From Candidatus Doudnabacteria bacterium RIFCSPHIGHO2_12_FULL_48_16 (GTDB lineage: Bacteria > Patescibacteriota > Doudnabacteria > UBA920 > O2-02-FULL-48-8): a stretch of 64,000 nt of DNA. The notes beneath the pieces are model-generated. The model did not search any database. It was given only the letters and a program-made list of their open reading frames with translations, and was not told where the DNA came from. The stretch is taken from positions 81,405 to 145,404 of the forward strand of contig MFEY01000004.1 of assembly GCA_001780035.1 (NCBI GenBank), given 5' to 3'. Numbering within the stretch: position 1 is the first letter of the stretch; each line of letters starts with the position of its first letter. The position numbers and the translations under genes were made by a program. Positions 1 to 64,000 of this stretch are shown here, in pieces.

Positions 1-152
1 CCCGGCTGATCCGCCGCAATATCCAGGAATTGATCGAGGACCCGCTCGCCGAGCAAATAATCACCGGGGAACTGGCGGAGATGAACGAGGTCCGGGTCGG
101 CATTGAGAACGAAAAAATTACGATCCGCCAAATCGAACTGGCCAAAGCCTGA
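1..152 (+). CDS. C-terminal fragment of a Clp/Hsp100 AAA+ chaperone (ClpB/ClpC-like). The 5' end is cut by the window edge.
   Basis: Frame-3 translation is RLIRRNIQELIEDPLAEQIITGELAEMNEVRVGIENEKITIRQIELAKA*, which matches the conserved C-terminal tail of ClpB/ClpC. The stop codon TGA is at 150-152. Confidence 0.5.
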   Translation, partial: RLIRRNIQELIEDPLAEQIITGELAEMNEVRVGIENEKITIRQIELAKA

Positions 153-172
153 AATAAAATTTATAAATAAAC

Positions 173-883
173 ATGGGGCTGACCAAGAATTTCAAAAAAC
201 TTGGGCAAGACTTGCTTGACCTAATTTTTCCTATTTCCTGCTTAATCTGCGGGGCGGATCAAACTTTTTTGTGCGCCCAGTGCCAAGCCCAACTCCCCCG
301 CCTGGATCAGCAGCAATGTATCGGCTGCCAAAAGCCTTCCCCGTTTGGCAAAACTCATCCGGATTGCATTTCAAAAAATACCGCTGACGGAGCTTTGGCC
401 GCCGCTCCTTACCGTGATCCCAATGTTGCTAAAATCATTGAAACCTTCAAATATAATTTTGTCTTCGAATTAGCCCGACCTTTGGCTGACCTGATAGTCG
501 AAACGGTTAATCGGCAGGGGCTGGACGAGTATTTCGGAGAGTTTACAATCATCCCGGTCCCCCTGCATCCGAGGCGCTACAACTGGCGGGGATTCAACCA
601 GGCCGAATTGTTGATCGCTGCATTGGCGGAAAAGCTGCAAATCCCGTGCGACCTTAAGCTGGTGGTCCGCGGCAAATTCACCAAGCCGCAAATCAAACTG
701 TCCGCCGAGGAACGGAAAAAAAACCTGGATAACGCATTTTCAATCATCGGTGATCCGATTAATAAAAAAATCCTGATCGTAGACGACGTTGTCACATCAG
801 GATCGACCGTCAATGAGCTGGCAAAAATCCTCAAACGCGCCGGCGCCAGCGAAGTCTGGGCCCTTTCCGCTGCGCATGGCTAA
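173..883 (+). CDS. comF: ComF family protein (phosphoribosyltransferase-type competence protein ComFC)
   Basis: The N-terminus has Cys-x2-Cys zinc-finger pairs (CLICG...CAQC, CIGC). The C-terminus has the PRTase motif ILIVDDVVTSGSTVNE. Confidence 0.8.
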   Translation: MGLTKNFKKLGQDLLDLIFPISCLICGADQTFLCAQCQAQLPRLDQQQCIGCQKPSPFGKTHPDCISKNTADGALAAAPYRDPNVAKIIETFKYNFVFELARPLADLIVETVNRQGLDEYFGEFTIIPVPLHPRRYNWRGFNQAELLIAALAEKLQIPCDLKLVVRGKFTKPQIKLSAEERKKNLDNAFSIIGDPINKKILIVDDVVTSGSTVNELAKILKRAGASEVWALSAAHG

Positions 884-1038
884 CCAATAAGTATATTTAC
901 TTGATCTTATCTTTAGAAAACGTGGTGACCTGCTCTCCATTCCAAAAATCATCAAGAGCCAGCCATCTATACTGCAGACCAATATCACCTGCCATAATTG
1001 GCTCAACTAGGCAAGGGATGAAGCCTGCGTCAGTATCA

Positions 1039-1410
1039 TCATCTTCTATAGTTATTGACTTTAAAAAAAATTGCTTTTCCCTGAAAATCTTTATTTAAAG
1101 AACGAACTGACTGTGGCAAAAGAGCTTTGAGATCTCGCATATCTCCACAATCAGCCAGACGGCCTTGGTCTTTAAAGTAGTTGTAAATATCTCTTATCTT
1201 GGCTCTAGGTCTAGTGCGATCATCTGTATAGGACCAAAACTGTAATGATTTACTATCATACTCGGATGGACCAGTGTTAGCTAACTCCGGATGTCGCGGC
1301 CTGCCGACGGGTTCTCCAGCCATAAGCGGCATATTACGGTCGACATGTATAATAACCGACGCGTCTTCTTGTTCAGGGTTGTGATTGCCAGAATCTTTAA
1401 GTTCTCCCAT
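1039..1410 (-). CDS. hypothetical protein
   Basis: A 123-aa ORF with no recognisable motifs. It is preceded on the minus strand by conserved element copy 1. Confidence 0.3.
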   Translation of the reverse strand: MGELKDSGNHNPEQEDASVIIHVDRNMPLMAGEPVGRPRHPELANTGPSEYDSKSLQFWSYTDDRTRPRAKIRDIYNYFKDQGRLADCGDMRDLKALLPQSVRSLNKDFQGKAIFFKVNNYRR

Positions 1411-1457
1411 ATTTAATAAAATTTAATAATATTTATTATGATCTTAGCTTTTTCTAA

Positions 1458-1560
1458 CTGGCGGTGTACCTGAGTCTGGTGCCGCCTCTATTCAGAGGTA
1501 TCATAAAGGATTTTAAAAATTCGAATAAAGGACAATTTAGGGCACGTGGGTCGGATTATT
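1458..1560 (-). promoter_or_regulatory. conserved structured element of about 105 nt, copy 1 (candidate cis-regulatory RNA or small ncRNA)
   Basis: This copy is nearly identical to the copy at 2036-2137 (TGGCGGTGTAC...TCAGAGGTAT.ATAA.GGAT...ATTTAGGCA.GTGGGTCGG). Compensatory substitutions sit in the predicted stems. It lies between the stop of gene 1556-1972 and the start of gene 1039-1410. Confidence 0.4.
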
Positions 1561-1972
1561 TCGTTGGCTTTTGAAAAAAACGCAGTTCTTCTTCGTCAAG
1601 GGATTTTGACTCTAGACCAAATTCATTTCGGATAGCCTTAATCAGCGGCTTCACATCTTCAGCCGTAAGTTGGATGATTTTACCCTGTCGTCCCTCAGAA
1701 AATTGTTTTTCTCGTTGATTATATAATTTATTAAACTTCAAGACTTCTCGAACAACATTATCAGAAGAAAAAAAGAATGTGTCATTAAGTACTATCAACG
1801 TATGCTCTTCAGGATTATTACTTAGAAATGCAGATAAGGGCTCGATTAATTTACTATATCTTTCGGCCTTAAACCTTAATTCAGCCTCGGTGCGTAATTT
1901 ACGAATCCCAAAAAAATAAGTCAAACCCGAACTTAAAAGTGCAGCTAAAACTATTTGAATAAAATCTTTCAT
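1556..1972 (-). CDS. hypothetical membrane-anchored protein
   Basis: A 138-aa ORF with an N-terminal hydrophobic helix (IVLAALLSSGLTYFF). It is preceded by conserved element copy 2. Confidence 0.4.
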   Translation of the reverse strand: MKDFIQIVLAALLSSGLTYFFGIRKLRTEAELRFKAERYSKLIEPLSAFLSNNPEEHTLIVLNDTFFFSSDNVVREVLKFNKLYNQREKQFSEGRQGKIIQLTAEDVKPLIKAIRNEFGLESKSLDEEELRFFQKPTK

Positions 1973-2035
1973 GAATAATGTATCTAACTCAGTTTATAAA
2001 AACTACCGTGTTGATCGCTCGATAACTAATTTTCT

Positions 2036-2137
2036 TGGCGGTGTACTCAGGTCTAGTACCACCTGTTCAGAGGTATTATAAGGGATATTTGAGCGTTCTG
2101 GTAGAGGGCGATTTTAGGCATGTGGGTCGGGGTCTAT
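2036..2137 (-). promoter_or_regulatory. conserved structured element of about 105 nt, copy 2
   Basis: See copy 1. It lies 63 nt upstream (minus sense) of the ATG of gene 1556-1972. Confidence 0.4.
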
Positions 2138-2241
2138 GACAAAGAATGAGACAGTCCTTAAGCCCTGTGTTTTGTGTCTTTATTATACCTAGAATTTTGA
2201 GGCTCTAGTAAGATAGGGTTATTAAACAAGGCAACAGGAAA

Positions 2242-2700
2242 TTAATTTGCTTGTCCCGTTGCTGCTACGCTTGGTCGTATCTGGACGGTTTGCGCGGTAA
2301 CGCTGCCATCGCTGTTAGCGGTTCCATTAACGGTAACCTGCTTCCCAACAACTAGATCATCTTTGGTCCCGTCTGTCATTTTTGAGACGGTTGTATTCTC
2401 AGATAGAAAAATTATTTTTGATCCGCCATCTGCAAGCTTAACCGTAATACTCTTGTCGTCCATGCTGATAATTTCCCCTCCAGCAAAACCGCCCGCGGCG
2501 TTAGCGCCACGCATACTACCTCCGCCAAAACCACCACCGTTTTGCATAAATTGCTGGCGTTGCTCGGCTGTTAAATTTTGACCGGCTGGAAAATTCCCAG
2601 CCGGAGTTTTTCCTTTGACATAAGTCATGCCGCCATAAAACGCACCACCCGCGACCGCAATTGCTACTACAGCAATTATCACAATATTTTTCTTATTCAT
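2242..2700 (-). CDS. small secreted/anchored protein, last gene of the ABC exporter operon
   Basis: N-terminal signal anchor ([19 protein letters not shown]) followed by a Gly-rich linker. A paralog lies at 34035-34436. Confidence 0.45.
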
Positions 2701-2731
2701 ATTTTTTCCTTTCCATTAATAACTTAATTAA

Positions 2732-3967
2732 TTATTCGTATCTCAAAGCTTCGATGGGATTAAGCCTGGACGCGCGCCTTGCCGGATAATAACCAAAAAT
2801 GACACCTATCCCCGCTGATACCCCAAAAGCTAGTAGCACTGAAGTATAATCGATCTGACTGGTTATCCCAAAATTCGATGCTATGAGAGAAACCGCCCAC
2901 CCAAAAATAACGCCAATCCCTCCTCCCACGAATGTCAAAATAATTGCTTCGGTTAAAAATTGGAAATTAATGTCCGAACGGGTTGCTCCAATTGCTTTTC
3001 TAAGGCCTATTTCTCGTGTCCGTTCTGTAACGGTAGTAAGCATCATATTCATAATTCCGATTCCGCCGACTAATAAAGAAATGCCGGCTATTGAAGCCAA
3101 TAGAATGGTCAAGGTTTCCGTGACGCTCGAGGCCGCTGAAACTAAATCAGATTGATTTTGAACGGTGAAATCGGCTGTGGCAATATCGCTCATGTTATGC
3201 CTTTGTAGCATTATTTGTGTGACCTGATTCTGGACCTCAGTCATCACCTCGGGATTTTCAGCCGAAACAGCGATCGAGCTGACATAGGCTTTGCCCGAAG
3301 CGCTTAGGCCAACCAAGTAACGCTGAGAAGCCGAGATAGGAACGAAAATCATATCATCTTGGTTAGTAAAGCCACTGCCTCCCTTGGCTTGGGTAACGCC
3401 GATCACCTTGAACTGAGTGCCGTTGATTCTGATAGTCTGGCCTATGGGATCAGTGCCCTCACCAAACAAAGTGTCTCGGGTGGTTGGCCCCAACACTGCA
3501 ACTTTGGAGGCATTTTTTACCTGCTCATCGTTTAAAAAAGAACCACTATCAATATTAAGGTTTCTCACTGTGGGGTAACCCGTTTCTGCCCCAATAACTT
3601 GAGTATTAGTGTTTGTGCCTTTAGCTGTAACCTGATAACGTCGGGACAATTCGGGACTGACGGCTTTAATATTAGTCAACTCTTCCTTAAGAGCATCCGC
3701 ATCTTCCTGGGTTAAAGTCTGAGCGCTCCCTAAGCCACCACTTACAGCAGCCCCCGTTGTTCGCTGAACCCCAGAAGAGACGGTAATTAAGTTAGAGCCG
3801 ATAGATTGAATGTTGGCTTCAATTGATCCTTGCGCACCTTGGCCAATTCCGACCATGGCGATAACCGAACCAATTCCGATAACTATACCCAGCATTGTCA
3901 GCGCGGTACGGACCTTATTTGCCGCTAGGGCGGTATAACTTTCTTGAAATATGTCCCTAGTTTTCAT
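2732..3967 (-). CDS. ABC transporter permease, MacB/FtsX family
   Basis: It has a MacB-like periplasmic core plus a C-terminal FtsX four-helix domain. The likely start is an internal Met (MKTRDIF...) that overlaps the ATPase stop by 11 nt. Confidence 0.85.
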   Translation of the reverse strand: MKTRDIFQESYTALAANKVRTALTMLGIVIGIGSVIAMVGIGQGAQGSIEANIQSIGSNLITVSSGVQRTTGAAVSGGLGSAQTLTQEDADALKEELTNIKAVSPELSRRYQVTAKGTNTNTQVIGAETGYPTVRNLNIDSGSFLNDEQVKNASKVAVLGPTTRDTLFGEGTDPIGQTIRINGTQFKVIGVTQAKGGSGFTNQDDMIFVPISASQRYLVGLSASGKAYVSSIAVSAENPEVMTEVQNQVTQIMLQRHNMSDIATADFTVQNQSDLVSAASSVTETLTILLASIAGISLLVGGIGIMNMMLTTVTERTREIGLRKAIGATRSDINFQFLTEAIILTFVGGGIGVIFGWAVSLIASNFGITSQIDYTSVLLAFGVSAGIGVIFGYYPARRASRLNPIEALRYE

Positions 3968-4673
3968 CTGAATCGGAATTAAATATTTTTTTATCTTTAT
4001 TCTCTTCGTCACTTAAAATCTGTCCGTCTCGGATTTGAATTATGCGGTCAGCGTGCCGGGCAACGTAAGGTTCGTGGGTGATAAGAATGATGGTATGGCC
4101 TTGGTCATTGAGGCGCTGGAATGTGCCTAAAACTATGTCTCCGGTCTTGGTGTCCAAATTACCAGTCGGCTCATCCGCCAAAAGCAATGTCGGATTATTT
4201 ACTAAGGCTCGGGCAATCGCGACTCTTTGCATCTGTCCTCCCGAAAGCTGGTTTGATAAATGATAGAACCTTGATTCATCCAAACCTGCCTGAAGCGAGG
4301 CTTTCTTTGCGAGCTCTTCTCGTTCCATGTTATCTATCCCTGCGTAAACTAACGGTAATGCGACATTCCTGAGTACTGTTGCTCTGGGGAGAAGATTAAA
4401 AGATTGGAAAACAAAACCAATTTTTTGGCGACGGATAACTGCTAGTTCATCATCAGTCAAAGTCGAAACATCCTGGCCATCCAAAATATACTTCCCCTTA
4501 GAAGGCGTGTCCAAGGCCCCCAAAATATGCATCATCGTTGATTTACCACTTCCTGAAGGTCCCATAATGGCGACAAATTCTCCATCTTTGATTGTAAAAG
4601 AAACATCTTTCAAAACTTTAGTTTCTACATCACCGTTAACGTAAGTCTTATAAATATTCTGACATTCAATCAT
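3957..4673 (-). CDS. ABC transporter ATP-binding protein (MacB/LolD-like)
   Basis: Walker A GPSGSGKST, ABC signature LSGGQMQRVAIARAL and Walker B LLLADEPT. Confidence 0.9.
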   Translation of the reverse strand: MIECQNIYKTYVNGDVETKVLKDVSFTIKDGEFVAIMGPSGSGKSTMMHILGALDTPSKGKYILDGQDVSTLTDDELAVIRRQKIGFVFQSFNLLPRATVLRNVALPLVYAGIDNMEREELAKKASLQAGLDESRFYHLSNQLSGGQMQRVAIARALVNNPTLLLADEPTGNLDTKTGDIVLGTFQRLNDQGHTIILITHEPYVARHADRIIQIRDGQILSDEENKDKKIFNSDSDEN

Positions 4674-4682
4674 GCAATTAAA

Positions 4683-6398
4683 TTAACGAGCTTGAAAAAA
4701 CTGTCCGCCACCACCGGTTTGTCCGCGACCAGTGCCTCCACCTAAGCCCGGAATTTGGGTCGAGCCAGAACTTGCGGCGCCAGTGGAATTAGGATTAATA
4801 GTTTGGGTTACTATCTGGTCTCCCGCTACAATGCCCGATACTATTTCTGTCATAGTATCATTAGAGATTCCCACTTCAACCGGCAGATTTTGAGGTTGGC
4901 GGTTTGAGTCAAGTGTTTGAACATACTTCATATTTCCACTGGTTTTCACGGCAGAGCTGGGTACAGCCAAAACATCAGTTTTAACATCTATAATTATGTC
5001 TGCAGATATGCTCATTGAGGGCTTAACACTTTCATCCTGAGTGTCAAAGCCGATCTTCACAGTATAACTTACAACTCCTTGGCTTGTAGTACCTAAAGCA
5101 CCTACTTCTACAACCTGTCCCGTGAGACTTAAGTCCTCAATGGCATCAAATGTCAGGGTTGCTTTCTGTCCAATTTTGATTTTTGCAGCGTCAACTTCAT
5201 TTACCGAGACGGTGGCCAACTGTTGTTTAGTGATAATTGTGGCAACGACTGTAGCCGCTGTAACCTGATCTCCCTTTTTATTGTTAAGGACAGCTACAAT
5301 CCCGTCGAAAGCGGCTTTTAAATTGTTATTATTATAATTATTCGAGGCTGATTGGAGGGAGGCTTGGGCCGAAAGCAGAGATGCTTTGGCAGAAGTTACG
5401 TCCGCGTTATCAGCTGGGGCTAATTTTTCTTCAAAAACAAGCTTAGCATCCGCCAGATTTTCTTCTGCATCCACCACAGCATCCTCTGCTGAATCAATAG
5501 CGTCTTGGTCTGTTTGGATAGCTTTTGTTTGATTTGACAGAGAACTATTATACGCACTGAGATTAGTGTAATATGCGCTGGAAGTTTTATTTGGCACATC
5601 AATGGTTAAGGTTGTGAATGAATAAAGGGTACCACTTGTTCCAAATGTAATGTAAAGTCCGTTGCCCAGAGGTCGAGCAAATCCTCGGTTCACAGAGTCG
5701 GATTGACTACCTAAACCAGAGACACTGTAATATATACCGGCACCTGTTGTATCGTAGAGGCTTATCGCGTATTGACCTTCCGTAGTGCCCGTATAACTTC
5801 CGCTCAAAGTCATAGTGGCTGTAGATAATAAATTATTAGACACTACCGTTAAACCTGAATTTAATAAAGTATTGTAAGCTTTGTCCACAGCCTGTTGCTG
5901 TTCTGTTACGGTAGTGTTGTAATCACGTTTTGCTTTCTCAACATTTTCTTTGGCATTATCGATAGCTTTTTGCGCATCCGTCACAGTTTTTTGGGCTGCC
6001 GTCAAATCACTGCCCGTGAGTCCGGCAATGAGCTTATCGTAATTAGCCTGGGCCTGGAGAACAGAAGCGCGAGCCTGTGCTAACAATACGTTGTTGTTGC
6101 TTTGATCCACCACAGCTATAACTTGGCCAGCTTTAACTTGATCGCCAGCTTTAACATTGACTGAGGTTAAAGCTCCTGTCCCACCAGGTTTCAGGTCAAT
6201 CTGATTTTCCGCCGATACTTGGCCGGAAGTTGAGACGGATACTGCGATTGTCGTTTTTTCTGCGACCCCCGTTACATACTGAGCTTGGGCAGTAGTGGAG
6301 TGGGTTTTTTGGTACCAAAAATAGCCGCCTATAATGGCGACAATGAGTAACCCCCCGATAATCTTATGTTTTTTAACAAAAATAAGTATTCTTTGCAT
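4683..6398 (-). CDS. HlyD/MacA-family periplasmic adaptor (membrane fusion protein)
   Basis: N-terminal TM helix, a long coiled-coil region, a beta-barrel-like C-terminus and a Gly-rich tail. It sits upstream of the ABC ATPase and permease genes. Confidence 0.7.
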   Translation of the reverse strand: MQRILIFVKKHKIIGGLLIVAIIGGYFWYQKTHSTTAQAQYVTGVAEKTTIAVSVSTSGQVSAENQIDLKPGGTGALTSVNVKAGDQVKAGQVIAVVDQSNNNVLLAQARASVLQAQANYDKLIAGLTGSDLTAAQKTVTDAQKAIDNAKENVEKAKRDYNTTVTEQQQAVDKAYNTLLNSGLTVVSNNLLSTATMTLSGSYTGTTEGQYAISLYDTTGAGIYYSVSGLGSQSDSVNRGFARPLGNGLYITFGTSGTLYSFTTLTIDVPNKTSSAYYTNLSAYNSSLSNQTKAIQTDQDAIDSAEDAVVDAEENLADAKLVFEEKLAPADNADVTSAKASLLSAQASLQSASNNYNNNNLKAAFDGIVAVLNNKKGDQVTAATVVATIITKQQLATVSVNEVDAAKIKIGQKATLTFDAIEDLSLTGQVVEVGALGTTSQGVVSYTVKIGFDTQDESVKPSMSISADIIIDVKTDVLAVPSSAVKTSGNMKYVQTLDSNRQPQNLPVEVGISNDTMTEIVSGIVAGDQIVTQTINPNSTGAASSGSTQIPGLGGGTGRGQTGGGGQFFQAR

Positions 6399-6512
6399 AT
6401 GTATATAAATTATTACAAAAATCCAAGCATATTATTTCATTGATAAACCCCCGCTCATAACGGGGGTTAGCGTTCCAAATTATTGTTTTTTACTTTCCTT
6501 TTTTAGCTTCTG

Positions 6513-6953
6513 CTAGAACCACCCTCCACGGAACCCTCTTCCATGACCCTTGCCAGTCCTATTATCTATTCGTTCCTGGTCGACTTTCAATCTTTGATCA
6601 GCTTGAGCTTGAGTGATCACCCCTTTATCCACTAAAGATTTGAGCTGATTGGCCAATTTTTGCTTAGCGGCTGACTTCATTTTCTCTTGAAGATCGGTTT
6701 CGCTTATACCGTTGGCTGTGGCTATTTCAGATAAGGTTTTCCCTTCAGCCCACCCTTGTTTTACGGCATCAACACTAATCCCCAAAAGACTGGCTTGTTG
6801 GGTAAACATGTCGGTTTGACGTTGAGCTACTTCTTCTGGAGTCGCGTTGTTCATTGGACCGAACCATCCGTGTGCCGAGGCTTGGCTGACCCCAAAGACT
6901 GCAAACGCCATGACAGGCAAGATTGTGTAAGCTAGGAGTTTTTTCATCTTCAT
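6513..6953 (-). CDS. hypothetical secreted protein
   Basis: Signal peptide MKMKKLLAYTILPVMAFAVFGVSQASA. Confidence 0.4.
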   Translation of the reverse strand: MKMKKLLAYTILPVMAFAVFGVSQASAHGWFGPMNNATPEEVAQRQTDMFTQQASLLGISVDAVKQGWAEGKTLSEIATANGISETDLQEKMKSAAKQKLANQLKSLVDKGVITQAQADQRLKVDQERIDNRTGKGHGRGFRGGWF

Positions 6954-7116
6954 AAGTTTTCCCTTTGTGTTAAATTATTGCTCTCGACCTTTTCCCAGAG
7001 AGGAATGGGGGTGAAAAGGGCTGTAAAAACGAATCCTCTCGATCGGATTTTACAGCCCTTGTCATATATTACTACACTCATGAAATCGAATTATTTCAAA
7101 AAATAAAAACCGCCTA

Positions 7117-7863
7117 TTATCTAGGCGGCGGCCTTCTTCCTCTAAAGCCCGGAGGTGCAGGAAAATCGTTCTCTTCTACTTTTCTAATAGAATCTGCTGT
7201 GACTGTGGAATCTTGACGTTGGCCTAAAACTACGATGTGATTATCTACAGCAATATCTTTTCCCGTAGGAAACTCTGTCTTATCATCTATTATAATATCG
7301 ATAATATCTCCCCGTGGATCGCTAATCTTAAAGCCTTTATCTATTATTTCAGTTACAGTACCCACAGCCACGTTTCCTGGTGGTCTTTGCATGCCAAATT
7401 GTCGATAAAATCCGCCGCCGATGGGCAAACGATGATCACGGGCTCGATCAAATAACCCTCTATGGAGAGGGGTTTGTGCTATCACAAATCCTCCCGTCAA
7501 AACAACCAAAATAACTCCGATTGTGCTGTAAAGCAATGGTTTTCTATATCCAAAAGAATACTTTTTTACCAAAAATTCCAGGAGTATAATAAATATAATT
7601 GCAATCAAAACTAAAATCCAAGGCAAGGAAGTAAATAATAATCTTGGACCCCCAAATCCTGGTATGAACCAAACACCCGTTTGGTGCAGAATAAAAATAA
7701 TAAAGCTAACCAGGTATATCCCAGTAAGAATCGAGAGAACTGTGCCCACAACCAGCAAGGTTGCCTGCAATAGAAAATGCCACTTCGGTCGCATGATTAC
7801 CTTTCCTGTTTCGATCGCCCCAAGCACATTATCTTTTATTGATTTGTGGTCGTTATTGTTCAT
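7117..7863 (-). CDS. membrane protein, putative anti-sigma factor partner
   Basis: Multiple TM helices. It overlaps the 3' end of the upstream ECF sigma gene by 11 nt. Confidence 0.4.
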   Translation of the reverse strand: MNNNDHKSIKDNVLGAIETGKVIMRPKWHFLLQATLLVVGTVLSILTGIYLVSFIIFILHQTGVWFIPGFGGPRLLFTSLPWILVLIAIIFIILLEFLVKKYSFGYRKPLLYSTIGVILVVLTGGFVIAQTPLHRGLFDRARDHRLPIGGGFYRQFGMQRPPGNVAVGTVTEIIDKGFKISDPRGDIIDIIIDDKTEFPTGKDIAVDNHIVVLGQRQDSTVTADSIRKVEENDFPAPPGFRGRRPPPR

Positions 7864-8443
7864 AATTTATGAATTTGTTATATACTTTCTTAAGTATAGT
7901 TTTTGCCCTTGTTAATCTTACCCCGACCGTAGAAACAGGAATATGAATAATTTCAGAAATACTTTGATAATCCAGGTCTTCAAAATAATATAGCACTAGC
8001 GGTTCGCGATATTTGGGATCTAACTTATCCAAACATTTATTTAAAATTTCTTGAATTTGTTTTAAATCAATATCTTTTTCGACATTTTCTTTCGCCACCG
8101 GATGCGGAAACAAAGTATCCGAATCAAAAAAAGTCAAAGGTTCGTGTCCCTTTTTTTTGATTTTGTTTATAAACTCGTTGTGTGCAATTCGATAAAGCCA
8201 GGAAGAAAATTTCCGGCTAATATCAAATCCCTGGATATTCGAATACGCTTTTAAAAACACATCTTGAACCGCATCTTCGCCATCATGGTAGCCAAAAAGG
8301 AATTTCTTCGAGTATCGCATCATTTTTGCTTCATAACGCTCAACTAGTATCCCGAATTGTTGAGTATCCCCGTGTTTTACCTGATTTGCGATTTCTTCAT
8401 CTGTCAAACTCGAATGAGAGAGGTTCATTAACATATTATACAA
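7853..8443 (-). CDS. RNA polymerase sigma factor, ECF / sigma-70 family
   Basis: Sigma-70 region 2 (DAVQDVFLKAY...WLYRIAHNEFINKIKKK) and region 4 (YREPLVLYYFEDLDYQSISEI...STVGVRLTRAK). Confidence 0.85.
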   Translation of the reverse strand: MYNMLMNLSHSSLTDEEIANQVKHGDTQQFGILVERYEAKMMRYSKKFLFGYHDGEDAVQDVFLKAYSNIQGFDISRKFSSWLYRIAHNEFINKIKKKGHEPLTFFDSDTLFPHPVAKENVEKDIDLKQIQEILNKCLDKLDPKYREPLVLYYFEDLDYQSISEIIHIPVSTVGVRLTRAKTILKKVYNKFINYEQ

Positions 8444-8463
8444 CGAAACCCATATTTTATTTC

Positions 8464-8497
8464 AAAAAACCAGCAGTTGATTAACTGCTGTTTTTTT
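8464..8497. terminator. bidirectional Rho-independent terminator
   Basis: AAAAAAC-CAGCAGTT-gatt-AACTGCTG-TTTTTTT. It lies downstream of the minus-strand tRNA-Ser. Confidence 0.55.
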
Positions 8498-8594
8498 GAT
8501 TTTCCAAGAAAATCTACTATCGAGCGTTTCAGGGACTCCCGCCTTCGCCAAGGCTACGGCGGGCAGGCGGGTCTTGTTCGATAACAGGTTCTTT

Positions 8595-8685
8595 TGGCGG
8601 AGAGAGTGGGATTCGAACCCACGAGACGGGTATTAGCCGTCACAGGTTAGCAACCTGTTGCCTTAAGCCACTCGGCCATCTCTCC
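8595..8685 (-). tRNA. tRNA-Ser (anticodon GCU)
   Basis: The reverse complement folds as GGAGAGA..ACAGG-TTGCTAA-CCTGT with a long variable arm (GACGGCTAATACCCGTC) and T-arm GTGGGTTCGAATCCCAC. CCA is encoded. Confidence 0.85.
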
Positions 8686-8761
8686 CTCTTAATCTGATAT
8701 ATTTTAACCCAAAAGCTTCCAAATAGCAATATAATCATACAATTTACTAAGTAAACCTTCG

Positions 8762-8812
8762 TTTTACAAATGCTTCGTCATTCGCTATAATATTATCGAT
8801 CGATAATATTAT
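8762..8812 (+). promoter_or_regulatory. sigma-70-like promoter (TTTTAC-17-TATAAT) overlapped by a 26-bp perfect palindromic operator
   Basis: ATAATATTATCGATCGATAATATTAT (8787-8812) is a perfect palindrome. It sits 17 nt before the ATG of the PaaX-like regulator gene. Confidence 0.5.
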
Positions 8813-8828
8813 TACCGGGGTCAAACAA

Positions 8829-9389
8829 ATGAAGGAGTCGCAAAAATACTTAACAGTTCAAGTCCTCAAACTTTTAGGTATGGGGGTTACCTTGACAGCC
8901 GTATCTTTGCTGTCCCCCACTTTTGTCTACGGAGCCCTCAAACGCTATGTAAAATATCGTCTCAACCAACCATATAAACGGGAACAAATCCGCAAAGCGG
9001 TTAATTACTTAAAACAAAAACGCTTTATCGCTTATCAGACCAAATCGGCCAAGAAACTGATTATTTTAACCAAAGCCGGCCAGCGGCGTTTACTGGAACT
9101 AAAAATTCTGGAGCTGAAAATCAAAAAAATCTCCTGGGATCAGCAATGGCGACTTGTCACTTTTGATATTCCAGAAAACGACAAAGCGGCCCGGTTTCGC
9201 TTCTGTCGGATGCTAAAGGATTTAGGCTTTTTTCACTTCCAACGCAGTGTCTTCATCCTGCCATATGCATGCGACAAACAAATCAGCCTAATCACGGAAT
9301 ATCTTAAAATTGACGCTTACGTCCATATTTTGACAACCAAGCGATTTCGAAGTGACCATCAACTTATTAAGCATTTTAGGCTTAAATAG
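8829..9389 (+). CDS. PaaX-like transcriptional regulator (winged helix plus PaaX/Cas2-like C-terminal fold)
   Basis: The motif RLVTFDIPENDKAARFRFCRMLKDLGFFHFQRSVFILPY resembles the PaaX C-terminal domain. Confidence 0.4.
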   Translation: MKESQKYLTVQVLKLLGMGVTLTAVSLLSPTFVYGALKRYVKYRLNQPYKREQIRKAVNYLKQKRFIAYQTKSAKKLIILTKAGQRRLLELKILELKIKKISWDQQWRLVTFDIPENDKAARFRFCRMLKDLGFFHFQRSVFILPYACDKQISLITEYLKIDAYVHILTTKRFRSDHQLIKHFRLK

Positions 9390-9451
9390 CTTAGTGTGAT
9401 AAAATAAACCTTGACTTTGTAACACTTTGTCGGATAATAACGTCTCTATTT

Positions 9452-9994
9452 ATGACTGACTCGGAACTCAAACAATTCTTAGAAAGGGCCCAAAACGGCG
9501 ATAGCGCGGCATTTTCCCGCCTTTACGATGAATTTGCCGAAAAGCTATACCGCTTTATTTTCTTCCGCGTCGGCCACAAAGAAGTCGCCGAGGACCTCCT
9601 GTCCGACACTTTTGTCAAAGCTTGGCAAAAATTAAAACAAGTCAACTCCCCCGCGGCCATAACCGGCTGGTTCTACCAGATCGCCCGAAACAACATCATC
9701 GATTACTATCGGATCAAGAAAGATTTTGTCCCACTCGAAGAAGTGGCCGAATTTCTGGAAGACGCAGTCAACCCGATCGATACGATCAATCTGAATATGG
9801 ACCAGGCCAAAATTTTGGAACTGCTGGTCAAGCTGCCCGGTGAACAACGGCTCGTACTCCAATATAAATTTTTTGAAGACTTAACGAACGAAGAGATCGC
9901 CTACATCTTAAATAAAACCGAAGGCGCCATTCGTGTCATTCAGCACCGCGCGCTCATCAAATTGAAAGACTTAGTCAAACGCAAGTCCAAATAA
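9452..9994 (+). CDS. RNA polymerase sigma factor, ECF family
   Basis: Region 2 (AEDLLSDTFVKAWQKL...WFYQIARNNIIDYYR) and region 4 (QRLVLQYKFFEDLTNEEIAYILNKTEGAIRVIQHRAL). Confidence 0.85.
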   Translation: MTDSELKQFLERAQNGDSAAFSRLYDEFAEKLYRFIFFRVGHKEVAEDLLSDTFVKAWQKLKQVNSPAAITGWFYQIARNNIIDYYRIKKDFVPLEEVAEFLEDAVNPIDTINLNMDQAKILELLVKLPGEQRLVLQYKFFEDLTNEEIAYILNKTEGAIRVIQHRALIKLKDLVKRKSK

Positions 9995-9995
9995 C

Positions 9996-11066
9996 ATGCC
10001 TAACGATCCGGAACAATTTATCGAACAAATGATCGAAGCCGCCAAACAACGGCAGGATCTTTCGGCATGGCAACACCATCGTGATCGCGAGACCTCGGAT
10101 CTGGCCAACCTGATTTTGGACTTAAGCTCTCTTCCCCGCCACCAGATTGAAATGCCAGACCTGGCCAAAATCCAAGGCCGGGTGCTAGACCGTATCAGCG
10201 TCCCTCAATCCGAACACCGCGGCATCTGGGCCAGTATCCCGAGTTTTCTCAAAATCGGCTCAGCCGTCTTCGGTTCACTGCTGATTGTGGTCAGTTTAAC
10301 CATGGGCGTGGCGGTCGCAGCTTTACAGAGCGGTCCGGACTCGGCCATTTATCCCTTAAAGAAGATCGTCGAAAATATCGAATTGCGATTAACTCCGGAG
10401 CAAGAAGTCGCCTCCCGGCAAATGCAGTTTGCTATAACTCGCGTGGAAGAAATACAGGCGGTCATCGAACAACAGCAACAAGGGCAGTTGAGCAACCAGG
10501 AAGCCAAGCAAATTATTTCTGCAACCGTCAAGGATTTGCAAAAATCCACCTCGGCGGCGGCCCGCAACACCAAAGCTCAGCCCAGATCAGCCATCGTCAA
10601 CAAACTGGCGGACATTAATAACAAATTGAAAATCGCGTCGATTAACAGTGAAGGGGAAGTCAGAATTGAAATCGAGAAAGCTCTGCAGTCAACCCAGGAT
10701 TCTCAAGCGGAAGCGATTAAGAATTTCGAGGAATCTGGCGTTAAAATCGCCAATCCCCCCTCTGATAACAACATCACCGCTTCCGGCAAATTGACTCAAG
10801 TTACCGAATCAACCGTTAACATCGGCACTGCCAAATTTTTGCTAACCAAAGAGACCAAATACGTCAACCTCAGCGCTGCTGATTTGAAGGCGGGATTAGT
10901 GGTTGACATTATCGGTCAAATCAAAGATAATAAGTCATACGCTGACCAAATAACGCTGATTGAACCCAAAGTTTCCGGGGAATCAACGGTTAGAACGGAA
11001 ATTATCAACCCAGAAATAGTTCCGCTGGATCCGAACAGTACCACAGAAACACAGACCGCGCACTAA
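9996..11066 (+). CDS. putative anti-sigma factor (single-pass membrane protein, DUF5667-like)
   Basis: Its start is 1 nt after the sigma-factor stop. It has a cytoplasmic N-terminus, one TM helix (FGSLLIVVSLTMGVAVAAL) and a long extracytoplasmic domain. Confidence 0.45.
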   Translation: MPNDPEQFIEQMIEAAKQRQDLSAWQHHRDRETSDLANLILDLSSLPRHQIEMPDLAKIQGRVLDRISVPQSEHRGIWASIPSFLKIGSAVFGSLLIVVSLTMGVAVAALQSGPDSAIYPLKKIVENIELRLTPEQEVASRQMQFAITRVEEIQAVIEQQQQGQLSNQEAKQIISATVKDLQKSTSAAARNTKAQPRSAIVNKLADINNKLKIASINSEGEVRIEIEKALQSTQDSQAEAIKNFEESGVKIANPPSDNNITASGKLTQVTESTVNIGTAKFLLTKETKYVNLSAADLKAGLVVDIIGQIKDNKSYADQITLIEPKVSGESTVRTEIINPEIVPLDPNSTTETQTAH

Positions 11067-11164
11067 ATTTTTCTAATTATGGCTTTGAGCCGTAATTAAC
11101 CCCCGCACCAAAAAGTTGGTAAGGGGTAAATCCCTAAAAAGGAAAGAAACTCATATGCGAACAA

Positions 11165-11189
11165 GGCCACGGGCAACCGTGGTCTTTTT
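11165..11189 (+). terminator. Rho-independent terminator
   Basis: GGCCACGG-gcaa-CCGTGGTC followed by TTTTT. Confidence 0.55.
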
Positions 11190-11208
11190 CGTATAAAAAT
11201 TTTCTTCA

Positions 11209-11258
11209 AATTAGAACTCCCCTCTCCCTCGACGGGAGAGGGGCCGGGGATGAGGGTG
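11209..11258. repeat. GC-rich hairpin element, family D copy 1
   Basis: TTAGAACTCCCCTCTCCC-tcgac-GGGAGAGGGGCCGGGGATGAGGGT. It is nearly identical to 59178-59228, including the preceding TTTCTTCA. Confidence 0.6.
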
Positions 11259-11311
11259 AATATAGCTTTTCGGTTAAAAAAATGATAGAATTAAAAAAAG
11301 TATAAGCGACC

Positions 11312-11401
11312 CAGGTGGGGTCGCATAGTGGTTTAGTGCACCGGTCTTGAAAACCGGAGTCGGTTAACGCCGACCGCGAGTTCGAATCTCGCCCCCACCG
11401 C
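11312..11401 (+). tRNA. tRNA-Ser (anticodon UGA)
   Basis: GGTGGGG acceptor stem, anticodon stem-loop CCGGT-CTTGAAA-ACCGG, long variable arm, T-arm GCGAGTTCGAATCTCGC, then CCCCACC-G-CCA. Confidence 0.85.
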
Positions 11402-11409
11402 CAAAAATT

Positions 11410-11919
11410 ATGCCGATTTCCAAAACTCCAATCAAACAATCCCCAAAACCGCGGCCCCGGGAAATTTCCTGGAAAACCCAAAGTAGCACTAATCCCAAGC
11501 GTTCGCTTGCCTGGTATGTCATTTTCATCATTTTGTCGTTAGCCGCCCTGACGTTCGCCATATTTTACTCCGAAAGCATTATTACCGTCATTACCTTCAG
11601 TTTGATCATTTTGGTGGTTCTGACCTTGTCCTTCATCACCCGGACGGAAACAACCTATCGACTGAGCCCCCTGGGAATCAGCGCCGGGCGGATGATTTAT
11701 CCTTACAAAACCATTAAGAAATTTTGGATTAACTACCGGCCGCCGGAAGTTAAAACCCTCAATCTCGAAACCACTGCCTATATCAACAATATTATCGCGA
11801 TCCAGTTAGGCAATCAGGATCCCGTGGCGGTGAAGCAATTTCTGGCACAATATCTGCGCCAGGATCTCGATCATGAAGAAACCGCTGCCGAGATCCTGGC
11901 CAGGCGTCTGAAAATTTGA
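11410..11919 (+). CDS. hypothetical membrane protein
   Basis: Two predicted TM helices. The start abuts the tRNA. Confidence 0.35.
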   Translation: MPISKTPIKQSPKPRPREISWKTQSSTNPKRSLAWYVIFIILSLAALTFAIFYSESIITVITFSLIILVVLTLSFITRTETTYRLSPLGISAGRMIYPYKTIKKFWINYRPPEVKTLNLETTAYINNIIAIQLGNQDPVAVKQFLAQYLRQDLDHEETAAEILARRLKI

Positions 11920-11949
11920 TATAGTATCAATCCAGTTCGCCCTCATCCC

Positions 11950-12213
11950 TTGTCCGGATTCGTTTATATACTTAAAGATGATCTAAATAAATATTATATT
12001 GGTAGTTGCGAAGATATTGATATTCGGCATAAAAGGCATTTAACTGGTTGGGTTCACACGACAAACCGAATGGAAAATCCGCGTGTAGTATTTTCTCAAC
12101 AATATCCTACAATCGAAGAAGCTCGAAAAATTGAACAAAGGCTTAAAAAACTAAAAAGAAAAGATTATATTACAAAGATTATTAATGATGGATATATCAA
12201 AATAAAACCATAA
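11950..12213 (+). CDS. GIY-YIG nuclease family protein (UPF0213-like)
   Basis: FVYILKDDLNKYYIGSCEDIDIRHKRH...EEARKIEQRLKK. Confidence 0.7.
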   Translation: MSGFVYILKDDLNKYYIGSCEDIDIRHKRHLTGWVHTTNRMENPRVVFSQQYPTIEEARKIEQRLKKLKRKDYITKIINDGYIKIKP

Positions 12214-12222
12214 TCACTATAA

Positions 12223-12297
12223 GCACCTGTCGTTCAACGGATAGGACTCAAGCTTGCGGAGCTTGTAATCGAGGTTCGATTCCTCGCGGGTGCACCA
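12223..12297 (+). tRNA. tRNA-Arg. The anticodon reads GCG, which is unusual: G34 rather than A/I34.
   Basis: GCACCTG acceptor stem, D-arm GTTC/GGAC, anticodon stem-loop CAAGC-TTGCGGA-GCTTG, T-arm CGAGGTTCGATTCCTCG, then CGGGTGC-A-CCA. Overall similarity to bacterial tRNA-Arg(ACG). Confidence 0.7.
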
Positions 12298-12371
12298 GAA
12301 ATATCCATTCGGCGGCACTTTTGGCCGTTTTAATTTTGCCTGCCTGCCAGTAGGCAGGTTATAATTCAACT

Positions 12372-14411
12372 ATGTTTGATCTCTCAACCCCCATTGAACA
12401 ACTATATCTGGTCGGGCCGGCTCGGGCCAAGCTCCTAAAAAATCTCGGGATCCATACCCTGGAAGACCTGCTTTTTTACTTCCCCCGGGGTCACCACGAT
12501 CTGTCTAAATTCAGCCGGATTGGCGAACTTAAGCTGGGCGAAACGGCCAATGTCAAAGTTAAAATATTGGAGAGTAAAACCTTCCGCACCAAAGTCCGGC
12601 GTCTAACCATTACCCAAGCGCTGGTGGAAGACGAAAGCGGCAGTATTCTGTGCGTCTGGTTCAACCAGCCTTATCTGGCCAAGGTCTTTCACCCGCGCGA
12701 AGAATTTATTTTTTCAGGCAAAGTGGTGGCCAGTAAAAATAAGCTGCAGCTGCAAAACCCCATTTATGAGCCGGTGCGGGACGAACAAGTCCACACCTCC
12801 CGCCTAGTACCGCTCTATGGCCTGACCGCCAATTTGACCCAAAAGCAGTTGCGTAGCATTATCAAGCTATATTTGGATAAGGTGCCGATTCCGGAATACT
12901 TACCCGCTCTGATATTAAAATCAGAAAACCTACTGGGCGAAACGGCCGCCGTCAGGCAGTTCCATTTTCCCGCCGATTACGCCGCCCTCAACAGCGCTCA
13001 AACGCGCTTGGCCTTTGATGAAATTTTCCAAACCCAGCTGCGCGTCCTGCGATACAAAAAATCCCGGGAACAAAACCGCGGCATCGTGATCCCCTTGGAC
13101 CCCGGGCTGGATCAAAAAATCGAATCACTTCCGTTTAAACTGACGCTAAGCCAAAAGGAGGCTTTGGCGGAAATCATCGAAGACTATCAGCGTCCCTATC
13201 CGGCCAACCGGCTGTTGGAAGGAGATGTTGGTAGCGGCAAGACGATTGTCGCGGCTCTGACTATGTGGCTAGCGGCCCAAAACGGGCTCCAGACGGCTTT
13301 GTTGTGCCCAACAGAGGTCCTCGCCAGCCAACACTATGCCAATCTGCTTAAATTATTCCTAAATGACGGACTGGACGTGGCGATTCTGACTTCCTCCCAA
13401 GCCAAACTCAACGGCAATCCGGTTTCCAGGCCGACCGTACTGGCTGCGATTCAAAACGGCAAATCAAAGATAGTCATCGGGACCCATGCCCTGCTGGAGC
13501 CACAGATTCGTTTCAAGACATTGTCCGTGATAGTAATCGACGAACAGCACCGGTTTGGGGTCCAGCAGCGATCCTGGCTCAAACACGACAGTCCCGCCCA
13601 CTTGTTAACGATGTCAGCCACGCCCATCCCCCGCACCCTGGCCCTGACCTTATACGGCGATTTGGATATTTCGATTCTCAAAGAGTTGCCGGCGGGCCGC
13701 CAGAAAATCCTGACCAAAATCGTCTCCGAACAGAATCGGGCCAAGGCCTACGAATTCATTGCCAAACAAATCGAAGCTGGCCGCCAGGCCTTCGTGATTT
13801 GCCCGTTGATTGAGGAGTCGGATAAACTGGAGGTCAAATCCGCCACGGCCGAATACAAAAAACTGGCGGCAGACGTATTTCCGCAGCTGAGAATCGGGCT
13901 CCTACACGGCAAGCTCAAGCCGGTGGAAAAAGAGCAGGTTATGCAAAAATTTAAGGACAACGAGTTGCAAATTCTGGTCTCCACTTCGGTCATTGAAGTC
14001 GGAGTGGATATAGCCAATGCAACCGTGATGATGATCGAAGGGTCAGAACGCTTCGGCCTGGCCCAACTGCATCAATTCCGGGGTCGGGTCGGCCGGAGCG
14101 ATCACAAATCCTACTGCTTTCTTTTTTCCAACGATCCCGAAGCGGAAAAAAATCCTCGACTGAAAGCCTTGGTGGAAAATTCCAACGGATTCGAATTGGC
14201 CGAAAAGGACCTGGCCATCCGAGGCGGCGGCGACCTGTATGGCACCCAGCAATCGGGCTATGATTTTAAAATTGCAACGCTCTCCAACCTGGATTTGGTC
14301 CAGCGCTCGCGTCGCTATGCCCAAGCCCTGATCAACGAAGATTTGACCCTAAATTCTCACCCCTTGCTAAAACAAAAAATCGACCGCGCGCCGGCGGTCC
14401 ATTTGGAATAA
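12372..14411 (+). CDS. recG: ATP-dependent DNA helicase RecG
   Basis: N-terminal wedge/OB domain, then helicase motifs DVGSGKT and DEQHRFGV, with a C-terminal RecG-type helicase domain. Confidence 0.9.
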   Translation: MFDLSTPIEQLYLVGPARAKLLKNLGIHTLEDLLFYFPRGHHDLSKFSRIGELKLGETANVKVKILESKTFRTKVRRLTITQALVEDESGSILCVWFNQPYLAKVFHPREEFIFSGKVVASKNKLQLQNPIYEPVRDEQVHTSRLVPLYGLTANLTQKQLRSIIKLYLDKVPIPEYLPALILKSENLLGETAAVRQFHFPADYAALNSAQTRLAFDEIFQTQLRVLRYKKSREQNRGIVIPLDPGLDQKIESLPFKLTLSQKEALAEIIEDYQRPYPANRLLEGDVGSGKTIVAALTMWLAAQNGLQTALLCPTEVLASQHYANLLKLFLNDGLDVAILTSSQAKLNGNPVSRPTVLAAIQNGKSKIVIGTHALLEPQIRFKTLSVIVIDEQHRFGVQQRSWLKHDSPAHLLTMSATPIPRTLALTLYGDLDISILKELPAGRQKILTKIVSEQNRAKAYEFIAKQIEAGRQAFVICPLIEESDKLEVKSATAEYKKLAADVFPQLRIGLLHGKLKPVEKEQVMQKFKDNELQILVSTSVIEVGVDIANATVMMIEGSERFGLAQLHQFRGRVGRSDHKSYCFLFSNDPEAEKNPRLKALVENSNGFELAEKDLAIRGGGDLYGTQQSGYDFKIATLSNLDLVQRSRRYAQALINEDLTLNSHPLLKQKIDRAPAVHLE

Positions 14412-15443
14412 CTATTTACTGACGACATGAAGATTGCCGTCGCCGGTATTGATAAAAAACAAACTGCTGCCAATCAACATTAGGTTTTTGGCAAAAATCT
14501 GCTGGTCGGATGAAAAAAAGTCATTCTGACGAAAGGTCAAAAGATCTTCCGTAAGAAAATCGTCCCCGCCGCCGTCTTTTTTGGGAATGGCAGCATAGAC
14601 CGTTTTGCCTTCCTTGTCGACCACTATCTTGTCCAGAGAAGTGTTCAGGTCCAGATCCGTCGCCTGTTTGCTGATCATATCAAATAAATAAACCCGCGGG
14701 TAAGCCGTAATCGCGCTTTGGGAAAATAAAAACCGGTTGGCTGAAATCCAGATTGCCTCCAGATTTTTGCCCGAATCAATTACCGTTAGAATTTCTCCTG
14801 TTTCCAAATTGACCGAATAAATCTTATTGACATTCCCGTCAACGATTGAACGGTAAAGCAAGGCGGTTTTGCCGTCCGGAGAAACTTTAATCTGTAAATC
14901 CGGCCAAAAGACGTCTTTAATTATAACAAAACCCGTGCCATCGCCATTGGCCATGGCCAGCTGCTGATGTTGATTGTCGGCTGATTGCCAGATATAAACG
15001 ATGCGCCGGCTATCCGGCATCCAATCGAGGCTTTTTATGTTGGCTGGCAGGGTAGTATAAACTTTTTTCTGGCTATTATAGTAGTCCTTGATTTCGCCGG
15101 TTGAACCCGAAGATATGGCAATAAAATCTTCGCCGGCCTGCGGCCATAAAATTTTTCGGATTGTGCCGGAAAGCAGCGGCAACGGATATTCGGTCAAACC
15201 TTCACCGTCGAGGTTGATCCGAAACAGCCGTCCTTCAGCATTAAAATACCAAATTCCTCCATTGTTTATCGCTGGAATTGGCGAAACCACCCGGTCGTTG
15301 CCGATTTTTTTTATTTGCGGCGCCGCGGCAATTGGTGGTTTGGTTTGATTTTTTACTTTCATGGCCCAAACCAAAAGCCCGCCGATAACGGCTAAAATCA
15401 ATGCTCCGATTGCCGCGATAATAACAAATTTGCGATTCATCAT
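14412..15443 (-). CDS. membrane-anchored TolB-like beta-propeller (PD40 repeat) protein
   Basis: TM helix (FVIIAAIGALILAVIGGLLVW). PD40-like SPDGKTALLY motif. The start was chosen at an internal Met to avoid overlap with the upstream gene. Confidence 0.4.
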   Translation of the reverse strand: MMNRKFVIIAAIGALILAVIGGLLVWAMKVKNQTKPPIAAAPQIKKIGNDRVVSPIPAINNGGIWYFNAEGRLFRINLDGEGLTEYPLPLLSGTIRKILWPQAGEDFIAISSGSTGEIKDYYNSQKKVYTTLPANIKSLDWMPDSRRIVYIWQSADNQHQQLAMANGDGTGFVIIKDVFWPDLQIKVSPDGKTALLYRSIVDGNVNKIYSVNLETGEILTVIDSGKNLEAIWISANRFLFSQSAITAYPRVYLFDMISKQATDLDLNTSLDKIVVDKEGKTVYAAIPKKDGGGDDFLTEDLLTFRQNDFFSSDQQIFAKNLMLIGSSLFFINTGDGNLHVVSK

Positions 15444-15454
15444 ATTGATTAAAT

Positions 15455-16828
15455 TTAATCGGTCGGCGGCGGATTCGGAAACGGCGCGCAATAACTGCCG
15501 GTCGGCGGCGTGGGAATATTGAATTCCACATGCACGTGCCCGGCGGTGGCGTTACGGGCAGGATTATGATATTCATCCAGCGTATTGGTCGCCGCGCCAT
15601 TGGGGAAATATCTTTGCGCGATGGCGAATAACCTGGCTATCCGGCCGTCTTGGTAGCCGGGCGGCAATGAATGAGTGTTTTGGTTCCAAGGCACGGTGGG
15701 ATTCCGCAAAGAAATATCCACGGCCTCGCCGCGACTATGGGCTGACGTTGTGCCGCTGGCCGTTTCTCCGTCCCCACGAAAGGCGCTGGTTATGGTGATT
15801 GAAAGCCCGGCCGCAGCAGCATCATTGGAAATTTGCTGAATCTTAACCAGCATACACTGTCTGACTCTGGGGTCGGACGTTCCCGGATCAACGCTGACTC
15901 CGCTCAATGCCACCAAATCAGATGGCTCCCAATCAAAACTGCCTGAAGCTCCGCCGCCGCCGCTCGCTCCCCCGCCAAAATTAGTGATGGCCAGCTTGGC
16001 GCAGATATCAACCGGAATGGCGCCGGTCCAACTGCCGACCTTGGAAACAACGCGGGCGGATAAGCCAGTTAAGCCCTTTTCGTTACACTTGCCAACCATG
16101 GCTGTAAATATAAACATCACTAGGGCGAAGAAGATTATTAGGCCCAGGATAATGAGCAGCGCGGGACCCCAAAATTCGACAGTCCCGGCAGCCACTCCAG
16201 CAGCTTCTGCGCCTTCGGCCGCTGTGGCCGCGCCGGCTGCCGCGCCGCCTTCGGCAGCGCCTGCAGCTTCCGCGCCCTCCATGCCGGCTTCTTCCGCTCC
16301 CATACTTTCCGCTTCAGCCGATTCAGCTTCTGCTTCCGGATTTTGGTCCTCGGATTGATTCTCTCCCTCTCCCTCTTCTTCATCTCCCTCTTCCTTGTCT
16401 TCGTCCTCGCCGCCTTCCTCATCCGCATTTTCTTTCTCCGGCTCTTCTTCCTCGTTTGATTCTTCCTGCTCTTCCGGCTCCGATTCTTCTTCAGATTCTT
16501 CTTCGGAAGGTTTTTTCTCAGGTTGGGGTTGTTCCTGCGGCCGCGGTTGTTCTTCCTGACTGGATTGCCGGCGGGTCTCGTCATCCAGGCGATCAGTAAT
16601 CTTAACCTTCCCCTCCGACCTGAGTCGAAGCTCCAGTATTTCTTTTTGTTGCAAATCTAAAAGAGTATCTTGACGAAGCTGTTCCTCGGCCTCTTGCAGG
16701 ATCCGCATCTCTTCTACTGACGGACCGGAAGCCTTCAATTTTTCCACAAACCAGTCATTGGCAGCAGCTAAGTCATCCTGTGGTTTGACCTCGTCCGTAG
16801 AATCTTCTTCCAGCGCATTATTGGCCAT
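15455..16828 (-). CDS. LAS-family zinc metallopeptidase (peptidase M15 / VanY-like peptidoglycan hydrolase). It has an N-terminal coiled coil, a poly-acidic tract and a TM helix.
   Basis: The C-terminal domain carries SAHSRGEAVDI (the H-x6-D zinc-binding motif) and HVHVE (the H-x-H motif). The upstream segment is E/D-rich (EEESEEESEPEEQEESNEEEEPEKENADEEGGEDEDKEEGDEEEGE) and is followed by the helix LLIILGLIIFFALVMFIF. Confidence 0.55.
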   Translation of the reverse strand: MANNALEEDSTDEVKPQDDLAAANDWFVEKLKASGPSVEEMRILQEAEEQLRQDTLLDLQQKEILELRLRSEGKVKITDRLDDETRRQSSQEEQPRPQEQPQPEKKPSEEESEEESEPEEQEESNEEEEPEKENADEEGGEDEDKEEGDEEEGEGENQSEDQNPEAEAESAEAESMGAEEAGMEGAEAAGAAEGGAAAGAATAAEGAEAAGVAAGTVEFWGPALLIILGLIIFFALVMFIFTAMVGKCNEKGLTGLSARVVSKVGSWTGAIPVDICAKLAITNFGGGASGGGGASGSFDWEPSDLVALSGVSVDPGTSDPRVRQCMLVKIQQISNDAAAAGLSITITSAFRGDGETASGTTSAHSRGEAVDISLRNPTVPWNQNTHSLPPGYQDGRIARLFAIAQRYFPNGAATNTLDEYHNPARNATAGHVHVEFNIPTPPTGSYCAPFPNPPPTD

Positions 16829-16831
16829 CTC

Positions 16832-18667
16832 CTATTCTCCTGTCACCGCTTGGGTTTGTTGCGCCTGCAGTTCTTTTTTCGCTTCCTCGATCTCGAGGGC
16901 CCGTTTGGGGTCAGTTGTAATTATCTGGTCTTCCATATAGGAAGCGATAATTTTGATCGCCACGTGCTTAATCCCGGCAAAAAATATTCCTTCCCCGACA
17001 TCGGATTCCAGCAGCAGATATTTTTCGCCTTCAGTTAAGAAGAAAGTTTTGGCAATCAGATCCACCGCAGCCGGCGATTGTTTCAACAGCAGCTGAATGG
17101 AGGAATTAGTGACAATTGGCTTGCCGTAAGGGCTTTGTAAAAAGTCGGTAACGTCCTGGGTGATGGTGGTCACGCCCAAATAATATTTGCGGGCGCGCTT
17201 CGCCATGCCGAATAAAAACTTAGCGGAATCATCATGCTGCATCATCCACCAGGCTTCATCTATGACCAAGATGCGTTTTTTGAGCGATGACCGCACGACG
17301 TTCCAGATGTAATTCAAAATGACGTAAATGGCAATTGGCCGGAGCGTATCTTCCAAATCCCGCACCGAAAATACGGCCAGCTGGTTATTTAGATTGATAT
17401 TGGTGGGCTGATTGAAGATGCCGCTGAATGTCCCTTGGGTATATTTGGTCAGCCGCTGCGCCAACGATTCGCCGCCGACCATGCCGGATAAAATTTCAAC
17501 CAGATCCTGCATAATCGGCGGTTCAATATTGTTGAAATTGGAGTTAGCCGTAATGTCTTTTTTGGCATAAGTTTCCCAAAGAGCACGATCCATAATCGCC
17601 TCTTCCGTAGGATCCAGTTTGCCCAACATTAAATTCATGAGCCCCAAAAGGCTGACGACCGCGGCCCGCAGGACATCTTCATTAGTCTCGCCTTCGATGC
17701 CGCGCGGCAAATCAAACGGATTAACCCGGGAATCCGAGTTGAGCGAGATATTGAGGAAGCTGCCGCCGACGGAATCGGACAAATGCTTATATTCGTTTTC
17801 CGGGTCGATGGCGATGACGTCCGCACCAAGCATTAAGGAGCGCAGAATTTCCAGCTTGACCGCGTAACTTTTACCACTGCCCGATTTGGCGAAAACAACG
17901 GAATTGGCGTTTTCCATCTGGAAGCGGTCAAACAAGATCAAACTGTTATTGTGCCGGTTGATTCCATAAAGAATCCCGTCGTTCGAGGTCAGTTCCGAAG
18001 AGACAAAGGGAAACGTCGTTGACAGCGGCTCGGTATTCATATTGGCGGCGATCGCCAGCTCGTCATTGCCGAGCGGTAAGGTGGAATTAAAACCCTGCTC
18101 CATCTGCAGCACGGCGGGCTTGGCGATGATTAATTTCGAGCCAAGCAGCGACTCGAGCGTGGAAGAAAGCTGGTCGAGTTCTTTGAGATCCCCGGCATAA
18201 ACCGTAAAGTAAATAGAGAAACGGAAATATCGTTCCGTGCCTTGCTGCAGCTTGTCCCGCAAAGATTCCACGTCCTGAAAGGCGGTTTGCATCATCGGAT
18301 CGCGGACGTTGCCTTTTTCCTGGCTGATCCGCATGCTGGCTTCGATGCGGCCAACCTGGCTTTTGAGCTTCTTCATAATCTCATCGGTCGACATCGGATA
18401 AATAAACTGGGCCATATCCATTTCCGCATCCATGTTGATGATCGGCGACAGCCAATCAACGGAAACGAACCGCGGGTAAGCCAACACGAAAAATGACCGG
18501 GCAAATTTGCCGGAAATCTCGACCGTATTCTGGCCGACCCGGAATGCCGCCGGAGCAATCAGGTCTTTGAGGGTATTAAGCCCCTCTTTATATTCCCGCT
18601 CCTTCTGCAGGATTTGCCGCTGCAAATCCCGGTTCGGATCGATCGATTGTGATTTAAATAGCGCCAT
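16832..18667 (-). CDS. type IV secretion ATPase, VirB4/TrbE/CagE family
   Basis: Walker A VVFAKSGSGKSYAV and Walker B RILVIDEAWWMM, with VirB4-type N- and C-terminal regions. Confidence 0.75.
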   Translation of the reverse strand: MALFKSQSIDPNRDLQRQILQKEREYKEGLNTLKDLIAPAAFRVGQNTVEISGKFARSFFVLAYPRFVSVDWLSPIINMDAEMDMAQFIYPMSTDEIMKKLKSQVGRIEASMRISQEKGNVRDPMMQTAFQDVESLRDKLQQGTERYFRFSIYFTVYAGDLKELDQLSSTLESLLGSKLIIAKPAVLQMEQGFNSTLPLGNDELAIAANMNTEPLSTTFPFVSSELTSNDGILYGINRHNNSLILFDRFQMENANSVVFAKSGSGKSYAVKLEILRSLMLGADVIAIDPENEYKHLSDSVGGSFLNISLNSDSRVNPFDLPRGIEGETNEDVLRAAVVSLLGLMNLMLGKLDPTEEAIMDRALWETYAKKDITANSNFNNIEPPIMQDLVEILSGMVGGESLAQRLTKYTQGTFSGIFNQPTNINLNNQLAVFSVRDLEDTLRPIAIYVILNYIWNVVRSSLKKRILVIDEAWWMMQHDDSAKFLFGMAKRARKYYLGVTTITQDVTDFLQSPYGKPIVTNSSIQLLLKQSPAAVDLIAKTFFLTEGEKYLLLESDVGEGIFFAGIKHVAIKIIASYMEDQIITTDPKRALEIEEAKKELQAQQTQAVTGE

Positions 18668-18711
18668 GGGTATAAATGTCTAATATCAAATTTCTAATGA
18701 CTAACAAAATG

Positions 18712-19017
18712 TTAAATGCTTAATTCTTTAATTTTATTAGCTTTAGATTTCTTTATAATAGCAACAAATATTAAAGTTAATTCGTTTGTTTCTTTCATAA
18801 GCTCTGTCGCTCTATCTTTTAATTCGGGAGTCGTGGTTATGAGCATTCTTAACCAGTGCTTCGTTTCTTTGGATTCTTTTTTACAAATCCCTAATTTATG
18901 CTCGAAATCTTTTCTAGTCTCTGCACAATCTGCCTCACAATAATTCGCTCCCACGCTAGTGCCAGATTTCACCAGCTGCCCAATTATTGGCAAAGTAACA
19001 ACATCTTTTGGGATCAT
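18712..19017 (-). CDS. four-helix-bundle protein (23S rRNA-IVS / Avd-like family). The N-terminus has no canonical start codon.
   Basis: It contains SVGANYCEA...RKDF...ICKKESKETKHWL. Family-typical sequence (DLEERTARFGEEIIKFAR) continues in frame upstream to a stop at 19111-19113. There is no ATG, GTG or TTG in between. Confidence 0.55.
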   Translation of the reverse strand: MIPKDVVTLPIIGQLVKSGTSVGANYCEADCAETRKDFEHKLGICKKESKETKHWLRMLITTTPELKDRATELMKETNELTLIFVAIIKKSKANKIKELSI

Positions 19018-19121
19018 CCTCGCGAATTTTATAATTTCTTCTCCAAATCTCGCCGTTCTTTCTTCTAAATCATAAACTTTATCGTTAGAAATTTTATTAG
19101 AAATTAGGCATTAGTAATCAG

Positions 19122-19865
19122 TCATTCTCCCGGACTCAAGTCGAGATCGCCGATGCTTTTGATCTTGATAGGTGAAGCCGTATTCAGGTTGTAACTGTTA
19201 TACATTAATTCCACCAGCTCTTCGGTGCTTAAAACCAGGGATTTAAGACTCATACCTCCCATGGCGCCGGCAACCTGGCTGACCCGCTTCATGAGTTCTT
19301 CCCGGCTTTTGTCAAAATCAGTTTGTTTTACGGAAATCTCGCGAGCCGGGCTCAACAGATTCATGATTTTCGACATGAATCCGGTTTTCCCGCCGCCGGC
19401 GATCAAAGGTATGATGACGTAAAAAGTTTTATTCATAATGCTGGCAAACTCAATCAGCTTGCCGACGTATTCGATATATTCTTGAGTTTGCAAACGCAAC
19501 AGCTCATTGGTTTGCTGCTGCATCACCGATCTCAACTTGTCCAGATAGCTATGGATATCAAGCTTTCTTGACTGCATTAAGATCTGGATTGGAAATTCCA
19601 GCGAATTTAAAAAATTCTGGTAGGTCGCAATCAGGGCATTTTGTTCCTCGCCGCTCTTTAAAGAAAAATTGACTGACGAGACCACAAGCACCGCCCGCAG
19701 CGAACCATCCTTGAGGACCACAACGCCTTCCTTGATCTCTTTGATATCCAAATACGCCTGGGTCGATGCCGAAGGCTTGTTCCCCGTCATAGAACTGGAT
19801 TGCATCTCTTGCTGGTTCATATTAAGTGTTGTGAGCTGCGTGACCGACCAACTCTTCCTCTTCAT
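19122..19865 (-). CDS. hypothetical T4SS-associated protein (VirB4 N-terminal-domain-like)
   Basis: The motif YLDIKEIKEGVVVLKDGSLRAVLVVSSVNFSLKS...FLNSLEFPIQI resembles the VirB4/TraC N-terminal region. Confidence 0.3.
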   Translation of the reverse strand: MKRKSWSVTQLTTLNMNQQEMQSSSMTGNKPSASTQAYLDIKEIKEGVVVLKDGSLRAVLVVSSVNFSLKSGEEQNALIATYQNFLNSLEFPIQILMQSRKLDIHSYLDKLRSVMQQQTNELLRLQTQEYIEYVGKLIEFASIMNKTFYVIIPLIAGGGKTGFMSKIMNLLSPAREISVKQTDFDKSREELMKRVSQVAGAMGGMSLKSLVLSTEELVELMYNSYNLNTASPIKIKSIGDLDLSPGE

Positions 19866-20265
19866 GGACTTTTTGGTCGAGCAAATAGGCTAATTTTTTC
19901 AAGCGGCTCTCCGGAGCTTCGATAGTGGTTCGTAACTGCGGCTGTTCCTGTTGCTTGGCAACTTTTTTGATTGTGATGATCGGTTCGACCCGATGAAACA
20001 CCCGGACATGGGGTTTGGATAAAAAATTTATAAAAGCTCCGATAAAACCAACCATGGGCCGGCCGTTAAATTTAGCGAAAGCCAAGGCCAGGCCCAATAC
20101 GGCAAACGGGAAGGAAAAAAAGAAAAAGAATACTGAAATTTTTAAAACTGAATAAAATAAGAGGATGATCCCGCCGGTCAGCAATAAAATCAAGAATTGC
20201 TTGAGGGTCAACGGACCGATCAGTTTATCCTCGACATCGGTAAATTGAGGGATGGCATACTGCAT
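19822..20265 (-). CDS. small two-TM membrane protein, VirB3/PrgI-like candidate
   Basis: Two hydrophobic helices (FLILLLTGGIILLFYSVL and AVLGLALAFA) followed by a charged tail. It lies upstream of the VirB4-like gene. Confidence 0.35.
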   Translation of the reverse strand: MQYAIPQFTDVEDKLIGPLTLKQFLILLLTGGIILLFYSVLKISVFFFFFSFPFAVLGLALAFAKFNGRPMVGFIGAFINFLSKPHVRVFHRVEPIITIKKVAKQQEQPQLRTTIEAPESRLKKLAYLLDQKVHEEEELVGHAAHNT

Positions 20266-20292
20266 GAAATATTGAATATGAATTATGAACTA

Positions 20293-20655
20293 TTAAAGAT
20301 TTTTAATAGTTCCCATTAACATTGCGCCAATTTTTTTCGAAAGCGAACTGGCGTTTTCGTACTCAGGTTTAGATATTAATCCTTCAGCAAACGAAAACTC
20401 GATAAGGTATTCGGATTCTTTTAGTGACCCGAACGATATTAGTAAAAAATTTTTGTGACTTTTGTCGCTCATGCGGGCATAACCCTCAATGTAATTTAAA
20501 ACCACAGAAAGACTCGCTCGTCGTAATTGAGAAATTATCCCATATATCTCATTTTTCGGAAATTTACGGGTTAAGGCGTAAATAAAATGGGCAAAATTGT
20601 CCATTTTTTGCCGTAATTGCTGATGGAAAATCATATTTATTTTAGTTTCAAGCAT
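20293..20655 (-). CDS. four-helix-bundle protein (23S rRNA-IVS / Avd-like family)
   Basis: Roughly 120 aa with a four-helix-bundle pattern. Family assignment is by similarity to the other copies, and confidence is moderate. Confidence 0.55.
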   Translation of the reverse strand: MLETKINMIFHQQLRQKMDNFAHFIYALTRKFPKNEIYGIISQLRRASLSVVLNYIEGYARMSDKSHKNFLLISFGSLKESEYLIEFSFAEGLISKPEYENASSLSKKIGAMLMGTIKNL

Positions 20656-20722
20656 TTTGATTTATATTTCAAATTTCATCCTTTATACTTCAAACATTAT
20701 ACCATAAAGGGCAAGACTTATC

Positions 20723-20749
20723 AAAAAAGCCCGGACGGGCTTATTTTAT
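20723..20749 (-). terminator. Rho-independent terminator (bidirectional)
   Basis: GCCCG-ga-CGGGC flanked by an A6 run and a T run. It sits immediately after the PIN gene stop. Confidence 0.6.
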
Positions 20750-21181
20750 GAAGTTTGAGAGCCAATTTACCCACCCCTCGCCTTCATCCTCCCAAATGCT
20801 CCAGAATTCCGCCGGCCGGACAATCCGCACCCCATGATACTTTTCCAATTTCAACAGATGCAAATCCGACGTGATCAAATAGTCTGCGCCGCTTGCTACG
20901 GCTGACTCTAAAATTTTATCGTCCTCAGGATCTTCCACAATCCGCAATTTCTCGCCCGTTGCCACGGGTTGGACGACTTCGAAAAAATATTCCAGCTTTT
21001 TAAGATAACCTTCGTCCGAAATTTTTCTCCGGGCCAAAAATTTATTTTCATTCAAGGTTGCCCGATTGGCGTAAGCCATAATCTGGTTGGCGATCACCAA
21101 ATCCAAGATTCTGTTTGCATACCGGTAATAATCTTCCGAAGCATCAATCAGCACATTGGTATCAATCACGACTTTGAGCAT
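20741..21181 (-). CDS. PIN-domain nuclease (VapC-like)
   Basis: VIDTNVLID at the N-terminus. Acidic residues in DPEDDKILESA and YLITSD match the PIN catalytic arrangement. Confidence 0.7.
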   Translation of the reverse strand: MLKVVIDTNVLIDASEDYYRYANRILDLVIANQIMAYANRATLNENKFLARRKISDEGYLKKLEYFFEVVQPVATGEKLRIVEDPEDDKILESAVASGADYLITSDLHLLKLEKYHGVRIVRPAEFWSIWEDEGEGWVNWLSNFIK

Positions 21182-21312
21182 GAGTTAAAAATGACTAATT
21201 ACTAATTTCTAATGACAAATAAAATTTTAAATTAAAAATGTCTAATGGTTTAATCATTGAGACATTATATCATTTTATTAGAAATTTGTAATTGGAAATT
21301 TGACATTCCGAC

Positions 21313-22614
21313 TTATAGCCGTTCTATTTCCTTCCGCAAATCCGCCATGGCCTCAAACTCGGCTTGGGTCATTTCTCCGGCGGCACCAGAACCGACCACC
21401 TTTGAATTGCCGTGAGCCATGTATGATTTGAATAAAGGGCTTTGTTCAAAAGCCGTGACCGCATAGTAAGGCAAAACATTGTTGGCTCGGGCCAAATTAG
21501 AAATTAGAGATTTTAAATTGGAAATTTGCGACTGCAAACTTCCTTGGCGCAAAAAACTCAAGTCAAGTTTTTTTAGATCATCGATAGTTTGAATCACTGA
21601 CATACGCGGACTGGACGCGGAATGCGGTGGACGTGTCTCGTCTTTGCGAGCGGCCATTTGACTAAGCACTGCTGTCGATGGCCGCGAAGCAATCTCTGAT
21701 TTGTGCCCGGGCAATTCGACGGTCTTGACTTCCCGTTGTATTTCTTGCGGAGTCATGGATATGGCCGGTTGAGGCTTGGGAGTAAATTTAACCGTCCCGG
21801 CTTGCATTTTGGCCTTAAATTCCTCCAAGGGAGCGCCGTGCGGAATTGGTGGCTTGCTTATGATCGGAAAAGCAATCTTCGGGCTAGTGGGCACGGGAGG
21901 GGTTGGGCGCAGAATCGACGACTGGGGGGTTCTTTCCACCACCGGGATATTCTTGGGATATTTAAGGTGATTATACACAGTTAGAATATTGGTGAGGAGT
22001 TGCCGGTCAGCCATGCTTAAGGTTTTCACATTGGGACTTGAATAAAAATACTGAGTCATCTCATAAGTCCCGGTTCTCAGTTTGGCCGGATCGGAATAGC
22101 TAATATAATCTTTCAGCCAATTGGCTATCGAGCCGATGACCTTGTCGCCCGATTTAAGGATCAAGGCTTGCGGGCCCAAAATTTCCTGATTACGGATTAA
22201 AGCGTCAATGAACATCTGACGTTCTCCGGCATCAGGGCCAATGCCCAATTCAAACATTCGCAGATACCGCTCCAAGCAATAGACGATGTCAATTTGCTTT
22301 TTGATTGACGGAATCACATTGCGCACCAAAATCCGCTCCTTGATTTTTTTGGTCTGATTTTGCAAAGACTGCCATTCCAGGGTTGATAAAACCACAAGCA
22401 GCCGGGCCGAAATATTTTGGTTCCGGATTGCTTTGCTGTTCTCTAAGAGTTTGGCCAACAAATCATAAAATTCCCTGGCCAAACCTGGCTCATAATTATA
22501 CATCGGATCCGCGGCAATTTTTTCGATCTGAATTATAACTTGCTGATTATTCAACTCATCCGGGGTCAGATGGTCGAGATCCTCTACTTGTATATTTTCT
22601 ATTTGAATGGTCAT
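21313..22614 (-). CDS. hypothetical protein (T4SS locus)
   Basis: A 433-aa ORF. Its stop overlaps the upstream gene start by 4 nt (ATGA), suggesting translational coupling. Confidence 0.35.
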   Translation of the reverse strand: MTIQIENIQVEDLDHLTPDELNNQQVIIQIEKIAADPMYNYEPGLAREFYDLLAKLLENSKAIRNQNISARLLVVLSTLEWQSLQNQTKKIKERILVRNVIPSIKKQIDIVYCLERYLRMFELGIGPDAGERQMFIDALIRNQEILGPQALILKSGDKVIGSIANWLKDYISYSDPAKLRTGTYEMTQYFYSSPNVKTLSMADRQLLTNILTVYNHLKYPKNIPVVERTPQSSILRPTPPVPTSPKIAFPIISKPPIPHGAPLEEFKAKMQAGTVKFTPKPQPAISMTPQEIQREVKTVELPGHKSEIASRPSTAVLSQMAARKDETRPPHSASSPRMSVIQTIDDLKKLDLSFLRQGSLQSQISNLKSLISNLARANNVLPYYAVTAFEQSPLFKSYMAHGNSKVVGSGAAGEMTQAEFEAMADLRKEIERL

Positions 22615-25600
22615 GGTCTGATTGGGTTACCTTCCCTGTCGATAGGGTTACCTCGGGCGTCAGTAAGAAAAGGTGCGGCTGGCGGCGCGGGCGGCTGAGG
22701 AACTTGAGCGCGCTGTTGTTGGCCGCCTCCTCCACCATCTACATTCTGTGCGCCTTTGGCTTGAGCGGCTTTCTTCATTACAAAAGAATAATTAAAATCA
22801 ACCGCTCTGTCACCATCCACGAAAACTTCTCTTTTGGCCGGGTCAGACTCGTAATTCAGATAAAGTTTCATGGTGGATAGCCCGCCTCTTTGGTTCTGGG
22901 GCAATCCCAATTTTTCCGCATACAACACTTGGGCCTGATCTCTCTGGTGAGTCCACAAATTCTGAACTTTTCTCAATTCATCGGAATTGTTAATGATCAG
23001 CCGGCCGTCATGCGTAACTTTCGTGGCCAGTTGGGTATCCTTAACCCGTGGTTGAATGTTCTGCACGCGATCCAGAGTTACCGGATCATTCATCAAATTA
23101 TTCTGCTGATCATAAAAGGCCTTCGAGGCGTCTGTGATATCGGTGGCACCCCAGTAAGTATTTCTGATTTCTTTACCATCGGTTCGAACATCAAACATCA
23201 GCTTGCCGTTAGCATCCCGCTTCTGCTCAGGCTCGGTAAACATCAGCTCGCCGGTATTCGCATTCCGCTTCTGCTGCCCGGTCGCCTCATCCATTATTGG
23301 TTTGACCGTCGTTGGATCCATGATCGGAGTTTTGCTCGTAATGATTTTTCCATCTGCATCCAACTCACCCATAATCGGCGCCAGACCGTGGGGAGCCATA
23401 GTGACCAAATCATTGACCTTTTTCTTGCTAAACTCACCTTTGGCATAATCGGCCTGATGAGTATTATCAAGTGTCTTGATCTTATGGCCAAAGCCGTTGT
23501 CTCTTTCCGGCCCGACTTCCTTCATGCCCTCTTCCCACATGCTGGTATCTGGATTGAAGAAAGTGTGTCCCAAGTATTCCGGATGATTGGTATTTTTGCC
23601 CATATCCTCCATATCTTCTCCGATAAACCGCATGGCCTGCTCGCCTTTTCCCAAATAAGTCATTAATAACCGGTGAACGGTGTCCGGGCTATTAATGGCC
23701 ACTGACTGGGTGCCGTCGGGGTGCGTGATTTTCTCTCCATATTTTTCAGTAAAATGCTTCATTCTCATTAAATCATCAGTAAAGCCGTTGGCCGCGACTG
23801 CCTTCATTATTGCCAACCGGGTCGTTTCCCCTTCATGGCCGCCGATACCTTCGGCTTCGACCGCCAGCTGCATCAACTGCTCTTTCTTCATATCGGTCAA
23901 AAACTTCAGCTTTTCATTTTCCGCTCGTCGTTCGACCAATTGCGCATGCGGTAGGGTCGTGCCGGTCCATAAGCGTTCGGCGATTTGTTGGCCATAAGCG
24001 GTGGCGAGCTCTGTTTGATGGTGAGCCAGTTCTTCGCCTCTTTTCGAAAAACCCTTATACGTGCCGACTGGATTAAGCGCGGCATAAGCAAATCGGGCCA
24101 GTTTGCTCGGCTTCTTGCCGCCTTCCGTATGCAGCAATTTGCCCGTGGCTTCGTTATATTTTCGGCCGGCAAAACGGCCCATCCCGTGGCCAATCCCCTT
24201 TAGGGCTGCTGTAGCCGTTCCTTGCACCCCATGCACAATCATCTCCCCGCCCACCATGCCGGCTTCCTTGGCCACCAACAATGACGCGGCCAGAAATGCG
24301 CATAAAATCCAAAATTTAAACGAGGTGTTCTCCGCTCCGGTAATCGCAAATCGCGGGTCGTTGGCGACCAGGATGGTCAACCGGATCATAAACATGGCCA
24401 CCGGCGCCCAGATTAAATATTTAACAAAATGGCTCCACCACTCTTCCGAATATTTTTCCGTAGCCGGCAAAATCCGGGCCACATAAGCCACCGGCGAAAA
24501 AATGATCAGGACATAGAGCCCGACCAGCCGGATAATAAACATCGCGGCCAAAGCCAGATAAACCACCAGCCCCACGATCGCGTAAGCGATCTTGCCAAGA
24601 CCCAGGGCCAAACCCTCCTGCCAGCTGACATTGCCGCTGAATAACTCCTTAAAATCCAGCACGCTGAAAATCGCGCCCATGACCCCGTCGAGCCCATTGC
24701 CGCGGAAAATCAAAGCCAACAAATTGACCGCCTTCATGATCTCGACCGCGATAACCTGGCTAAAGTTAACCAAAATTGCCATGATGACCAGGTGGCCGAG
24801 CAAGTGGCGATAATCATAACTTTCGATATGCAAAATCGCAGCCAGAGCAATCACAATCAAAATGATAATAAAGAACATGTTGCAGATATCGCGAACGATT
24901 GCCCAACCGATATTGACCGCGGCAGGCATGGTCGAGATATCCAGGGCCGCTCCGGATGCATACGAGAACACTTCCGCCGCCAAGGCCGTCAAAATCGAAA
25001 GAGCGGAGGCCACGACGGACAAAACCATATTTAAGATCCAGCCAATGAAATCCCCACCGGCTGAAGCGCCCACGATCTTACCAACGTTCGCTTTCTGTTT
25101 GGTTGCCCATTGATCTTGAGTAAATGTAGTCCCTAAGACCAATTTAGTTTGAAAATTAAGAGCCAAGGTGCTTCGGGCGAGCTTGCCGTCTTTATTCCAA
25201 AATCCATTGGTGTCTACTTGGACAGTGCCGTCGACCACCTCACAAATTGTCGTGGGACGTTGGGCGTTAATCGGTCCGGTTAACCCTTGTCCCAACGCGG
25301 CTTTGAGATCCCCACCGGTTACTATGCTGACCAATCTGGACAATATATCGCAATTGGCCTTGCTGGCCGGGTTATTGGCAGCGTCAAAATCAGTTTTTGT
25401 AACTTTTACTGCCGGCGTCTTGGCGGACGGCGTCCAGGTTCCGCCCGCTGCAATGCAACCCTTTTGCCAACGATCAGGACCCGTACCGACCGGAGCCACA
25501 GGGGATGTTGCACCAGTGCAGGTCCCGTCGTCCGAAACCTGGGCAAACGCCAAATTCGCCAATGCAAAATTAGCGAGCAGGACAAGTGCTAGCAGTTGGA

Positions 25601-25631
25601 TTATTCGGTTATGTTTCGGGTTCGAGGACAT
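22611..25631 (-). CDS. VirB6/TrbL-like polytopic membrane protein with a large C-terminal hydrophilic domain
   Basis: Signal peptide, a block of at least six TM helices (about residues 200-480), then a hydrophilic tail of about 500 aa ending in a G- and P-rich segment. It sits in a VirB4 neighbourhood. Confidence 0.45.
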   Translation of the reverse strand: MSSNPKHNRIIQLLALVLLANFALANLAFAQVSDDGTCTGATSPVAPVGTGPDRWQKGCIAAGGTWTPSAKTPAVKVTKTDFDAANNPASKANCDILSRLVSIVTGGDLKAALGQGLTGPINAQRPTTICEVVDGTVQVDTNGFWNKDGKLARSTLALNFQTKLVLGTTFTQDQWATKQKANVGKIVGASAGGDFIGWILNMVLSVVASALSILTALAAEVFSYASGAALDISTMPAAVNIGWAIVRDICNMFFIIILIVIALAAILHIESYDYRHLLGHLVIMAILVNFSQVIAVEIMKAVNLLALIFRGNGLDGVMGAIFSVLDFKELFSGNVSWQEGLALGLGKIAYAIVGLVVYLALAAMFIIRLVGLYVLIIFSPVAYVARILPATEKYSEEWWSHFVKYLIWAPVAMFMIRLTILVANDPRFAITGAENTSFKFWILCAFLAASLLVAKEAGMVGGEMIVHGVQGTATAALKGIGHGMGRFAGRKYNEATGKLLHTEGGKKPSKLARFAYAALNPVGTYKGFSKRGEELAHHQTELATAYGQQIAERLWTGTTLPHAQLVERRAENEKLKFLTDMKKEQLMQLAVEAEGIGGHEGETTRLAIMKAVAANGFTDDLMRMKHFTEKYGEKITHPDGTQSVAINSPDTVHRLLMTYLGKGEQAMRFIGEDMEDMGKNTNHPEYLGHTFFNPDTSMWEEGMKEVGPERDNGFGHKIKTLDNTHQADYAKGEFSKKKVNDLVTMAPHGLAPIMGELDADGKIITSKTPIMDPTTVKPIMDEATGQQKRNANTGELMFTEPEQKRDANGKLMFDVRTDGKEIRNTYWGATDITDASKAFYDQQNNLMNDPVTLDRVQNIQPRVKDTQLATKVTHDGRLIINNSDELRKVQNLWTHQRDQAQVLYAEKLGLPQNQRGGLSTMKLYLNYESDPAKREVFVDGDRAVDFNYSFVMKKAAQAKGAQNVDGGGGGQQQRAQVPQPPAPPAAPFLTDARGNPIDREGNPIRP

Positions 25632-25708
25632 GGGGGTTTAAAATTTCAAATGTCAAATTACAAATGTCAAACAAAATACTTAGTTTTGAAATTTGTTATT
25701 TGTCATTT

Positions 25709-27820
25709 CTAACATGGCGTATTAGTGAGGTAACACGCGTCGGCCGGATCACCCGGGTCAATCGGGGCGGAATAATGGACTCCCGGATCACCGGATGGCG
25801 GCATCGGCAGCCAGGCCGGGATATTGGTTTCGCTGACGCTGCCCAAGATATCAACTCCAGAATTATCGGGATAGGAGAACACGTCGGCAGAGAAGCCGTT
25901 GCATTGACTGGTATGGTAAGTGACCGTCAGCCCGGCGCCTTCTCCCCGCAGGGCCCAGGCGACGCGTTTGACGATTTCAAATCCCCCGCAATAGCTGTTC
26001 AGGGCAATGCCTTTGGATTCGACGTATCGTTTGACATTGGCGACCAGCTCCGTGCGATCGGCGGACTTGCAGGCAATGTTGTCCGGCTCATCGACGCAAG
26101 TCGGACCGTCTTCGTCGCCTTCATCGCCCGGATCAATAATGTCCGGCGGAACCACCTCCCCGGCCGCCTGGACATTGGGGTTGTCGCACCGGCCAATGGC
26201 TGCTTTGGTGTCCTTCAAATATTGAAGCATATCCTGGTTGCTCTGAATCAGAGCACCCAAGCCGCCGCCGCCGTTGCCGCGCAGGCGGGAGAGATCCATG
26301 TCCTGATCCTTCTGGATCGATTGGCTCATTTTCGACAGGAAATGCTGATAGCGGCTGATCGCAATTTCCATATTGTCGAAATAATTGCTCCGGTAATTTT
26401 GAATATTGTTAAGCAGGTTATCGATCGCCGAATCCGCCAGACCGGCGCGGCGGGCCCAGATATCAGCATCAGACTTGTTTACAAAATTGTCGCCGTCCGG
26501 CTTGATATGATCTTTGTGCGTCAAAATAAAGTCGTTAAATTCGGCCAGCGCGGCTACGGCCTGATCCAGGGATTGGCAGATCGGCGTAAAATAAGGCGAG
26601 GTTTTGACTTCGCTGGATTTTTTGCAATTCGGCGCCGTGCCGCCGTGGTAACAAACGTCGGAGATAGTATTGAGCTGATTGTCGCCGTCGACGTCCTGGC
26701 CCTCCGGAATATTGTCACCATCCAGATCAAGATCCCGAATCAGCGGCGCCACGCCGTTATCGGCTTGATAGCCGCTGCCGGATTCGTTAAAGGTCCCGCC
26801 GGATTTGGTGAGGTTTAATTTATTAAAAATGAAACTGCCCAGCAGCGACCCGATGGTGCTGTAGAGATTGTCATGGAGGCCAAAGTTATCCTGGAAGACG
26901 GTCTGAATCGCATTCGTGGCAAAATTATGGATGAACGCGGATGGATTCTGAATGGCGGACTGAGCAATCCCGGTGGAATCAACTTTCCACTCCCCGCCGG
27001 CGAGGATGCAATCTGACAGATTGGTAATCGGCTGCTTGGGATAATAAAAAGTCTCAGCTTCAGGATCGGACGGATCCGACGAATAGATTTCCGGATAGGA
27101 GAACTGGACGTTGGTGCAAATGCGCGGCACAATCCCGGTCGGGGTCGAGCGGTCGTTTTTCAACCCCTGGCTGTTGGCAGTTTCCGACCCGGCCGCTTTC
27201 TCCGAATCGGCGACCATGCGGCCAAACTCCCCATACAACTCTTGCTGGGTAAAATCCGGCGGACTGGAAAAATATGCCCGCGCCGCGGCAAAATAATACT
27301 TATCTTCCACGAACGCCCCATTTGGATTTAAAATCCGGTTGGAGTTGATGCCGCCCCGCTCGTAATAAAATTTATCGATTTTTTGCCGCAGCGCAGCCAT
27401 CAACGGCTTGCTGTTGCCCGAAGAGTCCGTAACCGTGGCGCGGTTATTGATGTCGCGGGCCAGCAATCCATAAATGGCGCGCAGATCGGGATCCGAAACA
27501 TTGTCGTATATATATTTATTCAAATAATATCCGGACAAGACTTTGTCGTAAGCCAGATAATCCTTAATCCGATATTTATCAATCAGTTTGTCGACAAATC
27601 TAGTCAGATATTTGTTAGCATAGCTGATGGCGATTCGCTGCGCGGCCGCCAAGCCGATGTCTTTGAAAACATCATACCAGTTGGCCACCTCGGTATTGAA
27701 TGTAAAGTCGCCGACGCCGAATAGCGCTTCAGCTGGCTTGGGTTTGATCACGAAAAACTGCCCGCCAACCAGTGAAATTAGGACCAAGCCTATGGCAATT
27801 TTTCGAAAAATCATTTTCAT
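25709..27820 (-). CDS. large secreted protein with a Cys-rich C-terminus
   Basis: Signal peptide (IAIGLVLISLVGG), acidic DxDGD-type motifs and 14 Cys residues in the last 150 aa. Confidence 0.4.
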   Translation of the reverse strand: MKMIFRKIAIGLVLISLVGGQFFVIKPKPAEALFGVGDFTFNTEVANWYDVFKDIGLAAAQRIAISYANKYLTRFVDKLIDKYRIKDYLAYDKVLSGYYLNKYIYDNVSDPDLRAIYGLLARDINNRATVTDSSGNSKPLMAALRQKIDKFYYERGGINSNRILNPNGAFVEDKYYFAAARAYFSSPPDFTQQELYGEFGRMVADSEKAAGSETANSQGLKNDRSTPTGIVPRICTNVQFSYPEIYSSDPSDPEAETFYYPKQPITNLSDCILAGGEWKVDSTGIAQSAIQNPSAFIHNFATNAIQTVFQDNFGLHDNLYSTIGSLLGSFIFNKLNLTKSGGTFNESGSGYQADNGVAPLIRDLDLDGDNIPEGQDVDGDNQLNTISDVCYHGGTAPNCKKSSEVKTSPYFTPICQSLDQAVAALAEFNDFILTHKDHIKPDGDNFVNKSDADIWARRAGLADSAIDNLLNNIQNYRSNYFDNMEIAISRYQHFLSKMSQSIQKDQDMDLSRLRGNGGGGLGALIQSNQDMLQYLKDTKAAIGRCDNPNVQAAGEVVPPDIIDPGDEGDEDGPTCVDEPDNIACKSADRTELVANVKRYVESKGIALNSYCGGFEIVKRVAWALRGEGAGLTVTYHTSQCNGFSADVFSYPDNSGVDILGSVSETNIPAWLPMPPSGDPGVHYSAPIDPGDPADACYLTNTPC

Positions 27821-27923
27821 CCCGTTAGAAATAATGATTAGTTAAATAATTAATGTTTTTGATAATCAACCCGTTGGAGTATAATTTGTCTGATGTTTTG
27901 CTATGTAAAATTTCTAACGGGAT

Positions 27924-28853
27924 TCATTGCGGGAATTCCTTGGCCAAAAATTGTTTTTCGAAATCCAGGCGTTGTTGGACCGCCAAAAATTGCTGGACTT
28001 TGTCATACCAAGCATCGCTGCCAGCGGCGGATAAATCAGTCGGTGCCGGTAAAATTTCCGACAACAGGCCAAACATGGCGATGTTATATTTATGGAACAT
28101 CAAAAATCTTTTCGGGACCGGAATGGTTTTTAATTCCATCGCGAGCAAACCGGCTTTGATCTTGATATCGGTGACCTCGGCATCGGATCCGGATTTCAAA
28201 ATCTGCGTGATGCCGGCGAGATTCTGCTGCGGAAAATATTGGCTGACGGCGGATTGCATCCGCGAGCTGTATTCGTTGTAAGCGCTGGCGGTTTCCAAGT
28301 AAACTATTTGCAGCTTGTCATCTTCCACCAGGGGCAGTGTGACCTTGGCAATATCGTTCGAATCAGCCACCATCTTCTGGATGTCTTCGGCAAAGACCAA
28401 GCTCTCCCCGAGGATGTTGTCCGGGTCGGCCTGTTGCTCAAACGTCACGCGGCCATGCTTACTCGGATCAAATCCCGCCGTGACCAGTTGCCCGTCATTG
28501 AGCGTGTCTTTGGCCGTGTAAGGATTGAGCGGCTCGGTGTGATAAAAATATTCCTGTGCATTGGTCAGCTTGTCCTGATCCGGATCGGCGTCCATCTGAC
28601 AAGTCGACTGATCGCATACGGAGCTGCCAAAGTATTCCTGCAGCCACCAGCCGGGCAGGCCAAGATCAACCGGTTTGGTATCGGCCAGGGTATTGCCGGT
28701 TTGATTATGCGGCCGGAAAAATGCTGAAATTCCGGCGACGGAGAGAGCCAAAATTAAAACAGCCAAAACAGCTTTCCGTTTGTATTTTTGGAAGCGGCCG
28801 GTGGCTGCCAGAAACGTGCCGTAATTGTGATTTTTCTTTTTGTTTCGGTGCAT
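27924..28853 (-). CDS. membrane-anchored protein with thrombospondin-type-3-like acidic repeats
   Basis: N-terminal TM helix (AVLAVLILALSVAGISAFF). DADPDQDKLTNAQE motif. Confidence 0.4.
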   Translation of the reverse strand: MHRNKKKNHNYGTFLAATGRFQKYKRKAVLAVLILALSVAGISAFFRPHNQTGNTLADTKPVDLGLPGWWLQEYFGSSVCDQSTCQMDADPDQDKLTNAQEYFYHTEPLNPYTAKDTLNDGQLVTAGFDPSKHGRVTFEQQADPDNILGESLVFAEDIQKMVADSNDIAKVTLPLVEDDKLQIVYLETASAYNEYSSRMQSAVSQYFPQQNLAGITQILKSGSDAEVTDIKIKAGLLAMELKTIPVPKRFLMFHKYNIAMFGLLSEILPAPTDLSAAGSDAWYDKVQQFLAVQQRLDFEKQFLAKEFPQ

Positions 28854-28950
28854 TGAACAATAAGACCCGGGCAGGCCTTACTCTCTCATTATTGATTGTT
28901 TTTGGGCGTTTTTGTTTTTGTTTCGAACTTTATCTCAAACTTGTATATAT

Positions 28951-28979
28951 ATTATAGCACAAAAAGCCGAACTTGTCTA
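28951..28979 (-). promoter_or_regulatory. sigma-70 promoter TAGACA-17-TGcTATAAT
   Basis: The reverse complement of 28951-28979 gives the -35, a 17-nt spacer and an extended -10. A nearly identical module lies downstream of the paralogous 4HB gene at 40309-40337. Confidence 0.5.
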
Positions 28980-29029
28980 GCCCAAAAAGAACGAACAGCG
29001 TTGAGCGTGCAGCGTAGAGAAAGGGCTAC

Positions 29030-29383
29030 TTAATTTTTGAGCTTGAAGATCATTGAATAAAGCATTTTTTGTACTTCTTCTAACAAGGCTTCTGCCCTAA
29101 AGTAATCAATATTAGAATACTGTTCTTTGGAAATAACAACCTGAGTTTCCAGTTCCGCAGCTGAACCCATAGCAATGCCCAAAAACTGAATAAACTCCCT
29201 CTGGTGATTCCTTCGATATCCTTCCGCGATGTTCGACGGGATTGCAACTGCTGCTCTTTGCATCTGAGAAACTAATCCATACATTTCAGTCTTAGGCATT
29301 TGTTTAGTGGCTGAATAGATCTCGTTTACGAGCTTAATTGCTTTTTGCCAAACTATAAGTTCTTTGAATGAATTTACTTTCAT
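29030..29383 (-). CDS. four-helix-bundle protein (23S rRNA-IVS / Avd-like family)
   Basis: MKVNSFKELIVWQKAIKLVNEIY...QMQRAAVAIPSNIAEGYRRNHQREFIQFLGIAMGSAAELETQ is a textbook family signature. Confidence 0.75.
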   Translation of the reverse strand: MKVNSFKELIVWQKAIKLVNEIYSATKQMPKTEMYGLVSQMQRAAVAIPSNIAEGYRRNHQREFIQFLGIAMGSAAELETQVVISKEQYSNIDYFRAEALLEEVQKMLYSMIFKLKN

Positions 29384-29393
29384 AAATTTTAAA

Positions 29394-30314
29394 TTAATTA
29401 TTTTCTGAACGCTGTCCGCTGTACGCTACACGCTTATAGAGTTCCACCCACTGTTCGATCTTCAAATCCTGGGGGCGAGTGGTCGGCTCAATCCCCGCTT
29501 GTTTGAGTAATTGCCATGTCTGCTCTTTGTTCATTTTCAAGCCGTTGGCCAGGGTGTTGTGAATCTGCTTTCGTTTGCCGGCAAAAGCAATCTTAACGAT
29601 GCGGAAAAAAGTTTTTTTGTCTTTGATCTCCGGATATTTGTCGCGCGGCGTGATTTTTAAAACCACGGAGTCAACTTCCGGCTGGGGCCAGAAACTTTCC
29701 TTGGGCACGCTCAGGACAATTTCAGCGTCGGCGTAAATCTGCACCGAAATCCCCAGAATGGAAAGTTCGCCCGCGCTAGCTGTCACCCGCTCCCCCACTT
29801 CCTTCTGGACCATGAGGACCATCGAGGTTGGTTTGTTTGCCATTTCCAGAAAAGTTTGTAACAGTTTGCTGGTGAGGTAATATGGAATGTTCGCCACGAC
29901 TTTATAATCGCCGGTAATGTGCTCAGAAAGATTGAATTTTAAAATATCTAAATTAAAAACTTTGTTTTTCTGCAACCCCGAACCTTGTCCCGGACTCCGA
30001 TCCGGGATTGATTCGGGGTCTTTTCGACGAGATCCTGAATTAAATTCAGGATTGCGCCGCAGCAACTCCGCCAACTTTGAATCCTTCTCGACCGCGATAA
30101 CTCGCCCCGCTCGTTTCACCAGTTCAAAAGTCAACACGCCCAACCCCGGGCCGACTTCCAAAACCACATCGCCCGGCTGCAGCTCGGCCGCGGCCACAAT
30201 CCCCTGCAAGGCAGCTTGGTCAACCAAAAAATTCTGACCGAGATAATCGCGAGGTTTCAAGCCGTGATGTTTTAAAAAAGTTTTAAGATTTTCTACGTCT
30301 ATGAGATTATTCAT
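29394..30314 (-). CDS. rsmA: 16S rRNA (adenine1518/1519-N6)-dimethyltransferase RsmA/KsgA, with a roughly 25-aa in-frame insertion
   Basis: SAM-binding motif LEVGPGLGVLT, and NIPYY. The insertion EFNSGSRRKDPESIPDRSPGQGSGLQ is encoded by nested palindromes. Confidence 0.85.
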   Translation of the reverse strand: MNNLIDVENLKTFLKHHGLKPRDYLGQNFLVDQAALQGIVAAAELQPGDVVLEVGPGLGVLTFELVKRAGRVIAVEKDSKLAELLRRNPEFNSGSRRKDPESIPDRSPGQGSGLQKNKVFNLDILKFNLSEHITGDYKVVANIPYYLTSKLLQTFLEMANKPTSMVLMVQKEVGERVTASAGELSILGISVQIYADAEIVLSVPKESFWPQPEVDSVVLKITPRDKYPEIKDKKTFFRIVKIAFAGKRKQIHNTLANGLKMNKEQTWQLLKQAGIEPTTRPQDLKIEQWVELYKRVAYSGQRSENN

Positions 30315-30423
30315 GATTTAAATGTCAAATTTCTAATTTCCAATGACTAATGAAATGTTTAATGCTAAAATGCTTTAATTTTTAAAAAATTATGGCATTT
30401 GGCATTTTGTTTGAAATTAGTCA

Positions 30424-32445
30424 TTAATAATTTGTTATTCTTGTTATTAGCTCCTCCGGTATTGCCTTCAGGATCCTCGACGGAACGCTGATGTTCCTCG
30501 AGCCGTATTGCCGGCGTGACTGGGCGTGCACCAAAAACAGCATCTTGCGCGCCCGCGTCACCCCGACATAAGCCAGCCGCACTTCTTCGGCAATATCTTT
30601 AGGATCGAGGATCGAGCGCGAGTGCGGCAGTAAACCTTCTTCCAATCCGACCATAAACACTGTGTCAAACTCCAGACCCTTGGCCTGATGCAAGGTCATT
30701 AGGGTAACTTTGGGGGTGTTCAGATCCGCTTCGTCGGCCGAGGTCATCAGGGCCACTTCCTCCAAAAAACGGCTGACCGCTTCCTTCCAGGGCAAACGCT
30801 TGAATGCCCCGGCGACGTTGATCAGCTCCAGCACGTTTTCCCACCGGCCCTCGCCCTCTTCGCTGCCGTCCCGCAAAAACTTCTCATAACCGCTCAGCTT
30901 AATCACCTGGCCCAGGACATCCAGGATATTCGCCGACTCTTCTATGCCGGTTATAAAATTAATCATTTCAAAAAAACCTTTAACCGACGGCTTCTTGAAA
31001 AACAACTCCGAGAGCAGCGGTTCGTCCTTTTCCAGCAGAGCATCTTTGAGGAGTTTGAATGACTGCTCACCGATCCCGCGCGCGGGCTTGTTGATCACCC
31101 GCTTGAGGCTGACCAGATCATTTTGATTGACCAGCAGGCGCAGGTAGCAAAGGATATCTTTGATTTCCGCGCGCTCGTAGAATTTCAATCCGCCAACGAT
31201 CTGGTATGGAATCGAGGAGGCGATAAAAGCTTCTTCGAATGCCCGGGATTGAAAATGCGTCCGGTAAAGCACGGCGATCTGGTTGAGGCCCTGGCGGTTT
31301 TTGAGTTTGGGCAACACGCGGCCCCAGGATTTCTTCATCAGGCGCGACAAAATACCCTGATCTTCCGACTGGTCATCAGTTAAATATTCCAGTTCGGTTT
31401 CCTTGGTCGTAACCGGCGGATCCTGAATGTTCAAAATTCGACCGGCAACGAAATAGGCTTCGGTTGTTTCGTCTTCGGCCGAAAATAAGTTGGGCAGGCC
31501 GCCGGTTTCGTTATCGGTCCAGAGGCGTTTTTTGTGCTGATGGGAATTGAGTTCGATGATTTTTTCGGCAATCCGCAAAATCGGCGAGGTGGAACGGTAA
31601 TTCTGCTCCAGGCGGATAATTTTGCAATCCGGGTAATCATCCTCAAAATCCAGGATATTCTGCAAATTGGCGCCGCGAAAACCATAAATGGCCTGAGCAT
31701 CGTCGCCGACCACAAAAATGTTTTTATGCGCTTGCGCCAACATCTTGGTCCACAAATATTGCACATGGTTGGTGTCCTGATACTCATCGACCAGAATATA
31801 CTGCCAGAGCGCCTGATATTTTTTCAAAATTTCCGGATGCTTCTGAAAAATTTGAACCGGCAGCATAAGCAGATCGCCAAAATCCACGGCATTGTTTTTG
31901 AGCAAACCGTCCTGGTAACGGCGATAAACTTCGCGGGCGGTTTGGGTGAACTTTTTGTCCTTTTCGTCCAAATCCCCGGGCTCCAGGAGGTTATTTTTGG
32001 CCCGGTCAATAACAGCGGCAAACAGCGCCGGTTTAAATTTGGTCGGATCCAGCTTGAGCGCAATCAAAATATCCTTAAGCAGGCTTTCCTGGTCATCGTT
32101 GTCATAAATCACAAAATTGGGCGTTAAGCCGACTAGGCGACTTTCGGCCCGCAGGATCCTGACCCCGATCGAATGGAAGGTTCCCATAGTAGGAGAATTT
32201 GAAATTTTATCAGGCGCTTGCAAAAGCTTAACAATCCGTTCCTTCATCTCCCCCGCTGCCTTATTGGTAAAGGTCACTGCCAAGATATTGTGCGGCTTAA
32301 TCCCCAATTTCTTGATAAGATAAACGATGCGCATGGTTAAGCACCGAGTCTTGCCGCTGCCGGCCCCGGCCAAGATCAAAACCGGCCCCAGCGGGGCGGT
32401 CACGGCTTCAAGCTGGGCTTTATTTAGACCGGAATTAGTATCCAT
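30424..32445 (-). CDS. pcrA: ATP-dependent DNA helicase PcrA/UvrD/Rep family
   Basis: AGAGSGKT Walker A, VTFTNKAAGEMKERI, and the UvrD C-terminal domain. Confidence 0.85.
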   Translation of the reverse strand: MDTNSGLNKAQLEAVTAPLGPVLILAGAGSGKTRCLTMRIVYLIKKLGIKPHNILAVTFTNKAAGEMKERIVKLLQAPDKISNSPTMGTFHSIGVRILRAESRLVGLTPNFVIYDNDDQESLLKDILIALKLDPTKFKPALFAAVIDRAKNNLLEPGDLDEKDKKFTQTAREVYRRYQDGLLKNNAVDFGDLLMLPVQIFQKHPEILKKYQALWQYILVDEYQDTNHVQYLWTKMLAQAHKNIFVVGDDAQAIYGFRGANLQNILDFEDDYPDCKIIRLEQNYRSTSPILRIAEKIIELNSHQHKKRLWTDNETGGLPNLFSAEDETTEAYFVAGRILNIQDPPVTTKETELEYLTDDQSEDQGILSRLMKKSWGRVLPKLKNRQGLNQIAVLYRTHFQSRAFEEAFIASSIPYQIVGGLKFYERAEIKDILCYLRLLVNQNDLVSLKRVINKPARGIGEQSFKLLKDALLEKDEPLLSELFFKKPSVKGFFEMINFITGIEESANILDVLGQVIKLSGYEKFLRDGSEEGEGRWENVLELINVAGAFKRLPWKEAVSRFLEEVALMTSADEADLNTPKVTLMTLHQAKGLEFDTVFMVGLEEGLLPHSRSILDPKDIAEEVRLAYVGVTRARKMLFLVHAQSRRQYGSRNISVPSRILKAIPEELITRITNY

Positions 32446-32824
32446 AGTCTAACCATTATAACCCAGCCTTCGAATTAAGAATAACGAATTATGAATTAGG
32501 GTATTTTCCATAATTCCTCATTCCTACTTCCTTATTCCGGCTTGTGGATAAGAACATTGACCAAACCGGCCGGGTCTGGTAAAATTGACCCTAGTGATTT
32601 CGGACGTAACGGATCCCACAGTTAACCCCACAATTTGGCTTATATAAGGTTTTTTTGTGAGTAATTTCGTATGGGTAAAGTAAGCTTTTGAGTGGGTTTA
32701 AAAGGCGACTATTATTTTATCTATTTATCAAAAATTTGCCTCTCTCTGCATCCGGCTGGCAACGAACTGGAAAACCAACGGCAAATTTACAATCCATCCG
32801 TTCAAATCCCTGCATTCTCGGCAC

Positions 32825-33982
32825 TTGCTGCCTTTGTCTATTGGGGACTACGCGGCGCGTTTCAGTCTCGAGCTGGTGCTGGTCGGTTTGACCATTGCCG
32901 GCATCTGGGCCAATGTTCTCGTCACTCATCACGCTTCCACTTCCAATCCGGACCAAAGCGTGATTTTTTCATTCTTAAAATCGCATCCCGGCCTGAACCG
33001 CAAACTGCTTTCGGCCGCGGACACAACCACGATTTTCTCCAAATCCGACCAGCGCTTAACCCTCTCCTCGCAGTCTTTGGGGGTGGTCCTGGCCGCACAG
33101 CCGGTGGACACCAATCCTCATGCCACTACGGCTTCCACCATGCAGGACGATGTCATTGTTAAAACCAACCCGTCGGACACTCAAGGGGTCCCCCGCAACG
33201 GCTTTACCACTTATCAAGTCCAGCCCGGCGACACGCTCATCGATATCGCCTCCAGCTTCGGAGTTTCCCCCCAGACCGTGATGCTGGAGAACAAAATTAC
33301 CGACGACCGGCAGCTCAAAGCCGGCCAGGATCTGACCATTCTGCCGACGACCGGCATCAGCCATACTGTCGGAGAATCAGATTCCTTGGAATCCTTACTG
33401 GCCAAATACAAAATCTCTGCCGATGACTTTTTGGATGCCAATAACATTGAGTCCTTCGACGACTTGGCCATCGGCACCGACATCGTAATCCCCCTGCAAA
33501 ACGTCACACTCCCCGCTCTGGTCAAACCCGCAGCCAGGTTTGTCAAAGACGAAAGCAATAAAATCGCCCTCAAACAAGCCTCTGTTCCAGCCGACTTCCT
33601 GGGCGCCGCACTTGATTTTATCTGGCCGACTCCGGTCCGCACAATCACCCAGGGCTTCTCCAAACGCCACACCGGCCTGGATATTTCCGACAGCAAAAAG
33701 GAGCCGGTTTACGCGGCCTGCACCGGATTCGTGGAAATCTCAGGATACCAGGCTAACGGCTACGGCAATAATATCGTCATAAATTGCGGCAGTGGATTCA
33801 AGACCCGCTATGGCCATCTTTCCGAACTTTATGTTTCAGCCGGTGATTATGTGACCAAGGGACAATTGATCGGCAAACAGGGCCGCACCGGCCGCGTCCG
33901 CGGCGCCACCGGCATTCACCTGCACTTTGAGGTCATCAAAAACGGCGTCCGGGTCAACCCTCTAAGCTACGTCAAACCATAA
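32825..33982 (+). CDS. LysM-domain M23 family metallopeptidase
   Basis: LysM repeats (YQVQPGDTLIDIASSFGVSPQTV). M23 motifs HTGLDI...GHLS...GIHLHFEV. The true start is uncertain. Confidence 0.7.
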   Translation: MLPLSIGDYAARFSLELVLVGLTIAGIWANVLVTHHASTSNPDQSVIFSFLKSHPGLNRKLLSAADTTTIFSKSDQRLTLSSQSLGVVLAAQPVDTNPHATTASTMQDDVIVKTNPSDTQGVPRNGFTTYQVQPGDTLIDIASSFGVSPQTVMLENKITDDRQLKAGQDLTILPTTGISHTVGESDSLESLLAKYKISADDFLDANNIESFDDLAIGTDIVIPLQNVTLPALVKPAARFVKDESNKIALKQASVPADFLGAALDFIWPTPVRTITQGFSKRHTGLDISDSKKEPVYAACTGFVEISGYQANGYGNNIVINCGSGFKTRYGHLSELYVSAGDYVTKGQLIGKQGRTGRVRGATGIHLHFEVIKNGVRVNPLSYVKP

Positions 33983-34034
33983 ATAGTGGCATATAAAAAT
34001 CCTCCGGCATGCCGGAGGATTTTTGTTGTTTAGT

Positions 34035-34436
34035 CTATTGGCCGATGATCTGAATCTTGTCCGCCTGATAAACTCCGGCCTTGGGCGGATCGGAAAAATA
34101 AACCACGATCTGCTGTTTGTCCTTGAAATCTGCAAGTGTCGCATCCACAATCTTTATGGTCTTGCCATCTTTGGCCTGCTTCACCAATTTGGTTTCAGCG
34201 GAAATCTGAGCTGAATAATTGTTCGCACCTTCGGCAAAATCAATCTTGGTCGCTGAAACAGCGGACACGGTCCCCATAATGAAGTTGGGGTTCTTCGGGT
34301 CAAATGTTTCGCTAGTTTGCTTGCTGCTGTCGAGCTTTTTTTCGTCATCAGAATTATTTGATTTAGATTGCATTGCCACATATGCTCCGACGGCGAGCAC
34401 CGCGACCACGACCACTGTGATAATTGTTTTATTCAT
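34035..34436 (-). CDS. small secreted protein (paralog of 2242-2700)
   Basis: Signal anchor (IITVVVVAVLAVGAYVA). Confidence 0.4.
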   Translation of the reverse strand: MNKTIITVVVVAVLAVGAYVAMQSKSNNSDDEKKLDSSKQTSETFDPKNPNFIMGTVSAVSATKIDFAEGANNYSAQISAETKLVKQAKDGKTIKIVDATLADFKDKQQIVVYFSDPPKAGVYQADKIQIIGQ

Positions 34437-34483
34437 ATTTTTAGTTAATTATTTATTAATTAGTTAATTATTTATTTTATGGA

Positions 34484-36634
34484 TTAGGGTGGAAAGTTCT
34501 GCGTACATGGCGTATTTACCGGACAATTATTGACCTGCCAGTTATACCCGGGTTTATTGGCCGGAGTGATGGTCCAGCTGCTGTAAGGCTTGGCAGAATA
34601 GGATCCGGTGCTGCTGCCACCACCGGCTGAGACACTTGGACAGGCCGGGCTGGTCAGCGGGCAGGTAATCGTCCACGTGGTAGGTGTCGAGGAATTAACT
34701 TCAATCGTGCCTTGATTAAGTTTGGTAAAGGAAGCGCTACCACAAGCGCCCAATGAAGTTCCATAATTCTCATTGGTGGCGTAGACATGAACATTCATAA
34801 CTCCAAGCCCGGAGTGATTATTCAAAATGACGGTCGCGGTCCAAGTTCCCCCGCCGGCATTAGCCCCCTGATACCAGATAATATCATCCTGTCCGTCTTG
34901 GTCGGACCATATCGGGAATTGGACGGCTGTCGCATTTGCGACCCCAGTGGCTGACACGACCATGGTGCTGGCGGACGTCGTCCATGTCCCGGCGGCAGAA
35001 CCGCCCGTGCACGTCGGCTGCGCATTGATATTGATGATGACTGTATCCGTAGCTGTTCCATTCGCGCCCGTGCAATCGACGCGATAAGTGTTATTGGTCG
35101 TCATGTTGCCGGTCGCAACACTCGGTTGCGCTGTCCCAGTCCAGCCCGTATCTGCATTGTTAAGTCCGCCACCGGTAACATACAATGAGCAAGAAGTAGT
35201 GTTGATTGAGGTCCAGCTTAAGGTCGCTGAAGTATTGTTATTGATAGAAATCGGGCCGTCCGAACCATTGGCTTTAATATCCACAGTTGGTAGCGCACAA
35301 ACAAAAGCGGAAACTGGCGAATAAATCAGGTCCGGATTTCCGCCACTATTAAGATCAATGGCATACATATTGATCGTATGACTGGCGCCATCTTTCCAGG
35401 CACTTGGAATAGTATATGTGAAGCCATGATTCTTATTGCCTGGCAAATCGCCTCGGAAATCCCCAGCCGAGATATTCGTATAGAAACTGCCGTTGTGGTA
35501 GATGTGGATTTGGATGGCGGTATCCGAAAAATCAGGATCCCAAGCCCAACCGGACATGGTCGCACAGTTGCTATTATTATTCGTACTGTTGGTATTGCTT
35601 TCCAAAACTCCTGTGGCCTGTTGGGAAGCAGCCACGGTCACGGTTACCGTAGCTCCAGGATTTCCGCCAGCTACACCCGAACAACTTATGTTGTACGTGG
35701 TTTCGCCGGTGATATTGGTCGCAGTCCATGTGCCGCTTACGCCTCCTGTGCCGCCTGGAGGTGTGGGACCCGGGCCGGAGACCTTGCCCACAGCGCACGA
35801 GGTAGTGCTGGCGGTGGACCAGGCCAAGGTGGATGAACCGCCAAAAGCGATTGAGGTCGGGTCGGCAGTAAAGCCGATGGTGTAGGGGGCGTAAGTAGTG
35901 TAGGTAGCCTGATCACAATACGTATCGCCAGTGGTGGCATTCGACATGTAGGCATGGGTGAAAACGGTTCCATAGCCTGGATGGCTACTCATATTTATAT
36001 CGATATACCACGTACCGCTTCCCGCATTTGTCCCATCGTACCAAACAATATCGTCCTGACCCCCTGATTCGGACCAAGTGGGGAAAAGCACAGCCGTGGC
36101 ATTGGCCACACCATTGGCGTTTACGCGTTGCGTGGTATTGCCGTAAACAGCCGTGCCGTCAGGAGTTGCTGAGGAACAGGTGGGCGGCGGAGGAGGGGGA
36201 GGCGGATTGGCACAAGTATAGTAGCCGTCCGACTGGGGTCCCCAGTTACCCCAACCGTCCCGTGCATGTATCCACCAGTGGTAACTATGCCCAGGCGTGG
36301 TGCTGATCGAGGTCGAAGGTCCAGTGTAGGGCTTGTTTTCGGGAATCCAAAAGCTGGTTAGGTAAGCACCGCCCGCCGTATCGTCCGCGATTCGAAAATA
36401 TGCATCATACGGAGGCATGGCATTCCAGCTCATAGAAGCAGTGGTTCCGGCACCCCCGCAGGAGCCAACTAAACCGGTGGGAGTTGGGAACCAATCAATG
36501 TAGGTCGCCGCCTTGGCTGATTTGGCCGCAATAAATAATCCCGCGAACAGGAGGACAGAAAAAATAATTGTGAGTTTAAGTTTGTTTGTCATTTGAAATT
36601 TGATGTTTGTAATTTCCATAAAATTGCTTCGCAA
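34484..36634 (-). CDS. secreted surface protein with Ig-like repeats and a repeated W..GQDDI.WY domain
   Basis: Signal peptide, a poly-Pro linker (PPPPPPPPT), and repeated Cys-pair Ig-like modules of about 90 aa (ATLSWTSINTTSCS...YRVDCTG). Two copies of the VLFPTWSESGGQDDIVWY-type domain. Confidence 0.5.
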   Translation of the reverse strand: MRSNFMEITNIKFQMTNKLKLTIIFSVLLFAGLFIAAKSAKAATYIDWFPTPTGLVGSCGGAGTTASMSWNAMPPYDAYFRIADDTAGGAYLTSFWIPENKPYTGPSTSISTTPGHSYHWWIHARDGWGNWGPQSDGYYTCANPPPPPPPPTCSSATPDGTAVYGNTTQRVNANGVANATAVLFPTWSESGGQDDIVWYDGTNAGSGTWYIDINMSSHPGYGTVFTHAYMSNATTGDTYCDQATYTTYAPYTIGFTADPTSIAFGGSSTLAWSTASTTSCAVGKVSGPGPTPPGGTGGVSGTWTATNITGETTYNISCSGVAGGNPGATVTVTVAASQQATGVLESNTNSTNNNSNCATMSGWAWDPDFSDTAIQIHIYHNGSFYTNISAGDFRGDLPGNKNHGFTYTIPSAWKDGASHTINMYAIDLNSGGNPDLIYSPVSAFVCALPTVDIKANGSDGPISINNNTSATLSWTSINTTSCSLYVTGGGLNNADTGWTGTAQPSVATGNMTTNNTYRVDCTGANGTATDTVIININAQPTCTGGSAAGTWTTSASTMVVSATGVANATAVQFPIWSDQDGQDDIIWYQGANAGGGTWTATVILNNHSGLGVMNVHVYATNENYGTSLGACGSASFTKLNQGTIEVNSSTPTTWTITCPLTSPACPSVSAGGGSSTGSYSAKPYSSWTITPANKPGYNWQVNNCPVNTPCTQNFPP

Positions 36635-36636
36635 TT

Positions 36637-39600
36637 TTATGGCGCGACTTCCCGGAAACTCGGCACCTGGCCTTTGTTCTTATTCACGATAATCGTCGGC
36701 GCGCAGGCGATTTTGGATCGTGCCTCGCTATCCGTATAATAAACTACGCCGCAGTTGGTGACAATTTCCTGCGATCCGCTGCTGGCACTGGCAGTAAAAG
36801 TTGCATCAAATGTCACCAGCCAGTTGTTGGCGATATTTTTGATACCGCTGACATTGAATCTTAACCCGGAATTACCGCCAGCCAAACAGGCGGCATTGTT
36901 TTGGCTGATGCCGGAGCTAGCTGAGCCGCTGCCGCTCACGCTCAGGTTTCGGATATCCGTCAGATTGCCGCTGGCGTTGTCGCAGATGTAATTAACCGTG
37001 GCGTTCGCCGGACCGTCGTTGACGATGGTGATTTGGTAGGTCAGAGTATCCCCGTCTTTGATCACGGTAGTCCCACTATAGGCTGCGCCATTGACCCTGA
37101 TCAAGGCTTTGGATGAAGATGAGAGGTTGGCAACACAGGCCACATTCATGGCATTGGCGCTGCCAGAATAAGCTTCCAACGGATCAATAACAACGCCGCG
37201 GTGCGCGCTGACGCGATAATAATACCGGACATTGGTCTGCGGAGGTGTATCTTGGTAGGAGCGGACACCGGTGCCGAGCAACCCCGAGATCGGACTGCCC
37301 CAGGTAGCGCCATCTATAGAGCGGTAAACATAAAAGCCATTCTCTACGCCATTGTTACTGTAGCTCCAGGTCGTCGTAATGGTCTGGCAGGGAATATTGC
37401 TTACTGAGACACCGGTAGGCTCATTCAATGTCAGAGCTGTATATGTGATGCCAAACACCAGGCTCGCCGAAGCAGTGACTGTAAAATTCGCACTGTCGCA
37501 CCAGACAAACCCGGCAGATCCGTTCCAAAGGTATACGTGGACGTTGACCCCGCCGGTGCCCGGATGAGCGGACATGGGAATATCGTAATACCATTGATTG
37601 CCGCTGAGGATATTACCCTCATACCAGATTAAATCGTCTTGCCCCCCTGTATCAGTCCAGGCTGGGAAATAAACCATTCCGGTATTGCCACTGACACCGT
37701 TGGCAAAAGTCCGACGGGTGGATTGGGCGGTGGAAATGCTGTCGCTGTCCGGAGTAGCTGAAGTGCAAGTCATCCCCGAAGGAGCGTTAACGTTCACTGT
37801 CACGCTGGCAGTGGCAGCACCGTTATCGCAATTGACCGTGTAGGTGGTGGTAGCGGTGAGATTTCCAGTGCTGTTACTGCCCGAAGTCCCGGTCCACCCA
37901 CCGGGTGAAACCGAACAAGAAGTAACATTAGCCGAACCCCAAGTGATATCTGCCGCAGTGTTGTTGGAAATAGTAATTGAAGTCGGTTGGCCGTTGGCTT
38001 TGATCCAGACTGTGGGACCGGCTGGTGGAACGGTGACATTGAAATTCGCCGAGTCGCACCATTGATTGCTGAAATTAGCATTGGTCATGTAAACATGAAC
38101 ATTGACGTGGCTGGCTGGCAGGTTCCCGGAAACGGGAATATCCACGTACCATTCATTGCCGCTTAGGATCGCGCCTGGGTACCAAACGGCACCGGCCCCG
38201 CCTTGGGCATCAGTAAATGTCGGGAACCAGACATTTGTCGCGTTGACCACGCCATTGGCATAGGTGCGCCGGGTGGGGGCGGTTGTATAAACCGAATCCT
38301 CATCTGGGGTGGCGGATGTGCAAGTCGGGGCCGTAGGAGGGGGTGGCGCAGAATTCACGTCCACAGTCACGCTGTCCGAGGCTGAGCCTCCTGCGCCAGT
38401 GCAATTGACTGTATAAGTAGAAGCGGCGGTAAGATTGCCCGTGCTTTGACTGCCCGACGTGCCGGTCCAGCCGGTTTGAGCAACTGTGCAGGAACTGGCA
38501 TTGGTCGAGGACCAAGAAACTGTGCTGGCGGTATTGTTATCAACCGGGTTCGGATTGGCGGAAATTGATGCGGTGGGAGCTACCGGCGGAGGGCCGCCGC
38601 AGTTTGCCTGGGTGGCGCTGATACTAAGAGTATTTGAAGAAGTGGTGCTGCCACTGGGGTTGCTGGCAATTATATGGTACTCATAAGTTTGATTCTTCGA
38701 AACGCTATCAGCGTATTGATCGAGCTCGGCATATGTCAGGTTGGATGCCACCACTGCCCACGAACCGCTGCCCTGCCTTCTTTCAAGCGTATATGTGACC
38801 GCACCCGAAGATTGACTGCTGTTGACTTCGACTTCCGGGTTGGGCCAGTTGAAACAGGAAAGATTTGTAAGGCTAAAGGCTCCGGGCGGACTGCCGCCGG
38901 ATGATTGGACTGTCACTATCGTATCCCAGGTGCGAAAATCTTCTCCGCCCATACGGGCCGGCCCAGCAACTCGCAGACTAAAAATATATGTGCCGGGAGT
39001 ATTTAAAGCTATGGGCAAACTCCAGCTCTCAGTATCCTCCGGCATACCGTCGCTGTCATCCCAGAAACCACCGATGCCGTTTGGCCCCTCCATAAACATC
39101 TGGCGGCTCGGCACAGTCCCAGTGGTCGTCCAAGAAAACTGCGGTGACACTCCGGTCGCAATCGAAGGAGTAAGAAGACTAGAGCTGTCCAAACTTGTAA
39201 ATTCGCGGCGATGCATTGTCCATTTGACTTGCACGTCATTTTCGTTGAAAAATGTTTGATGAACCTTGAGCCTGACTACCAAATGAGAATAGTAAGTGTA
39301 GTCCAAAGAATCAATGCCGCCAGTAACGATTGAAGGGCTTCCAGTATCATCTCCCGGTGAGCCTTCATATGTTTGGACTGTATTGCAAAAGCCGTCGCCC
39401 CAGGCCGATGTGTTATTGACACAAAATTCGATACCCGGGGAGGGATTGTCGTTTTGCAAAATTTGCCAGTCAATTTGATAAACCTGGCCCCAATTGCCAG
39501 GAAAGACAGATAAAAATAAAGCTGTGACCGGGTCATTCCTTCCATCAGAAGAAAGTCCGGTTGTGACGGTTTTGGTCGTGCCATCGGACCCCTCTGGATC

Positions 39601-39759
39601 GGGCTGCGGCGGATCGTCTTCCTGGCAGGTATCGGTAAAATCCTGGTTCGGCGGCGGGCAATCGCCAGCAGCGTGAACCCGATGCGGGCTGATCAAATAA
39701 ACGCCGACCAGAAGCGGAATTAAAAATAATAAAACTTTAGTTGAATTGTTGAGCTTCAT
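36637..39759 (-). CDS. secreted surface protein, paralog of 34484-36634 (Ig-like repeats, three QDD..WY domains, fibronectin-like modules)
   Basis: Signal peptide. Repeated SWSSTNASSCTV...YTVNCTG modules. QGGAGAVWYPG and GGQDDLIWYEG domains. Confidence 0.5.
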   Translation of the reverse strand: MKLNNSTKVLLFLIPLLVGVYLISPHRVHAAGDCPPPNQDFTDTCQEDDPPQPDPEGSDGTTKTVTTGLSSDGRNDPVTALFLSVFPGNWGQVYQIDWQILQNDNPSPGIEFCVNNTSAWGDGFCNTVQTYEGSPGDDTGSPSIVTGGIDSLDYTYYSHLVVRLKVHQTFFNENDVQVKWTMHRREFTSLDSSSLLTPSIATGVSPQFSWTTTGTVPSRQMFMEGPNGIGGFWDDSDGMPEDTESWSLPIALNTPGTYIFSLRVAGPARMGGEDFRTWDTIVTVQSSGGSPPGAFSLTNLSCFNWPNPEVEVNSSQSSGAVTYTLERRQGSGSWAVVASNLTYAELDQYADSVSKNQTYEYHIIASNPSGSTTSSNTLSISATQANCGGPPPVAPTASISANPNPVDNNTASTVSWSSTNASSCTVAQTGWTGTSGSQSTGNLTAASTYTVNCTGAGGSASDSVTVDVNSAPPPPTAPTCTSATPDEDSVYTTAPTRRTYANGVVNATNVWFPTFTDAQGGAGAVWYPGAILSGNEWYVDIPVSGNLPASHVNVHVYMTNANFSNQWCDSANFNVTVPPAGPTVWIKANGQPTSITISNNTAADITWGSANVTSCSVSPGGWTGTSGSNSTGNLTATTTYTVNCDNGAATASVTVNVNAPSGMTCTSATPDSDSISTAQSTRRTFANGVSGNTGMVYFPAWTDTGGQDDLIWYEGNILSGNQWYYDIPMSAHPGTGGVNVHVYLWNGSAGFVWCDSANFTVTASASLVFGITYTALTLNEPTGVSVSNIPCQTITTTWSYSNNGVENGFYVYRSIDGATWGSPISGLLGTGVRSYQDTPPQTNVRYYYRVSAHRGVVIDPLEAYSGSANAMNVACVANLSSSSKALIRVNGAAYSGTTVIKDGDTLTYQITIVNDGPANATVNYICDNASGNLTDIRNLSVSGSGSASSGISQNNAACLAGGNSGLRFNVSGIKNIANNWLVTFDATFTASASSGSQEIVTNCGVVYYTDSEARSKIACAPTIIVNKNKGQVPSFREVAP

Positions 39760-39777
39760 TATTGAGCTATATAAACT

Positions 39778-40275
39778 TTATAATGCCTGGAACGATTCCA
39801 AGAAATTTTCCACGCTCTGATCCATCTTGGCCGGCTGGCCGGGCGAGATTTCAAAAATTATTTTGCGGCCATCAGGCGCTTGCCACAGCAAATCGGTAAA
39901 CGTTACGGTCGAAGCGGCTCGCCCCTCCATGGCCGGCACTTGCCTTTCGATATCGACGCGGATCATGGTTTTGCCGCCAACTGTTATCTGACGGCCTTTA
40001 TCAAGACCCAAAGCCTCAATGATACTTTCGGGGTATTCGATTTTCACCAAAATGCTGGGTTTCGATGAATCCGCGGCATTTTCGCTAACCCGAACATAAC
40101 CTTGGGACGGCGAAGCGAGCCAGGTTTCCGGCTTCTCAAAACTGACTTTATTGGTCTGATCTATGTAAGGCTGATAAACCAGCGGAGCGGGACTTTGATT
40201 GCGTAAATAGAAAAAAGCCCCTGCTACAAGGACTAAAATTACAATTATGGAGATAACTGTGACCTTTAGTTTCAC
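39778..40275 (-). CDS. membrane-anchored hypothetical protein (GTG start)
   Basis: The promoter at 40309-40337 lies inside the longer ORF. The first in-frame start after it is GTG, giving MKLKVTVISIIVILVLVAGAFFY. Confidence 0.4.
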   Translation of the reverse strand: MKLKVTVISIIVILVLVAGAFFYLRNQSPAPLVYQPYIDQTNKVSFEKPETWLASPSQGYVRVSENAADSSKPSILVKIEYPESIIEALGLDKGRQITVGGKTMIRVDIERQVPAMEGRAASTVTFTDLLWQAPDGRKIIFEISPGQPAKMDQSVENFLESFQAL

Positions 40276-40308
40276 TTTTGTTTCGATCGTCTTTCTGAAT
40301 TTGAATAT

Positions 40309-40337
40309 ATTATAGCATATATTCGACAAGTGCGCAA
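40309..40337 (-). promoter_or_regulatory. sigma-70 promoter TTGCGC-17-TGcTATAAT
   Basis: This is a paralog of the promoter at 28951-28979. Confidence 0.45.
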
Positions 40338-40378
40338 CTCTTTGAAAGCGTGGGGCGTTGAGCGTACAGCAGAGAGGT

Positions 40379-40699
40379 TTATTTATCCTTAAGCTTTGAA
40401 ATCATGACGTAAAGCATTCTCTGTATTTCATCTAAAAGCGCTTCAGCTTTGGAATAATCGATATCCGTATATTGTTGCTTACAAATAATAAGCTGGGTCT
40501 CGAGTTCAGCAGCTGATGAAATGGCAATCGCTAAAAATTGTATAAATTCTGCTCTATGATTTCTCCTATAGCCTTCTGCAATGTTCGAAGGAATTATAAC
40601 GGCAGCCCGCTGCATTTGCGAGGATAGACCATAAATTTCATTGACCAATTCAATTGATTTTTGCCAAACAATGAGTTCTTTGTACGAATTTAGTTTCAT
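40379..40699 (-). CDS. four-helix-bundle protein (23S rRNA-IVS / Avd-like family). Paralog of 29030-29383 with an internal deletion of about 9 aa.
   Basis: MKLNSYKELIVWQKSIELVNEIY...QMQRAAVIIPSNIAEGYRRNHRAEFIQFLAIAISSAAELETQ. The start was moved to an internal Met (MKLNSYKEL) by homology with 29030-29383. Confidence 0.65.
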   Translation of the reverse strand: MKLNSYKELIVWQKSIELVNEIYGLSSQMQRAAVIIPSNIAEGYRRNHRAEFIQFLAIAISSAAELETQLIICKQQYTDIDYSKAEALLDEIQRMLYVMISKLKDK

Positions 40700-40812
40700 A
40701 AATATTTTAGTTATTTTTCTCAACGCTCTACGCTTGGCAATAAAAAACAGGGAGCGACGCTTGTGCATCACTCCCCGCAAACAGACGAAGGTGGCCTGAC
40801 CGCAAGATCAGA

Positions 40813-41292
40813 TCACTGAACGATCAGCGTCGGCGACTGGCGAGAATCCGCGCCGTAGGCGTCGCTGATCTGCGCCATCGGGGTGTATACGCCGGTCTTC
40901 TTCGCCACGAAGTCGGTGAGCATGTTGGCGTTGAAGCTTGCTTGCACAGGGCTGTCCGGGCGGCTGATCTCGGCAACGACGTTGCCGGCCGGATCAAAGA
41001 CCTTGAGGCTCCGATTCACGTTGCGGTCCGTGTTGACCGTGGCTATCATGACAACCCGGATATTCGAACCCATGGGCACGGGTCCGGTCACGAGTGGGCC
41101 GCGCGGATCCCCGAGTCCCGTCGGCGCGTAGTGGAACTCGATGCCGGTGATGACGGGGGCCGTGGGCGTAGTTCCCACCGGCGGCGGATCCGGCTGAGTC
41201 GGGCTCCGCTTTCCGCAGGCGGCGAGGGCGCTGAGCATCAAGCACAGCGCCAAGATCACGACGACGTTCGACGCGGCGTTGCGCTTGGTCAT
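40813..41292 (-). CDS. lipoprotein (GC-rich island gene 1)
   Basis: Lipobox LSALAAC. Strong SD GGGAGG sits 7 nt before the ATG. GC is high. Confidence 0.5.
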   Translation of the reverse strand: MTKRNAASNVVVILALCLMLSALAACGKRSPTQPDPPPVGTTPTAPVITGIEFHYAPTGLGDPRGPLVTGPVPMGSNIRVVMIATVNTDRNVNRSLKVFDPAGNVVAEISRPDSPVQASFNANMLTDFVAKKTGVYTPMAQISDAYGADSRQSPTLIVQ

Positions 41293-41402
41293 TACATCCT
41301 CCCTTTGGATGTGTGAAGGCCCTTGTGGGGCCGGTTGTGTGCTAGTGGTTCTATCGTAACTGGGAATTATACACCTGAACAGGGATTTTGTCAAGTGGAA
41401 AA

Positions 41403-41438
41403 GTCAAAAAAACGGCTGTGGTTAGCCGTTTTTTTGAC
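41403..41438 (-). terminator. Rho-independent terminator (bidirectional)
   Basis: GTCAAAAAAACGGCT-gtggtt-AGCCGTTTTTTTGAC. Confidence 0.65.
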
Positions 41439-41529
41439 TTTATATAATCTTTAAATAAGCATAAAAACAGGGGTTTCCCAGAACTCTCTGGAAAACCCCG
41501 TATAACGAGCACCTGCCACAGGTCGCCGA

Positions 41530-42399
41530 CTACCGTTGCAGCGTCGTGGTAGCGGCTGCTAGTACCGATTCCAATTCAGCGGCGAACTGAGCCGTGAGAT
41601 CGCCCTTGCTGTCCCCGTCTTCCACCCAGGGCTTCTTGTTGATGCCGCCCTCGTGTTTGCGCTGGAAGACCCGAACGCGAACAGTAGCAGCGCCGTTGTT
41701 ATCGATGACCTGGACCACGGCCCTGTCTTCACAGCGATTGCCGATGCCGCAGCGTCGATTGTGACCCCACTCGGTCGAAATCCGATCGCCCTCGATCTTG
41801 TAGTCGGCGTTGCGGCTTTCGAAAAACGTTTTCAACGTTTTCGTTACCGCGATAGGCGCCAGCGTTGTCGGAATTACTGCCGGCTCGCCGTCCTTCAACT
41901 TCTTGCCGTCAACGGTGCTGCTGTCCTTCTTACCGCCGACGAGCCCCGCCAGTCCAAACATCGGAAACTTGCGGCCGCGGGAGGCGGGTTTCTGGTCAGG
42001 AGCCTCCGGGGTAATCGTTGGAGCGGTCGGAACGGTGGTGGCCACAACTGGCGTCGCGTTCACTGGTGCGGGTTCGGGCGAATACGGTTTGCCCAAGACG
42101 GCGGCAATGACTCGGCCCGAAAGCTTGACGGCCTTGAGCGCGATGAGGCCGTCGGCCGAAGTATCAAACGATTTATTCGACGCCGCCTCGATCGCGTTCA
42201 CGATCTCTTGTTCGGTGAACCCGGCGGCGTGCAGTTTGAGCACGTCTTCGTTCGTGAATGGTCTTGGCTTCGCCGATTCGGCAGGAGCCGGTGCTTGTGT
42301 CGCGGCCGCGGGCTTGGGCTTGGCCTTGGTAGCCTGCGCCCAGACCACGCTTCCCGACAGGACGAAACAGATTGCCGCGACAAACAGACGACTTCTCAT
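41530..42399 (-). CDS. secreted protein (GC-rich island gene 2)
   Basis: Signal peptide LFVAAICFVLSGSVVWAQA. SD GGAGG sits 5 nt before the ATG (MRSRLF...). Confidence 0.45.
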   Translation of the reverse strand: MRSRLFVAAICFVLSGSVVWAQATKAKPKPAAATQAPAPAESAKPRPFTNEDVLKLHAAGFTEQEIVNAIEAASNKSFDTSADGLIALKAVKLSGRVIAAVLGKPYSPEPAPVNATPVVATTVPTAPTITPEAPDQKPASRGRKFPMFGLAGLVGGKKDSSTVDGKKLKDGEPAVIPTTLAPIAVTKTLKTFFESRNADYKIEGDRISTEWGHNRRCGIGNRCEDRAVVQVIDNNGAATVRVRVFQRKHEGGINKKPWVEDGDSKGDLTAQFAAELESVLAAATTTLQR

Positions 42400-42556
42400 A
42401 ATTTCCTCCATCAAGTTGTGATCAATTCAGTAGCCTAATTGTAGTCCAAACCCAATTTAAAATCAAAACGCCAAACTACGGGAATAGCTTGGCTACAGTG
42501 ATAAAAAACGAGGGGTTCTCCGGAAAATGAATCCCGAAAAACCCCTAGCGACCGCT

Positions 42557-43219
42557 TCACCTCGGCCAGTATACGACCTGGACTAAGCCCTTGTAGGCGC
42601 CTAGGGTGTCCAGGCCATACGCGGCGACCGTGACTGTGAGATGCCGCGACGGCGAAGCGGTTGCTCCGACGCCGAGACCGAAGATCGGCAGCCAGGAATG
42701 GCCTTCGAAAATTTCGACCACGCTCTCGGAAGATATGGGCGGTCCATCGTATCGCCGGGTTCCGGGCGCGGGCTGGAACTTGGCGACTGAACCGCTGACC
42801 TTCCCGACCCCGCCGTGAACTGTAAGCATGGGCGCCACCGGCCACTTGGTCGGGCCGAAGCGGAACTGCCTCTCGACCTTGAGACCGCGAATCGCGACGT
42901 TGTCCGTGACAAAGCGGTAGAAGCCGTCGTTGGCCGAGCTCCCGTCTTTTATTCGGATCTGCGTGAACGTAATCCGGATCATGGAATGACCCGGGCGGCC
43001 GCGCGCCGCGCCGACATCGAATGTCCGGCCGGTCATGTCGAGCTCCAGCCCGATCTTCTCCATGAACGTGGACAGCGGCCCGCTGTCGAGCTTGCCGAGT
43101 GTCCCGCCCGCCGTCGGCGCCCATTGCGAGTCCTCTTTGGATTGCGCCGCGACCGGTGAAGCGGCACAGAGGGCCGCCAGACCAACCACCATCGCCACCA
43201 TCAGTCGTAACCGTGTCAT
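42557..43219 (-). CDS. secreted protein (GC-rich island gene 3)
   Basis: Signal peptide MVAMVVGLAALCAASPVAAQ. SD AGGAGG sits 6 nt before the ATG. Confidence 0.45.
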   Translation of the reverse strand: MTRLRLMVAMVVGLAALCAASPVAAQSKEDSQWAPTAGGTLGKLDSGPLSTFMEKIGLELDMTGRTFDVGAARGRPGHSMIRITFTQIRIKDGSSANDGFYRFVTDNVAIRGLKVERQFRFGPTKWPVAPMLTVHGGVGKVSGSVAKFQPAPGTRRYDGPPISSESVVEIFEGHSWLPIFGLGVGATASPSRHLTVTVAAYGLDTLGAYKGLVQVVYWPR

Positions 43220-43402
43220 GTTGATCCTCCTCAGAATCTGACGTGTTGATTGCCGTGATTGCCTCGCATCATAACTCAAGCAAAGCCCCGCAGTCAAGGC
43301 CGCGGGGCTTTATAAAAACTCTAGAATTATTTGATCTTGCCCTACTCGCCGATGCGGCCGGAGACGCCATCTAAAACCTTAAGTTTTTTTAGACCATATT
43401 TC

Positions 43403-45172
43403 CTACTGCACCGTCGTGCCCTTATTGTTGAGCGTATCGTCGTCAATTGACGCTGTATCCACCACCGCAATTGGGACGGTTTGCAAGGCTTGCCCCACAA
43501 ACGCATCAGTACCGGTGGCCGCAATGTCTTTGAGCAGAATCATGGGCTTGTTGCGGTCCGAGTCGGTCGGCGTAACTTCGATCTGGAATGTAACTTTGGC
43601 CGCGGGCGAAAACTTGCCGGTGAATGCCGGCACGGTTCCGAGGAGCCAGCGAATCTTGCCGGAATTGGAATCATAAACCAAGCGGCTCTTTTCCGAATCT
43701 GGCACGATGACATTTTTCCAAGCGGAGGGCGCTAGGGGCATAGAGGCCACAACCTGGGTATCGGTGGAATCGTTGGAGGAATTGGACAGCAGGAACGTCA
43801 CAGCGAACAGGGTCGGCTTGCCGACTTCCATGGGCGCGCTACCGGAAACAAAATCCCCCTGCACCTGCAGATCAAGGCTGGAGATGAGTTTCAAAGATGA
43901 GGCCAGAGCCTTGGTCGGCTTACTCGCTTCGTCGGAGCTGATGCTGGCGGAAACCGCGACCGACTGGTTTTTGAGATTGCTGCCGATGGTCGATCTAAGC
44001 GGCACGCTGAACCGCAGCCGGCCGGCTTCGTTCGGCGACAGGATCGACAGACCGGGACTGGTCGCGGCTTTCCAGGTGATCGTATGATTGGTGATGATGG
44101 CGTCGGAGGCGACAATCCGGGCATAATCAATGGCCGGGCTTTCCAGCTGAACCGCAATCACCAGATTGTTGAGACCGATGTTGCCCTTGTTGGAATAATC
44201 AAGATCGTAATTGATCGTCTCGCCGAGCCGGACAAAATCTTTGTGATCGGCGCTCACGCTAAGGGATAGCGCGGCCGGGACAATCCGGAACGTGGCCGTG
44301 GCCGTAATCTGCGGCGCAAAGTTGTTATTGATGATCTGGCCCAGCCAGGCCGTGACCAGCTGTTGTGAATTGGCGTCCCCGGTAAAGCTGCCCGTGATAT
44401 CGAGGCTGGCGGAACTGTTGGTTAGGAGCTTGGGCAATTTCCAAAAATTGTTGCCACGCGACGGGGGTTGCTCACTGGAGCTGAAGATATAACCGGGCGG
44501 GTAGCTTAATTCCACGGCCAGATTGTCGAAATCCTGAGGCGTGACATTGGTAAAGGTCACGGAAAAAGTCGTGTCCTGTCCGCCGATGACATCGACCGGG
44601 CCCGCAATGTCCATGGTCAGATCCGGCGGCAGGATGTTGGTGTGGATGGATTCCTCGATGACAAAAATCGAATTGAAATTGGACAGCTTGTATTGCAGCC
44701 TGGCTTTGATTTGCTTGTCCTCGCCGGTCGAGCCGGATAATTTGCCGCGCACCACGACCGCGCTGTCCTGGCCGGCCGGCACCGGCGGGAGATTAAAGCT
44801 CGATCCCCCGGCCATGGTCGGCATGGGCGTGGCGGATTTAAACGTCCAACCCGAGGGATAAAAAATTTCCAGCGTCAGCCCGACCAAGTCGGCGTTCTCA
44901 CCGTTGCGGTAAGTGATCGTATATTCCGCTTCGTTGTTGGAGGTAATCTGCGACGGGCCCTTGATCAGGAGCAAAACGTTGCTGGACTTGGGCGCAATGC
45001 TGTTGTTGCCCGACAGGAAATACCAAAAAATTCCGGCGATCAGAAGAAGGGCCGCGGCGGCGGCGATCCAGACCGTGTTTTTTTTGAACCAATGCCGAAA
45101 CCCCCTGTCCGGGTTATTATACTCAACCGGAATCTCGCTGCGGGTTTTATCGTCTAAAATTTGATCTTCCAT
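43403..45172 (-). CDS. membrane-anchored surface protein with DUF11/CARDB-like repeat domains
   Basis: N-terminal TM helix (VWIAAAAALLLIAGIFWYFL) followed by repeated beta-sandwich-like modules. Confidence 0.4.
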   Translation of the reverse strand: MEDQILDDKTRSEIPVEYNNPDRGFRHWFKKNTVWIAAAAALLLIAGIFWYFLSGNNSIAPKSSNVLLLIKGPSQITSNNEAEYTITYRNGENADLVGLTLEIFYPSGWTFKSATPMPTMAGGSSFNLPPVPAGQDSAVVVRGKLSGSTGEDKQIKARLQYKLSNFNSIFVIEESIHTNILPPDLTMDIAGPVDVIGGQDTTFSVTFTNVTPQDFDNLAVELSYPPGYIFSSSEQPPSRGNNFWKLPKLLTNSSASLDITGSFTGDANSQQLVTAWLGQIINNNFAPQITATATFRIVPAALSLSVSADHKDFVRLGETINYDLDYSNKGNIGLNNLVIAVQLESPAIDYARIVASDAIITNHTITWKAATSPGLSILSPNEAGRLRFSVPLRSTIGSNLKNQSVAVSASISSDEASKPTKALASSLKLISSLDLQVQGDFVSGSAPMEVGKPTLFAVTFLLSNSSNDSTDTQVVASMPLAPSAWKNVIVPDSEKSRLVYDSNSGKIRWLLGTVPAFTGKFSPAAKVTFQIEVTPTDSDRNKPMILLKDIAATGTDAFVGQALQTVPIAVVDTASIDDDTLNNKGTTVQ

Positions 45173-45190
45173 ATGATTTTCTTTTTAGAT

Positions 45191-45230
45191 CTCCCCTCCC
45201 CTGACGAGGGGAGGGGGTCGGGGGTGGGGT
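45191..45230. repeat. GC-rich hairpin element (family C-like)
   Basis: CTCCCCTCCCCT-gac-GAGGGGAGGGGG followed by TCGGGGGTGGGGT. Confidence 0.55.
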
Positions 45231-45234
45231 CAAT

Positions 45235-45783
45235 TTAATTTATAATAAGCATAAACTCTTCGGATTTCAGATGGCGGTCCAGAATCGATTCCACGAAATC
45301 CACTACCGCGCTGTGGGACTGGGCCTGCTTAGGCGAACCAAAGCCCAAATCTTGAGCCAGGTTCAGCGCAAAGTTGTCGATCAGATCATGGCCGTGGATC
45401 TGTTCCGCCTTATCCAGCTCCTGCAGGAAATTTTTCAACAGCTCAAAGGCCTGCTCGTTGGGATGCTCATCCGCGGTCATCTTGAGCATCAGCTCCGCGG
45501 CATAGAACGCCACCGCCGCTTTTTTTAGATCTTCGCGCAGGCTGCCGAACTGCCGGATGGATTTGACGCCAATCAGAGTTGCCAGGCCGTGATGGCCGGC
45601 TAGGTCAATCTCGCAAATCCCCAAGTCGGCCAAGCAAAAATTTAGTTTGCTTTTAAGCAGACGCACGCCGCGCGCTAGGGCCCGCACTTTGCCCGCCTGT
45701 TTGGTCCAGAGCGTTAAAATTTGATCCGCCTCGCGGTAATTTTGTTTTTTTAAAATAATGCCTGTTAGTTTTTTGTATTTCAT
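45235..45783 (-). CDS. recO: DNA repair protein RecO (short form)
   Basis: N-terminal OB-fold pattern GIILKKQNYREADQILTLWTKQAGKVRALARG. Confidence 0.55.
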   Translation of the reverse strand: MKYKKLTGIILKKQNYREADQILTLWTKQAGKVRALARGVRLLKSKLNFCLADLGICEIDLAGHHGLATLIGVKSIRQFGSLREDLKKAAVAFYAAELMLKMTADEHPNEQAFELLKNFLQELDKAEQIHGHDLIDNFALNLAQDLGFGSPKQAQSHSAVVDFVESILDRHLKSEEFMLIIN

Positions 45784-45790
45784 AGTGTTA

Positions 45791-45903
45791 TTCCCCTCCC
45801 CTCCCCTCCCAGGGGAGGGTGGCCGGAGGCCGGGTGGGGTAGTTTATATAAGCTACCTCTCTGTCGCTTCGCGACATCTCTCCTGAAAGGAGAGATGAAC
45901 TGC
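45791..45903. repeat. composite hairpin element: family C tail followed by family B head
   Basis: CCCCTCCCAGGGGAGGGTGGCCGGAGGCCGGGTGGGGTAGTTTAT followed by TATAAGCTACCTCTCTGTCGCTTCGCGACATCTCTCCTGAAAGGAGAGATGAACTGC. Confidence 0.6.
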
Positions 45904-45910
45904 CACTAAA

Positions 45911-48900
45911 CTATTCTAATTTTAGAGATATCTTCTTGCCATCCACGTCAATTTCCGTCCCGCCGGATTCTTTCACCATCTTCGAAATATACTTCTTTTT
46001 GGTATCAATCAACTCCATTGCTGCGGCTAAATCCGAGTCATCTGTATTATAACTCAATGTTACCGGTTGCCCAACTTTAAACCCGAGCTTTTTGCGCATT
46101 TCCTGCACCGCGCGGGTAAGTTCCGCTGCCAGGCCTTCCTGCTTGAGTTCTGAAGTAATGTTTAGATCAAATTCCAGCTTGTCCCCTGCTTTGACGGCTT
46201 TGACGTTCAATTCGTCCGCGAGAATTTCTTCAAACTCTTGGGCCAGTTGCTTGCCTGAATAACCAAACGAATTCAACGGCTGGCGCAGTTTGATGTTCGC
46301 CGCCTTGCGCAAAGAGTGCCCCTGCTCCACCAGATCCCGCACCATTTGCATTTGATTCAAGACTGCTGTTTGATCTGGGGTCAATTCCAATTGCTCCGGC
46401 CATTTGGCCAAGTGAACCGATGGCACTTCCAGACGGCGGTTAAGATTTTGATATATCAGTTCTCCGAGATAAGGCATGGTCGGGGCGATAACTTTGGCCA
46501 ATGTCAGCAGGGCGTGGCGCAAGGTGCCAAAAAAATGAGCATCTTTGCGGCCGCGACTTCTGCGCAGATACCAAGTTGATAATTCATTGATGTAATTTTC
46601 AATCGCGCGCGTGGCTTTAACCGTATTGTAACCATCGAGCTGATCGGTAACTTCATTCACAAGCTCTTGAGTTTTGGCCACGATCCAAAGATCAAGAACT
46701 GATTTGAAATTTGAAATTTGAAATTTGAAATTTTTCTCAGGTTCCCAACCCGCCTCGTTGGCATAAGTCACGAAGTAATTAAACACATTCCATAGGATCA
46801 AAATATTCTTGCGGTAAATTATGCCCAATTCCCGTTCGCTGAAATTCAAATCCTCGGCCTGCATGACCGGCGAATTCATCAGGTAAAACCGCAGGGCGTC
46901 GACCCCGTATTTTTCGATCATCAGCCACGGATCCGGATAATTGCGCTTGGATTTGCTCATCTTCGCCCCATCCTCAGCCAGGATCGTGCCAGTGGTCAGG
47001 ATATTTTCAAATGGCGCAGAATTGAACAAAATCTGGGCCATGACATGCATGACGTAAAACCAGGCCCGGGTTTGGGGCAAGTATTCCACGACAAACTGCC
47101 CGGGAAACCGGCTCTTAAAAATTTCTCCTTGGGCGAACGGATAGTGATATTCGGCAAACGGCATGGAACCGGCTTCAAACCAGGAGTCAAAAATTTCGCT
47201 GATGCGATGGGCCGGCTGGCCACATTCTTTGCATTTGATCACAACTTCATCAATATATGGCCGATGCAAATCCAGAATGCTGACATCAATCTCATAAATC
47301 TTATCAGTGTGGTTATTCGGATTCTCCTGTTCCGAGCCATAATGCTCCAACAACACCCATAAGGGGTCGCCGTGACCCACGACCACTATGCGTTTGCCTT
47401 CGTATTTTTGATTAATTTCATTCACGAACGCCACCATTCGCTGTTGCACCTGGGTCAGCGTTTCGCCGCCTTCCGGCGCTTCTTTCCAAATATCATGATG
47501 CGCAATATAATCATAAAATTCTGAGACCGGCCGATTGTCATAAATGCCGGTGTCGTATTCACGCAAGCGGGCATCTGTCATTACCGGAGCCCCTAAGTGC
47601 TTACCGATAATTTCGGCGGTGGATTTGGTGCGTAAAAAATCCGAGGAAAAAATTAAATCGACGCCACCTCTGTCTTTGAGGCCTTGGGTGACTTTTTCAG
47701 CATTCTCGAATCCCTTGTCCGTCAAAGGGTATTTATCCGTTTCGAGTTTAGTGCTACTGACCCGCAATGTATTTTTGGTGGATTGTCCATGGCGCACAAA
47801 ATAAAACGTATTTCGGTTCAGACCAAGATCTTTGATGGATCCCACTACATTCACATGTCCGACTTCGCACTTCCAGACCGGAATCGGATTGCCCCAGTAG
47901 CGGTTGCGGGAAATATTCCAGTCCGGCGCGGCTTCCACGGATTTCTGGTAGCGGCCATGCTTAAGATGGTCAGGATACCAGTTCATCTGCGCCTCGTTGG
48001 TGCGCAACAAATCCGGTTTCACTTTCTGCACATTTACAAACCAGGCCGGAATGGCATTGTAGAACAGCGCCGTGCCGCAACGCCAGCAGTGCGGATACGA
48101 GTGCTGGTGCTGCTGTTTGGCAAACATCAATCCCCTGGCTTCCAAATCTTTCTTGATTGTTTTTTCCGCCGCTTTGAAATACTGACCCCGGATCAAACTT
48201 GGCGCGTTATCGTTAAAAATGCCTTTTTCGTCCAAAAGCGGGACAACCGGCAGGCCTTCTTTAAGCCCCAAATTGTAATCGTCTTCGCCATAAACCACAG
48301 CCGTGTGCACCACGCCGGTGCCATCTTCAATATTAACAAAATCCGCGGCGTAGACTTTGTAAGATTTGTCCGAGTGAACCGCCGGCACGTCGAACAGGGG
48401 CTCATAGGAGAGACCGACAAGTTCTGAACCCTTAAACGGAAAATCGAGAATCGAGAATCGAGAATCGGGGTGCAATTTCATGAGATCGTTCACCCGATCT
48501 TTAGCCAAGAGATAAACCTCCTGATTCATTTTTACCTTCACATAATCAATATCCTTACCAACGGCGAGAGCTACGTTACCGGGTAGAGTCCATGGTGTTG
48601 TGGTCCAAGCCAATATAAAAGTATTAACGAATTTCGGATTACGAATTGCGAATTTTACGGTCACCGCTTCTTCCGTCACATCCCGGTAGCTATTATCCAT
48701 AGCAACCTCAAAGTTGGACACCGGCGTTTCGCAGCGCGGGCAATACAGCAGCACCTTGCGGCCTTCGTAAATCAAACCCTGCTCGTAAACCTGTTTGAAC
48801 GCCCACCAAACGGATTCCATATAATCCCGATCCATGGTCTTGTAGGAATTGTCGAACTCCACCCAGCGCGCGATCCGCCGGATGGTTTTGCGCCACTCGG

Positions 48901-49285
48901 CGACATACATCAGCACCATACTGCGGCAGGTTTCGTTGAATTTCTTGATGCCCAACTGTTCGATCTGCTTTTTGCCGGAAATTTTGAGTTCGCGTTCGAC
49001 AATTTCTTCGATCGGCAGGCCGTGGCAATCCCAGCCCCAGCGCCGCCGGACAAACCGGCCCTGCATCGTCTGATAGCGCGGGATTGCGTCTTTGACGACC
49101 GACGGCAAAATGCTACCGTAGTGCGGCAGGCCGGTGGCAAACGGTGGGCCATCATAAAAAGTATAAGGTTTCCCTTGTTTGGTTTGCTCCAGGGATTTCT
49201 GAAAAATCTGGTTGTCCTCCCAAAACTTCAGTATCTCTTCTTCCAGTTTCGGAAAATCTGGCTTTGGTTGTATTGGGTTAAACAT
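45911..49285 (-). CDS. ileS: isoleucyl-tRNA synthetase, carrying an inserted histidine-phosphatase (PGM-like) domain and several short-repeat insertions
   Basis: HIGH-type motif PPFATGLPHYGSIL, KMSKS, and an anticodon-binding C-terminus. The segment of about 176 aa from FYFVRHGQS to VVVGHGDP (residues about 493-668) matches GpmB/SixA-type histidine phosphatases. Confidence 0.9.
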   Translation of the reverse strand: MFNPIQPKPDFPKLEEEILKFWEDNQIFQKSLEQTKQGKPYTFYDGPPFATGLPHYGSILPSVVKDAIPRYQTMQGRFVRRRWGWDCHGLPIEEIVERELKISGKKQIEQLGIKKFNETCRSMVLMYVAEWRKTIRRIARWVEFDNSYKTMDRDYMESVWWAFKQVYEQGLIYEGRKVLLYCPRCETPVSNFEVAMDNSYRDVTEEAVTVKFAIRNPKFVNTFILAWTTTPWTLPGNVALAVGKDIDYVKVKMNQEVYLLAKDRVNDLMKLHPDSRFSILDFPFKGSELVGLSYEPLFDVPAVHSDKSYKVYAADFVNIEDGTGVVHTAVVYGEDDYNLGLKEGLPVVPLLDEKGIFNDNAPSLIRGQYFKAAEKTIKKDLEARGLMFAKQQHQHSYPHCWRCGTALFYNAIPAWFVNVQKVKPDLLRTNEAQMNWYPDHLKHGRYQKSVEAAPDWNISRNRYWGNPIPVWKCEVGHVNVVGSIKDLGLNRNTFYFVRHGQSTKNTLRVSSTKLETDKYPLTDKGFENAEKVTQGLKDRGGVDLIFSSDFLRTKSTAEIIGKHLGAPVMTDARLREYDTGIYDNRPVSEFYDYIAHHDIWKEAPEGGETLTQVQQRMVAFVNEINQKYEGKRIVVVGHGDPLWVLLEHYGSEQENPNNHTDKIYEIDVSILDLHRPYIDEVVIKCKECGQPAHRISEIFDSWFEAGSMPFAEYHYPFAQGEIFKSRFPGQFVVEYLPQTRAWFYVMHVMAQILFNSAPFENILTTGTILAEDGAKMSKSKRNYPDPWLMIEKYGVDALRFYLMNSPVMQAEDLNFSERELGIIYRKNILILWNVFNYFVTYANEAGWEPEKNFKFQISNFKSVLDLWIVAKTQELVNEVTDQLDGYNTVKATRAIENYINELSTWYLRRSRGRKDAHFFGTLRHALLTLAKVIAPTMPYLGELIYQNLNRRLEVPSVHLAKWPEQLELTPDQTAVLNQMQMVRDLVEQGHSLRKAANIKLRQPLNSFGYSGKQLAQEFEEILADELNVKAVKAGDKLEFDLNITSELKQEGLAAELTRAVQEMRKKLGFKVGQPVTLSYNTDDSDLAAAMELIDTKKKYISKMVKESGGTEIDVDGKKISLKLE

Positions 49286-49299
49286 GAGTTTGGCTTTAT

Positions 49300-49410
49300 C
49301 TATAACTCCCTCGCTAACGCTGTATCTGACGCACCCCCTCTTACATTAAGAGGGGGTAAGACAGCATCTGCCCCTCCCCTTAATGTAAGGGGAGGCTGGG
49401 AGGGGTTATA
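49300..49410. repeat. TIR-flanked double-hairpin element, family A copy 1
   Basis: TATAACTCCC...CCCCCTCTTAcatTAAGAGGGGG...CCCCTTAatgTAAGGGG...GGGAGGGGTTATA. It lies in the ileS leader. Confidence 0.7.
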
Positions 49411-49608
49411 ATTCTTAGTTAAAAAATAAAAACAAATAAAAGCCTTGTTGTTTTGCGATCCCTTCCGCCGGCTGGCGGAGGGAGGTACCATCGCAATTCC
49501 TTTTGGCTCTTAATTCTGCTCTTTACGCCGAGCGCGCGGTAGGCTTCGCATCCGGTTGATAGCCGGCATCGCCTTTAACCTCCATATTATAGCAAATTGG
49601 CCAAAATT

Positions 49609-49636
49609 AAACACCCCACATGGGTGCGGGGTGTTT
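49609..49636 (-). terminator. Rho-independent terminator
   Basis: Minus sense reads AACACCCCGCACCCATGTGGGGTGTT followed by TAATTTT. Confidence 0.5.
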
Positions 49637-49649
49637 AAAATCTTATATA

Positions 49650-50405
49650 TTACGATTGGGCAAAAGCGGCCTTCAAATTTTGCCGGGCGGTTTCCAGAGC
49701 GGCCTTGAATGCCTGGTTGGCATCCCGCACCGCCTGGTTGCGGGTTTGGGTCAAATTCTTAATTTGCCCACCCAGCTTGTCCAGGTCTTTGTTGGCCTGC
49801 TGAAATTTATCTTTCGCCGCCTGCTGGGCGCTCATAAGTGTCCGGCGCACGGTGGCGGGATCAACCGAAGCGGCGCAATCGGTTTTGGCTTTGGCCATAG
49901 CCGCCGCAACATCGGCCTTAAACGTGGTGGCATTGGCTTTGATGGCATCCTGCCGTTTGGTAACCAGACTTTCCTGACTGGTGCGGAAATCCGCCATCGC
50001 TTTATCGACGGCGGCTTTGCGCACCTCTTGCGCGGCCGCAACGGCAGCCCTAAACGCGGCTAGGGCCGAGAGCTGCGCCTCGGTCAGAGCGTCGGATTCC
50101 AAATCGGAAAGGCGTTCATCCAAATCGGCTTTGGCCTGGTCGCGTTTTTCCTGAACCTGTTTCACACGACTCTCTTTGCGCTCCTTAAGCTGATTGAACA
50201 CCTCCGTTCGCTTACTGCCCCGATCCTGATCGACTTTGACCAGTTTGGAATTGACTTCACCGGTAACGTTGGCAATCCGGGTGCAGAAATTTTTGGCATC
50301 CGAAGCTGGGGCGGTCGGTTTGTCTTCGCGGGCCAGGCCCAGCGCCGGGGTCAGAATGAATCCCAGGGTCGCCAGAATCAAACTGAAATTTTTAATAGTT
50401 CGCAT
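49650..50405 (-). CDS. secreted coiled-coil protein
   Basis: Signal peptide (MRTIKNFSLILATLGFILTPALGLA), then an Ala/Lys/Gln-rich helical sequence. Confidence 0.4.
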   Translation of the reverse strand: MRTIKNFSLILATLGFILTPALGLAREDKPTAPASDAKNFCTRIANVTGEVNSKLVKVDQDRGSKRTEVFNQLKERKESRVKQVQEKRDQAKADLDERLSDLESDALTEAQLSALAAFRAAVAAAQEVRKAAVDKAMADFRTSQESLVTKRQDAIKANATTFKADVAAAMAKAKTDCAASVDPATVRRTLMSAQQAAKDKFQQANKDLDKLGGQIKNLTQTRNQAVRDANQAFKAALETARQNLKAAFAQS

Positions 50406-50640
50406 TGGTCGCTCCTTCATAGTCGTTAACGATCGTCTGGTCGGAATTTATGACATCGTCATCGGACTGTAAATTAACTGCTTCTTCGCTATCCACGCTC
50501 GCATTAAGGTTGCTGACCGCGGCGTCCACCCGGCTCGCCGAGTTGGATTCCGTGGAATTGCCGGTGCTGGCTTGGTTGCCGGCATTGCAGGCGGCCGCCA
50601 GCAGCATTAACCCGGCGGTTAAAAACAGAATTTTTTTCAT
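50392..50640 (-). CDS. small lipoprotein-like secreted protein
   Basis: MKKILFLTAGLMLLAAAC lipobox. Confidence 0.4.
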   Translation of the reverse strand: MKKILFLTAGLMLLAAACNAGNQASTGNSTESNSASRVDAAVSNLNASVDSEEAVNLQSDDDVINSDQTIVNDYEGATNANY

Positions 50641-50702
50641 AAATCTCTAGTTAATGACATTTCAATTATATCACATAATGAAACGGCCTAACGGCAGCAA
50701 TG

Positions 50703-50987
50703 TTACATCCCGCACCTTTTTGCTTGGAGAATACTGTTTTCGAGTCTGATCTTAAGTTCACTTAAGCCCTTACCGTGATGTTTAAGTTTCTTTTCTCTGG
50801 CTGCCGCATCATCCACCGAAAGGTATGCTTCGTAATAAATTAAGTGCCAGGGACCAAACTTACTAGTGAATCCGTTCTGGCCAGAGTTATGTTCAAATAT
50901 CCTTCTGTCCAAATCGTTAGTGATACCAACATAAAATTTTCTTTTCGCGGATGGTTCCAGATTATACAGAATATATGTATAGTACAT
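50703..50987 (-). CDS. GIY-YIG nuclease family protein (UPF0213-like)
   Basis: YYTYILYNLEPSAKRKFYVGITNDLDRRIFEHN...AAAREKKLK. Confidence 0.7.
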   Translation of the reverse strand: MYYTYILYNLEPSAKRKFYVGITNDLDRRIFEHNSGQNGFTSKFGPWHLIYYEAYLSVDDAAAREKKLKHHGKGLSELKIRLENSILQAKRCGM

Positions 50988-51005
50988 CGCAAAAAAAGTG
51001 CGGGA

Positions 51006-52652
51006 TTACATTTCCTCGAGGGCTTGAATCCCCAATAACTCCAAGCCTTTGCCCAGTGTATTTTTGGCTTTGGCAATCAAAGCCAGGCGGAAATTTTTTA
51101 CAGTTTGGTCTTTTTCGGACAGAATATGGCTTTCGTGGTAAAACTTGTTGATCAAACCGGCCAAATTATACAGATAATTGGCCAGGATATTGGGCAGATA
51201 ATCCGCCAGGGTATCGTCAACAATTTCGGACAGGATAGAAAGCTTAAACAAAAGCTCCCTTTCGGTATTTGAAATTTGGGATTTGGGATTTATTTGAAAT
51301 TTGGGATTTGTAATTTGAGATTTCTTCAATATGCTAGAGAGTCTAGCATAGGCATATTGCAAATACGGGCCACTGTTCCCTTCGAAATCCAAAACTTCTT
51401 CCCAGCTAAACTCAATGTCACTGTGACGGTTGTGTTTGAGGATAAAATATTTCAACGCGCCTTTGGTCACGGCCTTAATTACACCTTGTTTATCCTTTAA
51501 ATCCGGATTTTTCTCCGCAATGACTTGCGCCACTTTTTCTTCGGCCTGAGCAATTACATCCAAAGCCAAAATCATATTCCCCTTACGGGTCGAGAGCGCT
51601 TCACCTTTGAAACTGACAAAGCCATAATCAATATGCGCGCCTTCTCCCTCTTCGATTTTTTCCATTCGGTGCAGGATGGCAAACAGCTGCTTATAATGAT
51701 GCGACTGCCGGTTATCGACAACATATAAGTGTTTTTTGAATCCCTCTTTTTGCGCAAATATAAAGGTTGCCAAATCGCGTAATAAATAAGTCGTGCCACC
51801 GTCAGATTTCACAATCACAGCTATTCCAAGTTTCTGTTGTTCAAGATTAACAATCCTCGCTCCCCGCTCTCCGGTTTGCAAAATATCCTTGCTTTCAAGT
51901 TCGGTAAGCACCCCGGGCATTTTGTCTTCGTAAAAACTTTCCGGCCAGTGATGATCAAACGGCAAGATATCCATCAGTTGATTGATCTGCAAAAACTGCT
52001 TCACGCTGTCCTCGACCAAGTCCTGCCAGATTTTTCGATTCTCCTGATCACCCTGTTCCAATTTCACGAACTCTTGCTTCGCTGACTCGTGAATCGACGG
52101 ATCTTTTTCTGCCTCTTGGTTAAGTTGAGCGTAGATTTTCTCGTTCACTTTGCCGAATTTTTTGACAGCCAAAATCAAAAATCCAAATTGCGTGCCCCAA
52201 TCCCCCATATGGGTATCGGATTCCACTTTTTCTCCAACAAACAGCAACATGCGCTTGATTGCATCGCCAATAACCGCAGTTTCCAAATGGCCGATATGAA
52301 GAGGCTTGGCAATGTTGGGCTGGAAGTATTCGAGGAGGATCTTCTCCGAGCGCTGAGGGTTGAGCGCTGAGGGTTGAGTTAACAACTCGTTGTTCTTTAA
52401 GCGAAAATTGATAAATCCCGGCCCGGCTATTTCCACAGTTTCAAACATAGCCTTATCCATTTTCTCAATCAAATTTTTGGCCACATCCTGCGGTTTTTGC
52501 TTTGACAATTTGGCCCAAACCAACGCGGCATTGGTGGCATAATCGCCAAACTTCGCATCCGGATATGTCAGATCAAAGTTAAATTCGGCTGACGCTGGTC
52601 CCATCGCCGTCTGGATGATTTGTTTGATCTTTTCGCGCATTAGCATGAGCAT
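51006..52652 (-). CDS. argS: arginyl-tRNA synthetase
   Basis: HIGH motif PNIAKPLHIGHL, a DALR anticodon-binding C-terminus, and an in-frame low-complexity insertion KKSQITNPKFQINPKSQISNT. The start was placed at an internal Met because the annotated N-terminus overlaps repeat A2. Confidence 0.85.
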   Translation of the reverse strand: MLMLMREKIKQIIQTAMGPASAEFNFDLTYPDAKFGDYATNAALVWAKLSKQKPQDVAKNLIEKMDKAMFETVEIAGPGFINFRLKNNELLTQPSALNPQRSEKILLEYFQPNIAKPLHIGHLETAVIGDAIKRMLLFVGEKVESDTHMGDWGTQFGFLILAVKKFGKVNEKIYAQLNQEAEKDPSIHESAKQEFVKLEQGDQENRKIWQDLVEDSVKQFLQINQLMDILPFDHHWPESFYEDKMPGVLTELESKDILQTGERGARIVNLEQQKLGIAVIVKSDGGTTYLLRDLATFIFAQKEGFKKHLYVVDNRQSHHYKQLFAILHRMEKIEEGEGAHIDYGFVSFKGEALSTRKGNMILALDVIAQAEEKVAQVIAEKNPDLKDKQGVIKAVTKGALKYFILKHNRHSDIEFSWEEVLDFEGNSGPYLQYAYARLSSILKKSQITNPKFQINPKSQISNTERELLFKLSILSEIVDDTLADYLPNILANYLYNLAGLINKFYHESHILSEKDQTVKNFRLALIAKAKNTLGKGLELLGIQALEEM

Positions 52653-52685
52653 AGTATATCTGATAAAATTAACGCAGACAATAAT

Positions 52686-52792
52686 TATAACTCCCCCGCG
52701 AACTCTCAGTTGACGCACCCCCTCTTACATTAAGAGGGGGTGGAGTAGCGGCTGCTCTCCCCTTAATGTAAGGGGAGGGTGGGAGGGGTTAT
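52686..52792. repeat. TIR-flanked double-hairpin element, family A copy 2
   Basis: Same architecture as 49300-49410. It lies between the argS start and smpB. Confidence 0.7.
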
Positions 52793-52803
52793 TTTTCCTC
52801 CCT

Positions 52804-53253
52804 ATGCCTTCCCTCGCCAACAACCGCAAAGCTTTCCATGATTACTCGATCGAATCCACGCTCGAGGCCGGCTTGGTCTTGGCCGGCCATGAAGTCAAAA
52901 GCATCCGCAACGGGCAGGTCTCGCTCAATGGCGCCTATGTCACGATCCGCCTGGGCGAAGCCTGGCTGCGCAATGCGTATATTGGCAAATACAAACAAGC
53001 CTCGGGCCTGGAGGGCATCGATGAATCCCGCGAACGAAAGCTGCTCCTCAATAAACACGAGATCATTAAACTGCAGGATCTGCTCAAATCCAAAGGCTTA
53101 ACTCTGGTGCCGCTGGAAATTTACACATCCAAGGGGCGGCTGAAATTAAAAATCGGCGTCGGAAGAGGCAAAAAGCAATTCGACAAGCGCGAATCGATAA
53201 AGAAGAAAGAACTTAAAAGAGGCTTGGATAGAAAGATGAGGACGCGGGTATAA
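52804..53253 (+). CDS. smpB: SsrA-binding protein SmpB
   Basis: NRKAFHDYSIE...AGLVLAGHEVKSIRNGQVSLNGAYV. Confidence 0.9.
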   Translation: MPSLANNRKAFHDYSIESTLEAGLVLAGHEVKSIRNGQVSLNGAYVTIRLGEAWLRNAYIGKYKQASGLEGIDESRERKLLLNKHEIIKLQDLLKSKGLTLVPLEIYTSKGRLKLKIGVGRGKKQFDKRESIKKKELKRGLDRKMRTRV

Positions 53254-53727
53254 CTACCTCTCTGTCGGCTTCGCCGACATCTCTCCTGGAAGGAGAGATG
53301 AACTGCAGGTTAATTAAATATATGAAACTGCTTGAAAATTTAATTTTGGGTTCCCGGAGTTTAAGAAAAAACCAAACGCCTTGGGAAAATAAACTTTGGT
53401 ATAATCTCAGAGCCAAAAGATTTAAAGGATACCGTTTCCGAAGACAATTTGTTATTGGTTACTATATAGTTGACTTTTGCTGCTTTGAAAAGAAACTAAT
53501 TATAGAATTAGATGGGGGCCAACACAACGAAGAACAAACTCAACTAAATGATAAAGAAAGAACCGAATTTCTGAAATCACAAGGCTTCAAAGTAATAAGA
53601 TTTTGGAACAATGATATTCAAAAAAATCTCCCGGAAGTTTTAGAAACTATATTAGATAACTTGAAATAAAAAAATCCCCTCCCCTTCCAGGGGAGGGTGG
53701 CGCGAAGCGCCGGGTGGGGTAGTTATT
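53250..53727 (+). mobile_element. TIR-bounded element of about 478 bp carrying a DUF559 endonuclease gene (family B head, gene, family C tail)
   Basis: TATAACTACCTCTCTG (left) and GGGGTAGTTAT (right) are inverted repeats. A gene-less B+C version sits at 54316-54429. The element's first bases overlap the smpB stop codon. Confidence 0.5.
53322..53669 (+). CDS. DUF559 endonuclease-domain protein (Vsr/restriction-endonuclease-like fold)
   Basis: LRKNQTPWENKLWYNLRAKRFKGYRFRRQFVIGYYIVDFCC...IELDGGQHNEE. An alternative start lies at 53298, inside the repeat. Confidence 0.65.
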   Translation: MKLLENLILGSRSLRKNQTPWENKLWYNLRAKRFKGYRFRRQFVIGYYIVDFCCFEKKLIIELDGGQHNEEQTQLNDKERTEFLKSQGFKVIRFWNNDIQKNLPEVLETILDNLK

Positions 53728-53730
53728 ATT

Positions 53731-53757
53731 CTGGTGGAGCTGGGGAGAATTGCACTC
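53731..53757. repeat. 27-bp exact direct repeat of the tmRNA 3' end (the second copy, 53886-53912, is part of ssrA)
   Basis: CTGGTGGAGCTGGGGAGAATTGCACTC occurs identically twice, 128 bp apart. Confidence 0.8.
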
Positions 53758-53886
53758 GTTCGCGCTTATGCGCTCACCTCGGGGCAGCGCCGAAAGCTAT
53801 TAATACGCTTTCGTCGACGCTCGACTTCGGCTGATGCCTCGTCTCGCTTCTGCCCGGAGTGCAATCAATGTGCTTTATTAAATTCC

Positions 53887-54271
53887 TGGTGGAGCTGGGG
53901 AGAATTGCACTCCCGTCCAAAAATTTTTGGCAAACACGTCTACAAGCTTAGACCGCTTTATGGTGTCCCCCAAGCAATAGAAGCGGACCAAAGCTGCTTG
54001 AGGTGAGCTCTAAGTGTCTTTTGGCTGTCGAGCACCGGCCAAAATGAGTCCGGATAATATAACACCTGTGATCCGCGCACAGACTTTACGGAGCAGATGG
54101 GTTATCGCTTAATTAAGCAACAGCCAGAGCAGGAGAGAATGCAAAAGCATTCTTAATTCTGCTTACCAATGAATTGGCATTTATGATTTGCCTTATTTTT
54201 TTAACCGAGAAATTAGGCTAATCGGACTTGCGGTATCTGTCAAAGAACTCTTGTCGAAGCTTAGCAGCCCC
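53887..54271 (-). ncRNA. ssrA: tmRNA (ssrA)
   Basis: Minus-strand 5' end GGGGCUGCUAAGCUUCGACAAGAG and 3' end GGACGGGAGUGCAAUUCUCCCCAGCUCCACCA (T-arm plus acceptor with a G3-U pair). An internal tag-like ORF ends ...SPALAVA-UAA. It is adjacent to smpB. Confidence 0.75.
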
Positions 54272-54281
54272 TCGTCAAAGC

Positions 54282-54310
54282 ATTTTAGCATAATATAAGA
54301 GTATTTTCAA
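54282..54310 (-). promoter_or_regulatory. candidate ssrA promoter TTGAAA-17-TAAAAT
   Basis: Located about 10 nt upstream of the mature tmRNA 5' end. Confidence 0.35.
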
Positions 54311-54315
54311 GCTTT

Positions 54316-54429
54316 TTAATTACCTCTCTGTCGGCTTCGCCGACATCTCTCCTGGAAGGAGAGAATAAACTGCTGATTTGCCCTCCCCTTCCAGGGGAAG
54401 GTGCCGCGAAGCGGCGGGAGGGTAGTTAC
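54316..54429. repeat. gene-less B+C double-hairpin element (a MITE-like derivative of the 53250-53727 element)
   Basis: The family B hairpins (GTCGGCttcgGCCGAC, TCTCTCCtggaaGGAGAGA) and the family C hairpins (CCCTCCCCTtccAGGGGAAGG, GCCGCGAAGCGGC) are directly joined, flanked by ...TTAATTACCTC and GGTAGTTAC. Confidence 0.65.
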
Positions 54430-54483
54430 TCTTTACAAAAACTGTATTTTCCTCTATAATTACTGCGTATTAAACATAAACCG

Positions 54484-54999
54484 ATAGCATTTAGAACTCG
54501 CATCAACAATCAAATAAGAGTCCCGGAGGTCCGCTTGATCGATGACCAAGGCAAAATGCTTGGGATCATGAAGATCGAAGAGGCAATGGCTTTAGCCAAA
54601 GAGCGCGAAGTCGATTTGGTTGAGGTCTCCCCCACGGCCAAGCCGCCGGTGGTCAAGCTTCTGGACTACGACAAATACCGCTATCAGCAGGAAAAAGCGG
54701 CGCAAGAAGCCCGAAAAAAAGTAAAAAAGGTTATGGTCAAAGGGATCCGGCTTTCCGTCCGCATCGGTGACCACGATCTGGTGTTCAAAGCCAAGAAAAC
54801 CTCGGAGTTTCTGGCCGAAGGCCATAAAATCAAGGTTGATGTGGTTATGCGCGGCCGCGAACAGGCCCACCCGGAATTGGCTTTCAATCTCATGAAGCGG
54901 TTTCAGGAAACTATCACCACTCCCTTTGTCAAAGAAACTGGCCCGTCCCGCATGGGGGGAACTATAAGTATAATCATAGCTCCCTCAAGCAAATCCTAA
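54484..54999 (+). CDS. infC: translation initiation factor IF-3, probably with a non-AUG (ATA/ATT-class or TTG) start
   Basis: The in-frame upstream extension ...INNQIRVPEVRLIDDQG matches the IF-3 N-terminus. No ATG is available; the ORF caller used TTG at 54535. A TATAAT box lies at 54454-54459. Confidence 0.75.
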   Translation: MAFRTRINNQIRVPEVRLIDDQGKMLGIMKIEEAMALAKEREVDLVEVSPTAKPPVVKLLDYDKYRYQQEKAAQEARKKVKKVMVKGIRLSVRIGDHDLVFKAKKTSEFLAEGHKIKVDVVMRGREQAHPELAFNLMKRFQETITTPFVKETGPSRMGGTISIIIAPSSKS

Positions 55000-55074
55000 T
55001 GATTCGAATTAGGAATCAGGAATTAGGAATAACGGGGCCCTAATTCATAATTCATTATTCATAATTCCTTTTAC

Positions 55075-55260
55075 ATGCAAAAGACGAACAAGCGAATCAG
55101 CAAAACTTTTTGGAAAACCGGATCCGGCAAGCTTATGCGCCGCAAGTCTGGCCAAGCCCATTTCAACTCCCGCGAACGCGGCAACACCACCAGCAATAAG
55201 CGCCGCGATTTGGCGGTCTCCAAGGCCGACCGCAGAATTTCATTAGTAATGGGTAAGTAA
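55075..55260 (+). CDS. rpmI: 50S ribosomal protein L35
   Basis: A basic 61-aa protein (MQKTNKRISKTFWKTGSGKLMRRK...) following infC. Confidence 0.85.
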   Translation: MQKTNKRISKTFWKTGSGKLMRRKSGQAHFNSRERGNTTSNKRRDLAVSKADRRISLVMGK

Positions 55261-55334
55261 AGATTAAAAATTGCGGATTACGCATTACGGATTAATTCGT
55301 AATCCGAAATCCGTAATTAACTAATTAAACAATT

Positions 55335-55679
55335 ATGACCAGAGTCAAACGCGGCGTTGCCGCCCACAAGCGACGCAAATATTTTCTCAAACGCACCAAA
55401 GGGTTTACCAACCGCCGGTCCACCAACGCAATCGCGGCCAAGGAAGCCTTGCTGCATGCTGATTCTTACACCTATGCCCACCGCCGGCTGCGCAAGCGGG
55501 ATTTAAGAAAACTCTGGACGATCCGGACCAATGCCGCCAGCCGCGAACACGGCATGACGTTCAGCAAGCTGATGGGCAGCCTGCGCAAGCAGCAAATCGG
55601 CATCAACAAAAAAATGCTGGCCGAGCTAGCCGTCCGCCACCCGGAAGTGTTTGAAAAAATCGTCGCTTCGGTTAAGTAA
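55335..55679 (+). CDS. rplT: 50S ribosomal protein L20
   Basis: MTRVKRGVAAHKRRKYFLKRTKGF...LRKLWTIRTNAA. Confidence 0.9.
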   Translation: MTRVKRGVAAHKRRKYFLKRTKGFTNRRSTNAIAAKEALLHADSYTYAHRRLRKRDLRKLWTIRTNAASREHGMTFSKLMGSLRKQQIGINKKMLAELAVRHPEVFEKIVASVK

Positions 55680-55687
55680 GCTTGGAG

Positions 55688-55813
55688 TATAACTCCCCCG
55701 CTGACTCCTTTATGACGCACCCCCTCTTATATTAAGAGGGGGTTTTAAAAAACCTGTCTTTCCTCCCCTTAAAATAAGGGGAGGTGGCGCGTTAGCGCCG
55801 GAGGGGTTAATAT
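55688..55813. repeat. TIR-flanked double-hairpin element, family A variant (loops TAT/AAAA, extra GCGCGTTAGCGCC hairpin). It doubles as the rplT terminator.
   Basis: CCCCCTCTTAtatTAAGAGGGGG is followed by TTTTAAAAAA. Confidence 0.65.
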
Positions 55814-55819
55814 ATAGGC

Positions 55820-56518
55820 ATGTCAACAAAACTTAAATCTATCACTAAAGGCTCTCAAATTATGGATCAAATTTTTTGGGAGCTTTTAAAATTGCTAAAC
55901 AGCGGTCAGCCAGCCACTGAATTAAGCCTGGCGCAGTTTATTAAAAAACGAGCCAAACAATTGGGCGCCTCGGGCTTGGCCTTCCCGCCAATTGTCTCCT
56001 TTGGCCCGAACTCGGCGGAGATTCATCATAAGCCCAACAAAACGCGCATTGGGAAAAACAATTTCTTAATGCTGGATTATGGCGTTAAGGTTAACGGTTA
56101 CTGCTCGGATTTCACCCGGACTTTGTTCCTGGGCAGGCCGCAAAAAATCCACGAAAAAATTTATAACACGGTTCTGAGAGCGCAGTTAGCAGGCTTAAAA
56201 CTGGTAAAACCCGAGGCTGAGTGTTTCCGGATTGATCTGGCCGCCCGAGAAGTAATAATTGAGGCCGGTTTTGGCCGGCATTATAACCACCATACCGGAC
56301 ATGCCGTTGGTAAAAAAATCCATGAACCCCCGAGCTTCTCGGCGACATCTCCCTCCACGCTCTCCGCTTCCCGCTCCCCCCTCATTATGACTGTCGAGCC
56401 TGGTATTTACCTGCCCGGCAGGTTTGGCGTCAGAATCGAGGATATGGTTTTAGTTTCAAACAAGCCCAAGATATTTTCCAAAGTGCCGAAAGATTTTAAA
56501 TCGATGATAGTGGCTTAG
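55820..56518 (+). CDS. M24-family metallopeptidase (aminopeptidase P / methionine-aminopeptidase-like catalytic domain)
   Basis: LDYGVKVNGYCSDFTRT...HHTGHAVG...EPGIY...RIEDMVLV carries pita-bread fold metal ligands. There is an S/P-rich insert (SFSATSPSTLSASRSP). Confidence 0.6.
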   Translation: MSTKLKSITKGSQIMDQIFWELLKLLNSGQPATELSLAQFIKKRAKQLGASGLAFPPIVSFGPNSAEIHHKPNKTRIGKNNFLMLDYGVKVNGYCSDFTRTLFLGRPQKIHEKIYNTVLRAQLAGLKLVKPEAECFRIDLAAREVIIEAGFGRHYNHHTGHAVGKKIHEPPSFSATSPSTLSASRSPLIMTVEPGIYLPGRFGVRIEDMVLVSNKPKIFSKVPKDFKSMIVA

Positions 56519-56521
56519 ATA

Positions 56522-56630
56522 TATAACTCCCCCGCAAACGCTTGATCTAACGCACCCCCTCTTACATTAAGAGGGGGTAAGATAGCAGTTGCTCCTCCCC
56601 TTAATGTAAGGGGAGGCTGGGAGGGGTTAT
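56522..56630. repeat. TIR-flanked double-hairpin element, family A copy 4
   Basis: Same architecture as the other family A copies. Confidence 0.7.
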
Positions 56631-56709
56631 TTTCCAACCAACCGAAAACCGCCTGGGCTTTTCCCGAGGCGGTTTTCGTAATTCCTAATTCGTACTTCGT
56701 AATTCGATT

Positions 56710-59160
56710 CTATTTCACTCCCGCGATAACCTGGTCGATATCGGCGGTATCTTGCTTGTTGGCGACCAGAATTTCTCGCACTTTTTCGAATGCGCTAAGC
56801 GCCTTGGCCTTATCCCCTTTTTGCTGATACGCTAGCCCGAGGCTGTAGTGAGCATTGGCGTATTCGGCATTCAAAGCCACCACTTTCTGGAAAATTCCGA
56901 TAGCTTCATCGTAATTTTTCTGATTGTAGGTGAGGCGACCTTGTTCAAACAAGACGTCCGGGTTAGTCGGGAACAGCCCGGCGGCTTCATCCATTTTCTT
57001 TTTGGCTTCCTCGGCTCTTTGGTCGGCTTCCAAAACGCGCGAGAGCTGGATGTAGAATTCCGGCAGATCATTTTTCAGTTCTATCGCCTTATTTAGCTCG
57101 GCCACCGAATGCTTGATCATTTCCGGATCGATTTTGGTCGGCTGATTGCCATTGGCGTCCGGCTCTTTGGAACTATCAGCCACATTGGCGGCGCCAAAGT
57201 AAGCCTGGCCCAATTGATAGTGCAGCGCCGGATTGTTGGGATCATGCTCAATCGCCGATTTGAGCGAACTAATGACATATTGATCGGCGCCGGCAGCCAA
57301 GGGCTTGATGTCGGCGTAAAACTGCGCCAAGGCCTGCCAGTTGGATGCTTTGGCCGGAGAAATCTGCACGGCCAGTTGGCCGGCTTTGATCAATTCGCTC
57401 ATTAGATTCTGGATTAGATTGGCGTCCGGTTTGGGCTTAGACCCTTCTTCCTGGGCGCGCAAGATTATGCTTTGACCGTAAGTCAGATAATAGACGTCCC
57501 GGTAAGGATTCAGACTGATGGCGCGGGCGAACTGGTTGGAGAGCGCCGTCGGGTCCGGTTTTTCCCGGTTAGCTTGCTTGATGCCGGTGGCGTAGGCGAC
57601 TTCTCCGCCATAAATCGTGGCTTCAAAGAACGCTCCGATCAGAATGGCCGCCAGCAAGAGGAGGGAAACGAACATCCACGATAGCGCAGCGCGAGGCGAC
57701 GATGACATGGACATGGGCGATGATTCCAATTCGCTTTCTTCCCCGCTCATGTGAGCCATAGCCATAAAGACGCCGAGCGAGAGCCAGTAAAGGAAATAAA
57801 ACGTCGCGTTGAAAAAATAGAAGAAGTGAGCGATATAAAGCGCGAGCCAGACGACGAAAAAGCCAAAAGCGTGCTTCCAGCCGACATGCTCGGCTTTTTT
57901 GAGCAAGAAATACAACCCATAAACCAGGAACAGTAGGCTTAAGAGCTCGAACACCAGCAGGCCCAAAATGCCGGTTTCAATGGCGATATTGCCGATCTCG
58001 GACGACGCCCGGTCAAAATTCAGGCTCCAGACAATCGTCTTGTTCAGTTCCGGCGGTTTGATCTGACCAAAAACAATTCCGGTGGTGCCAGGGCCCGAGC
58101 CGAGGATCGCGCTTTTGGCCCCTTCTTTCATGGAGTTGCCAACCAGGGTCCAAGTGGTGGAATTGGATAACTGCACTTCCACCGGCAGGTCAATGTTGAC
58201 CAGGTTGCGGGGGTTAACGGCCGCCGGCAAAAATTGGAACGAAATGAACAAAACGCTGATGACCAGCATGACCATGGGTTTCCAAAACCAGGTCGGCGAG
58301 GATTGATGCTCCCCCTGGATTGCCATGGAGATGGCGAGGAACGCGACCATAGCCAGGCCCAAGACCAGCCAGGCGACAAAGGCGTTGATCAAAAACAAAA
58401 TTGCCAGAGAGACCAAGGTCAGCAGCCACAACATGGCGGTTTTGACCCGGCCCCGGCTGCTACCCATGAAGAACATCCATTGGACAAACACGACAGAGAC
58501 CGCGCTAAAGATCGCCAAACCCACCTGGCTGCCGATGGGATTGAATCCGCGGTTATGGGTAAAGGCCGCTGGCAGAAGATAAATCCCCAACAGCTGGAAC
58601 AAACTGTATACCAAAACGATGCCGGAGCCGAGCAAAAAATAGTTGGTGAGCCGTTTGATTGTCTGTTCCCGTTTCAAGTTGTTGACGATCACGAAGTAAA
58701 ACAAGACCAGGCTGAGGACAGAAATGAAACTACCGGAAAACCGGCCATAATAGCCCAGAAAAGACGAGACCTTATCAATCGACATCAGGCTGGTGAGCAG
58801 GTAAACGCCCAGGTAGGCCAAGAGGATATAATCAAGCGACGTTTTGACCCAGGAGACAGACCGGGTAGTTAAAATTTTAATGACCCAGACAGCCAGCATA
58901 AGGACGACGCCGAAAAAGATCAAGGTCAGTTTGTTGAAGTCGCGGACTTCGGTGGTTAAGGAAGTAAACAGCACCGGCACCAGCAGAACCAAGGCATAGA
59001 GACAGAAATTAATGATCTTGTGGAACCGCGAAAAATCCACAGTCTGGGCGGCCGCCGCCGCATGGCCGGAAGCATGCTGAACCAGGTTGTGGTGGTCAGC
59101 GGCTGGCCCGCCTAGACTCGCGCTAGGCGAGGCTGGTTTGCGCTTCATAAAATCGAGCAT
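56710..59160 (-). CDS. O-antigen ligase/polymerase-like polytopic membrane protein with a C-terminal TPR domain
   Basis: A Wzy_C-like domain of about 12 TM helices, followed by TPR repeats (YHLGQAYFGAAN..., AHYSLGLAYQQKGDKAKA). Confidence 0.55.
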   Translation of the reverse strand: MLDFMKRKPASPSASLGGPAADHHNLVQHASGHAAAAAQTVDFSRFHKIINFCLYALVLLVPVLFTSLTTEVRDFNKLTLIFFGVVLMLAVWVIKILTTRSVSWVKTSLDYILLAYLGVYLLTSLMSIDKVSSFLGYYGRFSGSFISVLSLVLFYFVIVNNLKREQTIKRLTNYFLLGSGIVLVYSLFQLLGIYLLPAAFTHNRGFNPIGSQVGLAIFSAVSVVFVQWMFFMGSSRGRVKTAMLWLLTLVSLAILFLINAFVAWLVLGLAMVAFLAISMAIQGEHQSSPTWFWKPMVMLVISVLFISFQFLPAAVNPRNLVNIDLPVEVQLSNSTTWTLVGNSMKEGAKSAILGSGPGTTGIVFGQIKPPELNKTIVWSLNFDRASSEIGNIAIETGILGLLVFELLSLLFLVYGLYFLLKKAEHVGWKHAFGFFVVWLALYIAHFFYFFNATFYFLYWLSLGVFMAMAHMSGEESELESSPMSMSSSPRAALSWMFVSLLLLAAILIGAFFEATIYGGEVAYATGIKQANREKPDPTALSNQFARAISLNPYRDVYYLTYGQSIILRAQEEGSKPKPDANLIQNLMSELIKAGQLAVQISPAKASNWQALAQFYADIKPLAAGADQYVISSLKSAIEHDPNNPALHYQLGQAYFGAANVADSSKEPDANGNQPTKIDPEMIKHSVAELNKAIELKNDLPEFYIQLSRVLEADQRAEEAKKKMDEAAGLFPTNPDVLFEQGRLTYNQKNYDEAIGIFQKVVALNAEYANAHYSLGLAYQQKGDKAKALSAFEKVREILVANKQDTADIDQVIAGVK

Positions 59161-59177
59161 TTGGTTTGGTTTTCTTC

Positions 59178-59228
59178 ATCTTAGAACTCCCCTCTCCCGC
59201 TCCGGGAGAGGGGCCGGGGGTGAGGGTA
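59178..59228. repeat. GC-rich hairpin element, family D copy 2
   Basis: TTAGAACTCCCCTCTCCC-gctcc-GGGAGAGGGGCCGGGGGTGAGGGT. It is a paralog of 11209-11258. Confidence 0.6.
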
Positions 59229-59306
59229 ATCTAAAATTTAATATTTTTAATAGTTATTAACAGCTATTTCTCCCCAATAATAGCAAATTTTAATAGATTT
59301 GGGAAT

Positions 59307-59790
59307 TATAACTCCCCCGCTAACCCTCAGCTGAGGCACCCCCTCTTACATTAAGAGGGGGTGAACTGCAGATTAATTCTTTGGGCAGTATTCTAAGATT
59401 TTGTCGTATATCCCGTCGATATTTTCTATTACCTCATTATTCCAAAATCTTAATTCTCTAATATCGTTAGCTAATAAATAAGCCGTTCTTTCCTGATCAT
59501 ATTCTTTTTGTTCATCAGCGTGCTGACCTCCATCTAACTCAATGGCTAACCTCAATTCGGGACAATAAAAATCGAGAATATAATACCCGACGCTATATTG
59601 CCTTAAAAATTTATAGTCATTGCATTGTTTATTTCTTAGTACCTTCCAAAGTAACGATTCACAATCAGTTTGATTTTTTCTTAACTGCTGTCTTCGTGAT
59701 TTAATTTTCGGGTTGTTATATATTAGCTTCATCTTTGCGTTAGATGGCAGTTAACCCTCCCTTAATGTAAGGGAGGGTTAGGGTGGGTTA
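59307..59790. mobile_element. Family A element split by a DUF559 gene: a roughly 484-bp putative full-length copy of the family A double-hairpin element
   Basis: The left half is TATAACTCCCCCGC...GCACCCCCTCTTAcatTAAGAGGGGGT (59307-59362). The DUF559 gene lies at 59373-59732. The right half is AACCCTCCCTTAatgTAAGGGAGGGTTAGGGTGGGTTAT (59751-59790). Confidence 0.5.
59373..59732 (-). CDS. DUF559 endonuclease-domain protein
   Basis: LRKNQTDCESLLWKVLRNKQCNDYKFLRQYSVGYYILDFYC...IELDGGQHADEQ. It is a paralog of 53322-53669. Confidence 0.65.
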   Translation of the reverse strand: MKLIYNNPKIKSRRQQLRKNQTDCESLLWKVLRNKQCNDYKFLRQYSVGYYILDFYCPELRLAIELDGGQHADEQKEYDQERTAYLLANDIRELRFWNNEVIENIDGIYDKILEYCPKN

Positions 59791-59792
59791 TT

Positions 59793-62700
59793 TTACGGTG
59801 CTACTGGCTCCCCTGCCTCGCCAGCAGGCAGGTCGGCCGGCGGTGGGGTACCAGAATCAGCTGATGGGGTCACATCTTCTCCGCTTGGCAACTCTGAACT
59901 GGTTTCAGAGTCCCCGGTTTGAGATCCTGCCTGCCCGCCGGCTTGTCCGTCCGTAGTTTCAACGGAGGCGGAAGCGTCAGATGAAGGCTGGGATTCCTCT
60001 ACCGGCGGCTCTTCTGCAGGCGGAGTTTCTTCTCCCCCGCTCGTGCTGTCCCCGGAAACTGTTCCCTGTTCGCTGTTATCTGTCGTCTGACTATTCAAGC
60101 CCGCGTTCTGCAACAGCGTCTGCAACTGATTCTTGTCGATACAAACATCTTCCAGGCAGAGCCGCACGGCCACGATGGTGCCGTCCTCGCCAATGCTCCA
60201 CTTTCCTTGCAAGCCGGCAATGGATTTGACGTTGACGAACGCATGGCCGTTGCCGTCCAGATCCTGGGCCAGACTGATTAGCTGGCCGGAGAGATCCTGC
60301 GCCACATCGATATGCTGATAGCCGAGATTAACAAAAACCAAAACTGAATCTAATCCTTCTGTGCCACCCTGTGAATCTTCCAAAGCAATACCAATGGATT
60401 GGCCCGATTCGGTCATCTTGGCGGCGTATCCTGGCAATTGACTGGAAACAGTCAGCCGATCACCGGCATGGATCTGGCCGTTTTCTTCGGAAACCTTCAC
60501 CGGCACGCGACCAACTAAGGCCACGGGTTTTTGCAGGGCAAGTTTCCCCGGATTTTTCCAATCATAATTCATGACCGGACCCGGGGCCGTGGAAATTACC
60601 CCGATAAGCGTATGAGCGCCGGTGGCTGGGGCCACGGCAAAGCCATCGTCATTCGAGCTGGTGGCCACCATTTCCACAACCTCCCCGGGCTGGGGCGAGC
60701 CTTGGGTGTAATACATTTCGGCGACGTCGGCGGGAGTGGAATAGACATTGGCATCAGAATAGACTGAGCCGTCAGCCGTGATCTTAAAGTGCACAGTATC
60801 CACCCCGGAACCGACCGTGGAATCGGATTCAATGGAGAAGACGGATTGGGCGTCCGTGGATTCTTCAGTATTGATGTAGATACCTTCCAGGTTAGCGGCA
60901 TCGGTTTGGTTAATGACTAATTTACCGGTAGTCGGGCTGGTTTCCCCAATCCCGACGTTGCCGGCGCCTGTAATATGCATCGCTTCTGTTAGAACTCCCG
61001 CGTTATATGTCCGCAATCGCAATGCCGTCGTGCCTGAACTGTCCGAACGACGAGCTTGTAGGTAAGTGATATCACCTCCGGAAATAGGTACCATGTAGAT
61101 ATTGCCTACGGCATAGAATGCGCCGCTAGCGTTAGTGCCACTATCCGCTAACCAAATATCCCCGGAGCTATCAACATCTAATTTCCCCCTAGGGCTCGTG
61201 CTCCCGATGCCGACATTGCCGCCTAAGAAGGCCGCGGCGTAGTTGGCGCCAGCCCCGGTCGGAGTATTCACAGTTAAGCCATAGGCATTAGTCGCGGTCG
61301 AGACAGCGGTGACAGGAACTAAAATACCATGCGAGTTTGTAATGGCTACATTTGTGGACTTGATGGGGTTGGCTACGATTAAGCCTGCGGCATCAGTTAC
61401 GGTCTGGTTGGCATTGGTGCCGACCAGAGTCATGGCACCAATCTGGGCGCCGTAGAAAGTAGCGTAAGTGGTAGGGTCAGCGCCGGAAAGAGTAACTGTG
61501 TGGGCTCTTTGAGTGATACCGGAGACTCCCGCGGCGGCAAAGGTGCCAGTGGAGAGAATATCCAGCTTGGATGCGGGAGCAGTGGTGCCAATGCCGACGT
61601 TGCCGCCATTTAAGATTGTAAGGACTCCACTGCCTGCTCCGGAAGTGCCCAAACGCAAATTATTTCCAGTGGCGGCGTTTACGTCAGTATTTGTGCCGTC
61701 CACTGTGATACTAAACCTTGTGGCAGCTGTAGCGGCAGCGCCAATTCTGAATGCTTCACCTGTGACATCCGCACCCAGAGATAGGTGTAATTTAGTGCCT
61801 GGAGTCGTCGTCCCGATGCCGACGAGGCCGGCGGAATCGATTGTCATCCGCGTGCCCGTACCAGCAGCGCCGTCAGTCTGGAACAAAAGTTTGGAATAAG
61901 CGCTTGTGGCATGATCGTATTGTGCCACAATACCGGCTTCTATTGAGCTGGCTCCCATCAATGAAATCTTGGCGTAATCAGTATTGGCGGCTTGGGTTAC
62001 CAAACCTTGAGTTCGACTGACCGCACGAGTGGTGGTGGAAGATGAATATACGTGCAATAATTGAGCTGGATTCGTCGTCCCGATGCCGACGTTGCCCCCT
62101 AAGAACGCCGCCGCATAGTTGTTGGTAGCGCCAGTGGAAGCATTTACTGTCAGGCCGTAAGAATTAGTGGCGGTAGAAACAGCAGTAGCGGGAATCAAAA
62201 TTCCGTGAGTATTGGTAAGAGCCACATTCGTAGATTTAATCGGGTTGGCTACAATTAGTCCGGCCGCATCTGTGACGGTCTGGTTGATATTAGTGCCTAC
62301 TAAGGTCACAGCACCAATCTGGGCGCCGTAGAAAGTGGCGTAAGTAGTTGGGTCTGCGCCGGAGAGAGTGATGGTGTGGGCTCGCTGTGTAATTCCAGAA
62401 ACGCCGGCTGCGGCAAAGGTACCGGTGGAAAGAATATCCAGCTTGGAGGCGGGAACGCTAGTCCCAATGCCGACGTTGCCACTTGGAACAATGAAATTTT
62501 CTGTGTCCCGAGGAACCTGCCAAATATTGTGATAAACACTTGAGTAATATGTACGGAATAAAACATCGTCTGTTCCACCTGCTCCATCAATGAGGATTTC
62601 AGCATAGTTATTGTCAGCTCCACCAAGTGTCGAGCCTTGTCTCCAGGCTATACGCGGACTACCACCAGCTACGTCAGAAGATGAAATGATGCCGACTACG

Positions 62701-64000
62701 TCCAAAGGATTGATCGGATCCGTCGTCCCGATACCGACGTTGCCGGAACTTTCTATCCTCATCCTCTCCACTGCCGCCGAGGTAGTGGCTGTGCCGAATA
62801 CCAAGGCCGTGCTGTTGACTGTGGCGCTAAAAGTCGCTTCTGCTTCTGCCCAGATTCCAGCACCGGCGAGTATTGCATCAGAGCCATCGGATTCTAATGG
62901 TGAATTGAAATTGATTCTTCCTAGTTGATCATCATCAATGATGGTGAGTTCCTTGGTGGATAAAGTGAGAATACCTGCGCTTGTTGCTCCTGTGCCTACT
63001 GGTCCTTGGACGTCGAGAAGGGATTGCGGGACGGTGGTATTGATGCCGACGTTGCCATCCTTAGTCAGACGCATCTTTTCGGTTGGAGAGGTATCACCGG
63101 TTTCCCAAGCGAAGTATCCACCGCCTGCCGCAAACGAACCACTCGTCTGAATCTTCGTTCTGAAAACAAGACCTGCGCCAGAACCGTTCGGACGAAGCAT
63201 CTCCATCTCTGATGTGGCCAACTTCAGGCCGTAAGTTGTACTCGGAGCGCTGAGAATCAGGCCGAACTGCCCGACCGTGTCGGTCGTGTTGATATCTAGT
63301 TTCTGGCTTGGGTCTGTTCTCCCGATGCCGACTTCACCAGTGCCTAAGATCGTCATGCGGGCCGTATTGGCCGTGCCGAAATGGATATTCTTATTTGTGC
63401 TTAAAGTACTGGCATACAAGATGGTGTCGTAAGCGCTACTACCCGGAAGCAGTGCGCCAGCAGAGCTACCCTCAACTGCCAAATAACCGTTGTTGCCCGT
63501 ATTGGCAAATCCTAATACCACTCCGTTAGTTCCAGTAGTTGAAGTTATTTGCACCCGGCCGGTTGCCGCCTGAACTTCCAGCGGGAAGACTGGATTCGTC
63601 GTCCCGATACCCACATTCCCTCCCAAGAATGCTGCGGCATAGTTGTTGGTTGCGCCAGTTGGAGTATTAACTGTCAGGCCGTAAGAATTAGTGGCGGTAG
63701 AGACAGCGGTAACAGGAATTAAAATTCCATGAGTATTGGTGAGAGCCACATTAGTGGATTTGATTGGGTTGGCCACGATCAGACCAGCGGCATCTGTGAC
63801 GGTCTGGTTGATATTAGTGCCAGCCAAAGTCATGGCACCAATCTGAGCGCCGTAGAAGGTAGCGTAAGTAGTCGGGTCAGCGCCAGAGAGAGTGACTGTG
63901 TGTGCTCTTTGAGTGATACCGGAAACCCCGGCGGCGGCAAAGGTGGCTGTTGGGAGAATGTCGAGTTTGGAAGCCGGGCTTGCTGTGCCGATACCGATAT
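59793..64000 (-). CDS. giant tandem-repeat surface/fibre-like protein. It is N-terminally incomplete: the ORF stays open to the window edge.
   Basis: At least four repeats of about 165 aa (…AGVSGITQRAHTITLSGADPTTYATFYGAQIGAVTLVGTNINQTVTDAAGLIVANPIKSTNVALTNTHGILIP…GGNVGIGTT). It has a C-terminal globular region and an acidic S/P/E-rich tail. Region 63834-64000 continues the repeat in frame with no stop codon. Confidence 0.5.
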   Translation of the reverse strand, partial: IGIGTASPASKLDILPTATFAAAGVSGITQRAHTVTLSGADPTTYATFYGAQIGAMTLAGTNINQTVTDAAGLIVANPIKSTNVALTNTHGILIPVTAVSTATNSYGLTVNTPTGATNNYAAAFLGGNVGIGTTNPVFPLEVQAATGRVQITSTTGTNGVVLGFANTGNNGYLAVEGSSAGALLPGSSAYDTILYASTLSTNKNIHFGTANTARMTILGTGEVGIGRTDPSQKLDINTTDTVGQFGLILSAPSTTYGLKLATSEMEMLRPNGSGAGLVFRTKIQTSGSFAAGGGYFAWETGDTSPTEKMRLTKDGNVGINTTVPQSLLDVQGPVGTGATSAGILTLSTKELTIIDDDQLGRINFNSPLESDGSDAILAGAGIWAEAEATFSATVNSTALVFGTATTSAAVERMRIESSGNVGIGTTDPINPLDVVGIISSSDVAGGSPRIAWRQGSTLGGADNNYAEILIDGAGGTDDVLFRTYYSSVYHNIWQVPRDTENFIVPSGNVGIGTSVPASKLDILSTGTFAAAGVSGITQRAHTITLSGADPTTYATFYGAQIGAVTLVGTNINQTVTDAAGLIVANPIKSTNVALTNTHGILIPATAVSTATNSYGLTVNASTGATNNYAAAFLGGNVGIGTTNPAQLLHVYSSSTTTRAVSRTQGLVTQAANTDYAKISLMGASSIEAGIVAQYDHATSAYSKLLFQTDGAAGTGTRMTIDSAGLVGIGTTTPGTKLHLSLGADVTGEAFRIGAAATAATRFSITVDGTNTDVNAATGNNLRLGTSGAGSGVLTILNGGNVGIGTTAPASKLDILSTGTFAAAGVSGITQRAHTVTLSGADPTTYATFYGAQIGAMTLVGTNANQTVTDAAGLIVANPIKSTNVAITNSHGILVPVTAVSTATNAYGLTVNTPTGAGANYAAAFLGGNVGIGSTSPRGKLDVDSSGDIWLADSGTNASGAFYAVGNIYMVPISGGDITYLQARRSDSSGTTALRLRTYNAGVLTEAMHITGAGNVGIGETSPTTGKLVINQTDAANLEGIYINTEESTDAQSVFSIESDSTVGSGVDTVHFKITADGSVYSDANVYSTPADVAEMYYTQGSPQPGEVVEMVATSSNDDGFAVAPATGAHTLIGVISTAPGPVMNYDWKNPGKLALQKPVALVGRVPVKVSEENGQIHAGDRLTVSSQLPGYAAKMTESGQSIGIALEDSQGGTEGLDSVLVFVNLGYQHIDVAQDLSGQLISLAQDLDGNGHAFVNVKSIAGLQGKWSIGEDGTIVAVRLCLEDVCIDKNQLQTLLQNAGLNSQTTDNSEQGTVSGDSTSGGEETPPAEEPPVEESQPSSDASASVETTDGQAGGQAGSQTGDSETSSELPSGEDVTPSADSGTPPPADLPAGEAGEPVAP

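Follow-up and report, generated by a model that had tools for sequence, protein, structure and literature searches.

Palindromes that sit in frame within genes and behave as 'selfish' DNA are known from Rickettsia as a textbook curiosity. According to PMC10969869 and PMC3184786, the Rickettsia palindromic elements (RPEs) are families of approximately 105-146 bp described from Rickettsia (Ogata et al. 2000, 2002), palindromic, inserted in frame and without stop codons in unrelated housekeeping genes, whose products gain a peptide that the fold can accommodate, and present also in non-coding DNA. REP and REPIN sequences are by definition extragenic, the REPIN being an inverted doublet of REPs, and have been linked to the RAYT tyrosine transposases (Bertels and Rainey 2011, PMC3116915). 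Small non-autonomous repeats fused into protein genes have also been described, such as BRE of Bordetella and BOX, RUP and SPRITE of pneumococcus (PMC3184786).

In this study we analyzed a stretch of 64,000 nt (hereafter the window) from a member of the Doudnabacteria, in which the rsmA gene carries a block of hairpins. [quoted passage not shown] It resembles RPEs in the stable hairpin palindrome, the in-frame position in several unrelated genes (rsmA, uvrD, ileS, the genes for PseudoU_synth_2, Dus and GT2 proteins, and an ORF of 1346 aa in the window), the fold-compatible peptide and the additional copies in non-coding DNA. The original prediction of an RPE-like element was therefore right as to the selfish behavior of a palindrome in frame but not as to RPE membership, the unit being 28 nt and the doublet 62 nt in length (85 nt for the block with its nested hairpin) as against 105-146 bp; it is size and the CPR host that set the two apart. 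With REP and REPIN sequences the element shares a short, imperfectly palindromic unit (28 nt, for a class of approximately 20-40 nt), the organization in singlets and inverted doublets with a short spacer, the dispersal of copies, many of them extragenic, and the lack of coding capacity of its own, but several of its copies are translated inside genes and no RAYT was found in the window. BRE, BOX, RUP and SPRITE are likewise small, non-autonomous repeats that sometimes lie inside coding sequences or extend their ends, but they belong to other families and other hosts and mostly disrupt or extend genes rather than form loops in essential enzymes.

A literature search gave no account of such elements in CPR bacteria or Patescibacteria, which does not prove that none exists. 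The kind of phenomenon is known, and what appear to be new are the element family, the REPIN-like doublet within a coding sequence, the nesting and the host group. The in-frame behavior known from Rickettsia is seen here in CPR bacteria with a much smaller, REPIN-like element, which explains a part of the odd length variation and of the low-complexity inserts in CPR housekeeping proteins. Inserts of this kind can mislead the annotation of marker genes as well as their alignment and phylogeny; they also place strong mRNA hairpins inside essential genes.

Hairpin block within the rsmA gene

The rsmA product of the window belongs to the ribosomal RNA adenine dimethylases (Pfam RrnaAD, E = 5e-59), with the KsgA/RsmA proteins of B. 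subtilis, T. thermophilus and E. coli as its best relatives in PDB (1e-41), and is 100% identical to a Candidatus Doudnabacteria bacterium protein named RsmA, seen on 19 contigs. The HMMER alignment to the solved KsgA structures breaks exactly at the insert segment, and the extra length is therefore real; the motifs aligned by Pfam and PDB are intact on both sides of the insert.

The insert consists of three perfect hairpins with stems of 7-9 bp, packed into approximately 85 nt (for details see Table 1). The palindromes reported originally in rsmA are indeed present, with every coordinate given 1 base too low, and are in frame and stop-free as proposed, all three hairpins lying inside the rsmA ORF. 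The number of exact matches to these hairpin patterns expected by chance in the window is 0.00-0.01. The predicted fold of the 111-nt mRNA segment consists of exactly the three helices found, with a free energy of -51.8 kcal/mol as against -29.4 +/- 3.4 for 200 dinucleotide shuffles (z = -6.57), none of the 200 being as good. No match in Rfam 15 overlapped the insert, even at E up to 10, and at the gathering thresholds the whole window gave only 3 tRNAs and the tmRNA.

Table 1. Features of the rsmA insert and of the second family copy in the window
Feature	Position	Strand	Structure and coding	Basis
rsmA/ksgA gene (306 aa) carrying the element	29394..30314	minus		ORF list; Pfam RrnaAD; KsgA/RsmA structures
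Whole inserted block, inverted doublet of REP-like units plus nested hairpin	29972..30056	minus	encodes approximately R87-Q115 (RNPEFNSGSRRKDPESIPDRSPGQGSGLQ)	nhmmer profile of 9 doublet copies, E = 5e-13; fold z
Unit 1 (5' in mRNA)	30029..30056	minus	CGCAAT-CCTGAA-TTTAA-TTCAGG-ATCTC; second hairpin, ATCCTGAAT 30032-30040 paired with ATTCAGGAT 30044-30052 (9 bp, 3-nt loop); encodes RNPEFNSGS	single-unit profile, E = 1e-8
Spacer between units	30021..30028	minus	mRNA GTCGAAAA; encodes approximately RRK; varies among copies	alignments of copies
Unit 2, inverted orientation	29972..30020	minus	GACCCCGAA-TCAA(nested)G-TTCGGGGTTGC; outer stem, ACCCCGAA 29975-29982 paired with TTCGGGGT 30012-30019 (8 bp, 29 nt between arms); encodes DPES...SGL	palindrome search; orientation test
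Nested third hairpin	29984..30007	minus	24 nt in the 5-nt loop of unit 2, boundaries ambiguous by ~4 nt; mRNA TCCCGGA-tcggag-TCCGGGA-caag; inner stem, TCCCGGA 29988-29994 paired with TCCGGGA 30001-30007 (7 bp, 6-nt loop); encodes IPDRSPGQ	+24 nt relative to other copies
Second, partly decayed family copy	59886..59932	minus	...CAGGATCTC-aaaccggg-GACTCTGAAaccagTTCAGAGTTGC (DSETSSEL); in frame within ORF 59793-63833 (1346 aa), in its low-complexity tail at the C terminus	profile searches

The basic unit is approximately 28 nt long and is made up of CGCAAT, a 6-nt stem core NCYGAA, a 5-nt loop CTYGW, TTCRGN and ATCTC, its stem pairing over 8 bp when the adjacent flank bases are included. From the DNA of eight orthologues, which was fetched for comparison of the inserts, the rsmA copies were found to be built as CGCAAT-NCYGAA-loop-TTCRGN-ATCTC, a spacer of 8-9 nt, and then (A/G)AGAY-CCYGAA-loop-TTCRGG-RTTGC(G). 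In the window, units 1 and 2 agree at 10 of the 16 non-palindromic positions when unit 2 is reverse-complemented and at 2 of 16 in direct orientation, and in 8 doublets the two units match at 10-13 of 16 flank and loop positions when inverted and at 2-7 when compared directly. These matches make the block an inverted doublet of a single unit of ~28 nt. The outer ends, CGCAAT and ATTGCG, pair with each other (helix 1: 95% paired, with zero covariation).

The loop of unit 2 is plain TCAAG, TCGAG, ACAAG or similar in the six remaining doublet copies and in L082, where only the second hairpin (H2) is found. Only the window copy has 24 extra nt at this point, TCAA(TCCCGGAtcggagTCCGGGAcaag)G, so that a third hairpin is nested in the loop of another, with a possible repeat of CAA on either side. 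Hairpins of the nested type ATCCCGGAtcaagTCCGGGAT recur at another rsmA site in L086 and in the metagenome contigs L096 and L105. No consistent target-site duplication was detected at the rsmA or uvrD junctions.

The AlphaFold2 model of the window RsmA, made with 25 homologues, has a confident KsgA fold (mean pLDDT 83.8, pTM 0.80), in which residues 94-114, between helix 79-92 and strand 117-120, have pLDDT values below 50. In good agreement with the surface loop proposed originally, the insert is modelled as a disordered loop of low confidence on an otherwise confident fold, and the insertion site appears compatible with that fold. In the topology of class I methyltransferases the connection between helix B and strand 3 is at the edge opposite the SAM-binding C-terminal ends of the strands, and the insert would lie on the side of the Rossmann fold away from the SAM pocket.

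Copies in other genes and in intergenic DNA

Further copies of the CCCCGAA...TTCGGGG type, which the original prediction suggested searching for, were found in related genomes but not, as intact exact stems, anywhere else within the 64 kb, so that most of the evidence for dispersal was provided by those genomes. Outside rsmA the palindromes are present in uvrD and ileS in sister genomes, at 21 metagenome loci and as one decayed copy in the window. Whole-unit pattern searches of the window detected the rsmA copy only, the decayed copy being found with the doublet profile (E = 6.7e-4 in a search of 1.24 Mb) and with the unit profile (E = 0.0027 in the window); the window content is 3 units plus the nested hairpin.

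After a scan of Doudnabacteria loci for perfect hairpins, the same doublet of ~62 nt was identified in frame in the neighboring uvrD gene of both L085 (9293-9355) and L086 (9373-9432), together with a single unit in ileS of L086, translated there as ILKQVQD. The junctions of the two uvrD copies differ in position by four codons, and the frame in which their first unit is translated differs as well (MLNSIQH in L085, NPELVSGS in L086), indicating that these copies are independent events or have been heavily remodelled. The stem variants are specific to the genome: in L085 both rsmA and uvrD carry GCTGAA/TTCAGC, and in L086 both carry the otherwise unique AACCCTGAA/TTCAGGGT. By our tally, approximately 7 units lie outside rsmA in ~170 kb of Doudnabacteria loci.

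The 25-nt pattern GAYCCYGAAWCRAGTTCRGGRTTGC, for which we estimate a chance expectation of less than one match, was used to scan metagenomes and gave 21 loci, all outside rsmA. Of these, four lie within genes recognized by Pfam, PseudoU_synth_2 (an RluD-type pseudouridine synthase), Dus and, twice, Glycos_transf_2 (GT2), and approximately 13 are outside any ORF of more than 100 aa; many are full doublets and others singlets. Singlet units were found in L082, L086, L090, L095, L097, L104, L105 and L107. Translated copies inside genes thus comprise that of the window rsmA and at least 8 others. The scan of genome contigs with the RsmA protein gave one Doudnabacteria locus, the rest being distant rsmA genes of CPR bacteria and Chloroflexi, and related doublets flanked by GTCAT...ATGAC adjoin or lie near rsmA in loci of Saccharibacteria and other Patescibacteria. 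A doubled 42-aa profile of the doublet peptide, searched against a database of 5.8 billion proteins, gave 7 weak matches to short ORFs, and the RsmA proteins themselves were not recovered.

These copies bear on the possibility that the hairpins were made in place by errors of replication (template switching, quasi-palindrome correction or local duplication) within a length-tolerant loop, with no mobile element involved. The near-duplication of the two units, ~33 nt apart, agrees with such an origin, as do the variable length of the loop in many lineages and the weak stem, ATTCTGAA...TTCGGAAT, at the site in the insert-free L088. Local errors, however, cannot yield the same flanks (CGCAAT...ATCTC), the same loops and the same doublet organization in unrelated genes and contigs, and we consider an origin in place very unlikely.

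Distribution and pairing of the insert among RsmA homologues

In order to compare the length of the loop, the residues from VEKD to ANIPY were counted in 119 close RsmA homologues (51-64% identity, mostly Doudnabacteria). The distance is 41-46 residues in 92 of them, 48-50 in 3 and 54-89 in 24, as against 66 in the window, so that the extra residues first noticed by comparison with KsgA are confirmed. The segment is not carried by all orthologues: the 92 Doudnabacteria-like homologues have no insert at the site, and among them is P0006/L088, the nearest neighbor of the window in the tree. The doublet was found at this site in seven carriers, with the peptide pattern N[PTA]E[FL]xS[GVA]S, xxx, DPExxSGL, and the nested hairpin in the window alone; P0074 has the second half of the doublet only, and in approximately 16 of the 119 this loop holds other inserts, repeat-derived but unrelated to the doublet. 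When the insert was masked and a neighbor-joining tree of all 119 was built, the carriers fell at scattered positions, each with an insert-free neighbor, in a topology whose deep nodes are too short to tell many gains from many losses. The 5' junction is common to 6 of the 7 rsmA copies, and the host proteins are only 52-64% identical to the window RsmA. The net gain from the doublet is 11-17 residues, or 22 for the window copy including its nested hairpin, rather than the expected 21; therefore a few native residues of the loop were lost and the insertion was not clean.

The pairing of the stems was analyzed in an alignment of 64 columns and 7 sequences, from which the nested 24 nt of the window copy had been removed because MAFFT had misplaced that gap. 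Both hairpins, of 8 bp each, are 100% paired in all seven rsmA copies, with two covarying pairs per hairpin; altogether there are 4 covarying pairs and 10 cells changed on both sides, one G:U pair and no broken pair, and registers slid as controls gave 20-42% pairing. The paired changes of H1 replace both amino acids (P/T/A together with G/V/A); the covarying positions of H2, on either arm, are third codon positions at which the change is synonymous. This pattern shows the hairpin, and not the peptide, to be the conserved feature, which is not in itself a demonstration of selection in rsmA. The 'covariation' of the rsmA copies can be polymorphism of the repeat family and not compensation in place, because rsmA and uvrD copies of the same genome have stem variants in common.

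The changes in H1 are hard to reconcile with an ordinary, lineage-specific protein loop that was selected for its amino acids and in which the palindromes are incidental, since the stem is kept there and the peptide is not. Conservation of the peptide DPE(S/T)SSGL in several orthologues is in favor of such a loop, but the same DNA is read in other frames as ILKQVQD (ileS of L086) and MLNSIQH (uvrD of L085), copies lie in non-coding DNA, and the segment is disordered in the AlphaFold2 model. Of the explanations considered, we regard this as the least probable.

The perfect pairing could also be that of an ancestral cis-acting RNA or DNA structure, needed by rsmA for processing, stability, pausing or autoregulation and kept by selection on pairing. 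The seven fully paired orthologous copies, in which 4 pairs covary through 10 double changes with none broken, are as expected for a functional structure, and so are the synonymous nature of the H2 positions on both arms, the common 5' junction of 6 of 7 copies and the very stable fold. On the other hand, the doublet is found also in uvrD, ileS, genes for pseudouridine and dihydrouridine synthases and glycosyltransferases and in intergenic DNA; 77% of the close RsmA orthologues lack it; rsmA and uvrD copies within one genome have the same stem variants; and Rfam gave zero matches. A function specific to rsmA is thus unlikely, though less so than the two alternatives above.

The reading as a selfish palindromic element tolerated as a loop, as proposed originally, is supported by the insert-free state as the norm among orthologues, by the same element in unrelated genes and intergenic DNA and by the disordered loop predicted. 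The common 5' junction in 6 of the 7 copies, the scattered distribution and the perfect stems would fit recurrent, targeted insertion and equally an ancient insertion followed by losses and conversion, and a shared junction with full pairing at 52-64% identity could reflect an old insertion whose structure was maintained by selection or gene conversion. Perfect pairing and covariation at an orthologous site thereby raise a testable question, whether the elements are young and recurrent or old and maintained.

As to how the selfish element came to lie in rsmA, the two units, inverted and 8 nt apart, represent the REPIN-like doublet form, into the loop of whose unit 2 a third, related hairpin of 20 nt with 4 extra bases has been inserted. 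The copy was presumably kept because its reading frame is one of the two that run through the palindrome without a stop (xPExxSGx), and because the connection of helix B with strand 3, where it is located, is probably away from the SAM pocket; with this permissive frame and site the enzyme would retain all catalytic motifs and gain a disordered loop of ~22 residues. The element may spread as DNA through an enzyme acting in trans, possibly by a single-strand route with recognition of hairpins such as that of RAYT or IS200/IS605 transposases, as the organization in singlets and inverted doublets and the insertion into a hairpin loop suggest. No Y1/HUH domain (RAYT; Y1_Tnp) was detected in the 30 small ORFs scanned in the 64-kb window. 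Selection might merely remove the copies that break genes, and the strong hairpins in the mRNA would then be a side effect and not the reason for the insert.

A more far-reaching proposal, which we put forward as possible though doubtful, is that CPR bacteria have a hitherto undescribed REPIN-like hairpin system, moved by an enzyme not recognized as a RAYT, whose copies routinely land and are kept in surface loops of essential enzymes (RsmA, UvrD, IleRS, RluD-type synthases and Dus), with stems that selection or gene conversion holds perfect through deep divergence. If so, the hairpins would be more than tolerated junk, being either functional RNA or DNA modules or a means by which very small genomes repeatedly gain new protein loops.

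The loop between helix B and strand 3 of RsmA is, by the comparison of its inserts, a hot spot for differing repeats. About a quarter of the Doudnabacteria RsmA proteins have some repeat-derived insert at this one loop, and peptides found in the same loop or region of RsmA from other Doudnabacteria and other CPR bacteria include ILRFAQNDKKILKQVQDD, VIPAKAGIQ, RLRGNDKK, VIASKAKQS, ILKQVQDD and TPPTPSYSKRGL. We take ILRFAQNDKKILKQVQDD, VIPAKAGIQ, RLRGNDKK and VIASKAKQS to be typical of translated REP-like hairpins. Three genes of L082, uvrD, rsmA and one more, contain in frame a different, GC-rich repeat of ~95 nt (SPLGTRGE...TPPTPSYSKRGL).

Other repeats were also noted in RsmA. The same loop of L001 (2089-3012; Doudnabacteria JACQPC01) and of P0069 carries a long, AT-rich, imperfect inverted repeat of a different family, encoding SNIEYRSTKQIQISNDQN...FGFRVSN. 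Further repeat-like inserts, for example RSLSPSP...GDGFGN and SAKGGSASGG, were seen at other RsmA loops in P0048, P0052, P0069, P0091 (after the ADAEIV motif) and P0086 (two more sites), indicating that several loops of the enzyme accept such insertions.

Helix 45 of 16S rRNA, the substrate of RsmA, has the loop GGAA. Mimicry of this helix by the hairpins was considered and rejected, because their loops are TCAAG and TTTAA and not GGAA, and because copies are present in unrelated genes.

Other repeats and genes of the window

A second type of repeat-associated gene adjoins rsmA. Directly downstream is a PF05635 gene (29030-29383; 23S rRNA intervening-sequence protein, a four-helix bundle) between the inverted repeats 28997-29022 and 29402-29427, and the right arm falls within the ~11 codons that end the rsmA reading frame (tail VAYSGQRSENN), so that rsmA bears a second footprint, that of a cassette-like element. 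The window contains at least four PF05635 genes, of which three were examined, each being located between inverted repeats (for the other two, 40346-40362 / 40719-40735 and 20257-20283 / 20660-20686).

Two genes for DUF559/Vsr-like endonucleases (PF04480) were identified at 53298-53669 (plus) and 59373-59732 (minus), both bracketed by GC-rich ends bearing hairpins (regions 53250-53730 and 59290-59795), with the terminal repeats ATAACTCCCCC / GGGAGGGGTTAT. Intergenic repeats of ~100-110 nt, at 54320-54430, 49305-49412, 52700-52797, 55690-55812 and 56520-56637, are apparently the same two ends joined without an ORF, which suggests that they may be MITE-like derivatives of the element that carries DUF559. 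A related repeat was observed in frame in three genes of L082. An ORF of 186 aa (8829-9389) with a PaaX central / Cas2-like domain lies between two genes for ECF-type sigma factors (7853-8443 and 9452-9994), no CRISPR array having been noticed nearby. Within ileS, Pfam identified a His_Phos_1 (histidine phosphatase) domain in L081, L084, L086 and L088 (1140-1171 aa), but not in L085 (1012 aa). The tmRNA (53887-54271, minus; Rfam 118 bits) and the SmpB gene (52804-53253, plus) are close together in the window, with the DUF559 cassette and hairpin repeats between them.

Follow-up and report, generated by a model that had tools for sequence, protein, structure and literature searches.

Three adjacent genes of Candidatus Doudnabacteria, an ultra-small CPR bacterium represented by MAGs from the Rifle aquifer, were most likely taken long ago, and not recently, from a high-GC, double-membraned bacterium. 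They encode putative exported envelope proteins and lie on the minus strand in a GC-rich island (positions 40740–43320) of the window, by which we mean the whole 64,000-nucleotide stretch of DNA analyzed, and are named here, from upstream to downstream, C, B, and A. We consider it reasonably probable that an old transfer from a high-GC diderm, followed by domestication of the trio as three separate, individually transcribed genes, is the right explanation as a whole.

Composition and integrity of the GC-rich island

The computed GC content of the island is 0.590 versus 0.481 in the rest of the window. Among all 2581-bp windows, whose mean is 0.485 (sd 0.040), it ranks first in GC, the runner-up reaching 0.544. 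The jump in GC described in the original prediction is real, although it starts from a background of about 48% rather than 45%. The three coding sequences alone are GC-rich (GC 0.60–0.65, GC3 0.71–0.84). The spacers inside the island have a GC of 0.42–0.47, and host intergenic DNA has 0.41; with only the coding sequences atypical and the spacers host-like, the idea of one contiguous foreign block had to be given up. The host gene classes have a GC3 of about 0.57–0.66, with one host gene reaching 0.72, the value found for the neighboring host gene at 43403–45172, and both the GC and the GC3 of the trio fall outside the resident distribution. In tetranucleotide analysis the island was the top raw outlier (z = 3.0) but lost this status after base-composition correction; since the corrected tetranucleotides do not pick it out, they add nothing beyond GC and codon usage. 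The long Arg-rich antisense open reading frames reported earlier are present. The proteins of the trio are rich in Gly, Ala, Arg, and Pro (0.35 versus 0.25), and amino-acid composition as the sole cause of the high GC was rejected, as GC3 and two-fold codon choice differ too.

Mis-assembly was ruled out, the identical sequence in the same context being present in 17 contigs from several samples and assemblers. Both junctions are 100% identical in these contigs (ENA, JGI, Logan, and ANAN16 scaffolds), which extend up to 255 kb, and junction-spanning sequence is also found in four deposited MAGs. Among the deposited Doudnabacteria MAGs are the bins that contain OGE87982.1, OGE89662.1, OGE90737.1, and OGE96849.1.

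Predicted expression signals

Motif analysis suggests that each gene of the trio forms an independent unit with a sigma-70-type promoter, a Shine-Dalgarno (SD) site, and an intrinsic terminator; the predicted promoters match at 12/12, 10/12, and 9/12 positions, and three terminators are predicted. The canonical SDs of the original prediction were recovered as AGGAGG (C), GGAGG (B), and GGGAGG (A), five or six nucleotides before the ATG. All of the following features are on the minus strand unless stated otherwise. Upstream of gene C, a promoter-like site (TTGACT-18-TATGAT, 43268–43297, 10/12) lies within or beside the terminator hairpin (about 43282–43311) of the upstream 589-aa gene, AGGAGG (43226–43231) is placed 6 nt before the ATG at 43219, and an intrinsic-terminator-like hairpin with a T-run follows the gene (42511–42546). 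Gene B has a promoter-like site (TTGATT-17-TACAAT, 42438–42466), whose block TTGATTTTAA..GGGTTT..ACTACAATTAG is kept in the sister genome L010, and the SD GGAGG (42405–42409) 5 nt before the ATG at 42399, where ATGGAGGAA is conserved in L010; its terminator hairpin (GGGGTTTTCC...GGAAACCCC and a T-run, 41470–41499) is conserved there as well. A perfect inverted repeat with 18-nt arms, flanked by A and T runs (41400–41441, not assigned to a strand), resembles a bidirectional terminator and is conserved in L010, as is the promoter-like site of gene A (TTGACA-17-TATAAT, 41366–41394, 12/12). The leader of gene A contains a hairpin (41294–41312; stem ACAUCC/GGAUGU) that encloses the SD GGGAGG (41298–41303), the stem being identical in L010 (two sequences compared), and a terminator-like hairpin after the gene (40747–40778) marks the right-hand edge of the island. 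Conservation between the window and L010 covers the predicted promoters of A and B, the SDs of these two genes, and the terminators, set against near-saturated synonymous sites. The GC-rich hairpins that were originally taken to delimit the segment do exist, one after each gene of the trio and one after the gene upstream, but they look like ordinary intrinsic terminators and not like the ends of an element.

Nearly all other genes in the window have AT-rich leaders devoid of an SD, as originally described; the trio is not the only exception, since four further SD-like sites exist. These are AAGGAG at spacing 6 before the gene at 49650–50405, which is SD-led yet host-like in its codons, GGAGG upstream of the TTG start of infC (54535–54999), AGGAG at the gene at 15455–16828, and GGAGG at spacing 11 before recO. 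No rRNA genes were found in the 64-kb window. An SD is present on all seven CPR-borne homologs of C, and the native high-GC homologs are mixed (AGGAGG in three, weak or none in three); an SD-using donor is therefore possible but not required. Most likely, the SDs were kept because the GC-rich, structured 5′ ends of these genes would be unable to use the AT-rich, SD-independent initiation of the rest of the genome.

Predicted products and genomic neighborhood

In agreement with the original prediction, the trio comprises one lipoprotein and two signal-peptide proteins, gene A having a lipobox and B and C predicted cleavable signal peptides. Gene C (42557–43219, minus strand; GC 0.62, GC3 0.75) encodes a 220-aa secreted protein whose signal peptide ends ...PVAA/QS. 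In the structural model, the Sec signal peptide is followed by an all-beta closed barrel resembling solved outer-membrane proteins (OMPs), and C is predicted to be a small OmpA/NspA/OprF-N-like 8-stranded beta-barrel of the outer-membrane type; a membrane-inserted and a soluble barrel would both fit the model. Searches with curated OMP family models gave no Pfam or NCBIfam match for C or for 54 family members. The C-terminus (...VQVVYWPR; in relatives ...TYWPK, ...TYWFK, and ...VYLFGAR) is aromatic-rich, and the last residue is not aromatic. Compared with small outer-membrane barrels (OmpA N-domain, OprF-N, NspA, OmpX/OmpW, PagL, Thermus TtoA, and Legionella Dot/Icm-associated porin III), C is 7–15% identical, and it differs in the missing Pfam OMP match, in ending with ...YWPR instead of an aromatic residue, and in its occurrence in a CPR bacterium. 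Members of this group have been proposed to be devoid of an outer membrane (PMC12102498), and an outer-membrane-type barrel is odd in such a cell.

Gene B (41530–42399, minus strand; GC 0.60–0.61, GC3 0.71) encodes a 289-aa secreted protein in which a disordered linker rich in Pro and Ala separates an N-terminal four-helix module (about 45–105) from a helix-grip domain at the C-terminus (about 170–289). The latter resembles BamC-N, Flpp3, and KA1 at the fold level; within the range of helix-grip, KA1, BamC N-domain, Flpp3 (DUF3568), and START-Bet v 1 proteins, the identity is 8–13% and no family HMM matches, and B differs from them in its extra N-terminal four-helix module and in having no lipobox. 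A sequence search of the PDB with a B profile returned nothing meaningful. Gene A (40813–41292, minus strand; GC 0.65, GC3 0.84 from the ATG) encodes a 159-aa lipoprotein with an n-region, a hydrophobic h-region, and a lipobox (LAAC), the sequence reading MTKRNAASNVVVILALCLMLSALAAC/GKRS; its sole homolog is the L010 ortholog (...SAFSAAC). Among the genes annotated in the window, none encodes Lgt or LspA. Pfam and NCBIfam assigned no family to A, B, or C, nor to the SD-led genes of the sister loci.

The adjacent four-helix-bundle gene of the original prediction is genuine (PF05635, E 4e-25; TIGR02436). This 23S_rRNA_IVP gene (40379–40699, minus strand; GC 0.37) lies outside the trio, is one of four of its kind in the window, and is absent from the corresponding position in L010. 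Neither an integrase nor a transposase was found in or beside the island. Direct repeats or terminal inverted repeats bracketing it were not found either, the repeats seen being short, imperfect, and attributable to chance. No tRNA gene lies within 28 kb, and plasmid and phage collections contained no match to the island. A mobile element was rejected on the grounds that mobility genes and bracketing repeats are lacking and the hairpins are terminators only.

Relatives, age, and codon usage

In L010, genes B and A are found in synteny, with a protein identity of 60–64% (flanks 48–68%), a dS of about 0.8–1.1, and a dN equal to that of the flanks. The original prediction of a recent acquisition finds no support in this comparison, as the two genes occupy the same place, have diverged like the flanking host genes, and show a dS of about 1. 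Flank dS is saturated, and the lower island dS would fit either an island that postdates the host split or constraint on its synonymous sites. In the comparison of four-fold sites and dS that sets passive amelioration against active GC3 maintenance, divergence is near saturation, and the L010 GC3 of 0.78–0.82 (versus a background of ~0.48) is above the expectation for simple amelioration from a donor of ~0.83 at such divergence. At the position of C, L010 has an unrelated 466-aa gene that is GC-rich and SD-led. The signature of GC-rich coding sequence, SD, and AT-rich spacers recurs on homologs in at least seven related lineages, and L026 carries secreted genes of ordinary GC that are preceded by an SD. 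For L010, L016, L026, L017, L111, L110, and L028, the taxonomy is that suggested by synteny and composition.

The donor that protein searches had been expected to reveal was not found. The best non-CPR homologs are 35–45% identical, no close donor was present among 5.8 billion clusters, 1.84 billion representatives, GTDB representatives, and plasmid and phage collections, and a C profile found no relative among 185,579 GTDB species representatives. Family C is very rare and is native at GC 0.65–0.67 in high-GC bacteria, one of which was placed in Vicinamibacterales by SecA. In a neighbor-joining tree, which draws on 225 columns of these fast-evolving proteins and has a weakly supported backbone, the CPR copies are interleaved with high-GC copies in at least three groups and are not monophyletic, one CPR group joining high-GC copies with a bootstrap value of 98. 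L016 and L026, although close as hosts, carry C copies that share 41% identity. The gene tree of C thus appears incongruent with the organism tree; for B, evidence of this kind is weak.

The codon usage of the island lies at a distance of 0.76 from Vicinamibacterales genes and of 1.15–1.47 from the host gene classes, which themselves lie 1.57–1.95 from Vicinamibacterales. A codon bias of highly expressed genes was rejected because the translation genes encoding IF-3, L35, L20, and SmpB do not share the island bias. Codon usage near that of Vicinamibacterales (Acidobacteriota), the predicted barrel fold of C, the high GC of its family, and the mixed C tree all argue for a high-GC foreign origin, and this part of the original prediction stands.

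Discussion

As no close donor sequence turned up in the databases searched, we infer the donor and the direction of transfer. The coding sequences of the trio would have been acquired horizontally from diderms of high GC that resemble Acidobacteriota (Vicinamibacterales). For B and A, the transfer would precede the split of the present Doudnabacteria lineage from the L010 lineage and would thus be old, the synonymous divergence being about one substitution per site. Family C would have entered or been replaced more than once in related CPR genomes, at the same locus downstream of recO and a DUF11-protein gene. Domestication would have given the genes host-like, AT-rich spacers in which a promoter of the sigma-70 type, a strong SD, and an intrinsic terminator are under purifying selection, and the coding sequences, being only partly ameliorated, would still carry donor-like codon usage. 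The products would then be a secreted two-domain protein (B), a lipoprotein (A), and an outer-membrane-type 8-stranded beta-barrel (C), which may have a role at the surface or in host contact. Several observations weigh against this explanation: non-CPR homologs reach 35–45% identity at best, the C tree has weak support along its backbone, the island is no tetranucleotide outlier once GC is corrected for, its dS lies below that of the flanks, GC3 in L010 is higher than simple amelioration would leave it, a neighboring host gene also has a GC3 of 0.72, and C has no Pfam OMP match.

Continuing turnover is a possible, though unlikely, alternative, in which high-GC neighbors (possibly hosts) repeatedly supply envelope genes to a hotspot at this locus, each lineage carries a fairly young copy, and the apparent orthology of B and A reflects exchange among related CPR bacteria. 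The non-monophyly of C and its replacement between L016 and L026, the 466-aa gene in place of C in L010, the island dS below flank dS, and the still high GC3 in L010 would all fit; however, the promoter, leader, and terminator DNA of B and A, conserved and host-like in both genomes, is hard to square with separate imports, B and A match the flanks in dN, and the locus is without recombination or mobility machinery. We regard it as decidedly unlikely that no transfer took place and that native CPR genes owe their GC to amino acids and gene-specific codon selection (expression level, mRNA stability), with SDs marking a native subclass of exported proteins. Such an account is consistent with the signature on orthologs in many related lineages, with a GC offset that moves with host GC (about 0.12–0.16 above backgrounds ranging from 0.41 to 0.48), with the Gly/Ala/Arg/Pro enrichment, with the SD-led genes of L026 and at 49650–50405, and with the host-like regulatory DNA, but not with codon preferences that are foreign to translation-apparatus genes and acidobacterium-like, with the mixing of CPR and high-GC diderm copies in a C tree that does not follow host relatedness, or with an outer-membrane-barrel fold native to diderms.

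A recent, strain-specific gain in which a high-GC, SD-using donor supplied the 2.6 kb as a single contiguous block, as originally envisaged, is very improbable and already largely refuted. The sharp-edged compositional contrast, donor-like codons, and little apparent amelioration (GC3 0.71–0.84) speak for it; against it are the synteny of B and A in L010 with a divergence equal to that of the flanks, the host-like internal spacers with their conserved host-type signals, the lack of a close donor in the databases searched, and the lack of mobility genes and flanking repeats. An assembly chimera or contaminant join, which an abrupt GC shift in a metagenome-derived contig would bring to mind, has practically no probability in the face of the 17 identical contigs and four MAGs spanning both junctions and of sister genomes with the same arrangement.

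An old transfer with domestication has both likenesses to and differences from known systems. In the framework of Lawrence and Ochman, acquired genes are reportedly recognized by atypical GC and codon usage, which ameliorate gradually. The trio conforms to it in GC, GC3, and codon usage, in the incongruence of family C, and in apparently encoding orphan accessory surface proteins. It departs from it in that hallmarks of mobility such as an integrase, a tRNA site, or direct repeats are missing, that its coding sequences alone are atypical, with host-like spacers, and that its signature has outlasted both a speciation and about one substitution per synonymous site and is found on homologs in at least seven related lineages. 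The anti-SD motif has been lost in part of Parcubacteria (Tsurumaki et al. 2022, PMC9297842); as in SD-poor genomes, most genes in the window have AT-rich leaders and a small class has strong SDs, but here the class that keeps SDs consists of GC-rich exported-protein genes that are probably foreign.

A further reading, which we consider a long shot, is that the trio is a host-contact module, through which a cell devoid of an outer membrane exports the barrel C, the lipoprotein A, and a lipid/membrane-binding helix-grip protein, B. The products would target the outer membrane of a diderm host with high GC, e.g., an acidobacterium, either acting on this membrane or inserting into it, and the genes would have been captured, and at times re-captured, from such hosts. 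This would explain why donor-like coding sequences, SDs, and the OMP fold persist across related CPR bacteria while the regulatory DNA is native.

If hypothetical proteins were simply transferred long ago and their genes are ameliorating slowly, the locus is of modest importance. Molecular leads on the interaction of CPR/Patescibacteria with their hosts are very few, and there are none for Doudnabacteria; the locus offers a reproducible and conserved set of putatively expressed, exported, diderm-type proteins from a lineage regarded as monoderm. The combination of GC-rich coding sequence and strong SD, against a background that is AT-rich and poor in SDs, provides a simple signature for finding similar CPR genes. 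The locus is also a clean natural case in which to ask how long foreign codon usage persists and why some genes retain SDs in genomes otherwise free of them.

Composition of the GC-rich island

Mean GC over the window is 48.6%, with a patchy distribution. GC content in the segment 40740–43320 was 0.590, compared with 0.481 elsewhere in the window, the maximum over all windows of that length (2581 bp; mean 0.485, sd 0.040, runner-up 0.544), with the rise starting at ~40720–40760 and ending at ~43180–43220. The segment carries three minus-strand genes: gene C (42557–43219; 220 aa, signal peptide), gene B (41530–42399; 289 aa, signal peptide), and gene A (40813–41292; 159 aa, lipobox LAAC), with gAGGAGGatcaacATG, tGGAGGaaattATG, and aGGGAGGatgtaATG lying 5' of their respective starts. 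The elevated GC content of the original prediction was borne out, but only for the coding sequences; the spacers within the island have a GC content of 0.42–0.47, resembling host intergenic DNA (0.41), and the island was no outlier in tetranucleotide composition once GC-corrected. Long Arg-rich antisense ORFs were present as described, and the hairpins said to delimit the island exist, but are terminator-like, one 3' of each gene. The view that these are the only genes led by Shine-Dalgarno (SD) sites fits the AT-rich, SD-less leaders found nearly everywhere else, but has exceptions at 49650–50405 (AAGGAG), infC, 15455–16828, and recO. The island is three GC-rich coding sequences in native non-coding DNA, with no contiguous foreign block. 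The gene at 49650–50405 (minus strand; 251 aa, signal peptide, no family), with its AAGGAG at a spacing of 6, has a GC content of 0.56 yet host-like codon usage, so some native-looking genes in the window use SDs too.

Other features of the window

The predicted neighboring cassette was found at 40379–40699, one of four minus-strand four-helix-bundle/23S_rRNA_IVP (bAvd-like) genes (also 18715–19017, 20296–20655, and 29033–29383; GC ~0.31–0.37) scattered among host genes. In the copy next to the island, strains differ by an indel toward the 5' end (contigs L001 and L007 versus the window); this copy is missing from that site in the sister genome L010. Together, these low-GC genes and the GC-rich trio make the genome a mosaic in composition, in both directions. 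Two low-GC DUF559 (Vsr-like endonuclease) genes (53298–53666, plus; 59376–59732, minus), the former between smpB (52804–53253) and the tmRNA gene (53887–54271), and a small GIY-YIG gene (~50703–50987, minus) are apparently selfish cassettes. The isoleucyl-tRNA synthetase (IleRS; 45911–49285, minus) has an inserted histidine-phosphatase (His_Phos_1) domain, an insertion shared by the distant relative L016. The window encodes two sigma factors of ECF type (7853–8443, minus; 9452–9994, plus), one of them in a gene of very low GC (0.34). A VirB4/TraG-like type IV secretion ATPase (16832–18667, minus) fits the reported wide occurrence of such systems in Patescibacteria (PMC12102498).

Origin of the island genes

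Two-fold codon families in the island strongly favor GC-ending codons (island versus host: AAG 0.76 vs 0.35, AAC 0.76 vs 0.40, TAC 0.80 vs 0.39, TTC 0.72 vs 0.36, GAC 0.68 vs 0.38), and the CTC fraction is 0.41, compared with 0.13 in host genes. Expression-linked host codon bias was rejected as an explanation, the genes for IF-3, L35, L20, and SmpB being without these preferences. An assembly chimera was ruled out as well: the exact B protein occurs on 17 contigs (ENA, JGI, Logan, and ANAN16 Rifle scaffolds) with constant gene order (recO, 589-aa DUF11 protein, C, B, A, four-helix-bundle gene, 165/183-aa, 1040-aa), DNA at both island junctions is 100% identical between contigs, and C and IleRS are among the deposited proteins of four RIFCSP MAGs of Candidatus Doudnabacteria (contigs ≤255 kb), which identifies the organism as a CPR bacterium.

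The predicted high-GC foreign origin was supported. The island codon vector lies at a distance of 0.76 from the genes of L025, compared with 1.15–1.47 from host gene classes, which themselves lie 1.57–1.95 from L025. This 94-kb contig (GC 0.645) carries a native C homolog, and its SecA is 72–80% identical to those of Vicinamibacterales (Acidobacteriota) MAGs. Further native C copies are on contigs of GC 0.67 (L020, L024), and distant B relatives on contigs of GC 0.58–0.63. The transfer probably ran from a diderm, Acidobacteriota-like source to a CPR bacterium. Separately, the window encodes a tRNA-Arg with anticodon GCG (12223–12297, plus; ARAGORN), and its commonest Arg codon is CGC. Bacteria usually read CGY via an ACG anticodon modified to inosine, and this tRNA may reflect a different decoding strategy.

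Age and recurrence of the island genes

The acquisition had been proposed to be recent, which comparison with L010, an NCBI metagenome contig with a syntenic right flank, does not support. At the island site, L010 carries a 466-aa gene and orthologs of B (64% identity) and A (60%), within the 48–68% range of flanking host proteins; these genes (GC 0.61–0.64, GC3 0.78–0.82) have SDs GAGGAGG, GGAGG, and AGGAGG in an SD-less background of ~0.45 GC. Identity at four-fold sites is near random (island 0.45–0.50, expected 0.34; flanks 0.33–0.38, expected 0.26–0.30). NG86 dS is 0.84–1.13 in the island and saturated or 2.85 in the flanks, with similar dN, dating the island to ~1 synonymous substitution per site. 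The residual GC3 may reflect either slow passive amelioration or active maintenance. The L010 GC3 of ~0.8 over a ~0.48 background, together with the lower island dS, hints at constraint or later exchange, at a divergence near saturation. No mobility genes or bracketing repeats were found at the island, and no island match in plasmid and phage collections.

C homologs occur in other genomes syntenic with the window (ArgRS, IleRS with the His_Phos insertion, recO, ~580-aa DUF11 protein, then C), including L016/L027 (C 40%, IleRS 41% identity) and L026; the taxonomy of these sister loci was inferred from synteny and composition. An SD precedes C in every lower-GC, AT-leader context (L016, L111, L026/L023, L017, L110, L028), where C usually exceeds its neighbors by 0.08–0.13 GC and spacers are AT-rich. 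In a set of 100 genes from six such loci, those led by an SD deviate from the locus median GC by +0.087 and others by −0.010 (p = 5e-6), and signal peptides are present in 11/14 SD-led versus 30/86 other genes (p = 0.003). Just upstream of the L026 homolog, two secreted proteins without family (3576–4694, 372 aa; 4697–5683, 328 aa) have very strong SDs (AAGGAGGAG, GGGAGG) at ordinary GC (0.46–0.47), so SD use and GC elevation are separable in this group.

In a neighbor-joining tree of few, fast-evolving C sequences, the topology was discordant with the hosts. The L016 and L111 copies group with high-GC copies (bootstrap 98), the L026 copy falls in a separate clade (95), and the window copy is sister to that of L017 (100); L026 and L016 C are only 41% identical, though their hosts are close (ProRS 59%, DUF11 protein 54%). 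On this tree, at least two transfers or replacements at the C locus are needed. Among known kinds of event, the closest is the ordinary horizontal gain of genes for accessory surface proteins; the trio differs in that a coding-only signature and retained SDs persist and recur in an SD-poor CPR lineage, C is replaced at one constant locus, and a presumed monoderm encodes a predicted barrel of outer-membrane type.

Expression signals

The trio forms three self-contained expression units, each with a promoter-like site, SD, Sec or lipoprotein signal, and terminator. Transfer as one foreign block is at odds with the spacers, whose GC in the window and L010 (0.39–0.47) is host-like, compared with 0.53–0.70 for acidobacterial spacers in L025, and whose regulatory elements are nearly base-for-base conserved between window and L010: both terminators 3' of B, both SDs, the gene A leader hairpin, TTGACAAAAT..GTATAATT 5' of A, and TTGATTTTAA..ACTACAATTAG 5' of B. 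Conserved signals in host-like spacers argue that the trio genes have been resident for a long time, are expressed, and are maintained by purifying selection. The gene A SD lies inside a 6-bp stem (41294–41312, minus; ACAUCC/GGAUGU), with an outer stem extending to the AUG; the hairpin recurs in L010 (~4777–4799; z-scores −1.6 and −2.5, from two sequences showing no covariation), and may be a translational control element. The SDs have probably been kept because the SD-independent initiation that other genes achieve with AT-rich leaders is not available to GC-rich 5' ends. The anti-SD motif is absent from about half of Parcubacteria (PMC9297842); the 64-kb window contains no rRNA.

Protein families

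Pfam and NCBIfam searches gave zero matches for A, B, or C. The C family is very rare: a set of 1.84 billion proteins contained 76 representatives, and 185,579 species-representative genomes contained none; a gene A homolog was found in L010 only. Proteins of the C family carry signal peptides, and their C-termini are rich in aromatic residues; one is fused with CsgG/FlgO, and an OMP_b-brl gene lies 18 bp from the gene for another. With A a lipoprotein, these traits make A, B, and C all look like diderm-type envelope proteins. In AF2 models built on 7–8 sequences the folds are of diderm type, and C may be membrane-inserted. A radical-SAM/SPASM/PqqD gene (peptide-maturase type) adjoins the C homolog in two related CPR-type loci (L016, 10873–12237; L111, 478–1788), and a GC-rich, SD-led lipoprotein gene is also nearby (14135–14686 and 2841–3005, respectively). 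Patescibacteria have been proposed to be without an outer membrane (PMC12102498). The trio proteins would act at the cell surface, possibly where a host is contacted.

Follow-up and report, generated by a model that had tools for sequence, protein, structure and literature searches.

The 64-kb window (the whole stretch of DNA analyzed here) contains 12 repeat elements, 11 of which lie between 45 and 60 kb (Table 1), and in two of these an intact DUF559 gene sits between the element ends. The reading we favor, which we consider probable though well short of secure, is that of DUF559 cassettes bounded by BoxC-type triplex motifs and accompanied by MITE-like gene-less derivatives, in analogy to REPIN/RAYT. 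DUF559 would then be a testable partner protein for the orphan, unexplained BoxC or intrastrand-triplex repeats.

Layout and anatomy of the repeat elements

All copies listed in an earlier note on this DNA were confirmed, displaced by a few bases at most from the positions claimed for them, and the note's description of related families with two hairpins and inverted termini, located between genes and MITE-like in appearance, is supported. Families A, B, C, and D proved to be variants of one common design. Every half contains a hairpin whose 5' arm is pyrimidine-rich (C-rich) and whose 3' arm is purine-rich (G-rich). A third arm comes next and repeats the purine arm in mirror order, placing G opposite G and A opposite A or T. 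Fold-back purine-motif triple helices in single-stranded DNA follow this mirror rule, and third-strand (mirror) arms are a better description of the termini. A triplex-motif scan of the window returned 22 calls, versus 0.5 in shuffled sequences, with each A, B, C, and D half qualifying. The stems are perfect in all halves (8 to 11 bp, with loops of 3 to 8 nucleotides), and the second loop is frequently a mini-hairpin or 16 to 21 nucleotides long. The stems, as the earlier note had claimed, and also the arms are invariant across copies, with variation confined to loops and linkers. Single-strand folding z-scores of the double elements range from -5 to -7 in a Watson-Crick-only folding model. 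The anatomy of the motif and its mirror covariation are established well beyond the window: in a set of 120 loci spanning many phyla, exact mirroring of the purine arm by the third arm was seen in 97 of 112 cases (permutation mean, 39; maximum, 56).

Table 1. Repeat elements and associated open reading frames in the 64-kb window
Feature	Coordinates	Strand	Remarks
Family D solo unit	11200..11257	+	90% identical to 59170 copy; motif 11219-11256; conserved 19-nt left flank, then hairpin CCCCTCTCCC/GGGAGAGGGG, CCG, GGGATGAGGG
D-type solo unit	45174..45231	+	Between DUF11 gene start and recO end; motif 45192-45230
C-type motif	45793..45847	+	Hairpin, mini-hairpin GGCCGGAGGCC, then third arm GGGTGGGGTAGTT
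B-type motif	45848..45904	-	Hairpin TCTCTCC/GGAGAGA, mini-hairpin GTCGCGAAGCGAC, then arm AGAGAGGTAGC
Family A gene-less double element	49301..49410	+	Between ileS leader and ileS start; motifs 49304-49356 (minus strand) and 49372-49407 (plus strand)
Family A gene-less double element	52686..52792	+	In divergent argS-smpB spacer
Gene-carrying element	53249..53726	+	B-type end 53249-53312, DUF559 ORF, C-type end 53672-53726
DUF559_1 ORF	53298..53669	+	123 aa from first ATG; likely real start 53319
B+C gene-less double element	54317..54429	+	Between tmRNA gene and infC
Family A variant	55688..55811	+	Fills rplT-M24 spacer
Family A gene-less double element	56522..56630	+	Between M24 stop codon and the M24 gene's own terminator
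Family D solo unit	59170..59227	+	Matches E. coli TMECO consensus with second loop relaxed to 1-6 nt
Gene-carrying element	59307..59791	+	A-left end 59307-59363, minus-strand DUF559 ORF, A-right end 59752-59791
DUF559_2 ORF	59373..59732	-	119 aa

Several details of the layout required revision. The unit previously described as a C-like solo copy at 45191 to 45230 is actually a third D-type copy. Joining of B and C was confirmed at 54317 to 54429, whereas the pair at 45793 to 45904, which occupies the entire recO-ileS spacer, has the permuted order C then B; these two motifs abut with their third arms turned toward one another, as in the permuted BoxC pairs of E. coli. A TATAAC terminus had been attributed to all families but is lacking in family D; the terminus TATAACTMCCYC is enriched, with seven occurrences versus 0.46 expected. 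The smpB stop codon falls within the TATAAC terminus of the element at 53249 to 53726. Among the family A copies, the one at 56522 is 91% identical to that at 49298, and the variant at 55688 has kept mini-hairpin GGCGCGTTAGCGCC in its right half, linking families A and C. An nhmmer search over the first 45 kb found the D copy at 11.2 kb as the sole copy there, and the 10 kb past the left end of the window held one weak motif only; with these regions nearly empty, the elements are therefore strongly clustered, and the copies are concentrated beside the two DUF559 genes.

Assignment to the BoxC/PIT/TMECO class

An orphan class of repeats, BoxC/PIT/TMECO, has been described from E. coli since 1992 and consists of intrastrand triplex motifs (Bergler 1992; Bachellier 1996; Hoyne and Maher 2000; Holder et al. 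2015, PMC4666352). The TMECO motif forms a triplex in vitro, but in vivo DMS footprinting by Holder et al. could not demonstrate one, and these authors reported that they had found no mobility genes (PMC4666352). Judging from their sequences, the window elements are Patescibacterial variants of this class. They combine a C-rich/G-rich Watson-Crick hairpin with a second G-rich segment mirroring the G-rich arm (G.G-C, A.A-T, and T.A-T triads), in the same order as in the class (C-rich arm, loop, G-rich arm, short loop, second mirroring G-rich arm). They are likewise intergenic, multicopy, single or in inverted pairs, conserved in their stems and variable in their loops, with a patchy presence among related genomes. 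Family D comes very close to the E. coli type B sequence (CCCTCTCCC..GGGAGAGGG CCG GGGTGAGGG). A strict match to the published TMECO pattern, CCCTCNCCC N3-6 GGGNGAGGG N3 GGGNGAGGG, was absent in the window, and relaxing the second loop to 1 to 6 nucleotides gave one match, family D at 59190. Since the stems of A, B, and C differ and their second loops are longer, these families would be variants of the class and not TMECO itself. Further differences from the published repeats include the stem sequences (CCCCCTCTTA/TAAGAGGGGG, CCTCCCCTTA, TCTCTCC, and CCCTCCCC), a second loop that is often a mini-hairpin or 16 to 21 nucleotides long instead of 3, third arms that mostly point outward within pairs instead of inward, the Patescibacterial host, and the bracketing of DUF559 genes by motifs that had no associated mobility gene. 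We rejected the alternative of a genome-specific invention, as the elements appear to belong to this known cross-phylum class.

Insertion history

Gene order comparisons indicate that the elements are real, lineage-specific insertions, since the syntenic Doudnabacteria loci (L134 to L137) lack any element and show empty sites at every element position. The rplT and M24 genes are 0 to 3 nucleotides apart in L134 to L136, versus 140 here. In L136, recO and ileS overlap, versus a 127-nt spacer here; argS and smpB are 30 nucleotides apart, versus approximately 155 here; the gap between the DUF11 gene and recO is 5 nucleotides, without room for the unit at 45174; the ileS leader lacks the 49301 element; and the element at 53249 to 53726 is missing after smpB. 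The pairs of empty and occupied sites that the earlier note had called for were found between species, where the condition that the note had set for its own refutation came out in its favor, but not within the population, with no presence/absence polymorphism among 13 near-identical contigs. The target-site duplications it had proposed to look for at the element ends failed to appear: none was consistent in the flanks of all seven bounded copies, and a TA duplication fits only the copy at 49301. Being fixed in the sampled population and 85 to 91% alike, the copies are old and not currently active.

DUF559 genes and their gene-less counterparts

The two DUF559 proteins are 44% identical and both match Pfam PF04480 (DUF559_1, E 6e-42, 142 bits; DUF559_2, E 6e-34, 117 bits; cutoff, 20.6); DUF559_1 also matches NF007294. 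In our alignment (A1), ILDF, ELDGGQH, and RFWN are invariant and catalytic-type residues (D...E-x-D...H type) are conserved, and we predict that both proteins are Vsr/YcjD-like PD-(D/E)XK nucleases. With scores of 105 and 94 in the NCBIfam YcjD equivalog model, under its cutoff of 218, they are family members and not YcjD orthologues. DUF559_2 additionally matches PDB entry 3HRL (E 5e-21), a structural-genomics entry without assigned function, and to our knowledge DUF559 activity has been demonstrated on no substrate. The same DUF559_2 protein was found at the same locus in 23 contigs, 10 of which were inspected.

The B+C gene-less copy at 54317, 590 nucleotides from the DUF559_1 element, shares 98% and 90% identity with that element's two ends, and family A copies share 93% and 83% identity with the ends of the DUF559_2 element, indicating that each of the two paralogues is paired with its own cognate repeat family. 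Three family A copies have one common central junction, whose sequence corresponds to that adjoining the start codon of DUF559_2; therefore, the gene was lost once, after which the gene-less unit multiplied. As is typical of MITEs, the gene-less copies are short, noncoding, and multicopy, with terminal inverted repeats. The longer copies with the same ends, which the earlier note had overlooked, code for a DUF559 nuclease, a protein for which no transposition activity is known.

DUF559-motif association beyond the window

The association between DUF559 and the motif extends across phyla. In a metagenomic sample of 80 DUF559 loci, in which the motif was sought within 160 nucleotides on a given side, it was present in 64 of 76 upstream and 64 of 74 downstream flanks, a proportion (84 to 86%) that holds for this DUF559 subfamily only, since the sample comprises the relatives nearest to the alignment used as the query. 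Among control ORFs in the same loci, the corresponding counts were 1 of 44 and 1 of 37. The third arm pointed toward the DUF559 gene in 60 upstream and 59 downstream flanks; it is proximal to the gene in most loci and distal in this window and in Deinococcus. Moreover, the two motifs flanking one DUF559 gene are more alike than are motifs between loci (0.75 versus 0.63). Among isolates, motif-flanked DUF559 genes were found in Deinococcus, two cyanobacteria, Azospirillum, N. gonorrhoeae (NGO0050), and E. coli (ycjD, which adjoins TMECO #9); the Picosynechococcus motifs, with stems shorter than the length threshold of the detector, were read by eye. Starting from the hairpin units, a DUF559 ORF lay flush against them in 5 of 120 loci, and the other 115, in other genomes, were far from any DUF559 gene. 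Motif copies are also carried by E. coli genomes without ycjD at the K-12 locus, so their persistence needs no ycjD. Our literature search turned up no paper linking DUF559 to BoxC/PIT/TMECO repeats. We put forward, as a possibility that we hold more tentatively than the cassette reading of this window, that BoxC/PIT/TMECO repeats across phyla might be the cognate ends and nonautonomous derivatives of YcjD-like DUF559 nuclease cassettes. If true, they would make up a type of mobile element that has so far gone unrecognized, whose small Vsr-like PD-(D/E)XK nuclease recognizes hairpin or triplex DNA and which parallels REPIN/RAYT in function but has unrelated chemistry.

Origin and mobility of the elements

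In the cassette model, two motifs on opposite strands that bracket a small DUF559 gene would constitute a selfish cassette. Loss of the ORF by internal deletion would produce double-hairpin copies of approximately 110 nucleotides, followed by local multiplication, and single motifs (family D) would be solo remnants. As for the chemistry of mobility, we infer that the DUF559 nuclease would recognize folded hairpin or triplex ends on single-stranded or supercoiled DNA and cut there, after which host repair or recombination would copy the unit into new places. Such a homing-like or gene-conversion-like route seems preferable to cut-and-paste because a 115-aa single-domain nuclease is incapable of strand transfer and because target-site duplications are absent. 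Several points count against the cassette model: neither target-site duplications nor a defined insertion chemistry came to light, the copies are fixed, arm placement differs between loci, motifs are located mostly far from DUF559 genes and persist in E. coli genomes without ycjD at the K-12 locus, the flank counts hold for one DUF559 subfamily, and footprinting in vivo gave no triplex.

The parallel with REP/REPIN and RAYT lies in a single-copy gene flanked by its own cognate inverted hairpin repeats, gene-less doublets dispersed in intergenic spaces, two paralogues per genome, each with its own repeat family, and a slow, largely vertical turnover. However, the flanked genes match PF04480 (DUF559, PD-(D/E)XK) and not the HUH Y1 transposase family PF01797, the repeats bear a third mirror arm, and a conserved GTAG-type cleavage tetranucleotide was not identified here. 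Similarly, the gene-less copies resemble bacterial MITEs (such as Correia, RUP, and Nezha) in being approximately 110 nucleotides long, strongly folded, and noncoding, with inverted termini, in apparently being internal-deletion derivatives of longer gene-carrying copies, and in their insertion polymorphism between related genomes; unlike MITEs, they lack target-site duplications, and their parent has no recognizable transposase, only a 115- to 123-aa nuclease.

The converse, in which DUF559, as a homing-type endonuclease gene standing on its own, invaded preexisting paired triplex motifs, with the palindromic motif pair as its target and not its ends, strikes us as unlikely, although it deserves attention. 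The motifs would then arise or spread otherwise, for example, through errors made in replicating triplex or hairpin DNA or by another enzyme. Vsr-like (EDxHD) nucleases are known to act in homing (I-Bth0305I, PMC3239194; fractured genes, PMC2677866). DUF559 resembles them and Vsr itself in its Vsr-like catalytic core of the PD-(D/E)XK type (YcjD detects Vsr; PMC1189080) and in being a small, selfish-looking nuclease gene with a patchy distribution. Its orientation between the halves differs (plus at 53298, minus at 59373), as expected of a palindromic target, gene-less pairs, including the E. coli BoxC pairs (PMC4666352, Table 1), resemble uninterrupted targets, and motifs far outnumber DUF559 genes. 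Unlike such homing endonucleases, DUF559 lies outside any intron or intein, has no long extension for DNA binding, and has structured repeats as its borders instead of being inserted in a conserved host gene. Invasion of existing pairs leaves the spread of identical gene-less units to new, unrelated sites unexplained, and the match between the center of the A copies and the DUF559_2 start flank argues for derivation from a gene-carrying copy and not the reverse. The covariation of motifs with their own gene across phyla points the same way, though co-inheritance would give the same result.

We consider it rather improbable that the motifs are REP-like structural or regulatory DNA or RNA serving the host, as transcript stabilizers, insulators, or protein-binding or replication-pausing sites, with those around DUF559 controlling a toxic nuclease gene and solo copies being scars of decayed cassettes and not mobilized units. 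The gene-adjacent third arm does often provide the ribosome-binding site and start codon (GGGGAGTTATG), the ORF frequently terminates within the downstream hairpin, and fixation, strong stem conservation, and the folding z-scores would all fit such a role. Yet relatives with the same gene order lack elements at every site, and the deletion junction common to three A copies shows that they multiplied as gene-less units. One copy splits a gene from its own terminator, which the M24 peptidase gene retains downstream of the element at 56522, and another separates the conserved ileS leader from the start codon, the copy that the earlier note had correctly associated with this leader. That several copies double as terminators, as also proposed there, was not supported by a simple terminator scan, which flagged no A copy and only the C hairpin at 53677 to 53697, on the strand opposite to the preceding DUF559_1 gene; the copy after rplT, the example given, has no T-run. 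In experiments by Maher and Holder, the motifs likewise showed no role as promoters or terminators or in expression (PMC4666352).

Least of all do we expect the elements to be attC-like recombination sites belonging to gene cassettes that a tyrosine recombinase of the integron type would move. Like attC, they are imperfect palindromes thought to work as folded single strands, and their left ends read ...AAC and their right ends GTT...; in other phyla, ORFs lie between GTTATG and TAAC of neighboring units, reminiscent of a cassette array, and tandem arrays occur in two loci, L037 and L048. In the window, however, the elements are dispersed singly among housekeeping genes without any array. The D/TMECO types lack AAC/GTT ends, and the termini TATAAC...GTTAT(T/A) or GTTAT(G/A) do not fit RYYYAAC/GTTRRRY. 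The arms covary by the mirror rule, which attC sites do not obey, and a recombinase gene was absent from both array loci, one of which, L048, is a type I restriction-modification operon in which the 3' ends of hsdS are duplicated.

Anatomy of the hairpin elements and the repeat class to which they belong

Reading of the 45.1- to 60-kb region, combined with repeat, pattern, and hairpin searches, recovered all copies of the four GC-rich hairpin families (A to D) listed in the earlier note, one of which proves to be a third D-type copy, alongside two longer, gene-carrying elements (see the table). The terminus TATAACTMCCYC occurs seven times in the window, against 0.46 expected, and the double elements, folded as single strands, reach z-scores of -5 to -7; on the basis of these statistics and of identical contigs from many samples, chance or assembly artefact was ruled out as the source of the elements. 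Since profile searches of 1 to 45 kb revealed no copies beyond those tabulated, and since a further 10 kb beyond its left edge contain only one weak motif, the cluster at 45 to 60 kb is real. Neither at gathering thresholds nor at E ≤ 1 did Rfam match the elements, and a reading as a known RNA family was dropped for that reason.

Repeat elements and other repeats in the window
Feature	Position	Remarks
Family A	49301-49410	about 110 nt
Family A	52686-52792
Family A	55688-55811
Family A	56522-56630
B+C, joined	54317-54429
C-then-B pair	45793-45904	order opposite to 54317-54429
Family D	11200-11257
Family D	59170-59227
Third D-type copy	45174-45231
Gene-carrying element (DUF559_1)	53249-53726	B-type end, 123-aa ORF, C-type end
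Gene-carrying element (DUF559_2)	59307-59791	A-left end, 119-aa ORF (minus strand), A-right end
Repeats flanking the GIY-YIG ORF	50707-50722, 50990-51003
AT-rich heptamer repeats, ileS	46702-46733, 48447-48470, 48635-48660
AT-rich heptamer repeats, argS	51262-51325
AT-rich heptamer repeats, intergenic	55000-55070, 55262-55330, 56676-56710
AT-rich heptamer repeats, further stretch	18.6-36.6 kb

The division into four separate families gives way to one design, in which the left end is homologous to the right end once inverted. Compensatory changes separate the left from the right hairpins (e.g., GTCGGC..GCCGAC versus GGCGCG..CGCGCC and TCTCTCC..GGAGAGA versus CCCTCCCC..GGGGAGGG), and a mini-hairpin, GGCGCGTTAGCGCC, kept in the copy at 55688, links A to C. 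An alignment of the A copies showed invariant stems and arms and variable loops. Each hairpin is followed by a third arm that mirrors its purine arm: G faces G, and A faces A or T. The supposed termini follow this rule, which a transposase end would not need. A detector based on this mirror rule found 22 motifs in the window, versus 0.5 in shuffled sequences, and covers every A, B, C, and D half, the left halves on the minus strand and the right halves on the plus strand. All five A-type and both B-to-C units share the plus-strand orientation, regardless of the direction of neighbouring genes; 45793-45904 is the sole permuted element, with its third arms abutting.

A literature search with D-type strings led to the motif CCCTCNCCC N3-6 GGGNGAGGG N3 GGGNGAGGG of Holder et al. 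2015 (PMC4666352), named BoxC in 1992, PIT elements in 2000, and TMECO thereafter, which forms an intrastrand purine-motif triplex in vitro and occurs singly or in inverted pairs (23 motifs in Escherichia coli K-12 and 3610 in 262 proteobacterial genomes). The same study described it as a marker of variable or unstable E. coli genome regions, found neither promoter nor terminator activity nor any correlation with the function of flanking genes, and never found transposases, integrases, or other mobility functions nearby (PMC4666352). According to that study, Salmonella lacks TMECO; E. coli phylogroup B2 has few. Family D all but reproduces the E. coli type B sequence, fitting the pattern once the second loop is relaxed, whereas A, B, and C differ in having other stems and, as second loop, a mini-hairpin or 16 to 21 nt. 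The window elements are new variants of a known, unexplained repeat class. Because A and T occur in the D-type arms, a pyrimidine-motif (C+.G-C) triplex formed through the 5' arm was abandoned and the published purine-motif interpretation adopted.

Gene-carrying elements and the origin of gene-less copies

Two of the elements, overlooked in the earlier note, are not miniature, each holding between its ends an ORF of the DUF559 family (PF04480; E = 6e-42 for DUF559_1 and 6e-34 for DUF559_2). This is a family of Vsr-like PD-(D/E)XK nucleases (PMC1189080). At 44% identity to each other, both proteins retain every residue that is invariant in the family alignment, and both are related to E. coli YcjD; the Neisseria gonorrhoeae protein of PDB entry 3HRL is also related (E = 5e-21). 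The B+C copy, at a distance of 590 nt, matches the ends of the DUF559_1 element with 98% and 90% identity, and A copies match those of the DUF559_2 element with 93% and 83% identity: the two gene paralogues are each paired with their own cognate gene-less repeat family, and gene-less copies are clustered beside the two genes. Moreover, the aligned A copies have in common a central junction, TAAGATAGCAGTTGCTCC, that matches TTAGATGGCAGTTAACCC beside the DUF559_2 start codon; the gene-less A form therefore arose by a single deletion of the internal ORF and was multiplied afterward.

Insertion into the spacers of core translation genes

The window derives from a Candidatus Doudnabacteria genome of the Rifle aquifer, and three relatives (M24 peptidase, 64 to 70% identical) have the same gene order. 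In these syntenic relatives, the 10 to 20 kb inspected contained no motif. The comparison of empty and occupied orthologous sites proposed in the earlier note came out in favour of insertion, the spacers being empty in the relatives and filled in the window: rplT to the M24 gene measures 0 to 3 nt versus 140 nt, recO and ileS overlap versus a spacer of 127 nt, and argS to smpB measures 30 nt versus about 155 nt. After smpB, the relatives have only a terminator and the tmRNA gene. Their M24 terminator directly follows the gene; in the window, one A copy sits between the M24 stop codon and that terminator, and another separates the conserved ileS leader from the ileS start codon. The elements are therefore lineage-specific insertions, and a small (about 1-Mb) patescibacterial genome has absorbed a burst of them in the spacers of core translation genes. 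The ileS leader itself (about 230 nt; 49420-49640, minus strand) is conserved with the relative L136 (e.g., GGTACC...TTGGCTCTTAATTCTGC), ends in a terminator-like run, and matched no T-box or other Rfam family at E ≤ 1. The suggestion that several elements double as terminators was rejected on the basis of a terminator scan.

No strain-level polymorphism was seen among 13 contigs from several samples, which are 99.9 to 100% identical and show no indel at any element. Since, in addition, the A copies are only 85 to 91% alike, the burst is old and fixed in the sampled population. The flanks of all bounded copies, read by eye, showed nothing consistent with target-site duplication. The MITE-like character originally proposed is thus partly right: the insertions are absent from relatives, but they lack consistent target-site duplications.

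DUF559 genes and the motif in other genomes

A scan of metagenome contigs with the DUF559 alignment confirmed 580 of 600 stretches, of which the best 80 were kept. Within 160 nt upstream, a motif was present for 64/76 DUF559 genes (60 with the third arm toward the gene) and for 1/44 control ORFs from the same loci; downstream, the counts were 64/74 (59 with the third arm toward the gene) and 1/37. Of the 70 loci for which both flanks were available, 67 had a motif on one side or both; the background is 0.18 motifs per kb. Motifs on the two sides of a gene form inverted repeats and resemble each other more than motifs of different loci do (0.75 versus 0.63). The ATG and its ribosome-binding site are often supplied by the upstream arm, and the 3' end of the ORF often falls within the downstream hairpin. 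Motif-flanked DUF559 genes also occur in finished isolate genomes, namely, Deinococcus proteolyticus, Pseudanabaena, Azospirillum, N. gonorrhoeae, and Picosynechococcus PCC 7002 (in the last case identified by eye, the stems being shorter than the detector threshold). In most loci the third arms lie on the gene-proximal side; in the window and in D. proteolyticus, which share one arrangement, they are distal. Both permutations also exist among gene-less pairs (45793-45904 versus 54317-54429).

A scan for the A-type hairpin in one genome per species returned at least 120 loci, against about 9 chance matches expected by our own calculation, spanning Desulfuromonadota, Nitrospirota, Desulfobacterota, Pseudomonadota, Dehalococcoidia, Bacillota, and many Patescibacteria. 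Among the matches listed, variable hairpin positions covary, and the flanking arm is an exact mirror of the purine arm in 97/112 cases (permutation mean, 39; maximum, 56), or in 79/91 when each locus and variant is counted once. In 5 of the 120 loci listed, a DUF559 ORF lies flush against the units. We rejected the terminal GTTATG as a start codon for flanking host genes, since the ORFs that follow 75 such termini have a median length of 18 codons; its use is confined to DUF559 genes, and the TGA is part of a longer inverted terminus, TCATAAC...GTTATGA. Nor is TAAC always a stop codon, since the DUF559 ORFs of three loci (L043, L048, and L049) read through the arm and stop in the hairpin, with the tail ..TPPxLPL*. 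Tandem arrays were found at two loci (L037 and L048). In the latter (Desulfuromonadaceae; JAQUHA010000012.1, locus positions 2700 to 4200), a 220-bp tandem array lies inside a type I restriction-modification operon, its unit consisting of an hsdS 3'-end copy, a motif pair, and a DUF559 5' remnant; there, hsdS, like the DUF559 ORF, ends inside the hairpin with the same tail.

The ycjD ORF of E. coli K-12 extends into a degenerate CCCTCTCCC hairpin; TMECO #9, in the spacer between fabI (envM) and ycjD, is about 170 nt away. Within the stretch inspected (K-12 1349500-1352500), a duplicated ycjD 3'-end fragment is located between ycjD and TMECO #9. Of 5426 complete E. coli genomes, about 2080 lose homology to K-12 about 40 nt before TMECO #9, and strain CFT073 carries an RND efflux island in place of ycjD; E. 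coli genomes without ycjD at this locus still keep motif copies. We rejected E. coli as a source of exact element boundaries, since the homology break at TMECO #9 informs on instability rather than on ends.

The evidence ties the motifs to DUF559 genes in E. coli, Neisseria, Deinococcus, cyanobacteria, and candidate-phylum bacteria. No paper tying DUF559 or ycjD to these repeats was found in the open-access literature or, by title and abstract, among papers citing Holder et al. 2015, and searches of the open-access literature with A-type hairpin strings and with Vsr plus MITE gave no repeat link; the association therefore appears to be new. The BoxC/PIT/TMECO repeats have been catalogued for three decades with their origin, spread, and function unexplained, and the role of DUF559, whose small nucleases form a very large family and include a solved structure, is likewise unexplained; the link opens an orphan repeat class to direct experiment.

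Proposed mechanism and alternative explanations

Most likely, the DUF559 nuclease recognises the folded ends and cuts, and host repair then copies the unit to other places. Given a single small nuclease domain and the lack of duplication at the ends, we favour such a homing-like or gene-conversion-like route over cut-and-paste. REPIN/RAYT offers the closest working analogy for the DUF559 elements, although membership in that system fails, as the gene is not a Y1 transposase.

A homing endonuclease that invaded pre-existing motif pairs would fit the two orientations of the gene but would not account for how gene-less units spread, and the junction shared by the A copies speaks against it; we regard this alternative as rather improbable. 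Still less credit goes to a structural motif serving the host, given that relatives have empty sites, that some insertion positions are odd, and that published promoter and terminator tests were negative (PMC4666352), all of which conflict with it. Finally, we give almost no weight to an attC-like site: copies are dispersed singly, the terminal consensus does not fit, the mirror rule speaks against it, and a recombinase is absent from the two array loci.

Other features of the region

A 94-aa GIY-YIG nuclease ORF (50703-50987, minus strand) lies between inverted repeats of 14 to 16 nt, CATCCCGCACCTTTTT and AAAAAGTGCGGGAT. As it is absent at the syntenic position in the relative L136, the region has received insertions of small nuclease genes of two kinds. 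At a Dehalococcoidia locus (L123), about 300 nt separate a homologue from a hairpin unit.

The 3' end of the tmRNA gene (53887-54271, minus strand) recurs as an exact 27-nt copy (53731-53757, matching 53886-53912) at a distance of 128 nt downstream, where it adjoins the DUF559_1 element on the latter's right side; the copy is similar to the att duplication that integration into ssrA would leave. Rfam gave a weak, sub-threshold match to "tmRNA_permuted" at 53726-53947.

A separate, AT-rich repeat family has a 7-nt periodicity (ATTTGAA, GAATCGA, GGATTAC, and similar). AT-rich palindromes fill the infC-rpmI and rpmI-rplT spacers, which measure 2 to 15 nt in L136. The repeats stand in frame, at variable loops, in two aminoacyl-tRNA synthetase genes (argS gains 8 residues relative to L136), recalling the in-frame Rickettsia palindromic elements. 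In L136 (1459-4801), ileS is called as two overlapping ORFs of 266 and 858 aa, joined at the position of a window heptamer repeat (about ileS residues 263 to 284); this reflects either a split or frameshifted gene or an assembly or calling issue. At the right edge of the window, 59793-64000 (minus strand) is the end of a gene for a giant (about 4700-aa) NosD/beta-helix protein, with internal repeats of 300 nt and of 36 to 49 nt.
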